The translations under genes and the position numbers were made by a program. Shown piece by piece: positions 1 to 64,000 of a stretch of 64,000 nucleotides of DNA. This DNA comes from Laetmonice hystrix (Eukaryota), in contig OZ249444.1 of assembly GCA_965235115.1 (NCBI GenBank), forward strand, positions 17,670,001 through 17,734,000, in the 5' to 3' direction. The notes below the pieces were generated by a model, which saw only the letters and a list, made by a program, of their open reading frames with translations, was not told the DNA's origin and ran no database searches. Numbering within the stretch: the first letter of the stretch is position 1; each line of letters starts with the position of its first letter.

Positions 1-1731
1 TCCCGCAGATGTCCGTGAAATGTGGTGTCAGAGATCTTGTATCATAGCTTGACTTTGGGCCGTTAAATGTGCTATATGGATGACGACTGACCTTTCACTG
101 TCATAACTTTAACTGTTTGGGTTTAATGGATCTCTATAACTTTGCTCACTGCTCATTCTACGGTCTCCCCCCAGAGGTTCACCGCCCCATCCATTACTAG
201 GTTTTAGTAGCGCCGTGATTTACCCCCTGGCGGCGGGGTGGTGTCTCAGGGTTGACTGTTGGGGGAATGCGTGGTGGCTGGTTACCAGGTGATAGAATGT
301 TATCAGGAATGACAGCGGGATGGTCAGAGATTGTCATGAAGAATTACGACGTGTTGGTCAGTCAGGTCCAGAATGTCGTCAGGAGAATGTCGATTTCTGT
401 GGTAGTGGCAGCAGGATATTGTAATGTACTCTCGCTGGGAATGGCAAGGGATTATGGTCAGGAAAAGTAAGTGGTTGAACGCTGGGATCCTAACCTTGTG
501 AATGGTACTCCAATCCTTTTAGATCAGCTCTGTATCACCTTACTTAATTCAATATATACGAAGTCAAGCCCAGTCTACCAATGTTCATCCTGATAAGGAT
601 GCCAGGTGAACTAATTTATACCACATCAAGTATGCCAGGCCCACAAGTTTACATTATGTGGCAAGCAGAAATGTATATCAGGCCCTAACAGTCTGTAGCC
701 TGTCCAGTGTGGTAACAAATGTGCCAGGATATTCAAGCGTAGAAAAAGACACAGTATGATGAGAGCATTCAGTTGATAGGCACTGTAGTTACGAATACCT
801 CCATCAACTTTTAGTGTGTGATTTAAATGGACCTTTGTCACGCCAACAGAGCAAAAAAAAACTAAGATGTTCATAACTAAATATTAATCAGATCCTAGCA
901 ATATAAATGTTACTTATTTTCCCGTGTAGTACTCGTGGAAGTCATTGAACAAAATATTAATTTTAGTTTAATCCTGAATTTTTATATGACAGATCCAATA
1001 TTGAAAACGGAGTTTATTTAGATTAAGAATATTGTTCAACGATTTGCCTGAAGTAGTAATGTGAAGAGGATCAGAAATCTAGGAAACTAATTATTTTAAA
1101 ATTCAAAGTTGGAATTCCACTTCCAGGAGTTGCCAGGAAGCTTGATGAGAGAAACACATAAGATTCTAGGAAGAAACAAAGAGAGGAGGACGCCAGCAGC
1201 GTGTCGAGAACCTTTTCCCTTGTGATTTTTGTAGGGGTGACAATGGAAGACCTCAGATCAGCCCTGTTCTCAGTCTACCCTCAACAGATGGGTAGTGAAG
1301 TGGTAAACAACAGTCTGGTCCGATATACGGCGGGAGAACGAACCAACTTCACTGGATGGTGAACACTGGCTGCAGTCGTTTTAACGTCTCACCGGAATGC
1401 AACATCGATTTTAAATATTGTAAGGCTGGAATCTCTGCATGATTTGCAGATCACAAGGAGGCCCTCTTCAAGCACAAAGCGATGGGGGAAAAATCCATGT
1501 ATAATTCACTTGGGTATCGCTTGTTTGAGGTACATGTTTAGCTGTATCTAAATGCATGGCCACGAACAGCAGCCATTGCTCGTATACAACACAGATTCAT
1601 ACCTGGAAATGGCCTGGTTGAAATACCTGTCATTTAGGCAGTGACACTGCCTGACTTCCGAAACTATATTAAAGGTGCGCCTCAAAGCAGGCGGTTATTT
1701 AAAATAAGACATTCGACAGAGGATTGGCAGG

Positions 1732-1900
1732 ATGTGGAGGCCAATCGTGGACCGCGTTCAGACTGTGGTGGGACAGATGCTGAATGATCTGGAGGAGTTC
1801 GCCACCCAGTTAAAGGATGAATTCATGGAAGGAGACAACATCAGCTGGGAGGACTCAGACGACAGCAGCGAATGGGGCAGTTCCGACATAGACGTATGGG
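1732..1900 (+). CDS. MCF2L: Candidate first coding exon A (MWRPIVDRVQ...SSDIDVW), phase 1
   Basis: In-frame TAA at 1705; ATG with A at -3; coding-like composition; donor GG|GTAAGT at 1901; phase 1 joins G+AC (Asp) at 31155. Confidence 0.75.
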
Positions 1901-4900
1901 GTAAGTGGAGTCCCTCCCTTTAACACTGTTTCCTTCACTCTACCTTTGGTGACGAATTGTATAATTGTGATAGAGTGATAGACCTTCACCCTGCACATAG
2001 CTGTACGCACAAAACAAAGTAGTGGCACTTAAACCCAATGAAAAACCTTCAGGCATTAGTCTAGGCTGCGAACGTGGGTCAGTACGGTACTCGTCTGCTC
2101 TGATGACGGCTCAACAACATCTCTTACTTTCCACCCTCAGTATAGTTGAACCTGATTGCCGACTATAAAGTTATTATTCAAAGGGCAAGGGTCTTAGTCG
2201 TCTTACACCAGCTGCGATTAATGGGTAGAATTCAGAATACCCCTTGGGCAGGGATGAAAGATACCGTCACCAAAATAGGACCATATAAAATTATATAAGT
2301 TCTGTGACTGAGATGTAAACCGGTTCTCGACCATCGACTCAATCACAGTGTTCCATCATCGAGGCCAGGTTATGGTCGGTCCAACATCGCCAACTGGTAC
2401 CACTAATGGAGTTGAAATTATATTAAAGTCTTCTTGGGCCACCGTTTGCGAATAATATCTATAACAACCAGACTGGTTATGTACGGCTTCCGATGGTTTC
2501 GTCGTTAAGGGCTAACAATAATGGATTGTCCTCCCAGCGGTGGTGTCTGCTTGTAATCGCTGTTCTGACATGGGTAAGCTCGATATTAATCACAAGGTTT
2601 TGGCCGGACGCAACAAATTTCCATATACTACTCATCAATGCTGGTTCGCTAACCGTCACCAGGCGGCAGCACCAACCAATGCCTGTGTATCGCATGTGGT
2701 GATGCTTGTCCCGCGCCGTATTATTGCGTGATAGGGAGGCGGGTTTTTTTTCTTTCATTTATAGATTCCTGCATTGTTAGATGCATATTTTTTTTTGTCT
2801 GTGTTCTGACGGTGGGATCATTTTTAGATAAAAATCAGAGCGTTCTGATAAGGGTTGGTAATATTGCAATTACAACGCTGGTGAATAATGCATGCGTCTG
2901 GATTTTACAAACAATGATTTATAAACACTGTACATGTGTTATAACAACCAGCCTAAAGACATTTCCTTTAATTCCCTTAAAAACAATACATTATGATACA
3001 CGTGACGGCTCAAGCCGATAAACAATGAAATATTAAACACTAAATTTAAACATTCCAACAGTCTCCAACCACCTACTCCTACGCACTTGATCCATTTTAC
3101 TCCGACGTACTTGATCCATATACTCTTAGTGCTGATCACACAGACTGCGAAATGTGCATTATTGGCCGATAGTTCTTAGATTGATTGACATAAAGCCCAA
3201 CATCTGCTGCGGCGGGGGCTGACAAAGTCTCCATCGCCTCGGTAAACACATGCGGTTTAAATCTAGCTGTGTTGTCATGCAAATGTCTCTGGTGCTTCCA
3301 GACGCATTGCAAGACTGTCCACAAATTCAATTGTACGGTGGCCATTGTGCAAGTATTTTCGGAATCGTATGCGGAAGCAGGCGCATATGGAGGCTGGCAC
3401 CGTGATAAAACGTTGGATAATGTTGTTGAGATATTCATGTAATCTAGACTTATAGCTTGTGCGTATGAAAATCTGATGCTATTTTATTTTTATTTTTCAA
3501 TAGTTGCAGCGTATCACTGTAATTACCGACAGGACATTTTCAGGAATAGAATGAAAAACAGCATGGCAGGAACATTTGTAGTGATAAATGTGGAGATGGC
3601 GTGTAACCATGGTTGATGAGAAATATCATATGATAGCTTATGTGATATGTCAGGTGAACATGCCGCATACTGTACAGCAGTAACTTTCCTTTGGTTAAGG
3701 TTCGATTATACGGGAGGGGTAACCTCCAATAGGTCTTAACTCCAATATCCTACCGACAGGAGTAGGTACATGTAATTCAGATGGAACAGCCAGCAGGGTA
3801 AGCATGGTCAGTGGACCGGGAAAATAACACAGGGCATTCTTCCGTAATGCTAGCTGTTCCATTGAAATTACCTACTCCTGATAGTGGTCAATAGAATATT
3901 TCTGCCAGGTGTGACGCCAAGGTAAGTGGGATTTCCCCGTCTATACCACGTGTATTCTGGACATATTGCCATTGTACGGTAGTACATCTAATGATAATAA
4001 GAAAGAGGACATCATTTTGTTATTGGTGAAGTCCACGAAGTAATCATTTTGTTATTGGTGAAGTTCACGAAGTAATCATTTTGTTATTGGTGAAGTCCAC
4101 AAAGTAATCATTTTGTTATTGGTGAAGTCCACGAAGTAATCATTTTGTTATTGGTGAAGTCCACGAAGTAAATCTATTGTCCTTTTAGACTATAGGATAA
4201 CCCCATTTAAAAGAGAACGAAAAATTAGGTAAATGCAATGATATAGAACTGGTACTGTACCCTACAGCCTCAGTTTACACGGAGTACTTTACATTCTTTT
4301 GGCGTGAGGGTGGAATGACTTCCTTGGCCTGGATCGAATTTATAACCAATAAACCTAGAATTTAACCTTTATACATGATACTTTTCGTTTCAGAAATTGA
4401 TGGCATAGATCATAGTGTTATCCCAAATAATGACGGAATCATAATTATAGTGTAAGGTGACTACTGACGTTTATATCCCAAAGATGCTTTGATCGTAGAT
4501 ATATAGTAGGACGTATTACTACATAATTATCTATGCTTTGATGGTACAGTGAGTGCATTACGAGGGATGCCATGGTGTATGCTTTGATTTGACACCAGAT
4601 GGCAGTGTGGAGCTAGGAGCTGGAAAGGCCGGGATTTCCGCATGAAGCATCACTGGGCTGTGGTATATATTCAAATGCTTGATTAAAATAATGATGAAAT
4701 AATAACACCATCTTTACCAGCTAATATTCACGAATACATATGAACCGTAATGGTTCCTGAGGGTGTGTATACCGTATAAGTATAGTGACCCTTTTATTTT
4801 ACATTAGAGACCATAACAGGAAAGCAAAGGAATTAGGCCTATTAGGATTGCCACATACCAGGTAGCTTTTTCGATGGGGTTCTTGTATGATAAATTGGCG

Positions 4901-6591
4901 AATAGTACATTTGTGTACTACCAACTTAAAGGGAGCGGCTAGTGACTCTGAGTTCTAAACAGTATAGATGGCAGCTAAGGTCACCATTGGTGTGACCCGC
5001 AGCTCAGACAGACTCTTGTTATTGTCGTACGGTCTGGTAGATTCGCTATGATAACATTCCCATGAAATTTGATGGTAGAAACTAAAATTATATCACAATT
5101 CCTAACCCCAACCCTCACCTTCCTTCCCGTCCCCAGTCTTCAGAACAAAAACCCTTTCCGTACGGATCGCTTGCCCCTCACCCTAACCCCAACCCTCACC
5201 TTCCTTCCCGTCCCCAGTCTTCAGAACAAAAACCCTTTCCGTACGGATCGCTTAACCCTCACCCTAACCCCAAACCTCGCCTCCCTTCCCGTCCCCAGTC
5301 TTCAGAACAAAAACCCTTTCCGTACCGATCGCTTAACCCTCACCCTAACCCCAACCCTCGCCTCCCTTCCCGTCCCCAGTCTTCAGAACAAAAACCCTTT
5401 CCGTACCGATCGCTTAACCCTCACCCTAACCCCAACCCTCACCTTCCTTCCCGTCCCCAGTTTTCAGAACAAAAACCCTTTCCATACCGATCGCTTGCCC
5501 CCTTACCCTAACCCCAACCCTCACCTTCCTTCCCGTCCCCAGTCTCCCTCACCTTCCTTCCCGTCCCCAGTCTCCCGACAAAAACCCTTTCCGTACCGAT
5601 CGCTTGCCCCCTTACCCTAACCCCAACCCTCACCTTCCTTCCCGTCCCCAGTCTCCCTCACCTTCCTTCCCGTCCCCAGTCTCCCGACAAAAACCCTTTC
5701 CGTACCGATCGCTTGCCCCGCACCCTAACCCCAAACCGTACCGATCGCTTGCCCCGCACCCTAACCCCAAACCGTACCGATCGCTTGCCCCGCACCCTAA
5801 CCCCAAACCGTACCGATCGCTTGCCCCGCACCCTAACCCCAAACCGTACCGATCGCTTGCCCCGCACCCTAACCCCAAACCGTACCGATCGCTTGCCCCG
5901 CACCCTAACCCCAAACCGTACCGATCGCTTGCCCCGCACCCTAATCCCAAACTGTACCGATCGCTTGCCCCGCACCCTAATCCCAACCCCAAAATTCGTA
6001 GGAATGTTACATGGAGAAATGGGTATGACATGAGCCCGAGTACTGACCATGATATATGACCAGCTTCATGACAGTGCCGCGCACGGGGACTAGGGGGTCC
6101 GGGGACATGCCCTATACTTGATTTTGGATGAGGGGGAGGGTTACAGACCTCCCCCCCCCTCCCCGCCTCCGCACGGCCCTGCCATGGGACATCATCCAAG
6201 GCATGCCTCTTGGCTGATAGCTCAGCAACCAATAAAGACCTCTACATGTCTAGGCAGATCCTCCCGGATCGTATAGCAGGTAGAGTGTGATCAAATGAAG
6301 GAATTCCCCCGTTCCGCCTCGGCCTGTGGATCAATCTACGAACCCACTGACCAGTGTTGGAGCCCCTGGCACCGCGCGATTACAGGGGACTCGTTGGGAG
6401 TTAGACTCAGCAAGACCATCAGCGGTAGGCAATTGGAAGACGGCCGCCACATATTTTATGATCATTAGTAGTGGAGGGGCAAGGTGGGTGGAGAAACAGT
6501 CGGCAGTCAGGACTGGTGCTCCATAGAGCGAGTGGAGAGCAGCAAGAGAACGCCTACAGCCACAGTGACAGCCACGCTGTCTCTGGATCTC

Positions 6592-6665
<74 letters not shown>

Positions 6666-9600
6666 GGTGATGGTGCTGCTGTTACTGCACACGCGCCAGG
6701 CACACGTCACCATCCAACAGCCCTTTGAATCAGCCGACAGCTTTCACAAACACCAAGATATGGGCCGATATCAGTCCACAGGCAACACCAATCTAGGCTT
6801 GGTCCCCCCGTCTCTGGCCGACTAGCCATCCAACCTGCCCGTATTATACAGACTACAGAGTGGATGATCTGCCGATGTCTGGGACGGACTGAAAGACTAC
6901 AGAGACGAAGCTGTCACTTCTAGGACTTCCATTGGTACATGCCACGCGCTGGCAATCTTACCTGATCTCAGACCAGAGCAAAAGAAAGTCACATATTGCA
7001 CCTCAGCATGGGCGATTTCAGGATATGACAGTCGCTAATTCTGTCGACCAGGAAGCGACAAAGTTGCAGAGACCATATTCAAACATCAAGAAAGGCAAGG
7101 TTTTTTCTCGGTAATCAGGAAACACCGTGACAGCAGCTGGCGTCTAGTTCTGTACCGATTGCCATGTGTGGGTGTTAGTAATGGCTGGCGCCGGGCGGCG
7201 TCATGTAAGATTTATTCTAACATTTAGATCAAGGCAATCAGAAAAAACTGTGTGCGCCAGAACCTGACGAAAGCCGACTTCTGGGAGACGTGTCCTATGG
7301 GCTGCTTGTTGGATTCCCAGGGTACCGAAATCTGTGGGTGGAACGGCAGCGAACCGTAACCATAGCGGGAGACAGAAGTCCGCCTCGAATACTCCCAACT
7401 TCGTCCTCTACCCAAGATATCGGACGCTGTGACCACTATACAGCCATGTGACCGTTACGGAGGGTGTGACAGTTACACGTTAGGTCACTGAGAGCCTGCA
7501 TGGTGACGCAGAAGATGCCGCCGTTTCGTTGGGCGTCAGTTATGGACCTCGGGTTCTGCTTTGGTGAAGTGAAGGGCCTCTTCTGGACGGCCTGCAGGTT
7601 GATGCACTTTGCACCTGCTGTGTGCTTCGGGGTCCAGGATTACCAAGGTAGGTCCCGCCCGGTCTTTGAGGGTGACAGGCTCATGACACCTGACATAAAG
7701 GAAAGACATCTGGACTGTGAGTGTTGGTTTGCAGGTCATGAGAAAGTTAGCATGGGATGTGAAGATCTTGCAGCCTGCATAGTCACACACCCACCTGCAT
7801 GCATACACATGCATGATACACTTACACATAAAGACACAGAAACACATCAATAGGAAAACTCTTAAGACAGCCATGGGACATCTCCCCGCAGATTTGATCC
7901 ATGTAATGATAACATGGAGTAGGCTTCCTCTTTTGATTGCGTTTTCATTCTCATGTCTGTAAACACACATTATTATATCCATAAACACCAGCTTCAAAAT
8001 GCCAATGTTCACATAAACCGCAGAGATATTCACGATAAGGTACGGAGTATCGTCGGAAGATATACACCATATATGGCATCCGAGAAATCGATGTGGCCCA
8101 CCCCCACATGTACCGGCAATGTACTACAATCGACAGCGCACTAGACTTTCCATATTGGAAGATGGAGAGAGTGCCAAGTCCTGCAGGCTTATATATTATG
8201 TGCAATGAATGAACTTATGCAAGCCTTGAATATGGTCTTTCCATAGCTTTCAGATAAACACAGGTGAAAACATATGGGAAAACATATGTGAGTACCTTGA
8301 CTGTTTAAATTTTTAAAATATCAAAAAGAGGGAAAACAAACATAGAACAAATTAAAGCCATTGCCTAATTTCCTGAGTCTGGCAGACCGTATAAACACAG
8401 GCCCATTTTATGCACTCTTCGAAAGAGTCGTTCTTTGCTCTGTTTCAAAATGAGGGGAAGGTATGTTTTTGTTTGGGCCCGGTGAGGGGAAAGAAACAAT
8501 GGAGATAAATGACAGAGGTATTGAGGGTGAAATGGTAACACTCAGGATGAACTCAGGTCAGGCTGACGTCAGATGTCAAGTTTATCTACAGACAGCAGGG
8601 CCGGATCCAGGGGGGGGGGGGGCGTGGGGGCGTACGCCCCCTATTTTTGGCAGAGTAATGATTTTTTGAGACTGGAATTTTACACTTGCCGGGAAAGGGC
8701 TTTGCGCCTTCGGCGCTCGCAATCTTCTCCAGGGGCTACGCCCCCCCCCCTTTCTAAGAATCCTGGATCCTGCCCTGGACAGGTTTACTGACTTCATCCC
8801 GTCTCCTGTCTGCTTTCTTCTAATCATCTTCAAGCGGTTTACCAGATTTTAATCTGTCATCTTATGTAGCTAGAACTTAGGTAGCTAGAACGGCAACATG
8901 ACGTAGTGAAGAACAATGTGGTAGATTACAATCTACGGTAAGACGTCTCCTTGGATATGATCAGTTGAGCTTGATTTGACTGCATGCAGAACCGTCAGAA
9001 CTTGAGCGGCTGCTGCCTCCATTCTTACTCTTCGCTCTGCACGTCCAAGACAACTTCATACGATTCTGACAACGGACCAGTTTCTTATCGTTACAGGACG
9101 GCTTCAACTCGGAAGTTCTTATGTTAGTTTATGCACAGGCAGCCCCAAATATTGTTATGTTCTGGCAGGAGGTAAGGGTTCGCTACATGATACAAGTCTG
9201 AGCTGACAGTCTGCTATCACAATGCAGTTCATGTAGTTGTTGGCCAGGATACAACATTGGTAAGGTACCAGTCTCCGTCAGCAGCCACAAGTACCGGATA
9301 AATATTTGGAGGTTTACATGTCGACTGGCCGTGCAGTCAAGTGGTACTGTGTATAAGGGCCTTATCTAGGACCGTCAACATGATGGCAGGATTCATGATA
9401 ACGGGAACCGGGTATTTTTCATCATCCACCTAGTACTTCAATCTCACAGGCGTATGCCTTCACAGCCTGACCTGAGGTCTCTAGGTACCAACGGGACTTA
9501 CTCGATATAAGAGGAAGGTCTCCCCACTAAAAAAAGTTAATTAACAAAAAAAAAAGAAAATCTTGGCCATGCAGTACACAGAGTATTGAGGAGGGATAGG

Positions 9601-12600
9601 TACAAGGTGTTGGCAAAGTTACATGAAAGTTTCTGACATTTGCAGCGAGTAACAGTTCGTTAACAGGTCATTGTTTGAGACCTATAGTTTAGTATAGCTG
9701 TATCAGTTTCAATATCAGTAACACGATCACCAGACCGAAATTAAGCACTATTAGTAGGTCAGATTTAACCTAAGTATAAAGGTTTGATATTCCGTCCTTA
9801 TACTATAGAACTTCGTCTCACGGACAGTTGAATGACGAGGGGTAAAGCCCCCATCCGGGTTGGACTGGGAGGGGTGACATAGTGCACCCCATTTTCAGGG
9901 CGTGGTGTTAGGCTGAATGAAGAGACCCCAGTGCTGGAGCCATCAGTAGATTTGAAGCAGAGCCAGATTGTGTCCAACATTTGAAAGCTGTTCTATGGTA
10001 GAGCGCTGGCACCGTCACAAGTCAAGGTTGAAGGATGACGCACCCCCCCCCCCCCCACACACACACCAATGTATCCTCTTCTGACCATTAATCAATGTAC
10101 ACATGTATATTGTATATTTGACAGAAAGGAGCGGATTATTTTCCGTAAGTGACTTCCTCTACATATAATAAATATTATCCAAGTCAAATCTACAGGGAAT
10201 GTATAGGGTAAAAAGTCCCAGCTGTCCTTTAACGCTGTTACAAATTTATTGGTTGTGTGTGGGTGGAGGTGGGGGCGTTAGGCGCAATAACTCCTCTCTC
10301 TTTCTGTTGCAGACAAAGGCTCCCCATTGTGGACTCTGTACATATCAAATACTATGGGGGATACACACGCTTTCCTGCGGTATTATAATTGAAATGCGAC
10401 AAGGTAAACTAAAGGGCACACTTAAAAGCCCTCCTTTAAGAAATTAAGTGTAATTATTTTGTGTTTAATGGGTTAGGCAAACCTTGAGGGAAATGTTTGT
10501 CTCATTTAGCAGTGGGTACAGAAGTTAGTGACTGCCTGAACACTTCATGTACCAGCTGGGAGCATAATTCCCGGCCCACAAACTACCAGAGGCCCGGCGC
10601 TTGGTACATTATGGTACTAATTATCGCGCATGAGAAGACTTTTGTTAGCCTCCAGGTTAGATCACACTAACACGTGACAGGTCAGTCGGGGTCAAACTGA
10701 TGGGAGTTGCTCCAGGTGTTCCTATGTGAGGACTAGTAATCGGGTCATCGGTCCCAACGATCCAGCCTTCATTATAGAGTGACCTGGAATTCCCACGGTC
10801 AGCATACCTGCGTGGTGTAGTTCGGGAGATCATGAATGGCGGAAGGATACGGACTACTTCTGATACATGATATGGCACGTAGTATGTTTTGGTTTCCCAT
10901 CATTTCACCACACCTTGAAACTCACAAACTAAAGTGGTCATGCATTCACTATCCAGGCAGCGAGGTGGATTTTCACAGCTAACCATCACAGTCATTATCC
11001 GTGCAATTTAACCGTCGATGCCAATCATCTTCGAAGGTCGTCTTTCTAACCCCCCCACCCCCCACCACCCCCCACCCCCACCACCCCACCACCCCCCCCA
11101 CCCAGTGAATTTGAAATGCTGAATTGAAGCTGTGCCGGAACAGAAACCATTTGCCGTATTACTAGAGTACAAGATGGTACCTACCCCCGAGAAGTACCGT
11201 ACCATACACCCGACCCTATATAAAGGCCAGCCTTGAACTATATGAGGCTTGCTACAATACATGTATAGTCTATCCTACCCCTCAGGTATCCGTACGGCCG
11301 TCAGCAACGCAGCGTTGCAGGTGTAAGGGCTCAGGTAAAACTTGGCACTGCTGGAGAGGGGAATTTTATCAATGATATCCGCCAAACTCATTATTTATTC
11401 AGTTTACTTTCAAGGCAAAATGATATTATGTATTTGGAGGAATTCGCTTCCAGTTAGGATTAAAGTAGGTAAGAGCTTTCAAAATCATAGCAGATTCAAA
11501 TGATGTGTTGTTTCGGTGGGATAAACTTGGCAACAATGGAGGGGGAGGGACTGGCAATTAGCAAGATATGCTGAAGTCATGAAATACATGGGCATAAAGC
11601 AAAATATTATATTGATCCGATAGGAGTAAGAGAGTACAACCAGCAGATCCATCTGAGAGTAGGCCTACTGATGCGACACACATGAAAAATCCTACCGAGA
11701 TATTTTCTTCTTATGTAGATTGAACCTTCTCTGCAGTGGATCATTTCCTCTCCCAAAGGTCAGTCGGATATATAGGTTAGCGAGTTATGACAACTCATGG
11801 CTGTGAGGACGACAAAAACAGATAATGATTGTGCATTTAACGTTCAGCCAAATTTGTAATTGGGATGCTTACGCAGGGAAGAATTGGCCATATTATTGCA
11901 TGGTATTACAGAATGTTAGCGGAAATAAAGCCATAACATCTAACACCAGTTTTGAAGAAGAAAAAATGAGAAGGGGAACTAGGTGGAACTAAAATGATCC
12001 ACATCTTGTACCGGGCAAGTATTCCAGACGATTAAACACAGCAGGTCTTACGGATTGTCTGCTAGAATAGAACTATAACAGACATTTATATTACATTGCA
12101 GTCAACGCTAACATTTTGATCTCCTGTCATCATTTACTGGGATTATGGAATTCAGCTAGGTAAAGATGGGACACTGCAACAGATAGCCAGAACAGGGTCA
12201 AGATTTTATTCGGTCGGTCAGTGTTTCTGCTGTTTTTGTGATGTATGATTCGGGTGCCCTTTGAGCCCACAGAGGGCACCCAGCAGGTGGGTCGCGACGT
12301 GATGGGTTGAGCGGGGCTGATGGTTGAGAAGATGTCCGCCAGGTGGACTCCAGTAAACAGTAGCCGTGGAGGAGTGGCGTGTTTATGATTACAGGAGGAC
12401 GCCCGGTGCCACCACTTGACCTCTTCCCGCTGGCTATTTGTTCACCTGTACACACCGTCAACACGACCATAGATCTGGGGGCAAAGGGGCCAGAAATTAC
12501 GAGCTGTGGGGAATCTGAGCAACCTCGAGTTATTAGCCCAAGGACCATAGTCTTTAAGTCGACCAGCTAGTTCCCACATAGATTACAAGCGATCCGGAGA

Positions 12601-15600
12601 CAGATACAATCATTACATTCTATGTTGTGTATAAAAAGGGAAAGGCAAATGCATTAATCAGTCATTGAGATGAGATTTAGAGATGTTTTTCTCAGTAGTG
12701 TGACTGGCTTGTTTCACGCATATTTTACGGTAGACGATGCATGTTTAACGTACTGTAGCAGATGATTGGAAGAACAATAACGTGCATGACCATTCAAATA
12801 ATTACAACTGTCAAATTTCCTAACAAATAACCCATCAGTATACAACTTTGTTTCATTTATTCAGTTTCACATGATTCATAAAACCGGTGAAAAGACATAA
12901 AACCGGTGAAAAGACGAAATCGAATTTTCATTCGTGAGGCGGGGGGGGGGGGGGACTATTTATGGACCATTATAACCTCATAATAATAATTATAATCAAG
13001 TTATCAAATTTAACGTCCTTTAAAACATAACGTCCGCATCAATAAAGTTGAGTGCATGAAATGGCGATCTGGAGCGTTACTTGAGAGCTGCTGCTGGGAT
13101 GTTTTCCACAGAGGGTTCTGTTTTTATTATATTTTATTCTCACGCAAACGCTGGCGTGTTCATGCATTCATTGGAATATATTCATTTAATTAGATAATGT
13201 TGGGGGAAAGAGAAATTGATTTAAAGCCATTTAAAATTTGCAATTGAATCCTTGTGGCCTCGGATGTGCGACCTGTCGCCATGCATTTACCTGGGAATCT
13301 AAATATACACAAGCCGCGTCCAATGAGAGCGGCCGACCGGCCGACTGTGACGGGCAGGCCGAGGTGGGCCGGGCACTTGGATGGAAGACGTTGGGATCCA
13401 TTCACATAATACCGGGATCGATATAAACAAGTGGACATCTCCGTCACTCTGACATTGTGAGACATAGACACAAGGATACTGTGGATAGTGAGGTGGTAGG
13501 GCGTGTTAGACCAACCAGCTGGACCGTTACCTCGATCTGACGTATGTTGGATGATAAACTGGTAGGTCCAGTTTTTTATCGACCCTACTTTAGAGTTGGG
13601 AGTGGGCTGTGTGAGTACACACATGTGGCTGTGTTTCACATGGCTCCATCCGTTTACTATATGACGTGTTGGAGGTAGGGGGAATGACGTTCTGCATGGT
13701 GGCCTACTCATACAGATGCTGTTAGAAGAGACCTTGACTGAGTTATGGATTCTGGTACAATGTGTGTCACTGTACACACGATTCTGTGGGTAGATTGTTT
13801 TCTATCATGCTGGTTTTACAATGTTGATATCATTTGAAACATGAGATGATGCGGGAGGTATGGCACTATGGTGTAGGCCTACACAGCATCCCCAAGATAC
13901 TGCCTATACATGCATGACATGTACCGCACGAATAATTTCGGATGATGCGGAAGGTATACCATCCTGGGTAGCAAAATTCCACTGATTAATTGTAACTATG
14001 CTAAAAGGCTTTTATGCTGAAGTTTAGTGTATAGAGGTTATGCAGTGACGTCATTTGGAGGGAAACAGCATGGTCATGTTTATGTTTACGTCCATGGGCA
14101 TTGGCGGAGACTGGTCACGGTTCATTGGATTCTATTCTCCACAGCCTATTTATAAATTGTTGTACGAGCCTGACGATAAGGTTCAGTTGGTAAATGACCC
14201 CGGTGGATTTTGTTTTGTTTTGTTTTTTGTCATAGTCATGCATTTCTCTATAGGACAACCTCTCCACTTTTTAAATCCTAAATTCACCTACATTAGGTGC
14301 AGCTGTAATAGGCTTGTGACCTCTATTCGATAAGGATATCCTTGTTATATGAAACCTGGTTACCTGAACAGGTAAGAACATGATTGGCAATCATTAGCAA
14401 GTCGTTTCCGTTCACCTGTATGATAAGCTCAGTGGGACAATACAAGTCTAATGTCAGTCAGACCTGAGGCCTGAGAACGTTAGACCGGGTATGTCATAAC
14501 CAGAGGGGCCTCACTCACATCCATTACCTTTTTTAGAAAGTCTGTTTTGTTGTATTTGCATGTTAGTTTTTGGTGTGTTTTTCTTTTCCAGGAAAAGTTG
14601 TTATCAAAACTTTTATGTGGGCGTGCTTCGTTATAATTTTGTTTTGTTCATTGAGTTTGTGTGCTAGCTTGCATCTTGTGTTGTAGAAAATTCTTCTTTG
14701 TTTTTTTCTTTATCAGAGCATGGCACAGTAGCGCCACCTATCCATTAGCATACACCTCACATGTCACCATCCAGAGGACTGGTACGACGTGCGAGTTGAG
14801 CTTGAATGGATGATGAAGGACTGTATATGCACAACCTGATCATAGCCCTGGAGATATTGTGAGGAACCGATAAAGATGGCAAAGAGGAGGTTCTCAGACG
14901 CTCCCTATAAACTCATAGTGAATTATCGTGAGTGACATGTTTCATATCAGTCGGGTTAAGGTATGCATCCTCGGACAGAGAAACTGCTACGCTTCTGTGT
15001 ATTTTAATAATAACAGTACTTTTTGTTGCTAGCTTCTCAAGACTTCATTTATATGACAAAACTTGTGTTCTCTATTGATCTGGTTGACACGGGTACTGTT
15101 CTCACACTTTAATTGTAAACGGATTACTTTGAGCAGAACTATATTACAGGCGTTTACAATGGTGTGTACAATGGCTAATTACAGTGGATCTTTTGAAGGC
15201 GATCAAGGGTTAGGGTAACTTTCCGACTTCTAAGGTGGACATTATGACCTTCAAGTCATTCAGGTGAACAAATTACGCAAGAGTAGATTGTGGATTAAAT
15301 GATTGTAGGCTAGTAGCGGATAAGTCCGTGTTGTGGTTGGCCCGTTCGGTCGTCGTCGTGGTACACAAGACTCAGTCGGGAAAACAGCTTAACCTTTCGT
15401 TGGCGGAATGAGGGGTTAAAAATATACAAATGGGAACGAAACCTATGATTAAATAGGCTCCACTCTACTGATACAATGCATATACCTTCATACACTCTTG
15501 TTTGAAAAAAAAACGGGTTTAAATTGTCTGCACTGAAACATTATGGCGAGAGTTTATTATTATAATGCTCTTACTGGCTCGTTATAATTATTCATGACAC

Positions 15601-18600
15601 TATGCCATGTGCCTACTGGATCTGAACTGTGTCTTTGATCTTGTGGAGTTCTGAGACGATTGAACCTTAGAACATGGGGTCAACGGAAGTAGCCTTTAAT
15701 AAGCAACCTCAAAGTGTCCCGACTCTACCAGCTTTGCCTGTGAACCGCAACCGTGAATATTCTGCTAATACCTATTGGTAGCATGTACAGTTCTGTATTT
15801 CCTTGCGTGAGAATTAAGGCGTCGGTGCAGATGTGTGTGTTTACTGGACCGTGACAAGTGACCCAGTCCAAATGAGGTCAAGAAAATAAGAGTATGACAT
15901 CTTTTATTCAGCCCAGATTGATTGAAGCTACCCTTTTCTGCCCTAGCCCCCCTCCCCCACAACACCCCCAGCGGCTGAGTTGATATAGAGTGGCGAGCGA
16001 TTACCTTGTGGTCAGGCACCTAACACTTAAGGAGGTATGTGAAGAGGTGTGTGACAAGAACTCACAGGCACATTATAATTCAACTTATCTCCTTCCTGAT
16101 CTGCCGACGTGTGGGAGTATGTCAGTGTTATAGCAGTACGCCGGGAGAAAACCGCGTTGTAAAGTACTACAAGTGTTTTTTGATGAAGTGTAGTTGAAGT
16201 GCACACATGTCTGAAGAAGTCGAAGGTTAGCGGAGTAGTGGGTCGGCGCTGTGGATGTGATGGTACACACAACACCCAGCTGTGGTCAATATGAGAAGGT
16301 ATAGCCACGTGGGGTGGTGCTTGTCATACCTGGGCCAGGCCTACCTGAACAGGTGACACATACATGTATGTATGACGGACTCGGGTGAATCGACTACCAA
16401 TGTATATCCTGCTACTTTGATTTCCGCACACAGAACCAGGCATGTATCCACATACACATTGGATATAAAGTTGATATCATCCAGCATGAGGTTGCCATGG
16501 AGATCCAGGAGTTACATGGATACAAACCTATAGTGGAGTTCCGAGTAGGCCTACATGGAGCTGCATGATCTATACTAGGCGTCAACGTTACGTTACGATA
16601 AGTAGAGATGAAAGAGGAGTATAAAAGAGAAAGCCGTGTGACGTGGTTACCAAGGCGTATAGAGCAGACGACAGGCACAGACAGACTGGAGAGGAAGACG
16701 TGACCTCTAGGAACCAGGTGGTGGCGGCACCTTTGATCTCAGTTACATTCAGCCTGTACATAAAATTGGAGTCTACATGAGGTAACTGTCCCGCCCACCT
16801 CACTGCGAGCCCCCCCCCCCCCCCCCCCACCACCACCACCACCACCGCCACCACCACAGGTAACGAACCCATCAACACAGACTGCCCACTCCGCCTAGAA
16901 CCTGTCCCAGGCATGAGAATCATACTGTTATCATAAGAGCTGGATCAGTCAGTTACTCAGTCAGTCAGTTAGAAGAAGCGACAGTTGGAGTTTGGCAGAC
17001 AGTGAGTTCGTACCAGGCGTGAGGAGGTGGTGTGTATGTGTCTGTCATTATGGGAGCGTATCCTGGCATTGTCTGTGGTACGTACTGGTATATATGACTG
17101 CTTGTACCTATTGTCCACAGACAGCCAGGTGGAAATCTCACAATTCAGGTGATATCCCAAAACCAGCCAGAGAAACTTTCTGCATGAAGACCTCTTTGGG
17201 ACGTATCTTCGTGAATCCCCTATGACACTTTCTAACTGTGAGTTGCATATATCCGTGCCATATAGGCCTGCTGACTGCCACGGTCAAAGGATATATAACG
17301 TGTGATATACCCAGTGTTATGACAGCGTGTGTCAGCATTGCATCACAACCCGTCCCAGGGAACGCGTGGGGAGCGAGCCAGTCCAAGTGGACATACCTGT
17401 GGCGTCTTTTCACCGCAGGTGTGGGTGGACACACTTACCTGCACTAACGCCTCCCCCATTCCACATCCACCAACACACTCCGCTGGCGAACAAACGCTGC
17501 TCTGGTTGTATATACCACTGAGTCTGTAGAATCTACAGGAGTTAGTTGATCTCTCCCAGAGATCAGTGGCTGCTCTGGTTGTATGCTATACCACTGAGCC
17601 TGTAGAATCGACAGGAGTTAGTTGATCCCTCGCACAGATCAGTGGCTGCCACTGATGAAGCGGAAACCAGCGATTGATCAGGGCACCAGGAGAGGCTCCA
17701 CAACTGATGAATTAACTTGGCGGCACGTGGAGTGCTCCAATCACACCCCCCCCGTCTCCCCCCAATTACACTGGGCAGAGGGGAGGAGCCGGGTGACCGG
17801 GTCACAGTCATATTGATTGGCTGAGACTGCTGGGACGTCAGGATAACGTTAATAAGGAGGCTGGACCTGATCAGGACCGTGTGTACTGTCGGATACAGTG
17901 GTCCGTGGGATAGCTTGAGAAAAGGACGAGGTGTATGTACGAGTGGGCACTGCTCTAATAGAAAGGACGCGAGTAAACTTTCAATGATCACATGGATTAG
18001 TATTTAATGGATTTACTTTGGAGACAGCAGGTGGATTTATGCCAGGAATCAACCTTGAAGGGACAAAGCGGAGTAAAGTCTACCGTGAAGGGACCAGCTG
18101 GATGTATGGTCAGGAATCGACCTTGGAGGCAGGGTGGACCAGGTGGATGTATGTAAGAAATCAACCTTGAAGGTACCAGGTTGATGCACAGAAGGAGGCA
18201 AACTTGGATGATTTTGTTGTGTCCTCATTAACTAAGAACTGGGACTGTATCAGGTGTGGCTAATGTCGGATATTACACAGTTACACCTGCATCTCCATGG
18301 AAACAATACCTGAGTGCATTAATTAATCTTTGAGATAAGGCGTAACGCCTACATGTGGTGGTAACCTGTAGCCAATAATGGTTATTAATTAACAAATTGA
18401 CAAAGGTAATAACAGAGGGATAGATGGCCAGGTATGGAGACTATGACCAGGTCGTGGGTACCCAGCGTTCACAGCCCCGACAGCAGGCGTTCATCATCCA
18501 TAGTTTATGACCAGGTAACCCTGTTTTCACGTGGTGCCCACTCCGAGAACCCCATCTCAAGCGATCCGTGGAACCTGGGCACGTGCTCCACACCTGTCCA

Positions 18601-21600
18601 TCAAACTCGTCAAATAGCGTCACAATGGGAGCATCCAGTGTAAATAACAGCCAGTTGATGTGACCTCAAAGTGACCCGTGCTGCTGAAACTGCGCAAATC
18701 CAACCAATGAGGCGATCCTTTACTAGGGTACGGCTGGGAAAGCGCGTCTGCAGGAAACGTGTTGGCGGCTCCAGCAGCCGTCGGAGAAAAGGCCATGGCA
18801 GTGAACTGGTTTCCCTTGGAGTCGGCACTCATGTGTGTCGGCAGATATCGTAGTGGTTATCTCAGATGATAATGAGATTTAAAAAACGTTTTCACACCAC
18901 CTGGGACAAAAAGAGACGCAATGAATCACGTATTAATTAGTGTGCGTCAATTATCTAGAGTGCACATCGTGGCATCAGTCGTTTGTTTAATCGCTGCATT
19001 GTTCTACACCTAATCACTCATCACCTTCTGTATACAGGCAGTAGTAGCTTATTGAAGGTGTTGTGACAGACAGATAGAGAGCCTTAAAAAAATGCCTTCA
19101 CACCCCACATTCACAGCTACCAGCCTGAAACACCTGAGTGGAATTTAGGCCCGGGGGAGTGACAGGTCCCAACTTAAAAGGATACCGTACTGACCATGAC
19201 TTTACACTCAAATATTGTCATTGTGCATTCTGCGCTTCTCGAGTCAGGCATGCCCTTCTGCTCAGCACACAGAGATGACAGTTCAAAGAACAACTGAAAG
19301 ATGAACCTATTCAAAGGTGTCCGCTTCGCCTCAGGAAGTTGGTTAGCTCTCCGTTGCTAGGAGAAATAGAGACACGCAAACCATCTCTGTTTGTTTCTAC
19401 CGTGACATGAGATAAAGAATTTCAGATTCCGGTACCTTGTATTATGGACAGAAACACCCAAAGTATTAGCTGGAAGTCTGCCAATCCTGCATGCTTTGTC
19501 CCAGAGGTGTATGTAAACAATTTTTAAATGTGGACTGTGCTGTGTTGGAGGATAGAGTACCAAAGTTTGGTCCCTGGTTCATGTGCATAACGTGACAATG
19601 TTGGAGCCACCGCCCTTGCCTGAGGTCGACGACAACCTGTTACCCTTACCAGGTAGGTCAAGGTCAAACGTCACACTGAAGGTCAAGGGTCATTCATGGC
19701 CATATCGAGGCCAGATGATCCTTGCCACATTTATAACGCTCAGTTTTGTTTTTATGTGAAATTAAGCATATACCACATTAATGTATTTCCCATCACTGCA
19801 TGGACAGAATGTCATATTGGTTTGGTGTCTGGATTTATAGCAACTGGACATGTTATATGTCATTACAGCAGACTATGGTGGTAGTGATGCCAACTTTCCA
19901 ACGCCCTACCTCCATTGTTAGGGCTGATTCACATTGAATGTTTTAATCATTAGATGAACACATACCTACCTATTACTCATGGTGCAGAATGCAACATGGG
20001 GTTTAACTTTAGGGAGCCATCAGTGACAAGGAAAAGGTTGAGAACCTCAGGATAAAGATATGTAAAAGCTATCCAATTGGTGATAGGCTGAGTGTACGAG
20101 GAGGGGGACATAGAAAATAGTCTAAATAAGGCTAGAATCAGTAGTCTCCTCAGAAACCAATATTAAACAGAACATCTGTTGTCCGATGTTCTGTTCACGA
20201 GCGTTTCCTAGAACAGCTCCTGGAGTTTTCCTGATGGCGGGATGTGTCTCGTATTTCTTGATCAAACCTGCGAACCATTGTAATTTACTAGGAACCGCAG
20301 TGCTACTTTATTCAGGCTAACACCATCCCAGGTGTTGTACCGACATCTGAAGTGGTAATTTATCATTTTCCAGATGGATGTGACAGAACCTGGGTAAATA
20401 TGGCTCAGCATTTTATGACATCAAGAGCCTGTACAATATTGCCAGCGTTTATAACTCTGGAGGCCTCTGTAGCAGTCTACCGATACAATACACCTCGGCT
20501 CCCGAACACTATCAGTATTCGTAGGATTTTTGTTTCACTGTTGTGTTTTCCGTGGATGGGTGTATTTCTATGTGTTGAAGGAGGCACTTGTTTGGTAACC
20601 GAAGACAGCATTGATGGCATGTAATGTATTGATATGGAGGATCAGGGTAAATGGCATCCACGGCTTGAAGTAATCAAGTTACCGAGTACCTACCGCCAAA
20701 CTTAACCACAGGCGGGTACTGAGATAACAACACGACATGAATGGAGGATCAGAGTAAATGACATCCACGGCTTGGAGTAATCAAGTTACCGAGTACCTAC
20801 CGCCAAACTAAACCACAGGCGGGTACTGAGATAACGACACGACATGAATGGAGGATCAGGGTAAATGGCATCCACGGCTTGAAGTATTCAAGTTACCGAG
20901 TACCTACCGCCAAACTTAACCACAGGCGGGTACTGAGATAACGACACGACATGAATGGAGGATCAGGGTAAATGACATCCACGGCTTGGAGTAATCAAGT
21001 TACCGAGTACCTACCGCCAAACTTAACCACAGGCGGGTACTGAGATAACACTATATTAAATGGCGAAAACATGATTAAAACGGATTTTGCCGAGGTGTCT
21101 GACTCAAGTATTAGTGGAGATTTAGCGACAAGTCAGACCACGTCTCGTATAACGAGATGGCAGCAAGGGCTAGCCTACTATAGTCTGCCAATGTTAGCCA
21201 AACACACCAGACAGATATTTGGGCTTAGTTTTATACCTTTGTGAAATTGATATAACAGATAACAGATTGATGTGGGCTTTGTCTTCTTAATGGTCGTTTG
21301 TTGAGGATCTCTACTTCTGAAAACATTGTTTTCTTTCTCCAAATTCAATATAATATTAAACTATTTATGTCGCTGCACATGTCAGTACCCACAAGTATTA
21401 TTCCACATTATCCGATGTATCAGGTTTCTTTTCCCTACGTCTCATGACTTGCCGCTGTAACTATGCATTGTAGTGATGTAGTCTTGGTGTCTCCAAATGT
21501 TGGTAATTGTAGAAGGGGTGACAATTTAACGTATTAGTTCTTGTTGAGTGGCGCCATGCTGTCATTTATCAGATAAACAATGTACTGAAATTATACAAAA

Positions 21601-24600
21601 AGCATCGTTTGAAAGGATAAATCAATCTTGTTAAGCATTAAAATTGTTTTCGTACACTGCATGTAGAATGTACAAGTATTATGAGTCAGACACCCAGGCG
21701 TCTCCCCGTGGAATTAGATGTCGGTCCTGCTGACCAGTCTGTCTACAACAGACTGATAACTGTAACACCCTGAGGAAGTTTTGTCTGACTCACTGGGTGG
21801 TGACATTAGGGATCCCGTGGTACCACCATCGGTGACATACTGTAAACTTAAAACACAATACATGCAGCGGTACATGCTCTGAGGCATGTAGCACGGCGAA
21901 ATGCACTCAATCAAAGTAAAGTTCAAACCAACCAAGGAGAGCTAAAGTTAGATAAGAAGGTATATTTAGATAAAGACGCCACTTCCTCGTACATGACCAG
22001 TAAAGTATAGAGAGTATGTCTAAAGGGAAGAAAATGGAGAATAGACAGAGAGTTTAGTCAGATATTACCGGTACCAAGGAGAAGTTTAGGTTCGTGAATA
22101 TAGCAGTGATAATATAGACGACCTTCCTCTAGGCAAAAGAGGAAATTGATACCAAAGAAAATATCCTGACTGCTGCCGTATATTTGGTAAATTTGCCACT
22201 AATCACCGGGGAAATATTAATTTGACCAATGAGATAGACGTACCAGAATGAGGCCAGACCATCATGTTATTCTCCCAGGCCTGCTCGCTCGCTGGCAGTC
22301 AGTGGCACGAAATTAGAGAATCATAGAAAAAACAGATATGTGCATCACGATAATTGGTGTGGAGGGCGGTGGGGAGTAGCGGGATAACTCAATTTATTAG
22401 TTATTTCATACGTCAGTGATCTAACTTGTTCATTTTGCGACTCAAAGATGATTACCGCATGTGCAGCAGTACAAGAGTAGTGATAAGGAAATGGTCTGCT
22501 GCTGTTGCCGTGTAATGTTATGTAATGACCTTTGTCTTTAAAGGACGGCATAATGAGGTGGAATGAAGAGATTAAATAGCCAGTGAAGTAGAAAATTGAG
22601 ATAAGGCTACATCTAATCATAGGAAACCCCTGGTTAAAGATAAATGCGTCCTTACTTGATTGGAAGTTCCTCGTTATTTACATCTTTCATTGTGTGCTGC
22701 TAGCTTTGGCATTTGCTTCTGTTTCAAAACAATTATTTTGAAGCTGAGCTCCGGATGCTATTTTTCATTGAAGGTTAAGGAGTCCAAGATTGCATGGTTA
22801 ATGCAATAGAGAGTCGAATATATCACATCTAATTCCCAAGTCTACATAATACGTTATTATTGAGTAATAATAGTACATAACATCTAAATCACGGGTCTAC
22901 ATAATACACGTACGTTATAATTGAGTAATAATAATACATCACATCTAATTCACAGGGCTACATAATACATTATGATTCAGTAATAACAAGGATTTTCCCG
23001 TGGCACCGAACCAAATATTAGTAAAATTCAGTATTATACTATATTTTTCTTTTGAAATGCACGGGCATCAGGGGTAACCCAATTACTTTGACAATGTCCC
23101 TAAAGAGAAAAGTTGTATAGTCCTCTACAGGAATCGAACCCAGGCCCTAAGATTACTGCACCCATTCGCATAGCATAAGGTACAGTGTTTGGACAAAAGT
23201 GCCGTAAATTATCCTGAGGAGTTGAAGATGTTTTTACGAAGTTGCATTATACATCACGATTCACTATCTAAGACGTGGGCCTACATTGATTTGTTTCCAA
23301 GAGACACGGCTCTATGAAATACCCTCAGTTAGTCTTGTATTCTCTCTGCAGGGGGCGCTGAATACAGTTGGCAAGTTGGTGGAGTCTAAATGAACCAGTA
23401 ACTGGCTGGAATAATGACTTGTCTGCCAGTAGTCGTGCTCTCTTGTCCTTCATCAGTGGAGTCGGGCAGATGAATAGGTTGAGCGGATATAATTTCTGTG
23501 GGAGGCCAGACACGTAGGTAGTGGTCAAGCAGTGGGATTTAGTAGTGAGGTAGTGTAGGTGGCAGACAACATTTGTCCTCCATGCAGTCAGCAAGGCACC
23601 AGTATCAGCTATCGTTGGTTTCCATAGTTACAACATCCAGGCACAGAAAAAATGAAATTAACTCATTTCTTGTCCGTTAGGAATAATTTCTTCAAAGTCC
23701 TGTGCCATCAGATTTAATTTTGAAGTGAGTACAGTTTAGCATTTAATACTGAAATCTTTTATTGCCCTAGTAACAGATGAATCCAATATTTTTTTAACAA
23801 GGACACTGTGGCCGGTTCCCAGGTGACAACACAAACCATCCTGGACGCCCTGGGATGATATTTTTTACAACCGCACCACCAGCACCACCACCACCGCCAC
23901 CACCAGTACCACCACCACCACGTGGACCAGTTCCATTTCCTCTCAATATTGATCATAGATGGCGCCAGTAGATGTGTTGGTGGTCGTTTTCGGGCAAGCA
24001 AACATATGTCTGTTGATGACAAGAGTGGGAGGACGGGGGGGGGGGGGGGTACTAGAATATATCGGGCAGCAGTCGCCAGACAAGGAAACAATGTATAGAA
24101 TCGTTGGTTCCTGGTTCTAGTCCTTACCCGCACCCAGTGATGCGTTCAGGCACTATGGAAATTGTCCATAGCAACTGAGTAGCATCGCGTTGCTTGATTG
24201 GAATTCCGTTTTCCCTCCAGGTCTTTCAATGCGGGAATCCTGACGCTGCTTCCAGTGAGTCTGTGAGTGCACATAATGATGAAAGAGTCCAAGTTGTGAA
24301 GCGTCAAAGAGCACTTTTATCCCCGGAACTTGACTCACTTTCTGAAATAACTCGTCTTCAAAACAAACAAAACAAGTTACTATTTGAAGAAAGCATTACG
24401 GTATGACAAATCTAACTGAATAAAAAAACATTGAAATTCTAAGCGTTGAAGGAAGGGAAAGATTTAATTCAGTTTTGGGGACGATACCTTAAAACCAGAC
24501 AAGTTAAAGTACACACCGTGATGGTCTGGGTATAATTTGGCAATGGTTCTCCCCTCTTTCTTTGTTAATTAAAGTGAGGGGGGAAGCTATTATCACTTGG

Positions 24601-27600
24601 ACGATCTCCAGGCAGAGATTCCTGCCAAGATTCTTTTTCTTGTTTTCCTTTCCACAGTTTGCTGCTGTGGCGTGGAATTCGGTCTATAATCGTAATTGTT
24701 TGGAGAGCAGGTTTTATAGAACCACGATGGCGTGAAACGTATATATAACATCTTCATCACGACCTCCGACCATCTGGAAAATATGTTGTCTGACATAGGT
24801 TCAGGACATGGCACGTCATACTCAGACAGAGACAGAATCCTTTACTTTCAAGTCTCAGTATACATAGAGTAACATTCATGTAATCTAACTGATGTTGTGT
24901 TTTTGGAGAGAAAAGACTGCAGTGAATGTCATCGTCACAGATTTCTCGCGAGAACAGCTGTAAAGGCCAAGGTCGATCTTCCCTAATTACGGAAGGCCTG
25001 TTGTCAGGGTGACAATGATTGTTACCATAGTAACTGTCTGACCGTACACGACGCCTATTAAGGGGGCCAATCAGTGGACAGTGAAGAAGGTGTTCAAAGA
25101 GACCTGATGAGGCTGCGACCCTCGCCAGTAATGAGGCGATCTCCGACTAATGACACGTTACATTTTTGAAACACAAAGTGTATTCTTCTGGCAGGGCCCT
25201 TGTAAATTTTTTTTAATTTCAGATTTGATGTTTTTAGTCCATAACGGCTATCTGCGAACGGGTGTTTATAACTTACCCTCGTGAATATGTACCCGTGTAT
25301 ATGATTTAATGATCATGGTCGTATCATGGCATCAGATACGTAATCTTAGGGCCTGGGTTCGATTCCTGTAGAGGACTATACAACTTTTCTCTTTAGGGAC
25401 ATTGTCAAAGTAATTGGGTTACCCCTGATGCCCGTGCATTTCAAAAGAAAAATACAGTATGAACCATTATGAAGTGTGTTCCGTACGTCCCGTATCAGGA
25501 ACATTGCAAGTCCATTGAGTTAGTTTGCAGTCTGTTCCGTTCTAGGGAACCGTATCGAGAAAGTCGCAAACTATGGTAATTTGAGGCATGTCTAGAAAGT
25601 CTCAGTGGAAGTTCCTGTGCAGTGTCGAGCTTTTGTTATCAAGCAGATGTAGTAACTTTTTGGGGAGTTCGCATTGACGATGCATTGAGAGCACTCTTAG
25701 AAATTTCATCGATTCTCACCAGTTTTTGTAGGGTTCTGGACTTATTTTTCGACACGATTCATGAAGCAGTTGTGAATGTGTGCGTGATTGTGTAGGAGGG
25801 AGGTCGTGTTTGACCTCAGATAATGGGACGACACCGACGTCTTACCTCACTACTCAGGGGGCCTCGGGTCAACATAGACAGGATGCTATACTTAACACTC
25901 AACTTGTCCCATAACATTATAGATAGAGGTCAATTTTTAATCTGTGACCGAAAAAAGATGACAAAAAACTTCCTGGGTGAAGCCTATGCAAGACTTAGTC
26001 ATCTGTTTTGTTATACGAGGAATTCAACATACGACTGCTTTTCCTGGTTATGTAAATTTCTGTTGAACAGTATTTGACTATAAACAAAAACATGCCAGGT
26101 GTCGTGACGGGAAGCGTCAACCCGCCAGGTGTAGCCCCGGGATGAATGTATTATCATACTTGTATAGATCCAGGGGCTATGTGCCGTTAGTGGTGGCCAA
26201 CTATAGATCCTTACATGAGTGGTGACTACACACTTGGAATAATTCCAGATATTTGGTCCAAGCTGTAGCTAACCACATAATGAACACATATTGGAGAGTC
26301 CATTATACGAATCTTATGATAACTGGCCCAGCGAAGGCAGTCTGGTGATCACCGGAGCCGAACTGACCACCAGTTCTCATGTCACAGCGGTCCAGTTGTG
26401 AGTGACGATTAATAGCAGCCCAGCGGTGATTTGCATGGATCTCAGCCGGTCAGGGTCCGTCTAGTGATCCCAGGCGGAATGAATGAAAGTCCACACTGGT
26501 GGCCTGGTTTTAGTGATCAACAGGTCCGTCTAGTGGTGATTACCGGTGGTCAGACCAGTCCAGCGGTAACAAGAGACCAGTCCAGCGGTAACAAGAGACC
26601 AGTCCAGCCGGTCAGGGTCCGTCTAGTGATCCCGGGCGGGATGAAGTCCACACTGGTGGCCTGGTTTTAGTGATCAACAGGTCCGTCTAGTGGTGATTAA
26701 TAGGCCGGTGGTCAGACCAGTCCAGCGGTAACAAGAGACCAGTCCAGCGGTAACCAGTGACCAGTCAAACTGTATTACCTAGAGACCAGTCCAGGCCTAG
26801 AACACCATGGTCGGCATAGACCAGTGATCGCCCTGATGTGGGGATTCCCCGATCCACAACCAGACTGTGAGATGGTAAAGTGAAGAGAATTGTCGATACG
26901 AGGACCCCCGGTCAGCTGACTGGTGGAGATAGGGAGAGCCAGCGAGTGGTGATCAGATGTGGGTTATAGAGCGCTGGTGACAGTCGCTCGGTATGGTGTG
27001 ATCATGACCGTCGTCGATCGTCACACGGCCGCCGTGGTAGGTCACCGCCGTCCACAACACCCACCGCTCACCGTCCAGTTCCGTGGGCGTGTTCTATAAG
27101 TAACGGACAGCCAGCCGTCTTGGATGACATCAGTGTCAGCATCATGTCCCCACGGCTCGTCATCAAGCCTCACATGTGTGTTGTAGGACTGAATAAGGCA
27201 TGCTTACCTAACTACGGAGACATTACACAGCCAAGCAGGTCATATGGTGTTTCATGCTGTTGTGGATCCTAATCGGACACACATATAGAGCCTCCAGTTG
27301 TCACTGACATGCGGCAGCGATGGCAGAGGACATTGACCAGCTCAGGGAACAGGGACCAGGGCAGAATTTTAGTAAGTATTATTGCCAGCTCCAGAATCCT
27401 GTTAGCTCTGATAAATGAGAATGGTCAGCCATATGCTGCTCCATGGTGTATTGGTCAGTCTGGGTCAGTGTATTGGTGTTCTTGATTTGGATGTGATGAT
27501 CTATTACTATAGTCATTGTTGGATATCATTGTTTTCTCTATGGTTTTTTTATGGGCAGATGAGCACGAATCTTATTTACAGGTATGGTATACCTATAGAA

Positions 27601-30600
27601 GATACCCATGGGAATGTTGACGAAATGACTAATGCTCTTGAAAATGGTTTGAGGGTCCTTACACACCACACACACACAAACATACAGTCCAACGACCTTT
27701 TCTTCGCGTTTCTGTCACATTCGGCCAGCTCGGTTTCCCAGTAGGAGAGAAAGTAGGTCAGCTTCCTAGTAGTCTGGATCATCTCAACAGAAACATTGAT
27801 TTTCCGGACGTGGTCAAGTCACAGTATTGACATGTAGTAATCAGCTTGGCTGTGCGCTAAAGGGCAAAAAAAGAACACCATATTATATTGAACAAGCAGG
27901 TCTAATGACTATATAGGGCTGAGGACAAGGAGACAAATGGTGGAGATAATACATGTAGAACAGAAATCTGTGCTATGTCAAGAAAACAAGGAACGTAGGT
28001 AATATATCCTGCCTGAGTGGTGCTCAGAGATTGCGGTTTCAGGCCCACTCCCTAAAGAGGATAGGATAGGCTCTGTCCCCTGTCGGAGGGCCTAAACACA
28101 TACTCTTCCTAGAGAGGTTAGGCTAGGCTCTGTCCCCTGTCGGAGGGCCTAAAGACACTCTCCCTAGAGAGGTTAGGCTAGGCTCTGTCCCCTGTCGGAG
28201 GGCCTAAACACATACTCTTCCTAGAGAGGTTAGGCTAGGCTCTGTCCCCTGTCGGAGGGCCTAAACACATACTCTTCCTAGAGAGGTTAGGCTAGGATCT
28301 GTCCCCTGTCGGAGGGCCTAAAGACACTCTCCCTAGAGAGGTTAGGCTAGGCTCTGTCCCCTGTCGGAGGGCCTAAAGACACTCTCCCTAGAGAGGTTAG
28401 GCTAGGCTCTGTCCCCTGTCGGAGGGCCTAAACACATACTCTTCCTAGAGAGGTTAGGCTAGGCTCTGTCCCCTGTCGGAGGGCCTAAACACATACTCTT
28501 CCTAGAGAGGTTAGGCTAGGCTCTGTCCCCTGTCGGAGGGCAGACACTCTCCCTAGAAGAGGTTAGGCTAGGCTCTGTCCCCTGTCGGAGGGCAGACAAT
28601 CTCCCTAGAAGAGGTTAGGCTAGGCTCTGTCCCCTGTCGGAGGGCAGACACTCTCCCTAGAGAGGTTAGGCTAGGCTCTGTCCCCTGTCGGAGGGCAGAC
28701 AATCTCCCTAGTGAGGTTAGGCTAGGCTCTGTCCCCTGTCGGAGGGCAGACACTCTCCCTAGAGAGGTTAGGCTAGGCTCTGTCCCCTGTCGGAGGGCAG
28801 ACACTCTCCCTAGAGAGGTTAGGCTAGGCTCTGTCCCGGGCCCTGTCGGAGGGCAGACAATCTCCCTAGTGAGGTTAGGCTAGGCTCTGTCCCCTGTCGG
28901 AGGGCAGACAATCTCCCTAGAGAGGATAGGCTAGGTGCTGTCCCCTGTCGGGAGGGCAGACAATCTCCCTAGTGAGGTTAGGCTAGGCTCTGTCCCCTGT
29001 CGGAGGGCAGACACTCTCCCTAAAGAGGTTAGGCTAGGCTCTGTCCCGGGCCCTGTCGGAGGGCAGACAATCTCCCTAGAGAGGATAGGTTAGGCTCTGT
29101 CCCCTGTCGGGAGGGCAAACAATCTCCCTAGAGAGGATAGGCTATAGGCTCTGTCCCATGTTCGAAGGCCTATAAAGACACTCTCCCTAGAGAGGTTAGG
29201 CTAGGTTCTGTCACACTCTTTCTAGAGAAGTTAGAGTAAGCTGCGTCCTCTCGGTACCGGTAGTATTGTCACCAGGGGCAGATCCAGAACGAGAAGAGTA
29301 TACACCCCAGGTCGTCCAGTACAGGTCGGACTGGTAACAAGGCCCATTACTTTGTTAATCCCCTTTTGTAGGGGAGCAGGGAGGGAAAACGTGGCCCCTA
29401 TAGCCACTAAATTCCATGTCTTTTCTCCGTTTCTATATAGGACCCATCTAGTTTGGGGCACTTCCTGTTGTATGTGCCTTCATTAGCGACCTGCTAAAAC
29501 TGTGTCAGGTGGAAAGTTGTACAGATCGAGGAAGAATATATTTGCACTACAGATTTCCTAAAAACCAGCAATGCTCCGCAGTTCAAGCACAGGTATCGTT
29601 GACGATTATTATACGAAATATTTTACTATGCAACACAATGAAGTCAGAGCTGAAATATCTTTAAGGACATTGTCCAGTTGAAACATTTCATTTAAATTCT
29701 CCAGGAAACTGCAGAACTCCACAGTAATGGCGTAACGTCCCAAGTTAGCGGCATACGTTGACCTGTATAGTGAGTTTAACATCAGATAATGTCATGTGTA
29801 CACCTAAAGCGACAGGGTATTATAATCACCGACACCCTGTGTCAATTAACATAGATTATCTAATTATCAGCGTAGTAATAGTAATTAATGTACCGGTTTC
29901 TGTCTTTGTATGTCCGTTGATCTGCTCGGAGTGTTTGTATAAACCTGCTCATAACGTTTTCATCATTCTCTGCTCGTGTACCACCTTATCAAGCTCATAA
30001 CTCCGTCAGATTGCATGGCTTTGTTTTGTAAATATAATCTAGGAGTTTGTCGTATGGAAACTGGCTCTTTGAACCATGAATGAACAATCTATCTCTATCT
30101 CTATCTCTATCGGTCTAACTCTCTAGTCTGTAATTTGTCTTTTATATATTGGCCGGGAAGAATTGGGGTCACTCCACATGGTTTTGTACCCCGCGATGTC
30201 GTGCTTTGTTAATGACAAAGGGTTTGAAGTGAGCCGGAAACATGCTCGCATATTGAAATCAGCATGTGTCACCATTAAGGATGTTATCATTTTAATCCCG
30301 CTGTCAGGGTAGATTTGTGCGTGAATGTAGGGTTCAGTTATAGGCGAAGTGGATTTATGCAGGTTTAATGCATTCAGTGTTGCATACATTATTATAAAGG
30401 ATTTAAAACGGATTAACTCAGACCAATCGCCTTACGAATGTTAAAATAGCTCTTCTATGGGGGTCTCTGAGCTACCCCCTGTCTCCTACCATACACACAT
30501 TATTATGACACACCAAAGTAACTTTGAGCTGGAGTGAAAACAGTGAGAAAGAAAATACTACCATGAGAGTAAAAAACATAATTGTAGGTCAGCCGCGTAA

Positions 30601-33600
30601 GGTCCAGACAATTAAGTGAGTAGAGCTCGGTATAACATGGTAGAGGTATAGGGCTTATCTCATGAATACAACTGACGGGTAAAACATGCAGGGATGGAGA
30701 CTGATATAGATCGAGCTAGGGTTGTCTGCTGTGTTATACAGGTCTCACAGTTCATATACAGGTACAGAACCAGGAGATAATACAGTGTGTACAGTGTATA
30801 GAGGTCGTATTCAGGACACGTGTCATACACGTGGGCGAGTCGTTCAGTGCCTGCAATGTTAATTCTTATACAGGTTTAGGACACAAAAAGACAACAGATT
30901 TTACCTTAGACTTGTGTTTCCCTCGGAAAATGTTTTCCTGTGTAACATTTCCAGTTTATTTAGTTGTATAAGGAAGGGACGGTCAATTTTTTAAACCTCC
31001 TTAGGTAGCAGAAATTGGACAAGGTGGTGGCGTCCAGCCCCCCAGTCCCGCGACGTCGATCTGGTTGGATGTCTATATTACTGGTATAATGTTGTTTCCC
31101 TCACGATACCCTTCGATCAGTGCCCTAAACCTATGATCCGTTGTTTGGTTACAGACTATGTGATGGGTGAGTCTGGATGTTCGCTGACGGTACTGGACGT
31201 AGCGGACATCCTCCAGGCTCGGTATGCACTCATCTCGGGCGGCAAGACAAGGAACGGTTCGCCTATCATCACCTTCCCCGACAACCCGACCTTACCCGAG
31301 ATCAGTGACGACCAGTACAAGGCAGTCGTCGACTACCTCACCTCTATACCCACGTACGTTCTCACTACTCATTGCTCTACAGCTCTACTCACTGGCGGAT
31401 CCGGGGGTGGTGCTGGGGGTGCACACTCCCCCTCGCCCCAAGTGCCCTTTTCTCTCACCCAAGTGCCCTTTTTTGGTTTGCAAATTGGCCTTTTCCATAT
31501 AGCACTCCCCCTTCTTGAAAATCCTGGATCCGCCCCTGCTACTACTGCTACTCCGTTGAATTTAGGCCATTTTGAATTCACTAGTTCAGTCCTACGTAGA
31601 TTAGTATTCTTCATCTATGTTTGTCATGAGAGATGTTGTCCATCATTGATTTGACTGTACTGTAATGAGATACAGTAAAGCGGCTAGCGTTTGTTATGAG
31701 TAAATGATAAAGTTGACATAATTTGACAACCAGCTTGGTTATAGAAGATGGGTTAAACCGTTACTTGGACGTTTCTGCCGCAGGTTACAGGAAGTTGACC
31801 TTGGGTTTGCACTGGTTGTTGACCGACGGCAATGTGGCTGGGGCGCCGTCAAGACCATGCTCCTCCGGATATCGGTAAGTCCTACACCATTGGTCTCAGT
31901 ATATAGCTTGGAAACGTTGAGAAAGTGGGTGATAACCCCCCCCCCTCCAGCCACATGGCTATCCCTTTGTTCCCACCACCTGTCTGCCTTGAATGAAATT
32001 GCATTCCAACTAGTGCTGACCGCTACATGTCCATGGCGAGTCTCCCCCTGCAGAGACTGGGACTACGCCAGAGCCCCCTGGTGGATAGTTAAGATACCAT
32101 CGTGGGCATAGATACAGATCTACCGTTGTCGTTGGTAAGGTGATAAGACTAAGGCATAACACTTGTAAACTGTTATTAAAAACATGATAAGAAAAGCGAA
32201 ACCCATAGTTATAAAATGCGATATTCCCTCCTTAGATGTCCTTTTTCTCTGGTTAAGAAACGGTAAGTTTGGTAATGAGATAATAATATTTTTTATTTGT
32301 TTTCTACCAGGGTTCGTTCCCAGGCCTGGTCCAGGAGGTGTTTGTTTTACGACCTTCTGGGTTCCTCCAACGAACCTTTACAGACATGGGATTCAAGTTT
32401 GTCAAGGACGACTTCAAGTTCAAGGTCAGTCAGTGTTAAAAATCTCGGTATGTAATTTTGGGGGGAAACAATCAAACATGGCTAAATTACTACATGTGTA
32501 AACGTGAATGTGTTAAGTAGAGTTTAAATGTGTTGATTTGTTTACTGCGTGTTTCTACCTACCAGCTCTGTGTGCGCCGTATACCACTGCAGGTGGTTTT
32601 ACCATTTTGTTTTCTCTGCCCGCCACCAGATGGTGAAAGCTTTTGTTTCCTCTACACGCCGCCAGGTGTTGATATATTTTGTTTCCTCTACCCGCCGCCA
32701 GGTGTTGATGTGTAGCAGTGTCGAGGAGCTGTACGACGCCGTGGCCCCTGACCAGCTGACAGAAGACCTGGGCGGTACCATCACATACAACCATCATGAA
32801 TGGATACAACACCGAGCCGTAAGTATTAAGCCTTACCATTCGGTACATACCATTTCACATAGATCAGTGACTGCAGATTGGTGCTGCCCTCTACCGCAGG
32901 AGGCGTGTATTACAGTCTGCGCCTATCTATTTCATACCGCACTCGATGGCGTTTTTATCACAGGCAGCAGTTACTTCAAGGATATCAGTTCATTACAAAC
33001 AAACCACTTTTACTTGACGACGCCTCGATTCCCGAGCCGCCTTTCACTGTTGCAAATGCTTTTGAGGTCTTTGCTTTTGTTGCAAGTTGTGTTCCCGAGT
33101 AGATTATGTTTTTCTTTCAAATATGGTCCTTGAAAAAAACCCGCCATTTGAAAGAATGCTTTATGTCAGGGATTCAAATCAAAGTAATTATGTAGAGAAC
33201 CGGACGGGCAACACTTACATACCATTTCGGATGTACGTGTGTCAAATAATCCTTGCCCTGAGGGGTTCGTGCAGTTATTACAGACAGATTGTATCAGATT
33301 ATGTTGATTACGTTCTCACAGGCATCCATTATGATGTGACATGAGTTTAATCCACGCATGCAATAAATATAACAAGAAACACGACAAGGATGAGTACAGG
33401 ATTTTGTACTTTTATATTTTAATCCCCCTCAGTCTGTTTTATAATTATTATATTAGTGTGTTGGGGTTGGGGGTGATGAGGGAGGTCCATGTTTTAGGTA
33501 TTGGAGGTAGCGCCATGTATAACACAATGGTCTCCCTGTGTTACCTTGACACCGTACAATGTACTTCCTGCTCAATGTTTACCAGCAGTAATTACCACCC

Positions 33601-36600
33601 GCTATTAGACATTGATCCTGTCCATGTGCGCGCCACACGGCAACAGTATTAGAAAGGAAAAGTCATGGGTAACGTAAACCAAAATAGGCGAATGAATAAA
33701 CCATGATCAGGGAGGGGACACCTTGAGGATGGAAGCATGAATCAGTATAAATGATGGTGCTATTGTTCCGCTGACATACATACCCAGCGTGGAGGTTTTA
33801 AATTGAGACCTGAATGTTGAAAGGACGCCGTTATATATCTTGTGTCGTCGTTGATGCGGGCTGCATGCCTCAGGTAGGTGGGATGAGACGTGGGTTTCCC
33901 CATCATCAGGCGTGTCGTCTACGTCTGTCTCACCATCACCTGACTCGGTGCAGACACACCGCCGTGTGAAGGCTGAGGAGGTGGAATATCATGTCGTTTA
34001 TTAAGACGGACACCCTGGGCTGTTACTGAGCTGGGCAGTGGTCCGCACCGTATGGCAGAGCGTGACACCTTGGGTTAATGGAACGCCAGCGTCTGACGTT
34101 ACATCTCATGGAAGTGTCGTCTGCTGAGGTGAGCATGACATTGAACAAGACAAGGTCATCGCACTTATACACATTGTATACCGAGGTCTGCGGTTGGTAT
34201 ATCTCATGAGAAGGAGATATTACGTGGCGCCACCTGCCGTCACTTTGATACGGTCAGGTGAGGTTGTCGGGGCATCCCCAGACAGGTGTAAGGTATAGGT
34301 GGGTGTCTGGGAATCACTGACATGTCATATATACTGTGCGTATTGTCAACTTGTATTAATATCCTTTCTCTCCGCACTCACTGTAGGAATCTTTTGTAAA
34401 AGTACCAAAAGTTCTCCAACTATCGGACAGATATGGCTATATGATCAAATCAATAAAAGCCTACATATGGTGTTGGATCGTGTCAAGAATGGAAAGTGGA
34501 CACCCCGAGCTACTCCTCGGAACAATCCCCATATACACACTCAGATAAGGAGAAGGGTTTAACACTGACAGTTGGAATTGAAGGCACCAGTTTCGAGGAA
34601 CACCAGGAAGCCGTTTACTGATCGATCAGAGAGAATATATAAAGGTTTTCAATGTCAGGAGAATTGGTTGACCGATATCCAAGAGTTATGTAAACCATTG
34701 TGTTATGAGTAGGACCTTATACTTGTGATGAACAATGCCAAGTAAGCTTTCCTCACACCAACACCAACAGTACCAGACTGTAACTGATTATATTTCCTCA
34801 CTGTGAAATGTTTGCTTTAGACGCCAGGGAAAAAAACGAGAGAGAAGCTGTGATCAATGCCCCCCCCCCCCCCCCTCCTAACTGTATAATATAGATGTGC
34901 GGCGGAGAGCTAGACTTCCATGATGCTGAGTACATGGAGGTTTTACATGTCTGATCCACTTGGCTATTGATCAGTCAGGTGATGGAGCTTAGCCCCATCG
35001 CCGTGGCAACAGGCTCCACCCACCCTTTGACCCAGCTGGCAGGTTGGTCCACTGAAACCAGCCGCCTTATTCAGACCATGCCTGGCTGGTATTGACCAGC
35101 GCCGTGGAACCGAATGAACCGACAGGTGTCTATAAAAATGTAGAACGCTGGAAGTTTTGACGTCCAGAGCGTTCCCTGGGTGTATGTCCGGTCCTGCAGG
35201 CGATCACAGCCAATGTTTGCCACGTCACGTATATGGCCATAATCAAAAATCGTGCAAGTTCATGTTTCCATGGCAACGTGCATGCTTGGCCAGCCACATG
35301 GGCTCATCAAGATGTGAAAATTTAATTCCAGTTCTCCTGCGAACGCTAGGCAGGGACGCAGCGGGACGTGTGTAATAGATCACGCAACCAAGGGAAGGTT
35401 GATTAGGTCGAGTTTTGAGTGGACTACTTGTGAGGAAATCCAGGGAATTATAACATAGGAATGTGGCAGTGGCGGTACTGAGTGGCGCGATATGGAGTGG
35501 TGTGGATACAGGCTGTAAGAGAGCATGACTAGCGGCCACGGTCAGTGCTCACGGCAGGTTGACCGGTGTAAGCGGTGGACGGTGAGGGTACGTGACGGCA
35601 GGTTGTGGCGGACGGTGGACGGTGAGGGTACGTGACGGCAGGTTGTGGCGGCCGGTGGTGTGGGGAGACTGGCGTCAGTGTTTGATCTCTGTCACTGTCA
35701 GTCATCACTTGATGGTTCACTGAACCATCACCAAACATTAGCACACTCTGCCCGTCCAGGCGTGGTTCAGGAACACCATGTTCTGACTCGTGTGAGGTGG
35801 GTAACAAAGTTTTAGTGAAACCGACGCCTCGGCTTTATAAACTCCACGGATTATAAATATACCCAGCAGTGGCGACGAATGCAGTCGACGAGAGTGTTAA
35901 GTGTGCAGGATTTATACAATTGAAGGTAAGGATAAAACCCCAAATGGAGTGTACCTTTATATTGATATCGACCAGCCCTGACGGATTGTATGAAATGTTT
36001 GTTATTACTGTGTGCGCGGTAACCGCCGGGTGGGTACAGTATAGGGAGACTGTGGTTGCCGGGTGTTCACTCGGGCGGCGGGGGAGGGCTGATCTCTCCG
36101 ACTGACCGGTTTTAGATCCGTCATAATCGTGTGATGATGGTTGCATCTATCATTGTGTGTGGTTCACTTCACCCAATCGATTATTTCATGGGAAATTCAG
36201 ATTATTTGGAGTGCTGTAGGCGAGTTTCTATCATCTCATGCTTACTGCTGTGGCCTATAATCTGGTGCCATCACACAATTTCAGATGGGTTCCCTACACG
36301 CGATTGTGCAGCTGGGCGTATTAAAGATTGCTTTACCCTTTTATATAAAGAGAATGGGATACTGCAACCTGGTTCCAGTTCTCCGCCAGAAGATAACATC
36401 TTGTTCCCAATGCACAAAAACCCACCAGTTCCTTATTCTAAAAGAAAAGGAAAGTTAACTCCGTGGACATGGGAAATATTTTACATGCTGCATGTTGCCG
36501 TCCTGTCGATTGGCGACAACTCCGCCCAATATTATAAACAGCGACTGATACCAACCTGAACTCCTATACTTGAATTAAGTTTTTCTGCCAGTGGAAAGCT

Positions 36601-39600
36601 CTCAGATATAATGTCAAAATTATTATTTATATTGATACGTATTATCATGCGCTTTGCACATCTGTGTATTTAGCACATGCATGATTTTGGGTCATATATT
36701 GAGTGTTATTGGGAATATGATATAAGTGATTACAAGCGGTTTCATCCTGTGACGGCTGCCACGTGTTCCTCTGACTCAGCCTCCATAGTTTATCTGCCCG
36801 GGCTGGCCCAGGTCAAAGGCTAGGAAAATAGATTATTGACACAGCACCATAGGTATACAGCATAACTTTGAGCACCAGTATATTAATGTATTGTCCTAAT
36901 GGGACTCCGTACCGTGCTCACTGCGCCTTTGTTGAAACCGTTCTAAAAGAAACAAAAGTTAAGCCCTCAATGAAACCAGTAATTAGCTTTAATCTTTGGC
37001 CCTTTGTTCCCTGTCCTTTTGTGGTACGACTTTAATTACGTCTGGCACTCGACCGCCAACAGTGCCATGTCGGTAGGGGTGACAGGGGAGTTTGCTTTGG
37101 CGATTAGAATTATGTAGTTATATTTATAAATCCCAGGGAAGCCCCTAGCCATGAGGGGCTGTGAGTGGGGTCCGTTAATATGTACATAATGTACACCCAT
37201 TGTTAACTCTACCTGGTATGTCAGTCTGACAGAATGTAGTGAATCAGATGGGGTAGTGGGTGCTGCAGAGTCAGGTACGTGTAGATTAGTCTGATAAGAA
37301 CATTGAGTAACTTTTGTTTACCTGAGCCAGATTATGACAAGGATTATTGGTTAACGTTGGTAAATTGATCGCCCACGGGATAAGTGTGATCAAGAGGTAG
37401 GCTTGTGAAGGTATTACAGCAGTGCGTGTGAAAAGTTGCTTCATATAACTAGTTATAATAATGTTTGCCCCGCTAATTGTTCTGCTTCACTTTACACTTT
37501 TCACTTCACAGTAATTGTGCTTCACCTTTTGTTGGTAGGGAAAAGACGAATTATCTCAACAAGGTTTTATCCCTTTTTTCTGTATTTGTTAAAAGAGGGG
37601 AACATCTGCCACATGAAATTATGGTATTATATAGTATGGGTGTGTGAGATGTATCCAATTGATGTTCTGATATAGCCATTATATTGGTACAGACAATGGA
37701 GGCACCCTTGTTTGACTGTGTGTACTTGTGACGTGCTGGGGCGAGGGGGTCGGCACTGTCACGGCAGACTGACGTCACGTGAAGCCGACGGACATCTAGG
37801 CTTGGCCGCGCCGACGGCAGTCCTACCTCAGTGAGGTCCTGGCACCCACAATCAGCCACACGCATCAAACACGGACACGCACTGGCTTGGTACCACGTGT
37901 ACCTCATATACAGTACATGAGGCTGCTTTTACATCTTTATGAGATAGGCATGAAAATTATGGCAACGCAGGTATTTTTATTCGTTAAGTTTGCTTTGATA
38001 CTGGCATCGTTAATTTTTATGCGATTTATATTTTGTTGTTGGCATGAAGGAATTTTAACAGTTCTAATTTTATCACATTACATCCCGATGGGAGTAACTA
38101 TTATTAGTACTTTATTCAAGATCAATTTAATATATGTAACTTAAATTGTTTTTTTTTAAAATAAAATACAAAAGGAAGATATGCTTGATATTAGATTAGA
38201 CCTTTTGAAATGTGGAGGGGGGGGGGGGGACATCCCACGCCTTGCTAAAATACCATGCTTATAGTGCCATATCTGTTGTTCACATATTATGTTTATGTGA
38301 CATGCTGTGTTTATGTGACATACAGCATTTAGAAAATCAGGGGGCTTTTTTAACAAAGAATTGAAGCTATTTTTGCTTTTTAAATATTAAAATTAAGTGC
38401 TTCATTATGGATACGTGTCTTTCAACTACCGTTGCATTCAGGTTAGAGAAATATAGACTGTATCAATTTTGTAGCTTCGAATTGCCAGAAGGGTTAAAGA
38501 GGTCATATTCATGACAATACTGGTGAATTCGTGATTAGTTCTATATTGTCCCTTGCACAGGTCAGGGTGATATTACCGGGGGACACAGGATATTGGACGT
38601 GCGTCATCACAAACTTAATAGATGACAGAGGTAGAATTACAGCGTCGTGGGCGTGCTTACACGGAGAACTTTGGAGAACTGCAGTGAACAGTGAGGCCTG
38701 CAGAACGCCTTGTACTGTGTACGTCTATGATGGTTTGTTGTTAGGAATGTGTTGTGGATGAATTGATCAGGCAGTCTGTAGTCTCTCAGTTAGTAAATGT
38801 TGACTATTCGTGGTGTATTGATTAAAGTGCACGCTCATGAACACACCTGTGACCAGGCATGTGTCACAGACTGCAGACTAGGCGTGGTACAGTCATTCTC
38901 CTGTCCATCAATATGTCTGTCTGATAAATCCACCTGTCCATCAGTGGCCTATCATGGATAGAAATACTCGGTCGGTGAGCTCCTTGGGTTCCCATCCGCT
39001 AGCAGTATGTTTGGGTGACGGTCAAATTTTATACCAAGATCGCTTTGTATTAACGGGAACGGTAGTTAACTCTAGCCAATACGAGTTGAACAATATAGCA
39101 GTCTTCTGAAAGTACAAATGTACACCCAAAATGTCAGCACTAAAACCATATGAAAATTTCGAAGGGTATAAGGGGTTCTAGATATCGTAGGAACGACAGA
39201 ATGGGTTTGGATGTACGTTTGACGACAGAGTCGGGATACATGAATGGGTTTGGATGTACGTTTGACGACAGAGTCGGGATACATGAATGGGTTTGGATGT
39301 ACGTTTGACGACAGAGTCGGGATACATGAATGGGTTTGGATGTACGTTTGACGACAGAGTCGGGATACATGAATGGGTTTGGATGTACGTTTGACGACAG
39401 AGTCGGGATACATGAATGGGTCGGGATGTACGTTTATCTGATAGAGAAACATCTACTTTGGTTTAAGTACTGGGGATATTGACACCTGTTTACTCTGTTG
39501 TCTAGCTCGGTAGCTTGTTGCATAACAACACATCCAAGGTTGGAAAGGATGATGTCGTCGCGTCTTTGTCGCCATGGTGATACCGGTCAGGGTCAGAAAC

Positions 39601-42600
39601 GATCCATGTAAAAATCCTAATTAGACAGTACTAATCAGTGCTGGGGGGGGGGGAGATTACTAATGAACAGAATACGTAATCGTGATACGTACCACATCCA
39701 GTTTGTTTGAAAGCAGACTTTGAATGAGACTTCTCATTTGACTGTTTCTGATGAGGATAAATAATAAATCCATTTGTAGTGGGTTACAGAACCTGGTGAT
39801 TGTTATTATTATAAAATGATTTGTTTTTACAGCATATCAAAACGGGATCTTTTATCATATTCATTCCATCTTTATGAAAGTAGAATACTAAGAGAAAGGA
39901 AAACAAAAGAGTCGACCACAAAAGGAAGCGGGGACAAAAGTGTATGGAAATTGATGATTGTTTTGAAGATTTCAGTAACAGCAGTCCGTTCTCGTCTCTC
40001 TCTCTCTCTCTGTGATCTGTCTCGCCCCCTCCCCTCCTAACGACAACCTACTCGGTCCGCCTTGGCTGATTATATTCTCTCAAAATAAGGCTGATCTTTG
40101 TATGGGTCCCCACCACTACTCGCTAGCTCGGCCGTCCACACAGGGCGTGGCGATCATTGAGCCACTTACAAGGCCTTTGATTTAATTTTCCGGTGACTGA
40201 TAATGAAGGGATGGCCGCGCTAAGTTGACGCTTCGATCACTCACTCACTGGGAGATGGGCAGGTTGCTGAGGCTGCGGGGAATTATAGAGACATCGGCTC
40301 GGGTTGCTACGGCGACAACCTCTCCCGAGGCACCTTCCTGGATCTGGCAAGGACAGCCCGACCTGTGATGATCAGGGTGCTGGCCTGTAAGGTTGCCCAG
40401 CTGGCAGTGCCCCTTGTAAAGTCAAGCGTCTAAGGATGCAGCTAGTGTTGTTGTCATGGGGACGTTATCTGCTAGGAAAGGATGGTTTTGAGGAGATTGG
40501 CATGACAGGAGTTTGCAGGTGATAAACGTCATGATGTACGGTTGTGACAATGAGCGGCAGCGGCTGCAACAGCTGTACTCAGTGGAGGAGAGTGAACGCA
40601 AGGTCAGTGGATGGCTTTATCTTGAACATCTTGAACATCAGTCAGCATTGTAAACGCTTCATTTCGGTGCATCATAATCCAACCTATAACATAAACAAAT
40701 GTGTAGGAGGATTAGTTGCGGAGAAGGGAGAACGTGTAATGATATATAGAGATTGAATGGGAAATATACAAGACATTGAGGATAAATACATGGGTTCAGA
40801 TGTGAACCTCACTATGGTCTCTCAGCTGTGGGCTCGTTTTTATCACCGAATTCTGATCTACAACAGTACCTGAAAGGATTGGATGGAGATGTGATTATTT
40901 CTGGCAATCATATCATACAAGTGTATGTTGTGATTTCTCCTGTTTGTTAATGAAGCGGGCGGAAGGAATTAAACATTATGGCGGTACGTATTGAGTTAAC
41001 ACTATACCCTGTGACAAAAGGTGTGCAGAGGTTTGTTTCTTAGACCGGCATACCCTGGTGATTAAAGCTTTATCACAATAGGCTGCCCAAGGATGGGGGC
41101 ACGCGGTCAGTTGCTCGCCGTCAGGTATAGTGAGGGCCCCCTAGACAGGTGAGAATGCTTGGGGCGTTGTCTTCTCTCTATGGATTGTAATCCAAGATGT
41201 GAAAGCTCTGGTAACCAACCACGGGGAGACTGGGCCGAGTGTCGAGTTCATCACAAGGAGAGTGTGTCTACTGTTATATTCGTGATTATCCTCAGTTATC
41301 ACAGACAGTGCGCGTTGTCGGGATTTGTCCTATAGTGCTCCTTTTACCTGTTGTTGACGTCTGTGGAGGTCAATGGGTTGTGAAGAGTTGTTGGATTAGG
41401 GAGTCCATGGTCAGGGCATGGTATTCCCACATGTATTCACTTTACTTCCAGGCACTACGGGACACTGAGCCGCCATCAGTGTATTAAAGGACACCAGGCT
41501 TTACGTATTATTGTATTTACGTGCCATTGTATTTATACGTGTCGGGGTAAATGGCGCGTACTTTCAGACAAAAGGCGAGCAGACATCTTGTACATAGCTT
41601 CACTGGTCGGATGTATTCCCCAGAGTCATCAGGCTCGTTGTCCCACATGTTTTGGAAATGATCCCCATACTGACAGGCTGTGTTTTTTTTTTTTTTTTTA
41701 GGCCATAGAGAAGTTTTCCGCAAACACCAGCCACATTGGGCAGACACTGCGCAATCTGTGCCAAAGACTGGCCGAGGTGGAGTTTCCCAATGATGTCCAG
41801 TCAACAGAAGCATTGATTGAGGACCATGAACAGGAATGGCGAGAGGTAAGTCCAGTGTCCCCCATTATTTTTATTAGTAATGTATTATTTCCCTTTGCTT
41901 TGTTCCACCACGCCGCTGTTTGACCTTTACGAATCATCCCCTCCTAATGGACTTAGACGTTGACACTGAGTTTAACACCAGATGGCGGTACTTGACACCA
42001 AGGCAATAACCCGCGGGCTGGAAGGACAGCGCCAAGCTTCTTGTTGTTTCATGTTATAGGTCTCTTTGGTCATGAATCATGTATAACTGACAGACTAAAG
42101 TATATCAAATGTGTACTGCTGTCCATGGTTGAGCCTTCAAAATGATTTAAAGGCTGGACTGAGAGAGAATCAAATTGCTACATCAGTGTCATGTTAGATC
42201 CGCTGTTACACTACAAAGTGTCCAGTTTGTTGTTTGGTAGTGATATCTCCATGATAATAGATATGAAAACACACACCTATTGGATATTGTTGCACGTAGA
42301 TCGTGCACTCACCTATTGGCTATTGTTACACGTAGATCGTGCACTACCCACCTATAACGGGTCCGACAGCAATGGTCAATCCCTACTTTGTAATACTTTA
42401 ATTCCGTGTGTAACTCCTAGATTAAATGTTGCCATACCCTCGGTAGGCCTGTAAGTTGTACTAGGAAGGTTTTGATTTGTGTGTTGTGTTAGCCATTGTG
42501 GGACCCCCAGCCGTGGCAAGAGTGGGAGAGTGATTGTCTCAGTTTAAAGTGGGTTATACAGTTGGCAGGTAATCCGCGGTAATTTTAGGGTATGAACCGA

Positions 42601-45600
42601 CCATAGGCTTGTAACGTTCAGAACACTGAAATGCTAATATTTGGTCTAAACGAATCTTTACCACCGTCGTTCTCCGCATACATTTTGGCTGTATTTTTTG
42701 TCAAAAACCTGCCCTATTGCTACCCCACAAAGTCCGTCGACTCCCCTCCGACATGAAACAGATCAACATGGCCACGGTCAAAACGAAAACAAATGGTGAC
42801 TGGGCGTGTGTTGTGGAATGGTTGTGGTAATATTGTATGCACGTTGTCCTGCAGGTGAAGGAGGACCTGAGCAGTACCATCAAACACGGTGACGTGCTCC
42901 TCACGTGTTTCAAGAGTGTACGGACAGAGGCCGGCCAGGAGGAGGTGGTGTCTTCCTCCCTACTCCCCTCCAGTAAACTCGCACACGTCACTGCCGTAGA
43001 AAGGTAAGTCGGGACAAACTCTTCTCATGTTTTGGTTTTTTTAAAAGGGTGCATTTTTTCAGGTGTGTGTGTGTGTGTGGGGGGGGGGGTCTGATGGAGA
43101 AACCTCTGGAGCCACTGTTCTTTTATAATTCAAGATTCTCGAGTGGGTCTCTCCTACCTCCCTGAGAATGTTTCTGTTGGACTCCTTACCCCCCCCCCCC
43201 TCCCACCTCAACCCCACAAATATCAGATTTTGTATTGGCATGACAGAGTAGAGGTTCTGTCATGTATGACAGTAACCTACAGTCTATGGGATTGAAAGTT
43301 TAAAGCTAATATCTGAGTTCGTTAACAATCAAACATATCTCGACTGTCTAACCGGAAGTAGACAGAAGTGGTTACTCTTGCTGATTCAGTGTGAATCATC
43401 CTTTTATTGGTTATTTTCGATAGAAGGCAGTGCGACCATAGTATCAAGATTTATCTCAAGGATTCAGATTAAGGGTCTGTGGTAGGGCCCAGTGTAGACC
43501 TCTATACCAGGGTATAGGTGCCGTGCACAATGTATACTGTCCTGCAGGGATAAATAGACATTTCTACTGGGAAAATACTTATTTATAATTACACGTATTA
43601 GAAGGACTCATCAAATATATATCTGTTCCAGTAATACTAGGTCGTGCGCGTACCATTTCAAGTTTCCAGGTACGAGTACTAGATGTGCTTCAGCATCAAT
43701 ACACACGGCCAGAAAAAACGAGCTCAGGTTGTTTGTGGAAAGGAAACTATTTCGGTCAAATACAACACGCCACGCGTTTTTACACCAGGAGCACTGTGAA
43801 CGCGCTTACTTCATCAACTCCAAATCGACAGACCAAAAACTTTAACTGAGAAAAAAGGGGGATAATACTTTTTCTTTGAAGACTTAAGAGTCTTACCTTT
43901 GGCCCAGGGGATTCCATATTATCTGAGAAGTAGAATGCAATAAAGAAGTTTGTTTATGTGGCGTTGAATACAAGGATCTGTGCCGCCTGTCTGTCTGATT
44001 GATTAAGACATGATGGTTTTATTTTTCTACCCCTTGACTTGCTTCCAACCGACTTACGTCACAGCTTTGCGGCAAGTGAAACTTTTTCCCAGTTTCCCTG
44101 TCGTATTTCGTTATGCCGACTCTAAGACCATCAGGTGAACGCTTTGGCTTCATCCATAACAGTTGAATACCTACGAGGTGCTACACCAGGGCTAGAGCTC
44201 AGAGTCTCTGTGTGTGTGGCTCACGGTAGGCAGCCTCGCGAGTGTGTACGTTAGCGAGGCTTGTTGACAACAAGACCACAAATTAGTATGAGAATACAAT
44301 TATTATTGTCAGTCGGTGGTAAATTAGTAATGCATGTTATACCGTGTTGTACTCTGGCCACGGGTTATATTTACCTCAAACGTATTGGAGGACTGGATGA
44401 ACTGAGAGTGTTGTCTTCCCGCCAATGTTATAGTTGGAAGGTTACGGGTGTTAGTGTAAAACAGAGTTGTTTAGTAAAGCCATGATTTCCACGTGATGCC
44501 AGCTCTCAGACGGAGACTGGTATAAGTATGCTAACTGCCAGCCGGACGGTAATCACCGGGGTAGATAATCTCTTCTTCCTTGTAACTGAGCTGGCGGAGT
44601 TCATTGAATTCAACCGTTTCTCAGTCGTCGGTGTACTTGGTAAAGGCGACCAGTCTACTCGTTAAGACGCTGAGAGCGGAGAGATCTGCTGCAGAGTTCA
44701 GACCCACTCCTGGCTGTGGATAATTGAGACTCGGTAAAGGCGACCAGTCTACTCGTTAAGACGCTGAGAGCGGAGAGATCTGCTGCAGAGTTCAGACCCA
44801 CTCCTGGCTGTGGATAATTGAGACTCGGTAAAGGCGACTAGTCTACTCGTTAAGACCCTGAGAGCGGAGAGATCTGCTGCAGAGTTCAGACCCACTCCTG
44901 GCTGTGGATAATTGAGACTCGGTAAAGGCGACTAGTCTACTCGTTAAGACCCTGAGAGCGGAGAGATCTGCTGCAGAGTTCAGACCCACTCCTGGCTATG
45001 GATAATTGAGGGATGAGACTAACATCGACCTCAGATTGGCCCAGCAGCGGCTGAAATAATGTCAGGATGGCTGCGGCGAACAGATAGGTTGTAAGGGGAA
45101 ACAGTGCTGAAACCTACCTGCGAACAGGATACGGCACGGTGGGGTGCGGTAGGGGGGCTAAATGAAGGATAAACGGTTTGTATCTTTAACATATCTTGGG
45201 GTAGGGCAAACAGAAAGAAATAATGATGTGTTTACAGTGAAAGCTTTGACCTAACAAGGGATTGACTGGACACAGTTGCTGATCAGTGTTGATGACAATC
45301 TTTAGTCTGAGATCATTAGGATGAATCCAGTGGAGAAGACTTCCTGCAGTTCCTCCAGGCACGTTGATCTCTGACCTCCGAACCACCAAGGTCACTGACA
45401 GACCTTTATGTGTTAGTTATATTGACGTCTGAGACGAAATGTCAATTGTCCTGACCTTTGTTTATTGTTACCATGGAGATGTAGGGCAATACTAACGACA
45501 AGAACATGTCATTGAGGGGATATTTACTGGATGACTATATTTTCATGTCAAGGACATCCATTATTCATCATGTTTGGTGTGAGAGTGTAGATACGGAGAA

Positions 45601-48600
45601 TCTCAACCAATGCCGTTGTTAAGATGTTGTCCAGATCCTGTCCTCTTTATATAGAAAATACCGTAAATATTGTCGCACCAGTATTACTAGTATTTGCTGT
45701 CATATCGATTGACGATTTCGATCACCAGTGCGCTGTTTTCGACGAGGAACCACGTGTATTTAGGTTGATAAATTTGTCATGAAAACGACAAAAGATTAGA
45801 CAGATTAAGACGTGAGAAAGGTAAAGCATGACCAGGAAATGTCGAACCTCCTATAGCCACAGGATACCCACAGGTAGGATATTTTCCCCGTTTCATATAC
45901 TACGGTAACTTTGAAATTCAATACAGTCTGCGAAAAAAACCAACCAAACCTCTTACACGTAGAGAGGTGTTCCTGGAATGCTACAGGAAATAACAGTCCA
46001 TGCTGACAGTCATTAATGAAATAAATGGTGAGGTACAAGAAATTTGGGTCAGTCATTACCTTCATTCTTTCTTATCTAGGCTGTCACTGAAATAGGGAGT
46101 CGCACATAAAAATGGACTAAAGGTTTGGGTTCATGGATGGGCATTAATAACGTCGTTACCTGGTTAATGAGCTGGTCCGGGAGTTATAAATATCAACTGG
46201 TCTAATTAAAGAATACCACACGCGGAAAACTCTGCCAAACTCGGTCACGACGGTTTGTGATGAGGGCCTAGATATAAATATTTTGAGTAAATATTTTTAA
46301 AAACTCTTAAAGGAACTGCAAAGGTTGTTTTAAAGTTAGATATGGCCATGCAAACAGTTATTGAGATAGGAGAAATGGTCCTACTGTATGGGATATCTGA
46401 GGGGTCTATGAGAGGACAATACCCCCGGGACAATCTACAAGGTCGAGGGAATTAAGGCCAGGTCAAGGGTGGAACAGTCGGCTTGGACGAGGAAGGGAGG
46501 GTTAGAGGTCAAGATATGGTCAAGATAATCAATGATTCTTGATACTGTAATGGAAGAAATAGATATAAATAATATATGTGATAGTTTCATCATGAGGTGG
46601 AGAATTTACTGCAGTTATTCAATTTTGTTAAATGGTGCCGGAAATGACAGTTGAGAGATTTGGGAAGTGTTTCTCGTCCGGCCCAGTTTTTACGAGAGAC
46701 ATCCATGCAAGGGGACCAGTCCCTCTGCATGCATCCCGTGGGAGTTAAATCTCATTTGACATCTGACAAATGGTTATCACTTTCTCCCGACCCATCTCAG
46801 GGTCCTCCACCGTGCTGTAACCAAGGTAATGTCACCATGGCAACAGTAGCATGGTTACGCCCAGTCCGTTATGGAGTTTTTAGGAGGGGAGTGGGCATTT
46901 GGGTTTTATTTGTGAGGATGATAGTTATATAAACACCGTCTGGACGTGAGGGCCAGGTGGAGACGTGAGCGCGCAGTGGTTACCGACTAACAACTCCTTC
47001 ACGGTAAGCCAACCCAAGTCTGTCTTCTCGCTACCTCTCAGGGGCTCTGATGGACCCTGATTCTCTTCTGTCAGTTCTTCTTTAGCAGAATATTCTAGAA
47101 GAATGGCTGGATTACAGATGTATTCTTGGCTGCTCTGCATCGTATTCATCTCCGGCCAAAATGTTTAGTCTTATTTGGTCCGGTGAATAGAAATATATCG
47201 GCCTGTAGAGAATCAGAATAATATTTAGTTGTTAGTTTTAGTTGAGGGAATATTATAGTATTTGCCAAAAATAAGGGTTCTCTTACACTGCTGTTGTAGC
47301 CTTCCCGATATTCATTTTTACATGTCGGGAGGTCGTAGCCTACTGGCCGAACTTTCCAGCCCCCCCCCCCCCCCCTTTTTTTTAGAAAATTGGGAAAATA
47401 TCACATTGTCAAAGTCTCCTCGATATTTGACGTAACTTGAAGGTTATGATGAGATCCCAATGGTGGTAAAGTGTATTTTCCACAGTGTGAAGGAAGTGAG
47501 GGATCCCGGAGGAAGCCTGCTAATAACGCTTAGTACCTCTGGCACCAGGGTTGCCACAAACCCACTCCATCAAGATCATATAACGTGAACATAGACATCT
47601 GAGCGTGGAATAAGTTAAAACTGTCGTCAGGTTTGATGACAACCGTGTCAGTACCGCCATAAAAATGTTCTACAGAACCTTGTCGGAAGTGAGAGGGACC
47701 GTCTGGCTGAGGGATATTGTAATACTAGTCGGTGGGTTCAGGTATAAAAGCTTGGTACGGAGGAGGGGGGGGGGTGTAACCTATTTTTGTTGTAGATATT
47801 TTTTCAACAATTAAGGTGGACGGGGTATGTGTGTAAACAGAGATTTAACAAAATAATGACTTTGTGGAGTTCTCTCTTTGTCCAGTCTGGCTCCATGTAT
47901 CCCTTGGTATTCTTACCTGTCGATATACCTGTCTCTCAATGTTTCCTTTCTCAATAAATCCGTCGGTATATGTCTGGTCAGGCTAGGCGCACTGAGTGTG
48001 AATTAGGTGGACGTGTGGGGGACTATGTGAATGATGGGATGAGGAGGAGGAGGCAGCAGGGGGGGAGGAGGGCTCGGGAGGGGATCCGACATCCTCGCAC
48101 TTTTATATAGTATCTGAGTTATGGCGGCATGTATGTGCTGTAACTTACTGAGCCATCCCCCTCCCTCTCTCTCCGCCCCACACCCCGGTCCGTACCCCTC
48201 CTCGCGTACCCCCCCCCCCCCCCCCAGTGAAGGGTATCTAGAGAATGCAGCCTGCAGACTTCCAGGAAGGCGGGCGGTGGTAGTTGACTATGTGAGCCGG
48301 GTTAGTACAGTGGATGGGCGGCCGTCAGCCAGCTGAGAGAGAGAGTGGTACGTCCGTATTAACGATACAGTCATCGGGTGGGGCACATCGACCTGCTGAT
48401 CAGCTGGTTACGTCCAGAACGATCGATTCACACTCCGGTCTGTTCTCGACACCTTCAGTCTGTCTCAGTCCTCCAGAGTCAAGGTGGATCATTGCTTCGT
48501 TTGTCAAGTTGTCATTGACGGGTCTCAACCGAGGTGTTCCTGGGCCATACTTAGCGACCGGGTTGTTTACCTCTCAATCAGCCACTGAACGGTTGGGAGA

Positions 48601-51600
48601 AAGGTGTTACTGTGAGTGTGGAGGACGTACACTGCCCGTGGGCGGGATTCTTGACGAGCAAAGAAAAGATACATTTAGGTACACGGCCAACATGTGACGT
48701 ATAACGGAACAGTGTGTTAATTTTACCGGTGTGGAAACACGTAAACAACAACTGCTTCAGTTCAAGTAGACTTCACAAGGATAGAGAGTTTGTACAGACC
48801 GCAGACAGTTCACTTGTGTAGGTACAAGGTGTCAAGTGGAGTACACGGTTTACAAGTTGTTCAGCAATCAGTGGGGACCATTGGTCTGTGAAGTACAAGT
48901 ATAGATACAGTATCAGATTGTCTGGGACAGTGGCTGGGATGGAGCCCAAGTGTACTCTACAGATCGACCTGCCGTTCAAGTTGGACCTGGTCTCAAAGAC
49001 CCTTCCTACAGCCAGGGGTCACATGCCACTTCCAGGACGAAGGTAACCATGGCCGTCCGCAGTAATAATTGTTAAATGATATGATAATAATGGGAATTCT
49101 ATACTGTCACCTACCTTTAATTACAGAGTAAACTTTTCCTTCTCCCCTTAATTTATCCCAGGTAGGGATCGAACTCGAGGCCCGGTCTTCCCTCCTCCTA
49201 AATATTCTTGAGGGATAGGCAGTAAACTAAAGTATCGTTGGAGTTTGCATGTGACTCCTCTCTCATCTCAAGGACTCTCTTGAAATATTGAAAAGAACGA
49301 TGATCTTAATGTATCAGTCCCAGCCAAAACCGTACACAGGTCTTAAAAGGATGAGAATATGAGTGATTGGAGGTGGAGACTGTAATTCAGTTTGACATGC
49401 TGTATCTGTTCAGCCTTAGAGCAGTTCAATCTCTGAGATTATTTAGGCCACAGATATATTTGACATTTGATAAGATCCATTCAGTGAGAATCGGTCATCT
49501 AAATTTGTTTAGGGTGTTTCAATCTTCTCAGAGCTAATTTGGTCGGGACATCATAACGTGTCTCACCAGATTAAATCTCAGCGGATTTATGATCTTTTGA
49601 AATCAACATGTGATCTTACTGCATTGCAATCAGAGAAGTCAGATTTTAGGTCAATTAAAAGAGCACGTTTTATGTTAAATGGGAAACATCTTGTTGACTG
49701 TCTAACTCTTGACTAAATATTAAATTAATCATATCTCATGTGATTGAATATTTGATTGCTTCTCCCTTTTTAAAAAGAGGTTTTTCATTTTTATCAAATC
49801 CATGCTTGCTGCGGCATTATCCATAAATGTCAAGCGTCTATGGATTTACATTAGGCAGCGCCATGGAGTCTGTCACAGCATATTTAGTGCTTTGTGTACA
49901 ATGCCACAAGTCTCGTTAATTGGAGCACCCAGTACATATTTATTTTCATAGGTTAATTAGCGATAGTATTGTTGTTATTTCGGAGGAACAACGTGGATTC
50001 CAAAGCCAGTATGATTTTTTTTCTGTGAGGGTTTGGCCAATATAAGTGACACATTCTGAAGACAGCCGCAGTGTTACAGACGTAATATACCCACACCTGA
50101 AGTCGACCGAGCCAGTCACTGGCTCCATCTGGTGGCAGCCTTCAGTGACAGCCTCCCTTCCCTGGCACCCGGTCTGGCGGCAGTATTCACCCACCAACAG
50201 TACCCTGAAACTGTGGATGACAGTGGAGTCCCCAGGGAGAGATCATTCACAGGTGGAATACACTGATACTGGCAATATTCTCTCCTGGTGTGGTCGTTAA
50301 CGTTAAGTCAGACAGCTGTGATAGAGGTTTGAGAAGTTGAGGATTCCACGGCTCGTCATCATAATGACGTCAGGCCTGTCCTTATCATCATCTTTATCAG
50401 ACAAAGATATTGACGGCGCCTGCTGAGAGTCCGTATCACTTTGCCATTCGGCTACTGGGTAACAGTGGCAATTTCCCGCTTATAACGGACAGATGAACGT
50501 TTTCCTACAGCAGGTTAGATATGTCGCGCCATCTGGTGGGAAATCTGGGCATCAGGTACGGAAGGATGGAGATGTGGTTGGATTTGGGACCTTAGTTAAG
50601 CGTTAATGGATACAATGAAGGACACCATAGCCCTCCATGTGTAATTACTAGCGATCACAATGCCCGTAACTACCAATTAACGTGATATGAGTGTTATTTT
50701 GAGGTTTGTTGCCGTCTCTGTCTCTAACAAAAGTTATGATCTGACATTAATGATCTAATGAAGCTGCCATCCACCTAGTTTATAGCTCACTGTATGTCCT
50801 GACATTGTCAGCCCCACGGACCGTGATTGAGGGTGTTGGGGTGTGAGTAGACGATTGGCACGTGGCCATGACACACCGACAAACACGAGGGTGAGCTGGT
50901 CTCAGCCAATGGTGGTTGGGGTTCAATCAGTCCAGCTCCCTTTCTATTTTAACACCAGTCGTACCAAAAAAATCATAGTGGGAACAAATTATTAGACGGT
51001 ACGTTGACTGCAGCGTTAGTCTTAAAACTACACAACACACAGGAACAGGCGCAGCATGAAGAAATTTTCATACTAAATAATATCAAAGATAGTATGGTAT
51101 ATGCTGTGGTAGTATGCTCTGTAGTATGCCCTGTTAGTATGCCCTGCTCGGCTCTCAGGCCGAATACTGGAATGTTTCCATGTAGACCAGCTAGAAATCT
51201 TAGGTTGATTTATCACGGTGAACAAATAATAAATATAGGAGTTTGGCCGGGGTTTAGGGAGGGAGGCGGGGGGGACTGTGAAGATTAACATGGAAAGATT
51301 AGAAGTTTGCAAACAATGTTAGGACCGTTAGCTGTGGAGCAGGTCAGGTTTTGCCATTTAATTCCAGGCGTACTTCGGTAAGTACCAAACCACCTGAAGT
51401 TGGTAATTACAATGTCACATTCCCACACCGTGTTCTCCTCCCATTCCTTGTATAAAGATTGGTTTTTTTCTCCCCCGGTTGTCGATAGCATGCGTGTACA
51501 CGTGCCGAGATCACAACTTGGTAACGTGTACCACGCCCACACTGGACTGATCGCAGAGTTCTCACACAGTTCCCACATTTCTGGCTGCCGTCTGTCTCAC

Positions 51601-54600
51601 ACAGTGGGCACCGATCTGATAACTTACCATACCGGCCACTGGTATAGATAGGAAACCACGGGAAGGCACCTCATCCTCGAAACACAAGTACAACTGACAA
51701 AAATATCTGTTTGTCCAGCTTAACCGTACCATTTTCAACTTGCTTCCTAATGTTCTTTTTCTGTTATTCTCCTACCGTGTATGATGTAGAAAAAAGTACC
51801 GAAAAAAATCAACTGCTGATATTGGAAGTGTAGTATAACCAGTTATCGAACAAGATGACCCGTGGGTTGTGTTGAGGCCCTCAGGTTGAGTACATACCAA
51901 TACCCTAAAATTATACCGTCCCAGCGCCCAGAGGTTCACCCACCTCCACCCAGGTGGCACTGCCTGTCTGTTCGATACCCAGCTGGAGTGACACGGCCCC
52001 CTGGGTGAAGGAAGCGCCACCTACCGGGCCAATGATCAACTAATGAACCATTGGACACCCTATGAATCCTCGGAATGACCGTGCCAACAGATAAAACTGG
52101 TAATTTGCGGTGATTTATTTTTTACTAGATATCCTTGCTTTGATAGTGACAAAAAGATCTAGCAGCACCCATTTTTCAAACCGCAGTGTATGGAAAACGT
52201 GAAAAAAAAGTCTGCTGTTGAAGTTCGTTATCTGTAGGATTGAACGGTTTAGGTCAGAAGTAGTTCAGTGAGACGACGAGCGCAACGTCATGCAAAACTT
52301 TATGACAAAAATTAGTATCGCATATACCGGCATAACCAGTAATTAGTGGTTCAATAACCGAATCATTTAGAGTCTGTTAATGCATCCAGTCAAAATAGGA
52401 TTCCGGCCATCATCATATTTAGAATCAAAGAAAGATTATGATTGTTATATAAGCGTTCATTTTACTGATGTATTTTGAAAGTTAGCTGTTAATTTGAGCA
52501 ATTGGTAGAGACTTAGATCTATAACAATATGTATATTGAACCGACATAGTCTCCTAGACGTCTACTCCGACACATTCTCCTAGACGTGGTCAAGAGGAAC
52601 GGGATGGAGCAGACTGAACGCTCTGCCACCCCCACCCCTCCCTCCCCGCCGGCCCACCATGTGGCTGTAGTCAACCTGATGGGCCCTGATGGGGTGGATA
52701 CCATGTGGTACAGGGGGTTGCTGCCCCTCCCAGCTCAACCAATCCCAGCCCCGCCGTCCAACCTTTAAACAGTGGACCCGGGCTCGGGTGGTGTAGTAAC
52801 ATCGTCTCCAGACCTGCTGCTGGTCGTGTTACAGAGAGATTCGTATACCGCCTCACCGCTCGTCACCGTCACCGTGACTGTTAGCGTTACTCTCGGCGTG
52901 ACGGTCACCGTCACGTCCGTCATGGGAGCCGTCAAGGTTAAACTCCAGCCACTGGACTCATGACATGTACACGTGGTGGTTTGTCCTTGAGAAGACGTGT
53001 CGTCATGAGAACCAGAGCCTTACGATATGGTTCACCTTCTAAAGCCTGGAGCTTACTTGGTGGACGGATGGCTCCCTCGTACCGTCACCACACTACACGA
53101 ACGACTACAGACAACATTGTACTTGGCATGGACGTGTTGCCGTAGCAACCTCATCGTATGATCTACAATATGAGGCGTGCACGATTTCTTAAAATATCTG
53201 AAAAAACGGAGGTTGTTTTCAAGGAGAGCTTCTCGGCGGAGATAAGAGAGACCTATGGGTTAGTGGAAATACGAGTGCAAAAAGTCGCCAAACGATATAT
53301 CTCACCTCAGTCAAATTTTCAAGTGAAAACATCTGTGAAGCTTTTAGGGAAAAAACAGCAAACCTACACCAGGATAATTGCCTCGGGCAAGCTTGAAGTA
53401 GGGAACGGAGGTAGCAAGTACATAGGTTGAGGTGAAAAAAAGGAATGCCTTCGGTGAAGTAGGAGTTTCAATAACCATGGCGCCTCAGAAGTATCAGCCA
53501 GGGTGTTCAAGGTGGAAGGCTTCTATCTGACGTTGACGTGATCTTTGCCATGATCTTTTACCGGTCAAAATGATCTTCACGGATAATCAGTACACACGTG
53601 TCGGCAAAGAACTAAACATTTTACTAGAATACGTGCCGCGATAGAAACGGCAGGTACTGGTGCTGACCTGGGGAAACTGCCAACGTACAATGTGTAGTAC
53701 TGTCATACAAAACTAATCGATGATGCCTTGAACCGATGTTTGAAAGTCGATAAACTATGAGATCTGAGAGACGTGTTTGAAGTTCTGGTGGTATCCAAAC
53801 GTATCCGACTGATGACAGTTTGGCACGCCGTGGTATCTGGTGTCGGAGATTTAACAGAGAAGGAAGCCGAAGTGGAGAGAAGTAATCCAGATGTTAAACG
53901 CTATAAAGATCCTTTATTATGCCATACATAAGATGTAGAGGTTGTCCAGACAGGGTGTACCTGAGGAGACAACCAGATCAATACGGTGCGGTAATTAGAG
54001 CGGTGAGGTGGGGTGGATGTATTATCGTGATGTGAGGGCGCGTCTGGCCGACTGTATCCAGCAGGTGGCGCGGCGGTCGGAACAAGTCTTCCAGTGGCTG
54101 GCAGTCGGAGCGTGGCTGGCTGTGGCCGTCGTCTTCTACAGGATGATGGCCGACGTGGCCGAGCTGCTCAGCATCGCTCTCCATAAGATCACCGGCCTCG
54201 TTCTGGCCGTCGTCATGGGGACACTGCTGTGGAAGGTCTTCCGGTATGTTATGATTGGGTGGGGCAGGATACCTGTGTGTATGCAGACAGGTAACTTACC
54301 CACCTTGTCTCACCTGAGCAATAATTTTGCTATCACGAGTTGGCTACGGAATAGGTCTTGCTCTGTTTCATCTACAAGTTCAGTCAGACCTTTGTTATTT
54401 AGCCACTTTCCTTTTTAGCAATTTCCTCGTTTTCATCCAGGAAAAATGCCAAGTCTCAGGCGTGGCAAACTATTTTAAAGATATAGCCTATGCTGGGGAG
54501 GGACGGGAAATACCAAATACTCACTTTAGGAATAAGACCTAGACGGAATTTTCTCGGGGGTACCAGTACCCCCCCCCCCCCGTCCCTCTAGGTTCCGACC

Positions 54601-57600
54601 CACCTTCAGTACAGACAAGAAGATGAAAAGAACCAGAGTTGCGAGATGAAACCCTAGAATGCTATCCGCATATTCTGTATTGACACTGATAGAGTAATCT
54701 TGAGGGAGTGGATTGGTAATTAAAGGTGAACCACCTGTGAGACAGGGCCCCCATGTGCACATAACCTGTTGAGAGCAAGTAAACAAGTAGAACCTGGTTA
54801 GTCGGTAAGTGGATTTCCCTGCTCACCCATAAAGCCGACAAACTGGGTCGTCCAGGTAATGGCTACTGTTGTTGTGGCTTGTAATTACCTACACCTGGTA
54901 CCGCCTCGGTTACCATCAACATCTTTCTGACGGGCTTTGTGGCTTGTGTCAACCGAGGTACAATGTACATGGCGTTTTATATTTAACTCTTCCCACTTAT
55001 GCTTAAATACAAAACTGCATGACAAAGGGTATCGATAACTGTGGTATTAATATCAATTTTTGGTCTCGCACAGACTTACACCGGGTCAATAGTATGGAGC
55101 GGGCGTTAGGTACGGTATATAAGAGCCTTCAATCATCATCATCATCATCATCATGAGCAGCAGCAGCAGCAGCAGCAGCAAAAATCACCTTAAAAATACA
55201 CAATTCAGTGGTGGCTCAATGCTTTGGGACTGGGAGAATACTTACTGATTTACAAAATGGTGGATCCTAGAGGGATCAAGCCAAAAATTACATTTAAACA
55301 AATGAAGATTCGGCTCCAGACTCCCCAGTTTTCCCTATACCCCTCCCGATCGCTCCCTGGTTTTTTGTAGTATTCTATCTCTAAACCATTGAAATTTCCA
55401 ATTTGGTAAAGTGTACTCCATCATCAGTGTGAATTTTCCATGTTATTTTGGTTGACATTTGTAGAAGATGTATTGTATAAAAAGCAGTGTGCCGCTGTGG
55501 CCTGCCCGGTGTGAGTGTAGAAGGTGTGCCGCTGTGGCCTGCCCGGTGTGAGTGTAGAAGGTGTGCCGCTGTGGCCTGCCCGGTGTGAGTGTAGAAGGTG
55601 TGCCGCTGTGGCCTGCCCGGTGTGAGTGTAGAAGGTGTGAAGAGTGCGGTATGCGGTAACCCGGTGGATTCCGTTACAGTAGATAGAACAAAGGGAGGTG
55701 GTGGTGGGGGGAGGGGTTGGGGTCGTGTTTGTTTGGGTGTGGTGTGAGGAGGGGTGCCAGAGGTAGCCGGGAAGTGTTTGGGTAGATGAAGTGGCAGGAG
55801 GCCGAGATGATACAGCTGACACGGTCCGCCATACCAAACATTCCCTGCTCGCCGTCACCCAGACACTACAAGGGCGCCCATTGAGGTTCTCACTCTGATC
55901 TTTTACTGATTTGGGATAAAAAAAAAAAGGGGGGGGGGAGTGGTGGTAGCCAAACTTGTATTCATACCACCTTGAAATAATAGAGCTGTTCTCCTTTCTA
56001 GTAAAATGCCAATGCTGTGTGCGTTACCTTTCGTTATGCCAGTATTGAAATGTTGGCAGATGCGGATGATCGATGAGCCAGTCCCTCTCCCAATAAAATG
56101 AGGGATTCGGTCATTTAGTTTAACAAAGGCTGCACCCCTTAGAATATCGGAATGTCTGGTGCCAGGCAAGTTTTAGCGATTGGCACTGGTTTAGCAGAAG
56201 TAGAAACTGGCAGTTGAGGTGGTGAGCTCGTTGTGGGCGCTGAAGTTTTGAGACTTTGTTAGCAGCTGGTGTCTGTGAGCCTGAACATGGGAGACCTCGG
56301 TGTGACGGCCACGGAATCCAGGAATTAGTGCCCTCTGGCGGCAGTCTGTCGCCACCACCGAAGACGGTCTCATAGAAACACTAGCGCCCCCACCGGTCGA
56401 TCAATAAGTAACAATCTCAGTGAGCTCCACCAGGCAAAAATGTGATGTGGAAATCTGAAACTCTATCGGTTGGAAACCAATTACGTGCAAGAGTCGTGAC
56501 TGCACTTGGTGTCAGGAGCTGGGGCCCAGATAGGGTGGAGCTATAGTGAAAGTTTCACTATTTTTAGGTTGCCCTAATGTCCACTGGAGATTGTCAAATA
56601 GCTGAAGGTCCCAATTGAGCAATGGACACCGTGGAGAGACCTTTTGTCAATAAAATAAGATCAAGTGCCGGTTGACGGGGAAATTGCCAGTCTGGGTTTT
56701 CATCAGAGTAGGTGTATAGCACAGGTCAAGTGGAACGGTTGGGACAGGACGGTGTTGACCAGGACCGGTGGGTAGTGGTCCCTACAATTACTGCCTCATT
56801 GGTATGCTAATTGTGGACCATTGTCGTGAGAGGGACAGAGACAGCCCTGAGGTGAAGTGCCACGCTAAACGTTAATGGACTGGGGGTGTGTGATTGGGGT
56901 GAACGGTTTCACCCCACACGTAGGTTTAGGGTGACAACAGATCGGCAGACCACCCTCATTCTAGTTCTAGTGTGAGGGTTGAATCTTTTGGGAGCAAGGA
57001 ACGTGGATGGTATCTTACCCTGAAAACTGGAGGTTGGTAGAGTTCGCAACGAGAGATGAGCAGCAAAGAGTTGTCTTGGAGTTTGGTGTGCAGCTGAATC
57101 ATACTGTGAAGCTGAAAGAGTCTGCCTCCATTTCAAGTGCAGTTCTGAGATGGTGACGAGTTGCTTGCATGTCACTCAGGATCCTAACCTTGTATCTCTG
57201 CAGGTTACTGGTCCAGCTAGAAGAAACAGAACGTAATTTTGACGACTTCTGGAATCAACATGAGCAAAGACTTCAGCAGTGCCTGCAGTTACGAAAGTTT
57301 GAGGAAGAATTCAAACAGGTCAGTTTCTATGTGATCATCTTAACCAGATCTAGATTTAAAAATAACCTTTCCGTTCATCTCCCGTGTTACTTTCTGCAGG
57401 TGACATCTTGTATATATTGATGCACTGAATATGACGGAATTCTTGTCTGACCCGTATGAAAACATATTGAATACAACGTATTATGGGTCCATCCCGCATT
57501 AGGAATAAACGTAGAAAAAAGCGACATCTCTTGCTGGAGTTTGTGACGTGGTATGTTTTGGTCTGTAGGTTCAGTACACAGTAGAGCGACACGAAACGAT

Positions 57601-60600
57601 GCTGGAGACGATGTCGGACACGGGCGATTCTATATCACGCGTAGAGCACCTGCTGAAGGAACTGGCAGACTTTGAGGATGAGTCAAAGGTCAGTCTTTGT
57701 CATGTTAGAAGGTCAAAGATCAACAGTGCTGGTATTAGAACAGGTGCAGGAAACGATCTAGGTCTAGCAGGCCTGGTATTATAATGGTAGCTTGGATCGA
57801 AAGTCAGCGCTGAGGTTTTGGTATCAATCAGTGTTACGTCCTGACATTCTGGAAATCGCATAAATGAAAATCTGAGGTTCTCTGCATGAGTCAAACTAAG
57901 GTTCTACAGTCCACAACTGTTTTACATCGTAATGCGACCTTTCTTTCCTTGTTTTGAAATGAACCAAATGATTTGTTAAACGATCCCTGGTATTGATGTT
58001 GCCAGGAGGACATAATGAGAGCGGAGCAGTTAAAGAGTACAGGAGACCAACTGATTGAGGACGACCATTATGCTGTAGACTGCATTCGTCCTAAGTGTAT
58101 TGAGTTACAACGTATGTGTGCCCAGTATAAGGAGATGGTTAGGGCACGGTATGAGGTCCTGAACCGGGCGCGCGACCTCCACGACAGGATAGATAAGGTA
58201 TACCATATATAGAGTTACTATCCAACCTCGACCCACTGTGGTTAACCAGGGAACATTGCACTGGAAGGAGGTCTTCTCAGACACAGGCAATTTCTGATAC
58301 ATAGGAAATGTTAACAAAGAATCAATACAGGGTTCATACACATAAGGAATGATGTTATCATGGAATCTTTGAAAGATGTTAAAATGTACCTTTGGAAGCA
58401 AACATTATCTGGTGGTAGGACACAAATTCAGAAAGAGCAAGCCCTATTTCTGTTAGCGTACATATATTATAATATTGGTTGTGAAATGTTTTCTGACAGA
58501 TGTTGACGGTAATTTGTCTGTTTGATATTCTCAGGCCAACAAGTGGTGTACACGTGGGGTGGACCTGCTGGCCAGCCAGCCCATAGACAAATGTAACACA
58601 CCAGGTGGCGCTGAAGACGCGCTGGGCGAGCTGCAGGTCTTCCTCAACACGGCCGACGATCTCAAACTCAACAACCCCAAGGAGTTCAGGACCCTGTTTG
58701 AGACGATGATCACACCAGATACAAAGGTCAGAACCCACGCCAGTATAAACAAAAATATCGTACCATTTGAGATTTACCTCAATACTGATTGTAGGGTTCA
58801 AGCTAGGGACTAGCCACCAAGTGAAAATTTTACGAAAATGAACTCTTCAAATTTGTTTTTAAACACACTTGTTTTCCTTGTCATCCTTTTAATTTCATGC
58901 CTTTAATAATAATTGTGTATTTACAGAACGCAGTCCAAGAGGTTCTGAAGAGGATCGAAGATGTCCAGAGTATGTGTGACAAGCGGCGTGAGACCCTCAA
59001 AAAGCAGGTTGCCAAGGCCAACCGTCCGGTACAGCCGGTCACCCCAGAGCCAGCCACACCCATCCACAAAGTTCCAAGTTCTCCCTCCATAGACTTTGAT
59101 AAGAAACGGAAAAAGTCCACTAACGGCATGCGGCGAGGCAGTAGTTCAAATAAGGTGAGAACCAAAATCAACTATCCAATACTTCATTTTCACACTCTCC
59201 AACTTTTTATTTTGAGTAAAGAAAGTCTTTTATGACTGTTTTGAACGCCTCTTAAAGTTTAAATTGCGTCCGGTTTTACGATCCAGAGGGACGTGTATGT
59301 CTCAGTTTTCACTCTTCCAATGTCTGTCCATTTTCCTTCTCTTCAACTATAGCCAAGATCTCTCATTCATAGGTATTTGACTCTAGCTACAATCAGCACT
59401 GGTAATTCCTGTAATTACTAGCAGTTCTCCCCTCTGTCTAGTCTGCTGTATGATTTCAAGATGTTGACCTGTAGGTGTGGTAGAAGTGGTTAATGTTGAG
59501 GTGCTCTTACTGTTACAGTTAGGGGCTCGTATTGAGGTGGTACGTGACGGGAGTCTCAGTGACAGTAGTGGGTCTGTCGACATTGACACCACAGATTGTC
59601 CCAGCGGGAAAAAATCCGATCCCACCAGGGAACTGGATACCCTACACGCCAAACGAGGGTAAGTGATGTTCTGCAGCATTTTCAAATATATTTTCATGTG
59701 TGGTGCTTTTGGTGGAGTTCGTATGTAAAGATCAATGTGTCGATACCTACAAGAGATCCCTCACTTACTGGTTTATCTGGCAAGGCCACTGTCTCTATTT
59801 TACGCTGAAACTACACAAAGAAATTAAACATTAAATCGTGTTTTTTCTTTAACCTCAGGGATGAAACCAGTCAACGGTGGGTTAGAGGGCATGTGACTGT
59901 GTCTGTTGCAGTTATAACGTATTAATTAGGCCTCCATCAGTTAACTATAAGGCATGGTAGCTGTTTTACCCCATCTATCCAATTTATAATTAAGGTAGTC
60001 TGCATTAAGTCACACCTTTTGCAATGTTATGTAAGATGTCATCTTCAGGAGTTATGTTTGCCTCAAACAATACGATAGAGGTTTCTTTTTAGGGCAATAT
60101 TTAGAAAGGTACATTTAAGCGTAAATGCATCCCTTAGAGGTCTTGCATTTACAAGTTCGTCAAAGACTTTACAAAAGTTCAGTAAAGACTGCAGAATCTT
60201 CACCCATCCATACTACCGTAGTTCATGAGGTGACCCTTGTGTTGATATGTAGGACTTTGGTGTCGAATGGAAGCTTCATTTTGCGGGGTCCCAGTTCCAC
60301 GTTATAAATCTCACTAAATAGTTGCAATGTGCATTATTTATATTTTGACATTTTTATTTGCTCTTAGTCTTAACATTATGCTGTTAGCTTGTGAAATGAA
60401 TTATTATTCTTAGGTTTTATTACTGAATGAGGTTTTCGGTTTGTGTGAGTCCAAACGATGCTTGCCGGATTGCTTGACACATGCCTAACCATGAATAGCT
60501 TATGTACCATTTATATGGTCGAGCATTGTGAGCATTTTATTGGCCCTGTATAAATGTGTCTGTCCGTGTTAAATTTCTAGCCTCCTTTTGTGTGAGATAA

Positions 60601-63600
60601 AGTAAAAACACTTGACGAAAGAACATACAGCTTGCAATAATCAGGAGAATATCAGAATCCAGGTTTGAACTTGTTTGGTAAAGCCGTCTTTGTACATCCA
60701 CAAACCGGCTTTATCAACCAAGCAAAAGTGGAAGTCGGAAAAAAACAGCCTCTTGAGTTGTTTTATGAAACTTGTCTAGGTTAAAAGTATCCACCAATGA
60801 ACACATCACAAGTCAGAAGAAAAACATTCGGTGTGCACGTTAGGATTAATCTTGTTTCAAAATGTATAAGTGTCGTCCGAGAATTTGACACCGATGCATT
60901 GTTGTATTTTGCACTGCCTGTTTTGTTTGTACCGTAGCCAGAACCGGCATGTGTTGAATGTCTGTTGTTTGTCGCAGCACGTCCACCCTGAGAAAGATAA
61001 AGGCCAAACTGAGCTCAATTCGTGAGTCTGAGTCACGAGAGAAAAAACAAGGGTGAGGAGGAGTCTGCAGCCAGTAGTAAACGATGATCTGATTGGCTGA
61101 TTCTGTTTATAATCGGGGCTTGGAGTGGACATGTATTAACCATTGTGCATATTAACAGCAACAGCTTGCCGCAGCGCCCCCTATGTATCGTGTCATAAAT
61201 TACCACCTCTCAAAAAACGCTAGACGCCTAACCCAACACCTTCCTGCCCCTGCCAGTCGCTTTGATAACAATAACAAAATTTATGTTGGCAATTTGCGCC
61301 GGAAAAAAATAAATATGGGAAAGTATGAAAATATTGGGGTAGTAGGTGAAAGACAAAGTTTTAAATTACGAGAGAGGAATATTTGAAAATAATGGGTGTT
61401 GAGAGAAAGATGGTTGGCTTTGGTTGAACTATAGGTACATGGGTACCTTCCAGTGTTGGAGAGGTGCATGTTTGCTTGTCGCCGAGGTCAGGTGGTTCCG
61501 AGAAGTTTTACCGTAGTCGGACGTCTTGGTCCAATAATGCTGACAGGCACTCACTCAGAGTAGACGTGGTGGATTTCAGCTGAAATCTGGACAGAACCTA
61601 ACCTCAACTGCCAGTCTCTACCCAGACATTCTTAAATAAAGAATAAACTCCATGAATAATTCAATTTCTTCTCCCAAGATACGGTCCCTGGCTGTGTTTG
61701 TAAAGTCTGCCTAAGAAGTAAATCTGGCACACAATGGGAGATTCTAGCTTCCTTGCTTGTCATTATAGTTTCAAAGGATGTGTTCGATGAATATTTGCTT
61801 GGATGCTAAATCACACTCGATCGTTTAGGCTTTGAGTTGCATGGCAAATGTCTGCATGAAACTACATGCACATTACGATCCACTCATCAAACATCCATTA
61901 TTTCAGTCTTCCATTCATCACGAATTGAATATCGGATAGTAATTGAGAAATGAGAACTTTTATGATACGTACCGTAGTGACTGGCCAATAATAATTATGT
62001 TTCGCTTCTTTCGTAGCTAATCATTTTAGTTGTATTGGTTGTTTTTGCTGTGTATAGCCTTTCTTTGATAGAATTGTATAGTTTTAAGTTTGGCTCACTT
62101 TTGATATTTTGTTTGGACCTGTTTCAACAATGCACTAGCATGTAGTTTATCAAAAGCTATTCCATGTGTTTGCTGTTTAAACCTTCCGTCCGATAGTTTT
62201 GCGTTTTCAAATGTCCGCGTAGATGCAGTTTTTGGAGCAGTGTTTGGGCGGGAACAGTTTTTGGAGCAGTGTTTGGGCGGGAACAGTTTTTGCACTAGTG
62301 TGTGGGCGGGAACAATTTGTCATAATGTGTGTGTTCCTCTTTCAGACACGTGATGCGAGAATTGATTGACACTGAACGTATCTACGTGTCAGAACTACAG
62401 AGTATCCTGGATGGATACGCCAGCAAGTTTGAGCAAGAGAATGCTGAGGAAATACTACCAGAGCAATTGGTGGGAAAACGACATGTGCTCTTTGGTAACA
62501 TGGATGAAATCTACAACTTCCACTCCACGTAAGTCGCAGCTGAAGGGAGCTCCAAAAGTTGTGGCAGTTATTTACATGAGACATTTAGATGACTTCCTCT
62601 GATCACAGCTTTTTATAGCATACCCCTGGTATATGATTCCAGTCTGTACCTCTTTAACAAATATTTTGAAAATGCATGTTTCAAGGCCAGTTGGGCGAGG
62701 GTCATGTTTCAGGTCATCAGTTTGCTGATTTTTCACTATTTCTTCAATTTTTCAGAATATTCCTAAAGGACCTGGAGAACTGCAGAAACACGCCAGCCAT
62801 GGTTGGCAAGTGCTTCATAGCCAGAGTAAGTTTGTGGAACATTAGATAATGATTGAATATCAATGGTCTTTCGCAATTGTAACTGCCTCTCAATTTCAAT
62901 TTAAAACTATTATGAAATATGTACTTGTAGTTTATAATATTTGCAGCTAGCAGATGATGGCTTAGTCTGCCTTTACTCAGGACTCCCCCTCACTGTCTAC
63001 TCTAGCATGTCTGAAATTCAAACAAGTGACATTGAATGATATTGTTTGTAGAGAGAGGAGTTCCAGATCTATAGTACCTACTGCCAAAACAAACAGAAGT
63101 CGGAGGCTCTGAGGCGAGAGGTTGGTGACGGAAACCCGTTCTTTAAGGTGAGATATTATCAACAACTTCCATGTGGTACATTTATTTATCGAATTAAACC
63201 GTTTCCAGTGCATTAAATTTTGATCTAAATTTGACATAAAAGAAAATACGTAGGAGTCCCTTTCAAGAAGATTGAATTTTAATTGCAGGAGTGCCAAAAA
63301 CGGTTGAACCATCGCTTGCCGCTTGGTGCTTACCTCCTTAAACCAGTCCAGAGAATCACCAAGTACCAACTACTACTTAAGGTTTGTACTACACAAGGGT
63401 TGTATATCTCTCCTGGTATTCACTTACAAAATATATAACGATCCATTCTGAGAGCGAGATAATAAGCCAGTTCGACTCAGATAAAAAAAAGTGGGGGGGG
63501 GGGGAAACCAAACCAGTTCCGTCTCTCATAGCATCATAACATGACGTCATACTCTATCTTGAGCTGGTGATGAGCAGAGATATTTGTGACTGAAGACGTG

Positions 63601-64000
63601 TTAAGTCACTGTGACCGCTTTGTTCCTCCAGGAGATGCTGAGGTACACACAGAACGACACAGGGTGTGACGAACTTCAGCAGGCACTCGACGCCATGCTT
63701 AGTGTCCTCAAATACGTCAATGATATCATGCACCAGATCGGCATCACAGGGTTCAACGTTAGTATCTTCTACCGAGTTCATTTGAGAAGAAATCTGAAGA
63801 AAAAAGATTAGTTGTTAGAAAATTATTCTAACCTTATTATAATTGTTAGTTTTTATATTTGATCAAATAGGTATATGTGAGAAGTTATTGAAGTAAATGT
63901 TTTGGTTTCCAGGGTAACTTGTCAGACGCTGGACGCCTGTTGATGCAGGGAGCGTTCCATGTTTGGACGGCACACAAAAAGGACAAAATCCGCGACATCC
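1732..64000 (+). CDS. MCF2L: MCF2L/DBS-family Rho GEF, multi-exon gene span (CRAL-TRIO, spectrin repeats, DH, PH start); 3' end outside window
   Basis: Manually spliced exons all have AG/GT boundaries with matching phases and give 875 open codons. Translated motifs follow the DBS order: [122 protein letters not shown]. Family assignment is from recalled family motifs; MCF2L versus MCF2L2/MCF2 orthology is not resolved. Confidence 0.93.
3757..3880. mobile_element. Short foldback/MITE-like element
   Basis: Perfect 12-bp terminal inverted repeat CAGGAGTAGGTA/TACCTACTCCTG extending imperfectly to about 35 bp; no clear TSD. Confidence 0.55.
4011..4170. repeat. Minisatellite, 32 bp x5
   Basis: ATCATTTTGTTATTGGTGAAGTCCACGAAGTA starting at 4011, 4043, 4075, 4107, 4139. 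Confidence 0.95.
5101..5990. repeat. C-rich compound tandem array containing telomeric CCCTAA (5x ~81 bp, 2x ~108 bp, 7x 36 bp)
   Basis: Units read directly; each carries CCCTAA and CGATCG. Confidence 0.95.
6593..6664. repeat. (CTG)24 microsatellite
   Basis: 72 uninterrupted bp. Confidence 0.98.
7500..7647 (+). CDS. MCF2L: Candidate alternative first exon B (MVTQKMPPFRW...GVQDYQ), phase 1
   Basis: ATG 7500, 49 codons + 1 nt, donor AAG|GTAGGT at 7648; phase matches exon 31155. Confidence 0.45.
8596..8777. mobile_element. MITE (non-autonomous DNA transposon), 182 bp, 5-bp TSD
   Basis: TIR CAGGGCCGGATCCAGG vs reverse-complemented right end CAGGGCAGGATCCAGG (15/16); GACAG duplicated at 8591-8595 and 8778-8782. 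Confidence 0.85.
14046..14371 (+). promoter_or_regulatory. Candidate internal promoter and non-coding exon upstream of exon C
   Basis: TGACGTCA 14046-14053, ATTGG at 14100 and 14124, TATAAA 14151-14156, strong donor CAG|GTAAGA at 14372. Confidence 0.45.
14876..14927 (+). CDS. MCF2L: Candidate alternative first coding exon C (MAKRRFSDAPYKLIVNY), phase 1; whole exon 14717-14927 including 5'UTR
   Basis: Strong acceptor TTTTTTTCTTTATCAG ending 14716; in-frame upstream stops; ATG context AAGATGG; donor ATC|GTGAGT at 14928; phase matches 31155. Confidence 0.6.
17496..17648. repeat. Tandem duplication, ~73 bp x2
   Basis: GCTGCTCTGGTTGTAT...GGAGTTAGTTGATC starting at 17496 and 17569. Confidence 0.75.
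19598..19652 (+). CDS. MCF2L: Candidate alternative first exon D (MLEPPPLPEVDDNLLPLP), phase 1
   Basis: ATG with A at -3, 18 codons + 1 nt, donor CAG|GTAGGT at 19653; phase matches 31155. Confidence 0.45.
20634..21050. repeat. Tandem repeat, 107 bp x~3.9
   Basis: Unit starts at 20634, 20741, 20848, 20955. Confidence 0.95.
22820..22988. repeat. Degenerate AT-rich tandem repeat, ~55 bp x3
   Basis: ACATCTAA...CTACATAATAC...GTAATAA recurs three times. Confidence 0.7.
23042..23156 (-). mobile_element. 115-bp repeat with Pol III B-box (SINE-like or long TIR), copy 1
   Basis: Exact reverse complement of 25340-25454; contains GGTTCGATTCC and an A-rich end. Confidence 0.7.
25340..25454 (+). mobile_element. 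115-bp repeat with Pol III B-box, copy 2
   Basis: 115/115 identical to the reverse complement of 23042-23156. Confidence 0.7.
26443..26760. repeat. 162-bp tandem duplication with nested ~21-bp GACCAGTCCAGCGGTAACAAGA units
   Basis: Unit starts at 26443 and 26605. Confidence 0.8.
28047..29230. repeat. Minisatellite, ~51-57 bp, about 20+ copies
   Basis: Core GGTTAGGCTAGGCTCTGTCCCCTGTCGGAGGGC with variable linker. Confidence 0.97.
31155..31353 (+). CDS. MCF2L: Core exon, start of CRAL-TRIO domain (DYVMGESG...YLTSIPT)
   Basis: TTACAG acceptor, AC|GTACGT donor, phases 1 to 2; motif [19 protein letters not shown]. Confidence 0.95.
31390..31538. mobile_element. MITE of the same TIR family, 149 bp, 5-bp TSD
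   Basis: TIR CACTGGCGGATCCGGG vs CAGGGGCGGATCCAGG (13/16); CTACT duplicated at 31385-31389 and 31539-31543. Confidence 0.8.
31784..31874 (+). CDS. MCF2L: Core exon, CRAL-TRIO ([15 protein letters not shown]...MLLRIS)
   Basis: CGCAG acceptor, TCG|GTAAGT donor, phases 2 to 0. Confidence 0.95.
32311..32424 (+). CDS. MCF2L: Core exon, CRAL-TRIO ([25 protein letters not shown]...FKFK)
   Basis: TTTCTACCAG acceptor, AAG|GTCAGT donor, 114 nt. Confidence 0.95.
32702..32818 (+). CDS. MCF2L: Core exon, end of CRAL-TRIO (VLMCSSVEELY...[22 protein letters not shown])
   Basis: CCAG acceptor (third of three tandem copies), GCC|GTAAGT donor, 117 nt. Confidence 0.95.
39199..39435. repeat. Minisatellite, 43 bp x5.5
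   Basis: Unit starts at 39199, 39242, 39285, 39328, 39371, 39414. Confidence 0.95.
40531..40602 (+). CDS. MCF2L: Candidate alternative first exon E (MMYGCDNERQRLQQLYSVEESERK), phase 0; skips CRAL-TRIO
   Basis: 24 open codons from ATG, donor AAG|GTCAGT at 40603, phase 0 matches exon 41702; X-box-like motif at 40303. Confidence 0.6.
41702..41845 (+). CDS. MCF2L: Core exon, first spectrin-like region (AIEKFSANT...EQEWRE)
   Basis: Poly-T + AG acceptor, GAG|GTAAGT donor, 144 nt. Confidence 0.93.
42855..43003 (+). CDS. MCF2L: Core exon (VKEDLSSTIKHGDVLL...VTAVER)
   Basis: CCTGCAG acceptor, AAG|GTAAGT donor, phases 0 to 2. Confidence 0.92.
44635..45010. repeat. Tandem repeat, 94 bp x4
   Basis: GGTAAAGGCGAC starts at 44639, 44733, 44827, 44921. 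Confidence 0.95.
48939..49042 (+). CDS. MCF2L: Candidate alternative first exon G (MEPKCTLQIDLPFKLDLVSKTLPTARGHMPLPGRR), phase 2
   Basis: ATG context GGGATGG, 34 codons + 2 nt, donor AAG|GTAACC at 49043; phase matches exon 57204. Confidence 0.45.
52644..52769 (+). promoter_or_regulatory. Candidate internal promoter upstream of exon H
   Basis: GC boxes CCCCGCC at 52644 and 52749, CCAAT at 52739, TTTAAA at 52764, followed by a GC-rich block with an X-box (53136) and a donor (53156). Confidence 0.4.
54017..54243 (+). CDS. MCF2L: Candidate alternative first exon H encoding two hydrophobic (putative transmembrane) segments, phase 2
   Basis: In-frame TAG at 53996; ATG 54017; strongly GC3-biased codons; donor CCG|GTATGT at 54244; CG+G (Arg) joins exon 57204 in frame. 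Confidence 0.72.
55132..55180. repeat. Compound (ATC)n(AGC)n microsatellite
   Basis: About 7 ATC followed by about 8 AGC units. Confidence 0.9.
55487..55639. repeat. Minisatellite, 37 bp x4
   Basis: Unit starts at 55487, 55524, 55561, 55598. Confidence 0.95.
57204..57318 (+). CDS. MCF2L: Core exon, spectrin repeat (LLVQLEETERNFDDFW...FEEEFKQ)
   Basis: CTCTGCAG acceptor, CAG|GTCAGT donor, phases 2 to 0. Confidence 0.95.
57400..57509 (+). other. Candidate alternative terminal exon (VTSCIY-stop, AATAAA)
   Basis: Pyrimidine-rich acceptor ending TTTCTGCAG at 57399, TGA at 57418-57420, AATAAA at 57504-57509, GT-rich sequence downstream. Confidence 0.35.
57569..57688 (+). CDS. MCF2L: Core exon, spectrin repeat (VQYTVERHE...FEDESK)
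   Basis: CTGTAG acceptor, AAG|GTCAGT donor, 120 nt. Confidence 0.92.
58006..58197 (+). CDS. MCF2L: Core exon, spectrin repeat (EDIMRAEQL...HYAVDCIRPKCIEL...DRIDK)
   Basis: GCCAG acceptor, AAG|GTATAC donor, 192 nt. Confidence 0.94.
58535..58726 (+). CDS. MCF2L: Core exon (ANKWCTRGVDLLASQ...TPDTK)
   Basis: TTCTCAG acceptor, AAG|GTCAGA donor, 192 nt. Confidence 0.94.
58927..59154 (+). CDS. MCF2L: Core exon (NAVQEVLKRI...RPVQPVTPEP...SSSNK)
   Basis: TTTACAG acceptor, AAG|GTGAGA donor, 228 nt; RPVQPV resembles the DBS-family post-spectrin motif. Confidence 0.93.
59519..59658 (+). CDS. MCF2L: Core exon, pre-DH linker (LGARIEVVRDG...LHAKRG)
   Basis: CTGTTACAG acceptor, AGG|GTAAGT donor, phases 0 to 2. 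Confidence 0.88.
59859..59876 (+). CDS. MCF2L: Candidate 18-nt in-frame microexon (DETSQR)
   Basis: Acceptor GTTTTTTCTTTAACCTCAG, donor ACG|GTGGGT, symmetric phase 2-2, no stop. Confidence 0.6.
60958..61052 (+). CDS. MCF2L: Candidate alternative first exon I (MSVVCRSTSTLRKIKAK...EKKQG), or 75-nt cassette exon 60978-61052
   Basis: In-frame TGA at 60955 then ATG; internal acceptor TTTGTCGCAG ending 60977; donor AGG|GTGAGG at 61053; phase 2 matches DH exon 62346. Confidence 0.6.
62226..62313. repeat. Minisatellite, 29 bp x3, just upstream of the DH exon acceptor
   Basis: CAGTTTTTGGAGCAGTGTTTGGGCGGGAA starting at 62226, 62255, 62284. Confidence 0.85.
62346..62528 (+). CDS. MCF2L: Core exon, DH domain start ([14 protein letters not shown]...[14 protein letters not shown])
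   Basis: CTCTTTCAG acceptor, AC|GTAAGT donor; canonical DH conserved region 1. Confidence 0.97.
62756..62825 (+). CDS. MCF2L: Core exon, DH (IFLKDLENC...VGKCFIAR)
   Basis: TTTTTCAG acceptor, AGA|GTAAGT donor. Confidence 0.95.
63052..63147 (+). CDS. MCF2L: Core exon, DH (REEFQIYSTYCQNK...NPFFK)
   Basis: TTTGTAG acceptor, AAG|GTGAGA donor, 96 nt. Confidence 0.95.
63289..63381 (+). CDS. MCF2L: Core exon, DH ([31 protein letters not shown])
   Basis: TTGCAG acceptor, AAG|GTTTGT donor; canonical DH conserved region 3. Confidence 0.97.
63632..63757 (+). CDS. MCF2L: Core exon, DH end (EMLRYTQN...VNDIMHQIGITGFN)
   Basis: TTCCTCCAG acceptor, AAC|GTTAGT donor, 126 nt. Confidence 0.95.
63913..64000 (+). 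CDS. MCF2L: Core exon, PH domain start ([23 protein letters not shown]...), truncated by window edge
   Basis: TTTCCAG acceptor; GxLLMQGxFxVW is typical of Dbl/Trio-type PH domains. Confidence 0.95.

Follow-up and report, generated by a model that had tools for sequence, protein, structure and literature searches.

Sequence evidence for two conserved first exons and two candidate internal first exons in a DBS/MCF2L-type RhoGEF gene

The window, a stretch of 64,000 nucleotides from Laetmonice hystrix, contains most of a gene that, judged from its encoded protein, is a DBS/MCF2L-type RhoGEF of lophotrochozoan (annelid-like) character on the + strand. Its Sec14, spectrin and DH regions are encoded in the window, and its 3′ part lies past the window end. 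Core exons were located by tblastn with DBS proteins (Owenia, Sinanodonta, Homarus and others) and a splice model (table 1), and the nearest named relatives of the gene are the DBS proteins of annelids, molluscs and crustaceans. Exons E2-E12 are colinear with residues 23-551 of Owenia DBS (P0008), a region in which Pfam recognizes CRAL_TRIO_2, Spectrin and Spectrin_5. The exon at 62347-62526 matches Pfam RhoGEF (E = 8.4e-10), and its best solved structures are DBS DH-PH entries (1lb1, 1kzg and 1kz7; E about 7e-14); a Pfam search with a single 65-residue exon alone gave no match. The 2 kb beyond the window contain open reading frames (ORFs) whose peptides look PH-like and SH3-like and whose codon log-odds scores are 9.7-13.1 bits. 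The RhoGEF core with a Sec14 and spectrin N-terminus that the original prediction had claimed was thus borne out by tblastn, Pfam and solved-structure matches, and the acceptors at 31155, 41702, 57204 and 62346 are, by tblastn and the splice model, true exon starts of a DBS-like gene.

Table 1. Core exons and candidate exons of the DBS-type gene in the window.
Feature	Position	Strand	Basis
A, coding first exon, 56 codons + 1 nt, phase 1	1732..1900	+	conservation, codon score
B, ambiguous ORF, GC-rich patch adjoining (CAG)n run	7500..7647	+	codon score
C, 17-codon ORF	14876..14927	+	codon score
D, 18-codon ORF, strong donor CAG/GTAGGT, no further support	19598..19652	+	codon score
E2-E5, Sec14/CRAL_TRIO part	31155-31353, 31784-31874, 32311-32424, 32702-32818	+	tblastn, splice model
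E, candidate first exon for an isoform lacking Sec14, phase 0 into E6	40531..40602	+	codon score
E6, E7, first spectrin-like part	41702-41845, 42855-43003	+	tblastn, splice model
G, ORF, weak donor	48939..49042	+	codon score
H, probable coding exon, phase 2 into E8	54017..54243	+	codon score
E8-E10, spectrin-like repeats/linker (E8-E13)	57204-57318, 57575-57688, 58006-58197	+	tblastn, splice model
E11-E13, spectrin-like repeats/linker (E8-E13)	58535-58726, 58927-59154, 59519-59658	+	tblastn, splice model
I, candidate 75-nt cassette exon 60978-61052, linker before DH domain	60958..61052	+	acceptor, phase
E14-E16, DH domain (E14-E19)	62346-62528, 62756-62825, 63052-63147	+	Pfam, structure matches
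E17-E19, DH domain (E14-E19)	63289-63381, 63632-63757, 63913 onwards	+	Pfam, structure matches

The original prediction also held that eight strings upstream of or between these exons are alternative first exons. All eight are as claimed: each opens with ATG, contains no stop codon, has GT after its end and joins the named core exon in frame. We scanned the introns for ATG..GT ORFs of 52 nt or longer with a donor score of 5 or more, using a rough textbook donor matrix. The scan returned 44 phase-matched ORFs, compared with 31 and 29 in the two wrong phases and 36-47 on the opposite strand, which places the ATG-donor-phase pattern at chance level as evidence (44 matched versus 29-47 in controls). 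Among strong-donor ORFs the matched phase showed a small excess (17 versus 9-13).

Codon log-odds scoring, for which the core exons served as the training set and thresholds were chosen only after the candidates were known, gave 27.5 bits for H, 16.4 for A, 12.4 for E, 7.3 for G, 5.4 for B, 4.2 for D, 1.3 for I and -2.2 for C. H, A and E exceeded each of about 187 in-window control ORFs, the maximum of which (7.5 bits) leaves out H's own ORF with another donor, and also all ORFs outside exons in the flanking DNA (2 x 100 kb). The other five scores are within control noise, as the original caution that B, D and G could be chance had anticipated for those three. Eight ORFs in the flanks reached 7.5 bits or more, and 7/8 are evident real exons. 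Within the core introns, codon-like ATG-led ORFs with a fair donor all had a splice-compatible phase, except H's ORF with another donor. Codon score and conservation thus separate the candidates, and the set of eight alternative first exons is not supported.

Candidate A held up as an alternative coding exon. An ORF of a related genome (P0151, on a 195-kb contig of ENA assembly ERZ26222911) is 84% identical to it over 56/56 residues, and the likeness stops sharply, two codons past the donor (the donor-encoded GK) and about 3 codons 5′ of the ATG. The same contig bears a Sec14 exon ORF, P0152, with 94% identity. The other frames of A score negative, its donor is GGG/GTAAGT and no upstream ATG was found within 120 nt. 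By this comparison A is a conserved coding exon, with conservation ending at the donor. Its front peptide is helical and then acidic and Ser/Asp/Trp-rich, and resembles the N-terminus of Batillaria DBS (shuffling test, p about 0.002). From strand, phase and the shared contig alone, we infer that A is spliced to 31155 (E2); it would presumably have its own promoter.

Absent from the original list is a conserved first exon outside the window, exon Z, which lies 16.8 kb upstream as a 145-codon ATG-led ORF of phase 1 scoring 25 bits. It carries IExxIExFVxxFK, a motif common to Owenia, Capitella, Batillaria and crayfish DBS. In the Owenia and Capitella DBS loci, motif-bearing ATG-led phase-1 ORFs lie upstream of the Sec14 exons. 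The motif also stands at the N-terminus in the gastropod mollusc Batillaria, where gene model P0010 joins it to Sec14, and in the crayfish RefSeq isoform X7 of Procambarus DBS. A comparison of Owenia with Batillaria gives z = 5.5. The annotated start exon of Owenia is 5 kb upstream of Owenia's own Z-like ORF. On these comparisons Z is an older first exon of the gene, likewise of phase 1 and deeply conserved, and A, which contains a diverged copy of the motif, looks like a diverged duplicate of it. We found no description of the motif in PMC9823006 or PMC4653905.

Five ORFs, A, B, C, D and Z, have a phase-1 end that continues in frame into 31155; independent support was found for A and Z only, and these two first exons are conserved as coding sequence. 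The claim that multiple coding first exons feed the Sec14-start exon therefore stands for A and Z, while for B, C and D there is only the string pattern. Conservation of the peptides in relatives was likewise confirmed for A and not for the others: a search of 5.8 billion proteins yielded no homologue of H, the comparison of B, C, D, E, G and I, which covered only the Owenia and Capitella loci, gave no significant match, and in these two DBS loci A and H had no match either.

H scores level with the best core exons. In the sense reading, a stop codon immediately precedes the ATG, and the codon signal ends exactly where the donor lies; past this donor, at 54243, the score in the same open frame drops to -24 bits. 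GC by codon position is 0.67/0.37/0.80, with GC3 above GC1 as in most core exons, and no other coding-like segment was found between H and E8. Among the indexed sequence sets, this locus occurs in three, all of them DNA contigs of one sample. In the polymorphism comparison, one run contains only 0.85 of H's words. The protein-atlas recognition score is low for H and is uninformative because the conserved A scores equally low. For E, the signal comes from only 24 codons, in which charged residues are abundant, the same ones as in the training exons; the segment 40504-40605 reaches 15.8 bits, the other five frames give 1.3 bits or less, and four upstream ATGs lie within 95 nt. The interval that would contain G and H is 0.7 kb in Capitella, and the E/G/H intervals are 0.2-2 kb in Owenia (about 0.2 kb between the E5 and E6 matches), so short that E, G and H are lineage-specific at best. 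Codon statistics thus point to H as a putative lineage-specific first exon with an internal promoter, giving an isoform without Sec14 and without the spectrin-like E6 and E7, and to E as a similar exon giving a Sec14-less isoform. Of the graded isoform series from four entry points that the original prediction had drawn, such statistics suggest internal entry for E and H only, and the series as a whole was not upheld.

It is possible, although we think it rather unlikely, that only the 5′ cluster of Z and A is real, that there are no internal promoters and that H and E are compositional accidents in GC-/CpG-rich intron patches. No homologues were found for either, the corresponding intervals are too short for H in Owenia and Capitella and for E in Owenia, and the antisense frame of H, at 26-29 bits, scores about equal to the sense frame. 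Just upstream of E, an ATG-less coding-like segment in another frame (40290-40421, 14.6 bits) suggests locally codon-like composition. However, 400 kb strand-length of flanks gave one ORF at 7.5 bits or more outside an evident exon, about 0.05-0.2 false positives at that level are expected in these introns, and the 27.5-bit signal of H stops exactly at a phase-compatible donor.

H could also lie outside the RhoGEF, as the terminal exon of a nested small gene on the minus strand or as a relic of inserted coding sequence. We consider this improbable. The antisense signal belongs to a minus-strand open frame of 105 codons (53981-54295) preceded by an acceptor-like tract near 54273, and the composition of H, with GC3 of 0.80 and CpG o/e of 0.96, is unusual for this gene. 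Yet the minus-strand frame lacks a usable donor and loses its codon signal 19 codons ahead of its stop codon, H occurs once in the genome, with no related sequence on either strand, and the GC3 excess, start and donor of the sense reading all fit an exon of this gene.

As a first exon of the DBS gene, H would encode a peptide predicted to contain two hydrophobic helices, at about residues 23-45 and 47-75. If H is a genuine lineage-specific first exon and its helices form a membrane hairpin, the result would be a constitutively membrane-tethered DBS, a proposal that we regard as unlikely. The encoded protein would be a Dbl-family RhoGEF integral to the membrane, without the autoinhibitory Sec14 and with DH-PH-SH3 and some of the spectrin-like region on the cytosolic side. 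Dbl and Dbs are reportedly activated by N-terminal truncation (Kostenko 2005, cited in PMC9823006). We know of no description of a transmembrane-type front peptide like that of H in this RhoGEF family. If expressed, H would, as far as we are aware, give the first known membrane-hairpin-anchored Dbl-family GEF; if it is not expressed, the locus would be an ordinary instance of a known arrangement.

The remaining candidates fared less well. B rises to 10.9 bits with an alternative phase-1 donor at 7716, its antisense frame scores 16.2 bits, and neither a Pfam match nor any other homologue was found for it. C has five upstream ATGs within 120 nt; its peptide resembles the end of the Sec14 exon (SDxxYKxxVxY, z = 6), with no likeness at the DNA level. 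D was also considered as an internal exon and rejected, there being no usable acceptor upstream. G is near the control maximum. The string pattern is all that speaks for B, C, D and G, and chance is their most likely origin. Candidate I has no codon signal when read from its ATG, at which a 2-codon upstream ORF ends, and this ATG with the next six codons is the tract tgtctgttgtttgtcgcag of an acceptor at 60977/60978. The 75-nt exon that this acceptor defines preserves phase 2 at both ends and reads through in frame from E13 to E14. With its ATG inside the pyrimidine tract, the first exon originally proposed at 60958 fits no better than a cassette exon, which is the likelier reading. That all eight strings, or at least seven, are functional first exons producing a graded isoform series is extremely improbable: the in-frame entry into the next core exon, the GT donors and the small strong-donor excess speak for it, and against it stand codon scores of C, D, G and I that cannot be told apart from those of about 190 control ORFs, the overlap of the start of I with an acceptor, the poor donor of G (GTAACC, without +5 G) and upstream ATGs 17 nt (D) and 9 nt (I) before the proposed starts.

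The reading that we prefer, and hold to be reasonably probable, is a DBS/MCF2L-type gene in which Z and A are conserved, H and E are internal first exons, B, C, D and G are chance and I is a cassette exon. Several promoters would then put different front peptides before the common exon at 31155, the start of the Sec14 domain, and these peptides would tune localization and autoinhibition, in keeping with descriptions of Kalirin and MCF2L. For annotation, this places the true 5′ end of the gene beyond the window; the model should include Z and A, at the least, as front-peptide exons, and E and H as candidates.

The alternative-first-exon layout is already known in this gene family, from Kalirin, MCF2L and crustacean DBS, and shorter Kalirin isoforms arise from internal promoters (delta-Kalirin, Duet). 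E and H, with exon-like codon statistics and a compatible phase, are candidates for truncated forms of this kind, among which UNC-73 short forms and onco-Dbl-like products also count. In KALRN, several promoters drive short coding first exons, Ex1A-Ex1D, that join a common exon 2 at the start of CRAL_TRIO/Sec14, and these N-terminal peptides, of varying charge and amphipathicity, alter lipid binding and localization (PMC9823006). The front peptides ahead of CRAL_TRIO likewise vary among MCF2L isoforms, with an amphipathic character predicted for some (PMC9823006), and Ensembl lists 21 coding MCF2L transcripts (PMC4653905). As with Ex1A-D, exons A and Z are ATG-led and in frame with a common Sec14-start exon. 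In contrast to KALRN, the support here comes from sequence comparison and covers just A inside the window and Z outside it; unlike Kalirin and Trio, the gene is of the single-GEF DBS type. Its domain order (Sec14, spectrin-like, DH-PH, SH3) is that of mammalian MCF2L/DBS and MCF2/DBL, and no sequence similarity was found between its front peptides and those of mammalian MCF2L/MCF2. The protostome DBS models compared (Homarus X1-X3, Procambarus X7, Batillaria and Owenia) come from other phyla or distant annelids, with cores about 50-60% identical. Lobster (Homarus) X1 has 4 residues in place of the motif-bearing front. Like exon Z, the crayfish X7 and Batillaria N-termini bear IExxIExFVxxFK and join the Sec14 exon at the same point. 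Extending from annelids to crustaceans and abutting Sec14, this motif may offer a handle on the N-terminal control of localization or autoinhibition in DBS-type GEFs.

The window spans G000:C10:17670001-17734000 in an assembly of 627 Mb and 35 contigs. A tblastn search with full-length matches placed 17 colinear coding blocks (+ strand) between 31.1 kb and the window end. The matching proteins are named DBS in Owenia fusiformis, Capitella teleta, Lingula, Batillaria, Sinanodonta, Homarus and Procambarus, and those of Owenia and Sinanodonta carry CRAL_TRIO_2, Spectrin, DBS-like Spectrin_5, RhoGEF, PH and SH3 domains. The exon at 62347-62526 matches Pfam RhoGEF, with DBS DH-PH as its closest solved structures. 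A profile-free search with exon 31157-31351 returned relatives at no more than 69% identity. The core protein is whole without any of the candidate ATG-led first exons (A-E and G-I), which, if real, are therefore alternative exons.

Core exons E2-E14 of the frame-consistent splice model (E2, Sec14 start exon), the upstream first exon Z and the candidate first exons A-E and G-I, in window coordinates except for Z
Feature	Position	Strand	Codon score (bits)	Remark
Z	G000:C10:17653158-17653593	+	25	145-codon ATG-led ORF, phase 1; flank scan
A	1732-1900		16.4	
B	7500-7647		5.4	10.9 with donor at 7716
C	14876-14927		-2.2	
D	19598-19652		4.2	
E2	31155-31353	+		
E3	31784-31874	+		
E4	32311-32424	+		
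E5	32702-32818	+		
E	40531-40602		12.4	
E6	41702-41845	+		
E7	42855-43003	+		
G	48939-49042		7.3	
H	54017-54243		27.5	
E8	57204-57318	+		
E9	57575-57688	+		
E10	58006-58197	+		
E11	58535-58726	+		
E12	58927-59154	+		
E13	59519-59658	+		
I	60958-61052		1.3	
E14	62346-62528	+		five further exons to window end

E2 is unsplit in the window and intron-split in Owenia (L031:29440-29523 and 30120-30248), Capitella (L032:10363-10446 and 11334-11459) and three metagenome-derived relatives (L008-L010). Either the Laetmonice hystrix lineage has lost this intron or the others have gained it. On the same strand, the upstream neighbour has a Cys-rich exon (CRVYCEQVEKRCPYFLP) about 32.5 kb before the window, and a gene 9-14 kb past the window end begins with a signal-peptide-like first exon; we take the exons of this downstream gene to be trehalase-like.

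The original prediction held that at least eight phase-matched first exons feed this core. Inspection of the sequence bore out that all eight begin with ATG, stay open to a GT and are in frame with the proposed core exon. Taken by itself, this pattern carries little weight: introns contain 44 such ORFs in the matching phase versus 31 and 29 in the wrong phases and 36-47 on the opposite strand (ORFs of at least 52 nt, introns only, scored with a rough donor matrix built on textbook values). Each ORF was also scored by codon log-odds, which set core-exon codon use against intron trinucleotides. True exons all scored positive when left out of the training in turn, and about 187 control ORFs in the window reached a maximum of 7.5 bits, the frame of H with another donor set aside. 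When 100 kb on either side was scanned on both strands in three phases, eight ORFs reached 7.5 bits, and seven of these lie in evident real exons (the PH and SH3 exons of the gene, exons of the next downstream gene and the upstream first exon Z), so the codon score is specific. Its thresholds were fixed after inspection of the data, which weakens formal p-values. This score sets A, E and H apart, and B, C, D, G and I fall within the range of the controls.

Near A, E and H, CpG o/e rises only modestly, in part owing to tandem repeats. Tandem and low-complexity repeats, one (CAG)n run included, occur at 5066-6056, 6557-6700, 39144-39479 and 52769-53019; they leave several reading frames open over long stretches and raise CpG o/e locally, and are no coding evidence. 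Short interspersed repeats at 3737-3944, 8594-8778 and 14030-14163 have many genome copies at 81-98% identity, the 134-nt element at 14030-14163 being the youngest (94-98%). None of the three overlaps a candidate exon.

A is very likely a real coding exon of the gene. In the database its peptide has a single relative, the 83-residue ORF P0151, which comes from a 195-kb contig in ENA assembly ERZ26222911 and matches the full 56 residues at 84% identity; the peptide is conserved in this related genome. Similarity begins about three codons before the ATG and stops after the two residues coded by the donor consensus, past which almost no position agrees between the two frames. The Sec14 exon is found on this contig too, as ORF P0152 (94% identical). 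The codon signal of A is frame-specific, and no upstream ATG was found within 120 nt. From strand, phase and the shared contig, A would splice to 31155. We rejected A as an internal exon following Z from reading the sequence and a frame scan: the sole AG just before its ATG is out of register, and the other two frames carry stops. A search of its own genome for paralogues of A returned none. A protein atlas had no match for A or H and was uninformative.

Equally high confidence attaches to Z as a coding exon of the gene. Z precedes the window by 16.8 kb and the Sec14 exon by 48 kb, has the donor CAG|GTAACT, and contains a motif (IExxIExFVxxFK; IELEIENFVASFKQ in Z) that recurs in ATG-led phase-1 ORFs 5' of the Sec14 exon in Owenia (L031, ATG at 15222; IEHQIEQFVVNFKR) and Capitella (L032, ATG at 5018; VEAQIEMFLDQFKY), near the start of both. 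In each of these two species the annotated start exon differs from the Z-like ORF. The motif is N-terminal in Procambarus DBS isoform X7 (QIERQIDSFLETFKR) and in P0010, the DBS model of Batillaria, which links it to the Sec14 exon; lobster DBS isoform X1 has just four residues at its place. Shuffle tests of the front peptides gave z = 5.5 for Owenia versus Batillaria, 3.2-3.3 for Z versus either of these and 2.8 for Z versus crayfish. Z is probably the ancestral first exon of the gene. A holds a diverged copy of the motif (LNDLEEFATQLKD), and among outside sequences A is most similar to the N-terminus of Batillaria DBS (p ~0.002). A loose motif pattern occurs four times in 164 kb over six frames, and Z and A account for two of the four. 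The locus therefore contains two or more front-peptide exons that are related to each other.

Non-coding first exons would be invisible to an ATG-phase scan. The Met of YVMGES in E2, invariant in eight relatives, could serve as their start codon. The related transcript L005 (JGI 3300008013) has a stop just 5' of the Sec14 exon, but it retains a downstream intron, so its 5' part may itself be intron; we rejected it as a firm sign of a non-coding first exon, with which it is compatible. When JGI metagenomes were scanned for the Sec14 exon, five loci came up, either distant genomic fragments or this one transcript, and a first exon was found in none.

H has the strongest codon signal among intronic ORFs, and the balance tips slightly towards its being a real coding exon of the gene. 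GC by codon position is 0.67/0.37/0.80 and CpG o/e 0.96, and along its 133-codon open frame the score is +27.5 bits up to the proposed donor and -24 bits immediately beyond it. The antisense frame scores equally high (26-29 bits); such a signal also accompanies real exons of the gene, and the minus strand at H has no donor. The peptide contains two hydrophobic windows (Kyte-Doolittle 1.6-1.9). H is single-copy, with no paralogue found in its own genome and no homologue among 5.8 billion proteins, and no further coding-like segment was found between H and E8. Since the E7-E8 match interval is short in Owenia (about 1.9 kb) and Capitella (0.7 kb), H is lineage-specific at best. Searches for sequencing runs that contain the locus returned three DNA-type contig sets, all from one sample, and no RNA run. 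Among the haplotype differences listed from these sets (53400-59399), none falls within 53884-54359, with 60 more variants outside that listing and one run without 15% of the words of H. A TATA-like hexamer 115 nt 5' of H was discarded as it does not fit TATAWAWR, and likeness of H to E8 and to the Sec14 exon was not significant.

E falls just on the doubtful side of even as a real coding exon of the gene. Its score is reached in 24 codons and is frame-specific; E is short, the charged residues in which it abounds are also those of the training exons, and four ATGs lie within 95 nt upstream. A coding-like open segment without an ATG at its start (40290-40421, + strand, 14.6 bits) lies 110 nt upstream in another frame. 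The equivalent interval is about 0.2 kb in Owenia and a 7.7-kb intron in Capitella, inside which a separate annotated gene model starts (exon L032:16823-17053), unlike E in sequence. Capitella DBS is annotated as two models, one Sec14-only and one spectrin-DH-PH-SH3 starting at that exon, a split that may be an annotation artefact. Likeness of E to E8 was not significant.

For I, the ATG and next six codons form a pyrimidine-rich tract that runs up to a CAG at 60977, and the remaining 75 nt have phase 2 at either end and would join E13 to E14 in frame. This acceptor is on par with those of E2 and E13, as is about one YAG in 5-8 in the introns of this gene. Because I lacks codon signal and a tiny upstream ORF abuts its ATG, it is more economically read as a cassette exon; as such I is a tentative candidate, somewhat short of even, and as a first exon it is improbable. 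Between the same exons, an 18-nt in-frame microexon candidate (59859-59876; good acceptor, py 0.8, CAG; GT donor) would insert DETSQR before HVMREL. B, within a GC-rich patch where the antisense frame outscores the sense frame, is unlikely to be a coding exon. G, with a poor donor (GTAACC), is rather less likely still. D has the best donor, yet only 18 codons and an upstream ATG 17 nt away, and its case is as poor as that of G; a placement of D as an internal exon after A, suggested by weak Batillaria similarity, was dropped for want of an upstream acceptor. C is very improbable as a coding exon. Its peptide is similar to the last part of the Sec14 exon (SDxxYKxxVxY; z = 6 in a shuffle test), and the DNA shows no such similarity; the likeness may be accidental or mark the remnant of an ancient exon.

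The observation behind the original prediction is therefore confirmed in part, and its interpretation, promoter choice among alternative N-termini, is supported in part. The arrangement itself is of a kind already known in the gene family. A conserved protostome front motif may be new, as may a hairpin-anchored isoform if H proves expressed. Crustacean DBS isoforms differ among themselves at the same place as the front-peptide exons here. In Kalirin, four promoters drive alternative first exons spliced to the CRAL_TRIO start exon, and the front peptides alter lipid binding; MCF2L and TRIO likewise have isoforms with differing front peptides (PMC9823006), and 21 coding transcripts are annotated for human MCF2L (PMC4653905).

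What the first reader, a model, noticed from the sequence alone, without database searches (positions are those of the whole stretch)
54017..54243. Alternative first exon encoding a two-pass membrane hairpin fused in frame to spectrin-DH-PH: a predicted integral-membrane Dbs-type RhoGEF
Seen: MYYRDVRARLADCIQQVARRSEQ-VFQWLAVGAWLAVAVVFY-RMMADVAELLSIALHK-ITGLVLAVVMGTLLWKVF-R|LLVQLEETE. Two ~18-residue apolar segments flanked by basic residues; codon usage far more GC3-rich than the surrounding intron; upstream in-frame stop; consensus-like donor in the required phase 2. Established: Dbl-family GEFs are generally peripheral proteins targeted by PH/Sec14 domains or lipidation. Inference: a hairpin keeps both termini cytosolic, so this cassette would replace the Sec14 module with a permanent organelle anchor. 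I do not recall such an isoform for this family but cannot search.
Basis: partly seen in the sequence, partly recalled or inferred. Interest (0 to 1): 0.85.

Follow-up and report, generated by a model that had tools for sequence, protein, structure and literature searches.

The report
Conserved hydrophobic first exon of Dbs-like RhoGEF
Inside a long intron of an invertebrate Dbs/MCF2L-type Rho activator gene lies a small coding exon, kept in three species, that would swap the usual lipid-binding head for a very greasy, membrane-anchor-like head; no RNA data could be found to confirm it is used.

Summary
Window 54017-54243 (+) is an ATG-started, 75-codon open frame plus two bases. It has an in-frame stop 6 codons upstream and a GTATGT donor, in the same phase as the constitutive exon it would replace. 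It is single-copy in its genome.

Two other species carry the same exon at the same place, 1.25 and 3.1 kb upstream of the orthologous LLVQLEETE exon. Both keep the GTnnGT donor, and the split codon stays Arg through three different codons (CGG, AGG, AGA). Synonymous sites are saturated (pS 0.59-0.88) while pN is 0.25-0.30, and 0.13-0.17 over the last 26 codons. The flanks are no more alike than shuffled sequence. So it is a real coding exon under purifying selection, almost certainly spliced to 57204.

All three species keep the same hydrophobic pattern: an apolar 14-18 residue segment, an amphipathic 16-residue linker, and an apolar 18-residue segment.

Topology is not shown:
- AlphaFold gives one unbroken helix.
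- Flank charges are inconsistent between species.
- No TM predictor was available.

No RNA run exists here for this organism, so splicing and promoter use are inferred. I found no paper describing an integral-membrane Dbl-family GEF. The verdict is a new variant of a known kind.

The parts
53996..53998 (+). In-frame TAG, 6 codons upstream of the ATG. It closes the frame to any upstream exon.
   Evidence: Stops also lie directly upstream in L003 and 25 codons upstream in L005.
54017..54243 (+). Alternative first coding exon: ATG, 75 codons, then the first two bases (CG) of a split Arg codon.
   Evidence: Orthologues are L003:10001-10260 and L005:5294-5514. pN is 0.25-0.30 against pS 0.59-0.88.
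54017..54094 (+). N-terminal flank (codons 1-26). Its length (24-37 aa) and sequence are not conserved. It only supplies an in-frame ATG upstream of the first apolar segment.
   Evidence: Alignments. Nucleotide identity here is at shuffle level.
54095..54139 (+). Apolar segment H1 (codons 27-41; 18 residues if VFQ-W is counted from codon 24). It is hydrophobic in all three species. A29 and W33 are invariant.
   Evidence: KD15 1.95-2.06, hydrophobic moment 0.01-0.10.
54140..54187 (+). Amphipathic 16-residue linker (codons 42-57) with invariant M43, A48, E49, S52, L55, H56, K57.
   Evidence: hydrophobic moment 0.45-0.59.
54188..54241 (+). Apolar segment H2 (codons 58-75), the most conserved part. 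15 of its 18 residues are identical in three species, ending GTLLWKVF.
   Evidence: pN 0.13-0.17 over the last 26 codons; KD15 2.19-2.37.
54244..54249 (+). Splice donor GTATGT (GTAGGT in L003, GTCTGT in L005). G+1, T+2, G+5 and T+6 are kept, while the intron beyond is unalignable.
57204..57318 (+). Common spectrin-repeat exon that the alternative exon should join. Its first base completes the Arg codon, and LLVQLEETERNF... follows.
   Evidence: It is 92% identical in L003 and L005.
42855..43003 (+). Constitutive upstream exon that normally joins 57204. It ends AG|GTAAGT, the same phase 2 and the same split Arg.
52800..53950 (+). Possible promoter region (inference only). CpG observed/expected is 0.94-1.14, which reaches the top 5% of the window. 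A TATAAA lies at 53902-53907, 110 nt before the ATG.
   Evidence: No comparable CpG rise is seen in L003.

Best explanation
Window 54017-54243 is a conserved alternative first coding exon of a Dbs/MCF2L-type (Sec14-spectrin-DH-PH) RhoGEF gene.

How it would work. Transcription would start in the 14-kb intron between the exons at 42855-43003 and 57204-57318. Translation starts at the ATG at 54017. The exon is spliced from 54243 to 57204. The product has a roughly 76-residue N-terminus in place of Sec14 and the first spectrin exons, followed by the rest of the spectrin region and the DH-PH catalytic unit.

The new N-terminus. It is a variable 24-37 residue lead-in followed by a conserved hydrophobic module of about 50 residues: an apolar helix, an amphipathic linker, and an apolar helix. 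This module most likely embeds the protein permanently in a membrane. The likeliest form is a helical hairpin that leaves the catalytic part in the cytosol.

Likely consequence. In Dbl and Dbs the Sec14/spectrin part is autoinhibitory. This isoform would therefore be both tethered and de-repressed.

Shown: exon conservation, frame, donor, phase and hydrophobic pattern.
Inferred: promoter, actual splicing, membrane insertion, topology, which membrane, and activity.

Sub-odds: real coding exon 0.9; spliced to 57204 0.8; membrane-embedded given that 0.65; two-pass hairpin given that about 0.6.
For: 1. The sequence features are as described.
2. It is single-copy.
3. An exhaustive HMMER search found one true relative, P0001. 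It is an 87-aa ORF that stops exactly at the donor.
4. P0001's contig L003 and a third species' contig L005 carry the exon 1.25 and 3.08 kb upstream of the orthologous LLVQLEETE exon, on the same strand.
5. The donor dinucleotide and +5/+6 GT are conserved. The phase is conserved. The split codon reads CGG, AGG and AGA, all Arg.
6. There is a coding signature. Differences by codon position are 23/5/32, 23/11/21 and 18/7/30. pN is 0.25-0.30 against a saturated pS. The flanks are at shuffle-level identity, and the introns are not found by blastn.
7. Each species has an ATG just after a stop and upstream of the first apolar segment.
8. The hydrophobic architecture is conserved, with non-amphipathic apolar segments.
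9. The host gene is Dbs-like: PF23289 E 1.1e-12 and PF00621 E 8.4e-10.
10. The family is known to use alternative initiation exons with membrane-active front peptides, and removing Sec14/spectrin de-represses MCF2 and MCF2L (PMC9823006).
11. The listed variants in other genomic contigs of the organism avoid 53884-54359. The two listed variants that fall in constitutive exons are synonymous. This is weak support.
Against: - No RNA evidence of any kind. No RNA run holds this exon or even the constitutive exons, and no transcript-derived protein with the fusion was found.
- AlphaFold2 on the 3-sequence alignment gives one continuous helix over residues 2-74, with no hairpin turn.
- The first apolar segment is short (14-15 residues) in two species. 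Summed Hessa-type insertion energies are slightly positive: +0.85 (H1) and +1.5 (H2) over 17 residues, +1.7 at best over 19.
- The net charge of the N-flank is +2, +4 and -2, so positive-inside is not consistently met.
- The N-terminal 25 codons are unconstrained, and the -3 position before the ATG is T in the window and in L003.
- A more distant relative (L008) shows no such exon in the 7.8 kb upstream of the orthologous exon, so the exon is lineage-restricted or lies further away there.
Confidence: 0.55

Rival explanations
1. The exon is real and spliced to 57204, but its hydrophobic module is not a two-pass bilayer hairpin. It could be a monotopic wedge or lipid-droplet-type anchor. It could be a single-pass signal anchor using only H2. 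It could be a long helix that packs against the truncated spectrin bundle or drives oligomerisation.
For: AlphaFold models one unbroken helix over residues 2-74. H1 is only 14-15 apolar residues in L003 and L005. In L005 the linker is also largely apolar, giving a hydrophobic stretch of about 49 residues typical of monotopic anchors. Flank charges are inconsistent between species. The downstream exon is itself a spectrin helix.
Against: H1 and H2 have almost no hydrophobic moment (0.01-0.15), unlike the helices of soluble bundles. Both reach the Kyte-Doolittle threshold for membrane spans. A single N-in span would put the GEF in the lumen, away from Rho GTPases.
Confidence: 0.2
2. It is an independent nested gene for a small hydrophobic protein of about 75-90 aa that merely sits in the RhoGEF intron and is not spliced to the RhoGEF.
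For: In L003 the genomic frame stops at once after the final Arg. In L005 it stops 7 codons later. Gene callers called the L003 ORF as a stand-alone ORF. No fusion transcript or protein is on record.
Against: In the window the genomic frame runs on for 60 unconserved codons. The third base of the last codon and the next base (G, T), plus +5/+6 GT, are kept in all three species although synonymous sites are saturated. Conservation ends exactly at the donor. Phase and residue match the constitutive junction. The position upstream of the same exon and the strand are kept.
Confidence: 0.12
3. The exon is transcribed and spliced, but as a non-productive or differently joined exon. It could be a 5' exon of a transcript that skips to another acceptor. 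It could be an internal exon entered from upstream exons, where the upstream stop would trigger decay.
For: There are no RNA data.
Against: Protein-level purifying selection in the + frame argues that the frame is translated. No polypyrimidine/AG acceptor precedes the ATG in any of the three species. Phase 2 fits the next exon in all three.
Confidence: 0.08
4. It is a chance open frame or a conserved non-coding element.
For: The frame is short and GC-rich. The N-terminal third is unconserved.
Against: Three-species conservation with third-position-biased change, a conserved hydrophobic pattern and unalignable flanks.
Confidence: 0.03

Closest known systems
Alternative initiation exons ('front peptides') of SecSR RhoGEFs: Kalirin Ex1B/Ex1C, and MCF2L isoforms 4 and 9 (PMC9823006)
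   Same: It is the same gene superfamily (Sec14-spectrin-DH-PH). Alternative first exons give different N-terminal peptides. Kalirin Ex1C and some MCF2L front peptides are hydrophobic or amphipathic helices that touch membranes and redirect localisation.
   Different: Those peptides sit in front of an intact CRAL_TRIO/Sec14 domain and are amphipathic, peripheral binders. Here the exon enters downstream of Sec14 and the first spectrin exons, so Sec14 is lost. Its two main segments are uniformly apolar and of membrane-span length. There is no sequence similarity to anything outside three related species.
p63RhoGEF versus GEFT: one gene whose N-terminal variants differ in constitutive plasma-membrane anchoring (PMC3722567, abstract listed)
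   Same: It is a Dbl-family GEF whose alternative N-terminus decides between permanent membrane residence and cytosolic residence.
   Different: From my own knowledge, not checked here, p63RhoGEF is anchored by lipidation, so it is a lipid-modified peripheral protein. Here a protein-encoded hydrophobic module would do the anchoring. The gene subfamily is also different.
N-terminally truncated, activated Dbl/Dbs (oncogenic forms lacking Sec14 and spectrin; PMC9823006 citing Kostenko et al. 2005)
   Same: Loss of Sec14 and part of the spectrin region, which in mammals relieves autoinhibition through the Sec14-PH contact.
   Different: Those are experimental or tumour truncations. This would be a natural, conserved isoform that adds a membrane anchor and keeps most spectrin exons.
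Sec12-type integral-membrane GEFs (for Sar1). This is the only sense in which 'transmembrane GEF' appears in the searched literature.
   Same: It is the idea of a GEF fixed in a membrane so that its GTPase is activated only there.
   Different: The fold and GTPase family are unrelated. Sec12 is a single-pass type II protein, not a Dbl-family protein.

Membership tests
Dbs/MCF2L-type SecSR RhoGEF (host gene) | DH (RhoGEF) catalytic domain | tested here: met
   The exon at 62326-62529 hits PF00621 with E 8.4e-10 and 39.6 bits, against a cut-off of 27.6.
Dbs/MCF2L-type SecSR RhoGEF (host gene) | DBS-like spectrin region between Sec14 and DH | tested here: met
   58526-58720 hits PF23289 (DBS-like spectrin-like) with E 1.1e-12 and 48.3 bits, against a cut-off of 27. 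The hits to PF00435 at 41702 and 57997 are weak.
Dbs/MCF2L-type SecSR RhoGEF (host gene) | N-terminal CRAL_TRIO/Sec14 domain | tested here: inconclusive
   The single 60-aa exon piece 31181-31360 gave no Pfam hit. The exon-like frames at 31.2-33.0 kb look like Sec14 by eye only.
Dbs/MCF2L-type SecSR RhoGEF (host gene) | PH domain after DH | tested here: inconclusive
   It lies at or beyond the window's end. In a close relative's contig the downstream ORF carries PF22697, SOS1_NGEF_PH.
Alternative first-exon front-peptide isoforms of SecSR RhoGEFs | Own ATG exon spliced in frame into a common exon | tested here: inconclusive
   The comparative evidence is strong: ATG after a stop, a conserved donor, phase and split Arg in 3 species. 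No RNA is available to show the junction.
Alternative first-exon front-peptide isoforms of SecSR RhoGEFs | Front peptide lies immediately upstream of the CRAL_TRIO domain | tested here: not met
   The exon lies 21 kb downstream of the Sec14 exons and joins the exon at 57204, bypassing Sec14 and the spectrin exons at 41.7 and 42.9 kb.
Alternative first-exon front-peptide isoforms of SecSR RhoGEFs | Amphipathic helix (peripheral membrane binding) | tested here: not met
   H1 and H2 have hydrophobic moments of 0.01-0.15 with mean hydrophobicity 0.70-0.85. Only the linker is amphipathic, at 0.45-0.59.
Two-pass helical-hairpin membrane anchor (N-in/C-in) | Two apolar segments long and hydrophobic enough to span a bilayer | tested here: inconclusive
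   The window has 18 + 18 residues. The relatives have 14-15 + 18. KD19 is 1.59-1.68 for H1 and 2.10-2.13 for H2, against the usual threshold of about 1.6. The simple Hessa sums are +0.85 (H1) and +1.5 (H2) over 17 residues, and +1.7 at best over 19. No dedicated TM predictor was available.
Two-pass helical-hairpin membrane anchor (N-in/C-in) | Turn or loop between the two spans | tested here: inconclusive
   A conserved 16-residue amphipathic linker exists, but AlphaFold2 models residues 2-74 as one helix without a break. A model made without a membrane cannot settle this.
Two-pass helical-hairpin membrane anchor (N-in/C-in) | Positive-inside charge distribution | tested here: inconclusive
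   N-flank net charge is +2, +4 and -2. The linker is 0, -1 and +1. K and R flank the end of H2 in all three species.
Two-pass helical-hairpin membrane anchor (N-in/C-in) | Experimental membrane integration | not testable with these tools
   Needs carbonate extraction, protease protection and localisation.

The most novel reading that the evidence does not exclude
This is the first Dbl-family RhoGEF isoform that is an integral membrane protein. It would be a natural, conserved Dbs variant in which a gene-internal promoter replaces the autoinhibitory Sec14/spectrin head with a two-helix transmembrane hairpin. A de-repressed DH-PH unit would then be fixed permanently on one endomembrane or on the plasma membrane.
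Probability: 0.35. Interest if true: 0.7.

Novelty: new variant of a known kind. Interest (0 to 1): 0.55.

Why it matters
Dbl-family GEFs are understood as peripheral proteins. They are brought to membranes by PH, Sec14 or BAR domains, by partners, or by lipidation. Where they sit decides which Rho GTPase pool is switched on.

A survey of Dbl-like GEFs in 175 genomes does not mention transmembrane segments at all (PMC5499878). Phrase searches of 8.4 million papers found no integral-membrane RhoGEF.

If this isoform is made and inserted, it would be a natural experiment in permanent tethering combined with loss of the autoinhibitory head. It would also show how a lineage-specific new exon, with no relatives outside three species, can re-address an old signalling enzyme.

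If it is not inserted, it remains a sound annotation of a conserved alternative first exon.

Tried and rejected
- RNA evidence. Two run searches, one on the exon region and one on 2.1 kb of constitutive exons, found only three runs of one sample, and none is on record as RNA. Laying those runs gave genomic contigs across the introns and no joints, so they say nothing about splicing.
- Wider homology. An exhaustive HMMER search of 1.84 billion representatives gave one true hit plus two repeat-protein artefacts, P0002 and P0003. A profile search and a longer-range region search of the 90% clusters added nothing. The ESM Atlas gave no usable hit. The only Pfam match was a sub-threshold one to DUF2304 (E 0.009, 16.7 bits against a cut-off of 25.5), which I reject as hydrophobic-helix noise.
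- More relatives.
  - Contigs L006, L007, L009 and L010 come from a more distant group, with an exon about 57% identical. Their upstream exons lie outside the 10-kb flank, so they are uninformative.
  - L008 has the orthologous exon but no alt-exon match in the 7.8 kb upstream.
  - L011 and L012 are too short.
  - The closest relative's contigs (P0004) had no DNA on offer.
- Annotated full-length isoforms of relatives could not be searched. A spliced query has no reference, and the length filter excludes full-length proteins from short queries.
- Promoter evidence. The raised CpG o/e and a TATAAA are only suggestive and are not seen in L003.
- AlphaFold of the exon peptide gave a single helix. 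I take this as uninformative about topology, not as evidence against membrane insertion.
- No complex prediction was attempted, because no binding claim is made.
Full report
**The observation**

It is an ATG followed by 75 sense codons and then CG. An in-frame TAG lies six codons upstream, at 53996-53998. The bases after 54243 are GTATGT.

The acceptor ...tctctgcag|G at 57203/57204 supplies the third base of a CGG Arg codon, and the frame continues LLVQLEETERNF. The constitutive exon that normally feeds this acceptor is 42855-43003. It ends GAA AG|GTAAGT, so it has the same phase and also makes Arg across the junction.

GC3 of the exon is 0.80. The gene's other exons have 0.45-0.73, and the surrounding sequence is about 0.46-0.49 GC.

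Two uniformly apolar stretches lie at codons 24-41 and 58-75. Their Kyte-Doolittle means are 2.06 and 2.19 over 15 residues, and 1.68 and 2.10 over 19. Of the 302 stop-free stretches of at least 60 aa in the window, two have such a pair, and this is one of them.

The peptide has a single copy in the 627-Mb genome, so it is not a repeat.

**The host gene**

On the + strand the window carries these exon-like frames:
- Sec14-like frames at 31.2-33.0 kb.
- Spectrin exons at 41.7, 42.9, 57.2, 57.6, 58.0, 58.5 and 58.9 kb.
- The start of a DH domain at 62.3 kb.

Pfam gives PF23289 (DBS-like spectrin-like) at E 1.1e-12 and PF00621 (RhoGEF) at E 8.4e-10, both above their cut-offs. The candidate exon lies in the 14-kb intron between 43003 and 57204. 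An isoform starting there lacks Sec14 and the first two spectrin exons.

**Comparative evidence**

This is the core of the case. An exhaustive HMMER search of 1.84 billion representative proteins found one real relative, P0001. It is 87 aa, has E 1.1e-10 and is 56% identical over 50 residues. Two other hits were repeat-protein artefacts. P0001 ends exactly with ...GTLLWKVFR.

Its genomic contig (L003, with L004 from a second run of the series) shows why. The exon ends AG|GTAGGT, so the genomic frame reads AGG TAG. On the same strand, 1.25 kb downstream, lies the orthologue of the 57204 exon. It is 92% identical, with acceptor ...tatttgcag|G TTG CTG GTG CAG.

Using a constitutive exon as a handle, I fetched contigs of further relatives. 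A third species (L005) has the exon at 5294-5514, with donor AG|GTCTGT. It lies 3.08 kb upstream of the orthologous exon, whose acceptor supplies A.

The split codon is therefore CGG, AGG and AGA in the three species, always Arg. The donor keeps G+1, T+2, G+5 and T+6.

**Selection**

- Over the last 50 codons, the pairwise differences by codon position are 23/5/32, 23/11/21 and 18/7/30.
- pS is 0.59-0.88, which is saturated. pN is 0.25-0.30, and 0.13-0.17 over the last 26 codons. The constitutive exons show pN 0.03-0.17.
- Global alignment identity is 0.65-0.70 for the last 152 nt of the exon, against 0.55-0.57 for shuffles.
- The 300 nt of intron downstream and the sequence upstream of the conserved block are at shuffle level, apart from one L003-L005 interval at 0.63.
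- blastn finds only the constitutive exons.

This is the signature of a translated exon whose 3' end is a functional donor.

In each species an ATG upstream of the first apolar segment follows closely on an in-frame stop: 6 codons in the window, 0 in L003 and 25 in L005. No pyrimidine-tract acceptor precedes it. That fits a first coding exon.

The N-terminal 24-37 residues are not conserved in sequence, length or charge.

**Breadth**

The exon is present in the 3 species where the region could be examined.
- In L008, where the common exon is 76% identical, no match exists in the 7.8 kb upstream. The exon is absent there or lies further away.
- Four contigs of a more distant group did not reach the relevant exons.
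- Two contigs were too short.
- Another agent's note calls this genome mollusc-like. I did not test that.

**What the peptide is**

The alignment of the three sequences shows a conserved module:
- H1 is apolar and 14-18 residues long, with A29 and W33 invariant.
- The linker is 16 residues with invariant M43, A48, E49, S52, L55, H56 and K57. It is amphipathic, with a hydrophobic moment of 0.45-0.59.
- H2 is apolar and 18 residues long, with 15 residues identical in all three.
- K-V-F-R follows H2.

H1 and H2 have almost no hydrophobic moment (0.01-0.15), unlike the helices of soluble bundles. That favours burial in a membrane.

Several points count against a simple two-pass reading:
- H1 is short in two species.
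- Crude insertion free-energy sums are slightly positive.
- The N-flank charge varies (+2, +4, -2).
- AlphaFold2 on the three-sequence alignment gives a confident single helix over residues 2-74, with mean pLDDT 88.6 and no turn.

A model without a membrane cannot decide this. No TM predictor was available. I therefore commit to 'hydrophobic membrane anchor, most likely a hairpin with the GEF in the cytosol', and I keep monotopic and single-span variants as a serious rival. The cytosolic orientation of the GEF is argued from function, since Rho GTPases are cytosolic-face proteins. It is not argued from data.

**Expression**

No RNA run of this organism is on record in the index, either for the exon or for 2.1 kb of constitutive exons. 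The three holders are genomic. Their contigs cross the introns at 35-54x depth and show no joints.

A by-product of that call concerns variation. Among the listed differences between those contigs and the window, 20 fall in 53500-55124 and none in 53884-54359. The chance of none in the 227-nt exon is about 0.06. The two listed variants inside constitutive exons are synonymous. The list was truncated, so this is weak.

Upstream of the exon, CpG o/e is 0.94-1.14 over 52.8-53.9 kb, reaching the window's top 5%. A TATAAA lies 110 nt before the ATG. L003 shows no CpG rise. A promoter is inferred, not shown.

**Comparison with what is known**

SecSR RhoGEFs use alternative initiation exons. Kalirin Ex1C encodes an amphipathic helix that binds phosphoinositides and sends GFP to the Golgi. 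MCF2L isoforms 4 and 9 have a predicted amphipathic front peptide. [quoted passage not shown]

Human MCF2L has 21 predicted coding isoforms (PMC4653905). p63RhoGEF and GEFT are N-terminal variants of one gene that differ in constitutive membrane residence (PMC3722567).

The present exon works like these in that an alternative N-terminus decides placement. It fails two defining features of the front-peptide class. It does not precede Sec14 but replaces it, and its main segments are not amphipathic.

A survey of Dbl-like GEFs in 175 genomes never mentions transmembrane segments (PMC5499878). Phrase searches for transmembrane, integral or tail-anchored RhoGEFs found nothing relevant.

**Verdict**

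The exon is real, conserved and coding, and it is very probably joined to 57204. The integral-membrane hairpin reading is plausible and conserved in pattern, but it is untested. It is a new variant of a known kind (alternative-N-terminus RhoGEF isoforms). It is of moderate to good interest, and its value depends on an RNA junction and a membrane-insertion test.

Noticed in passing
window 1708-1920 (+): A stop-free 71-aa frame rich in acidic residues and Trp (…DLEEFATQLKDEF…). It has no Pfam hit.
   Followed up: no
window 5066-6241, 28571-29090, 39075-39480: Three tandem-repeat blocks read open in several frames. Their units translate as PNPNPHLPSRPQS-like, EVRLGSVPCRRAD-like and a 43-nt-periodic MGLDVRLTTESGY-like repeat. 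The first is also the window's strongest CpG o/e peak, at 1.3-1.5.
   Followed up: no
L011:2797-3366: In one relative (ENA metagenome scaffold, exon 70% identical) the last spectrin exon, the linker and the start of the DH domain form a single 190-aa open frame. It hits both PF23289 and PF00621. Several introns present in the window (58.9-62.3 kb) are therefore absent there.
   Followed up: partly
L007:11123-11311 and 11371-11454: The orthologue of the 58.5-kb spectrin exon is followed 60 nt later by a second copy of its last 28 codons. This is a partial tandem exon duplication in a distant relative.
   Followed up: no
P0002, P0003: The two other HMMER hits are 566-613-aa products of tandemly repeated units of about 50 residues from unknown contigs. 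They match the query only over short hydrophobic/Arg-rich words, and I judge them spurious.
   Followed up: partly
window 57186-57960: One of the three genomic runs (X3) has almost no contig cover here, while the other two are covered at 28-43x. This is probably an assembly drop-out at a heterozygous stretch. There are many differences in 57225-57826.
   Followed up: no
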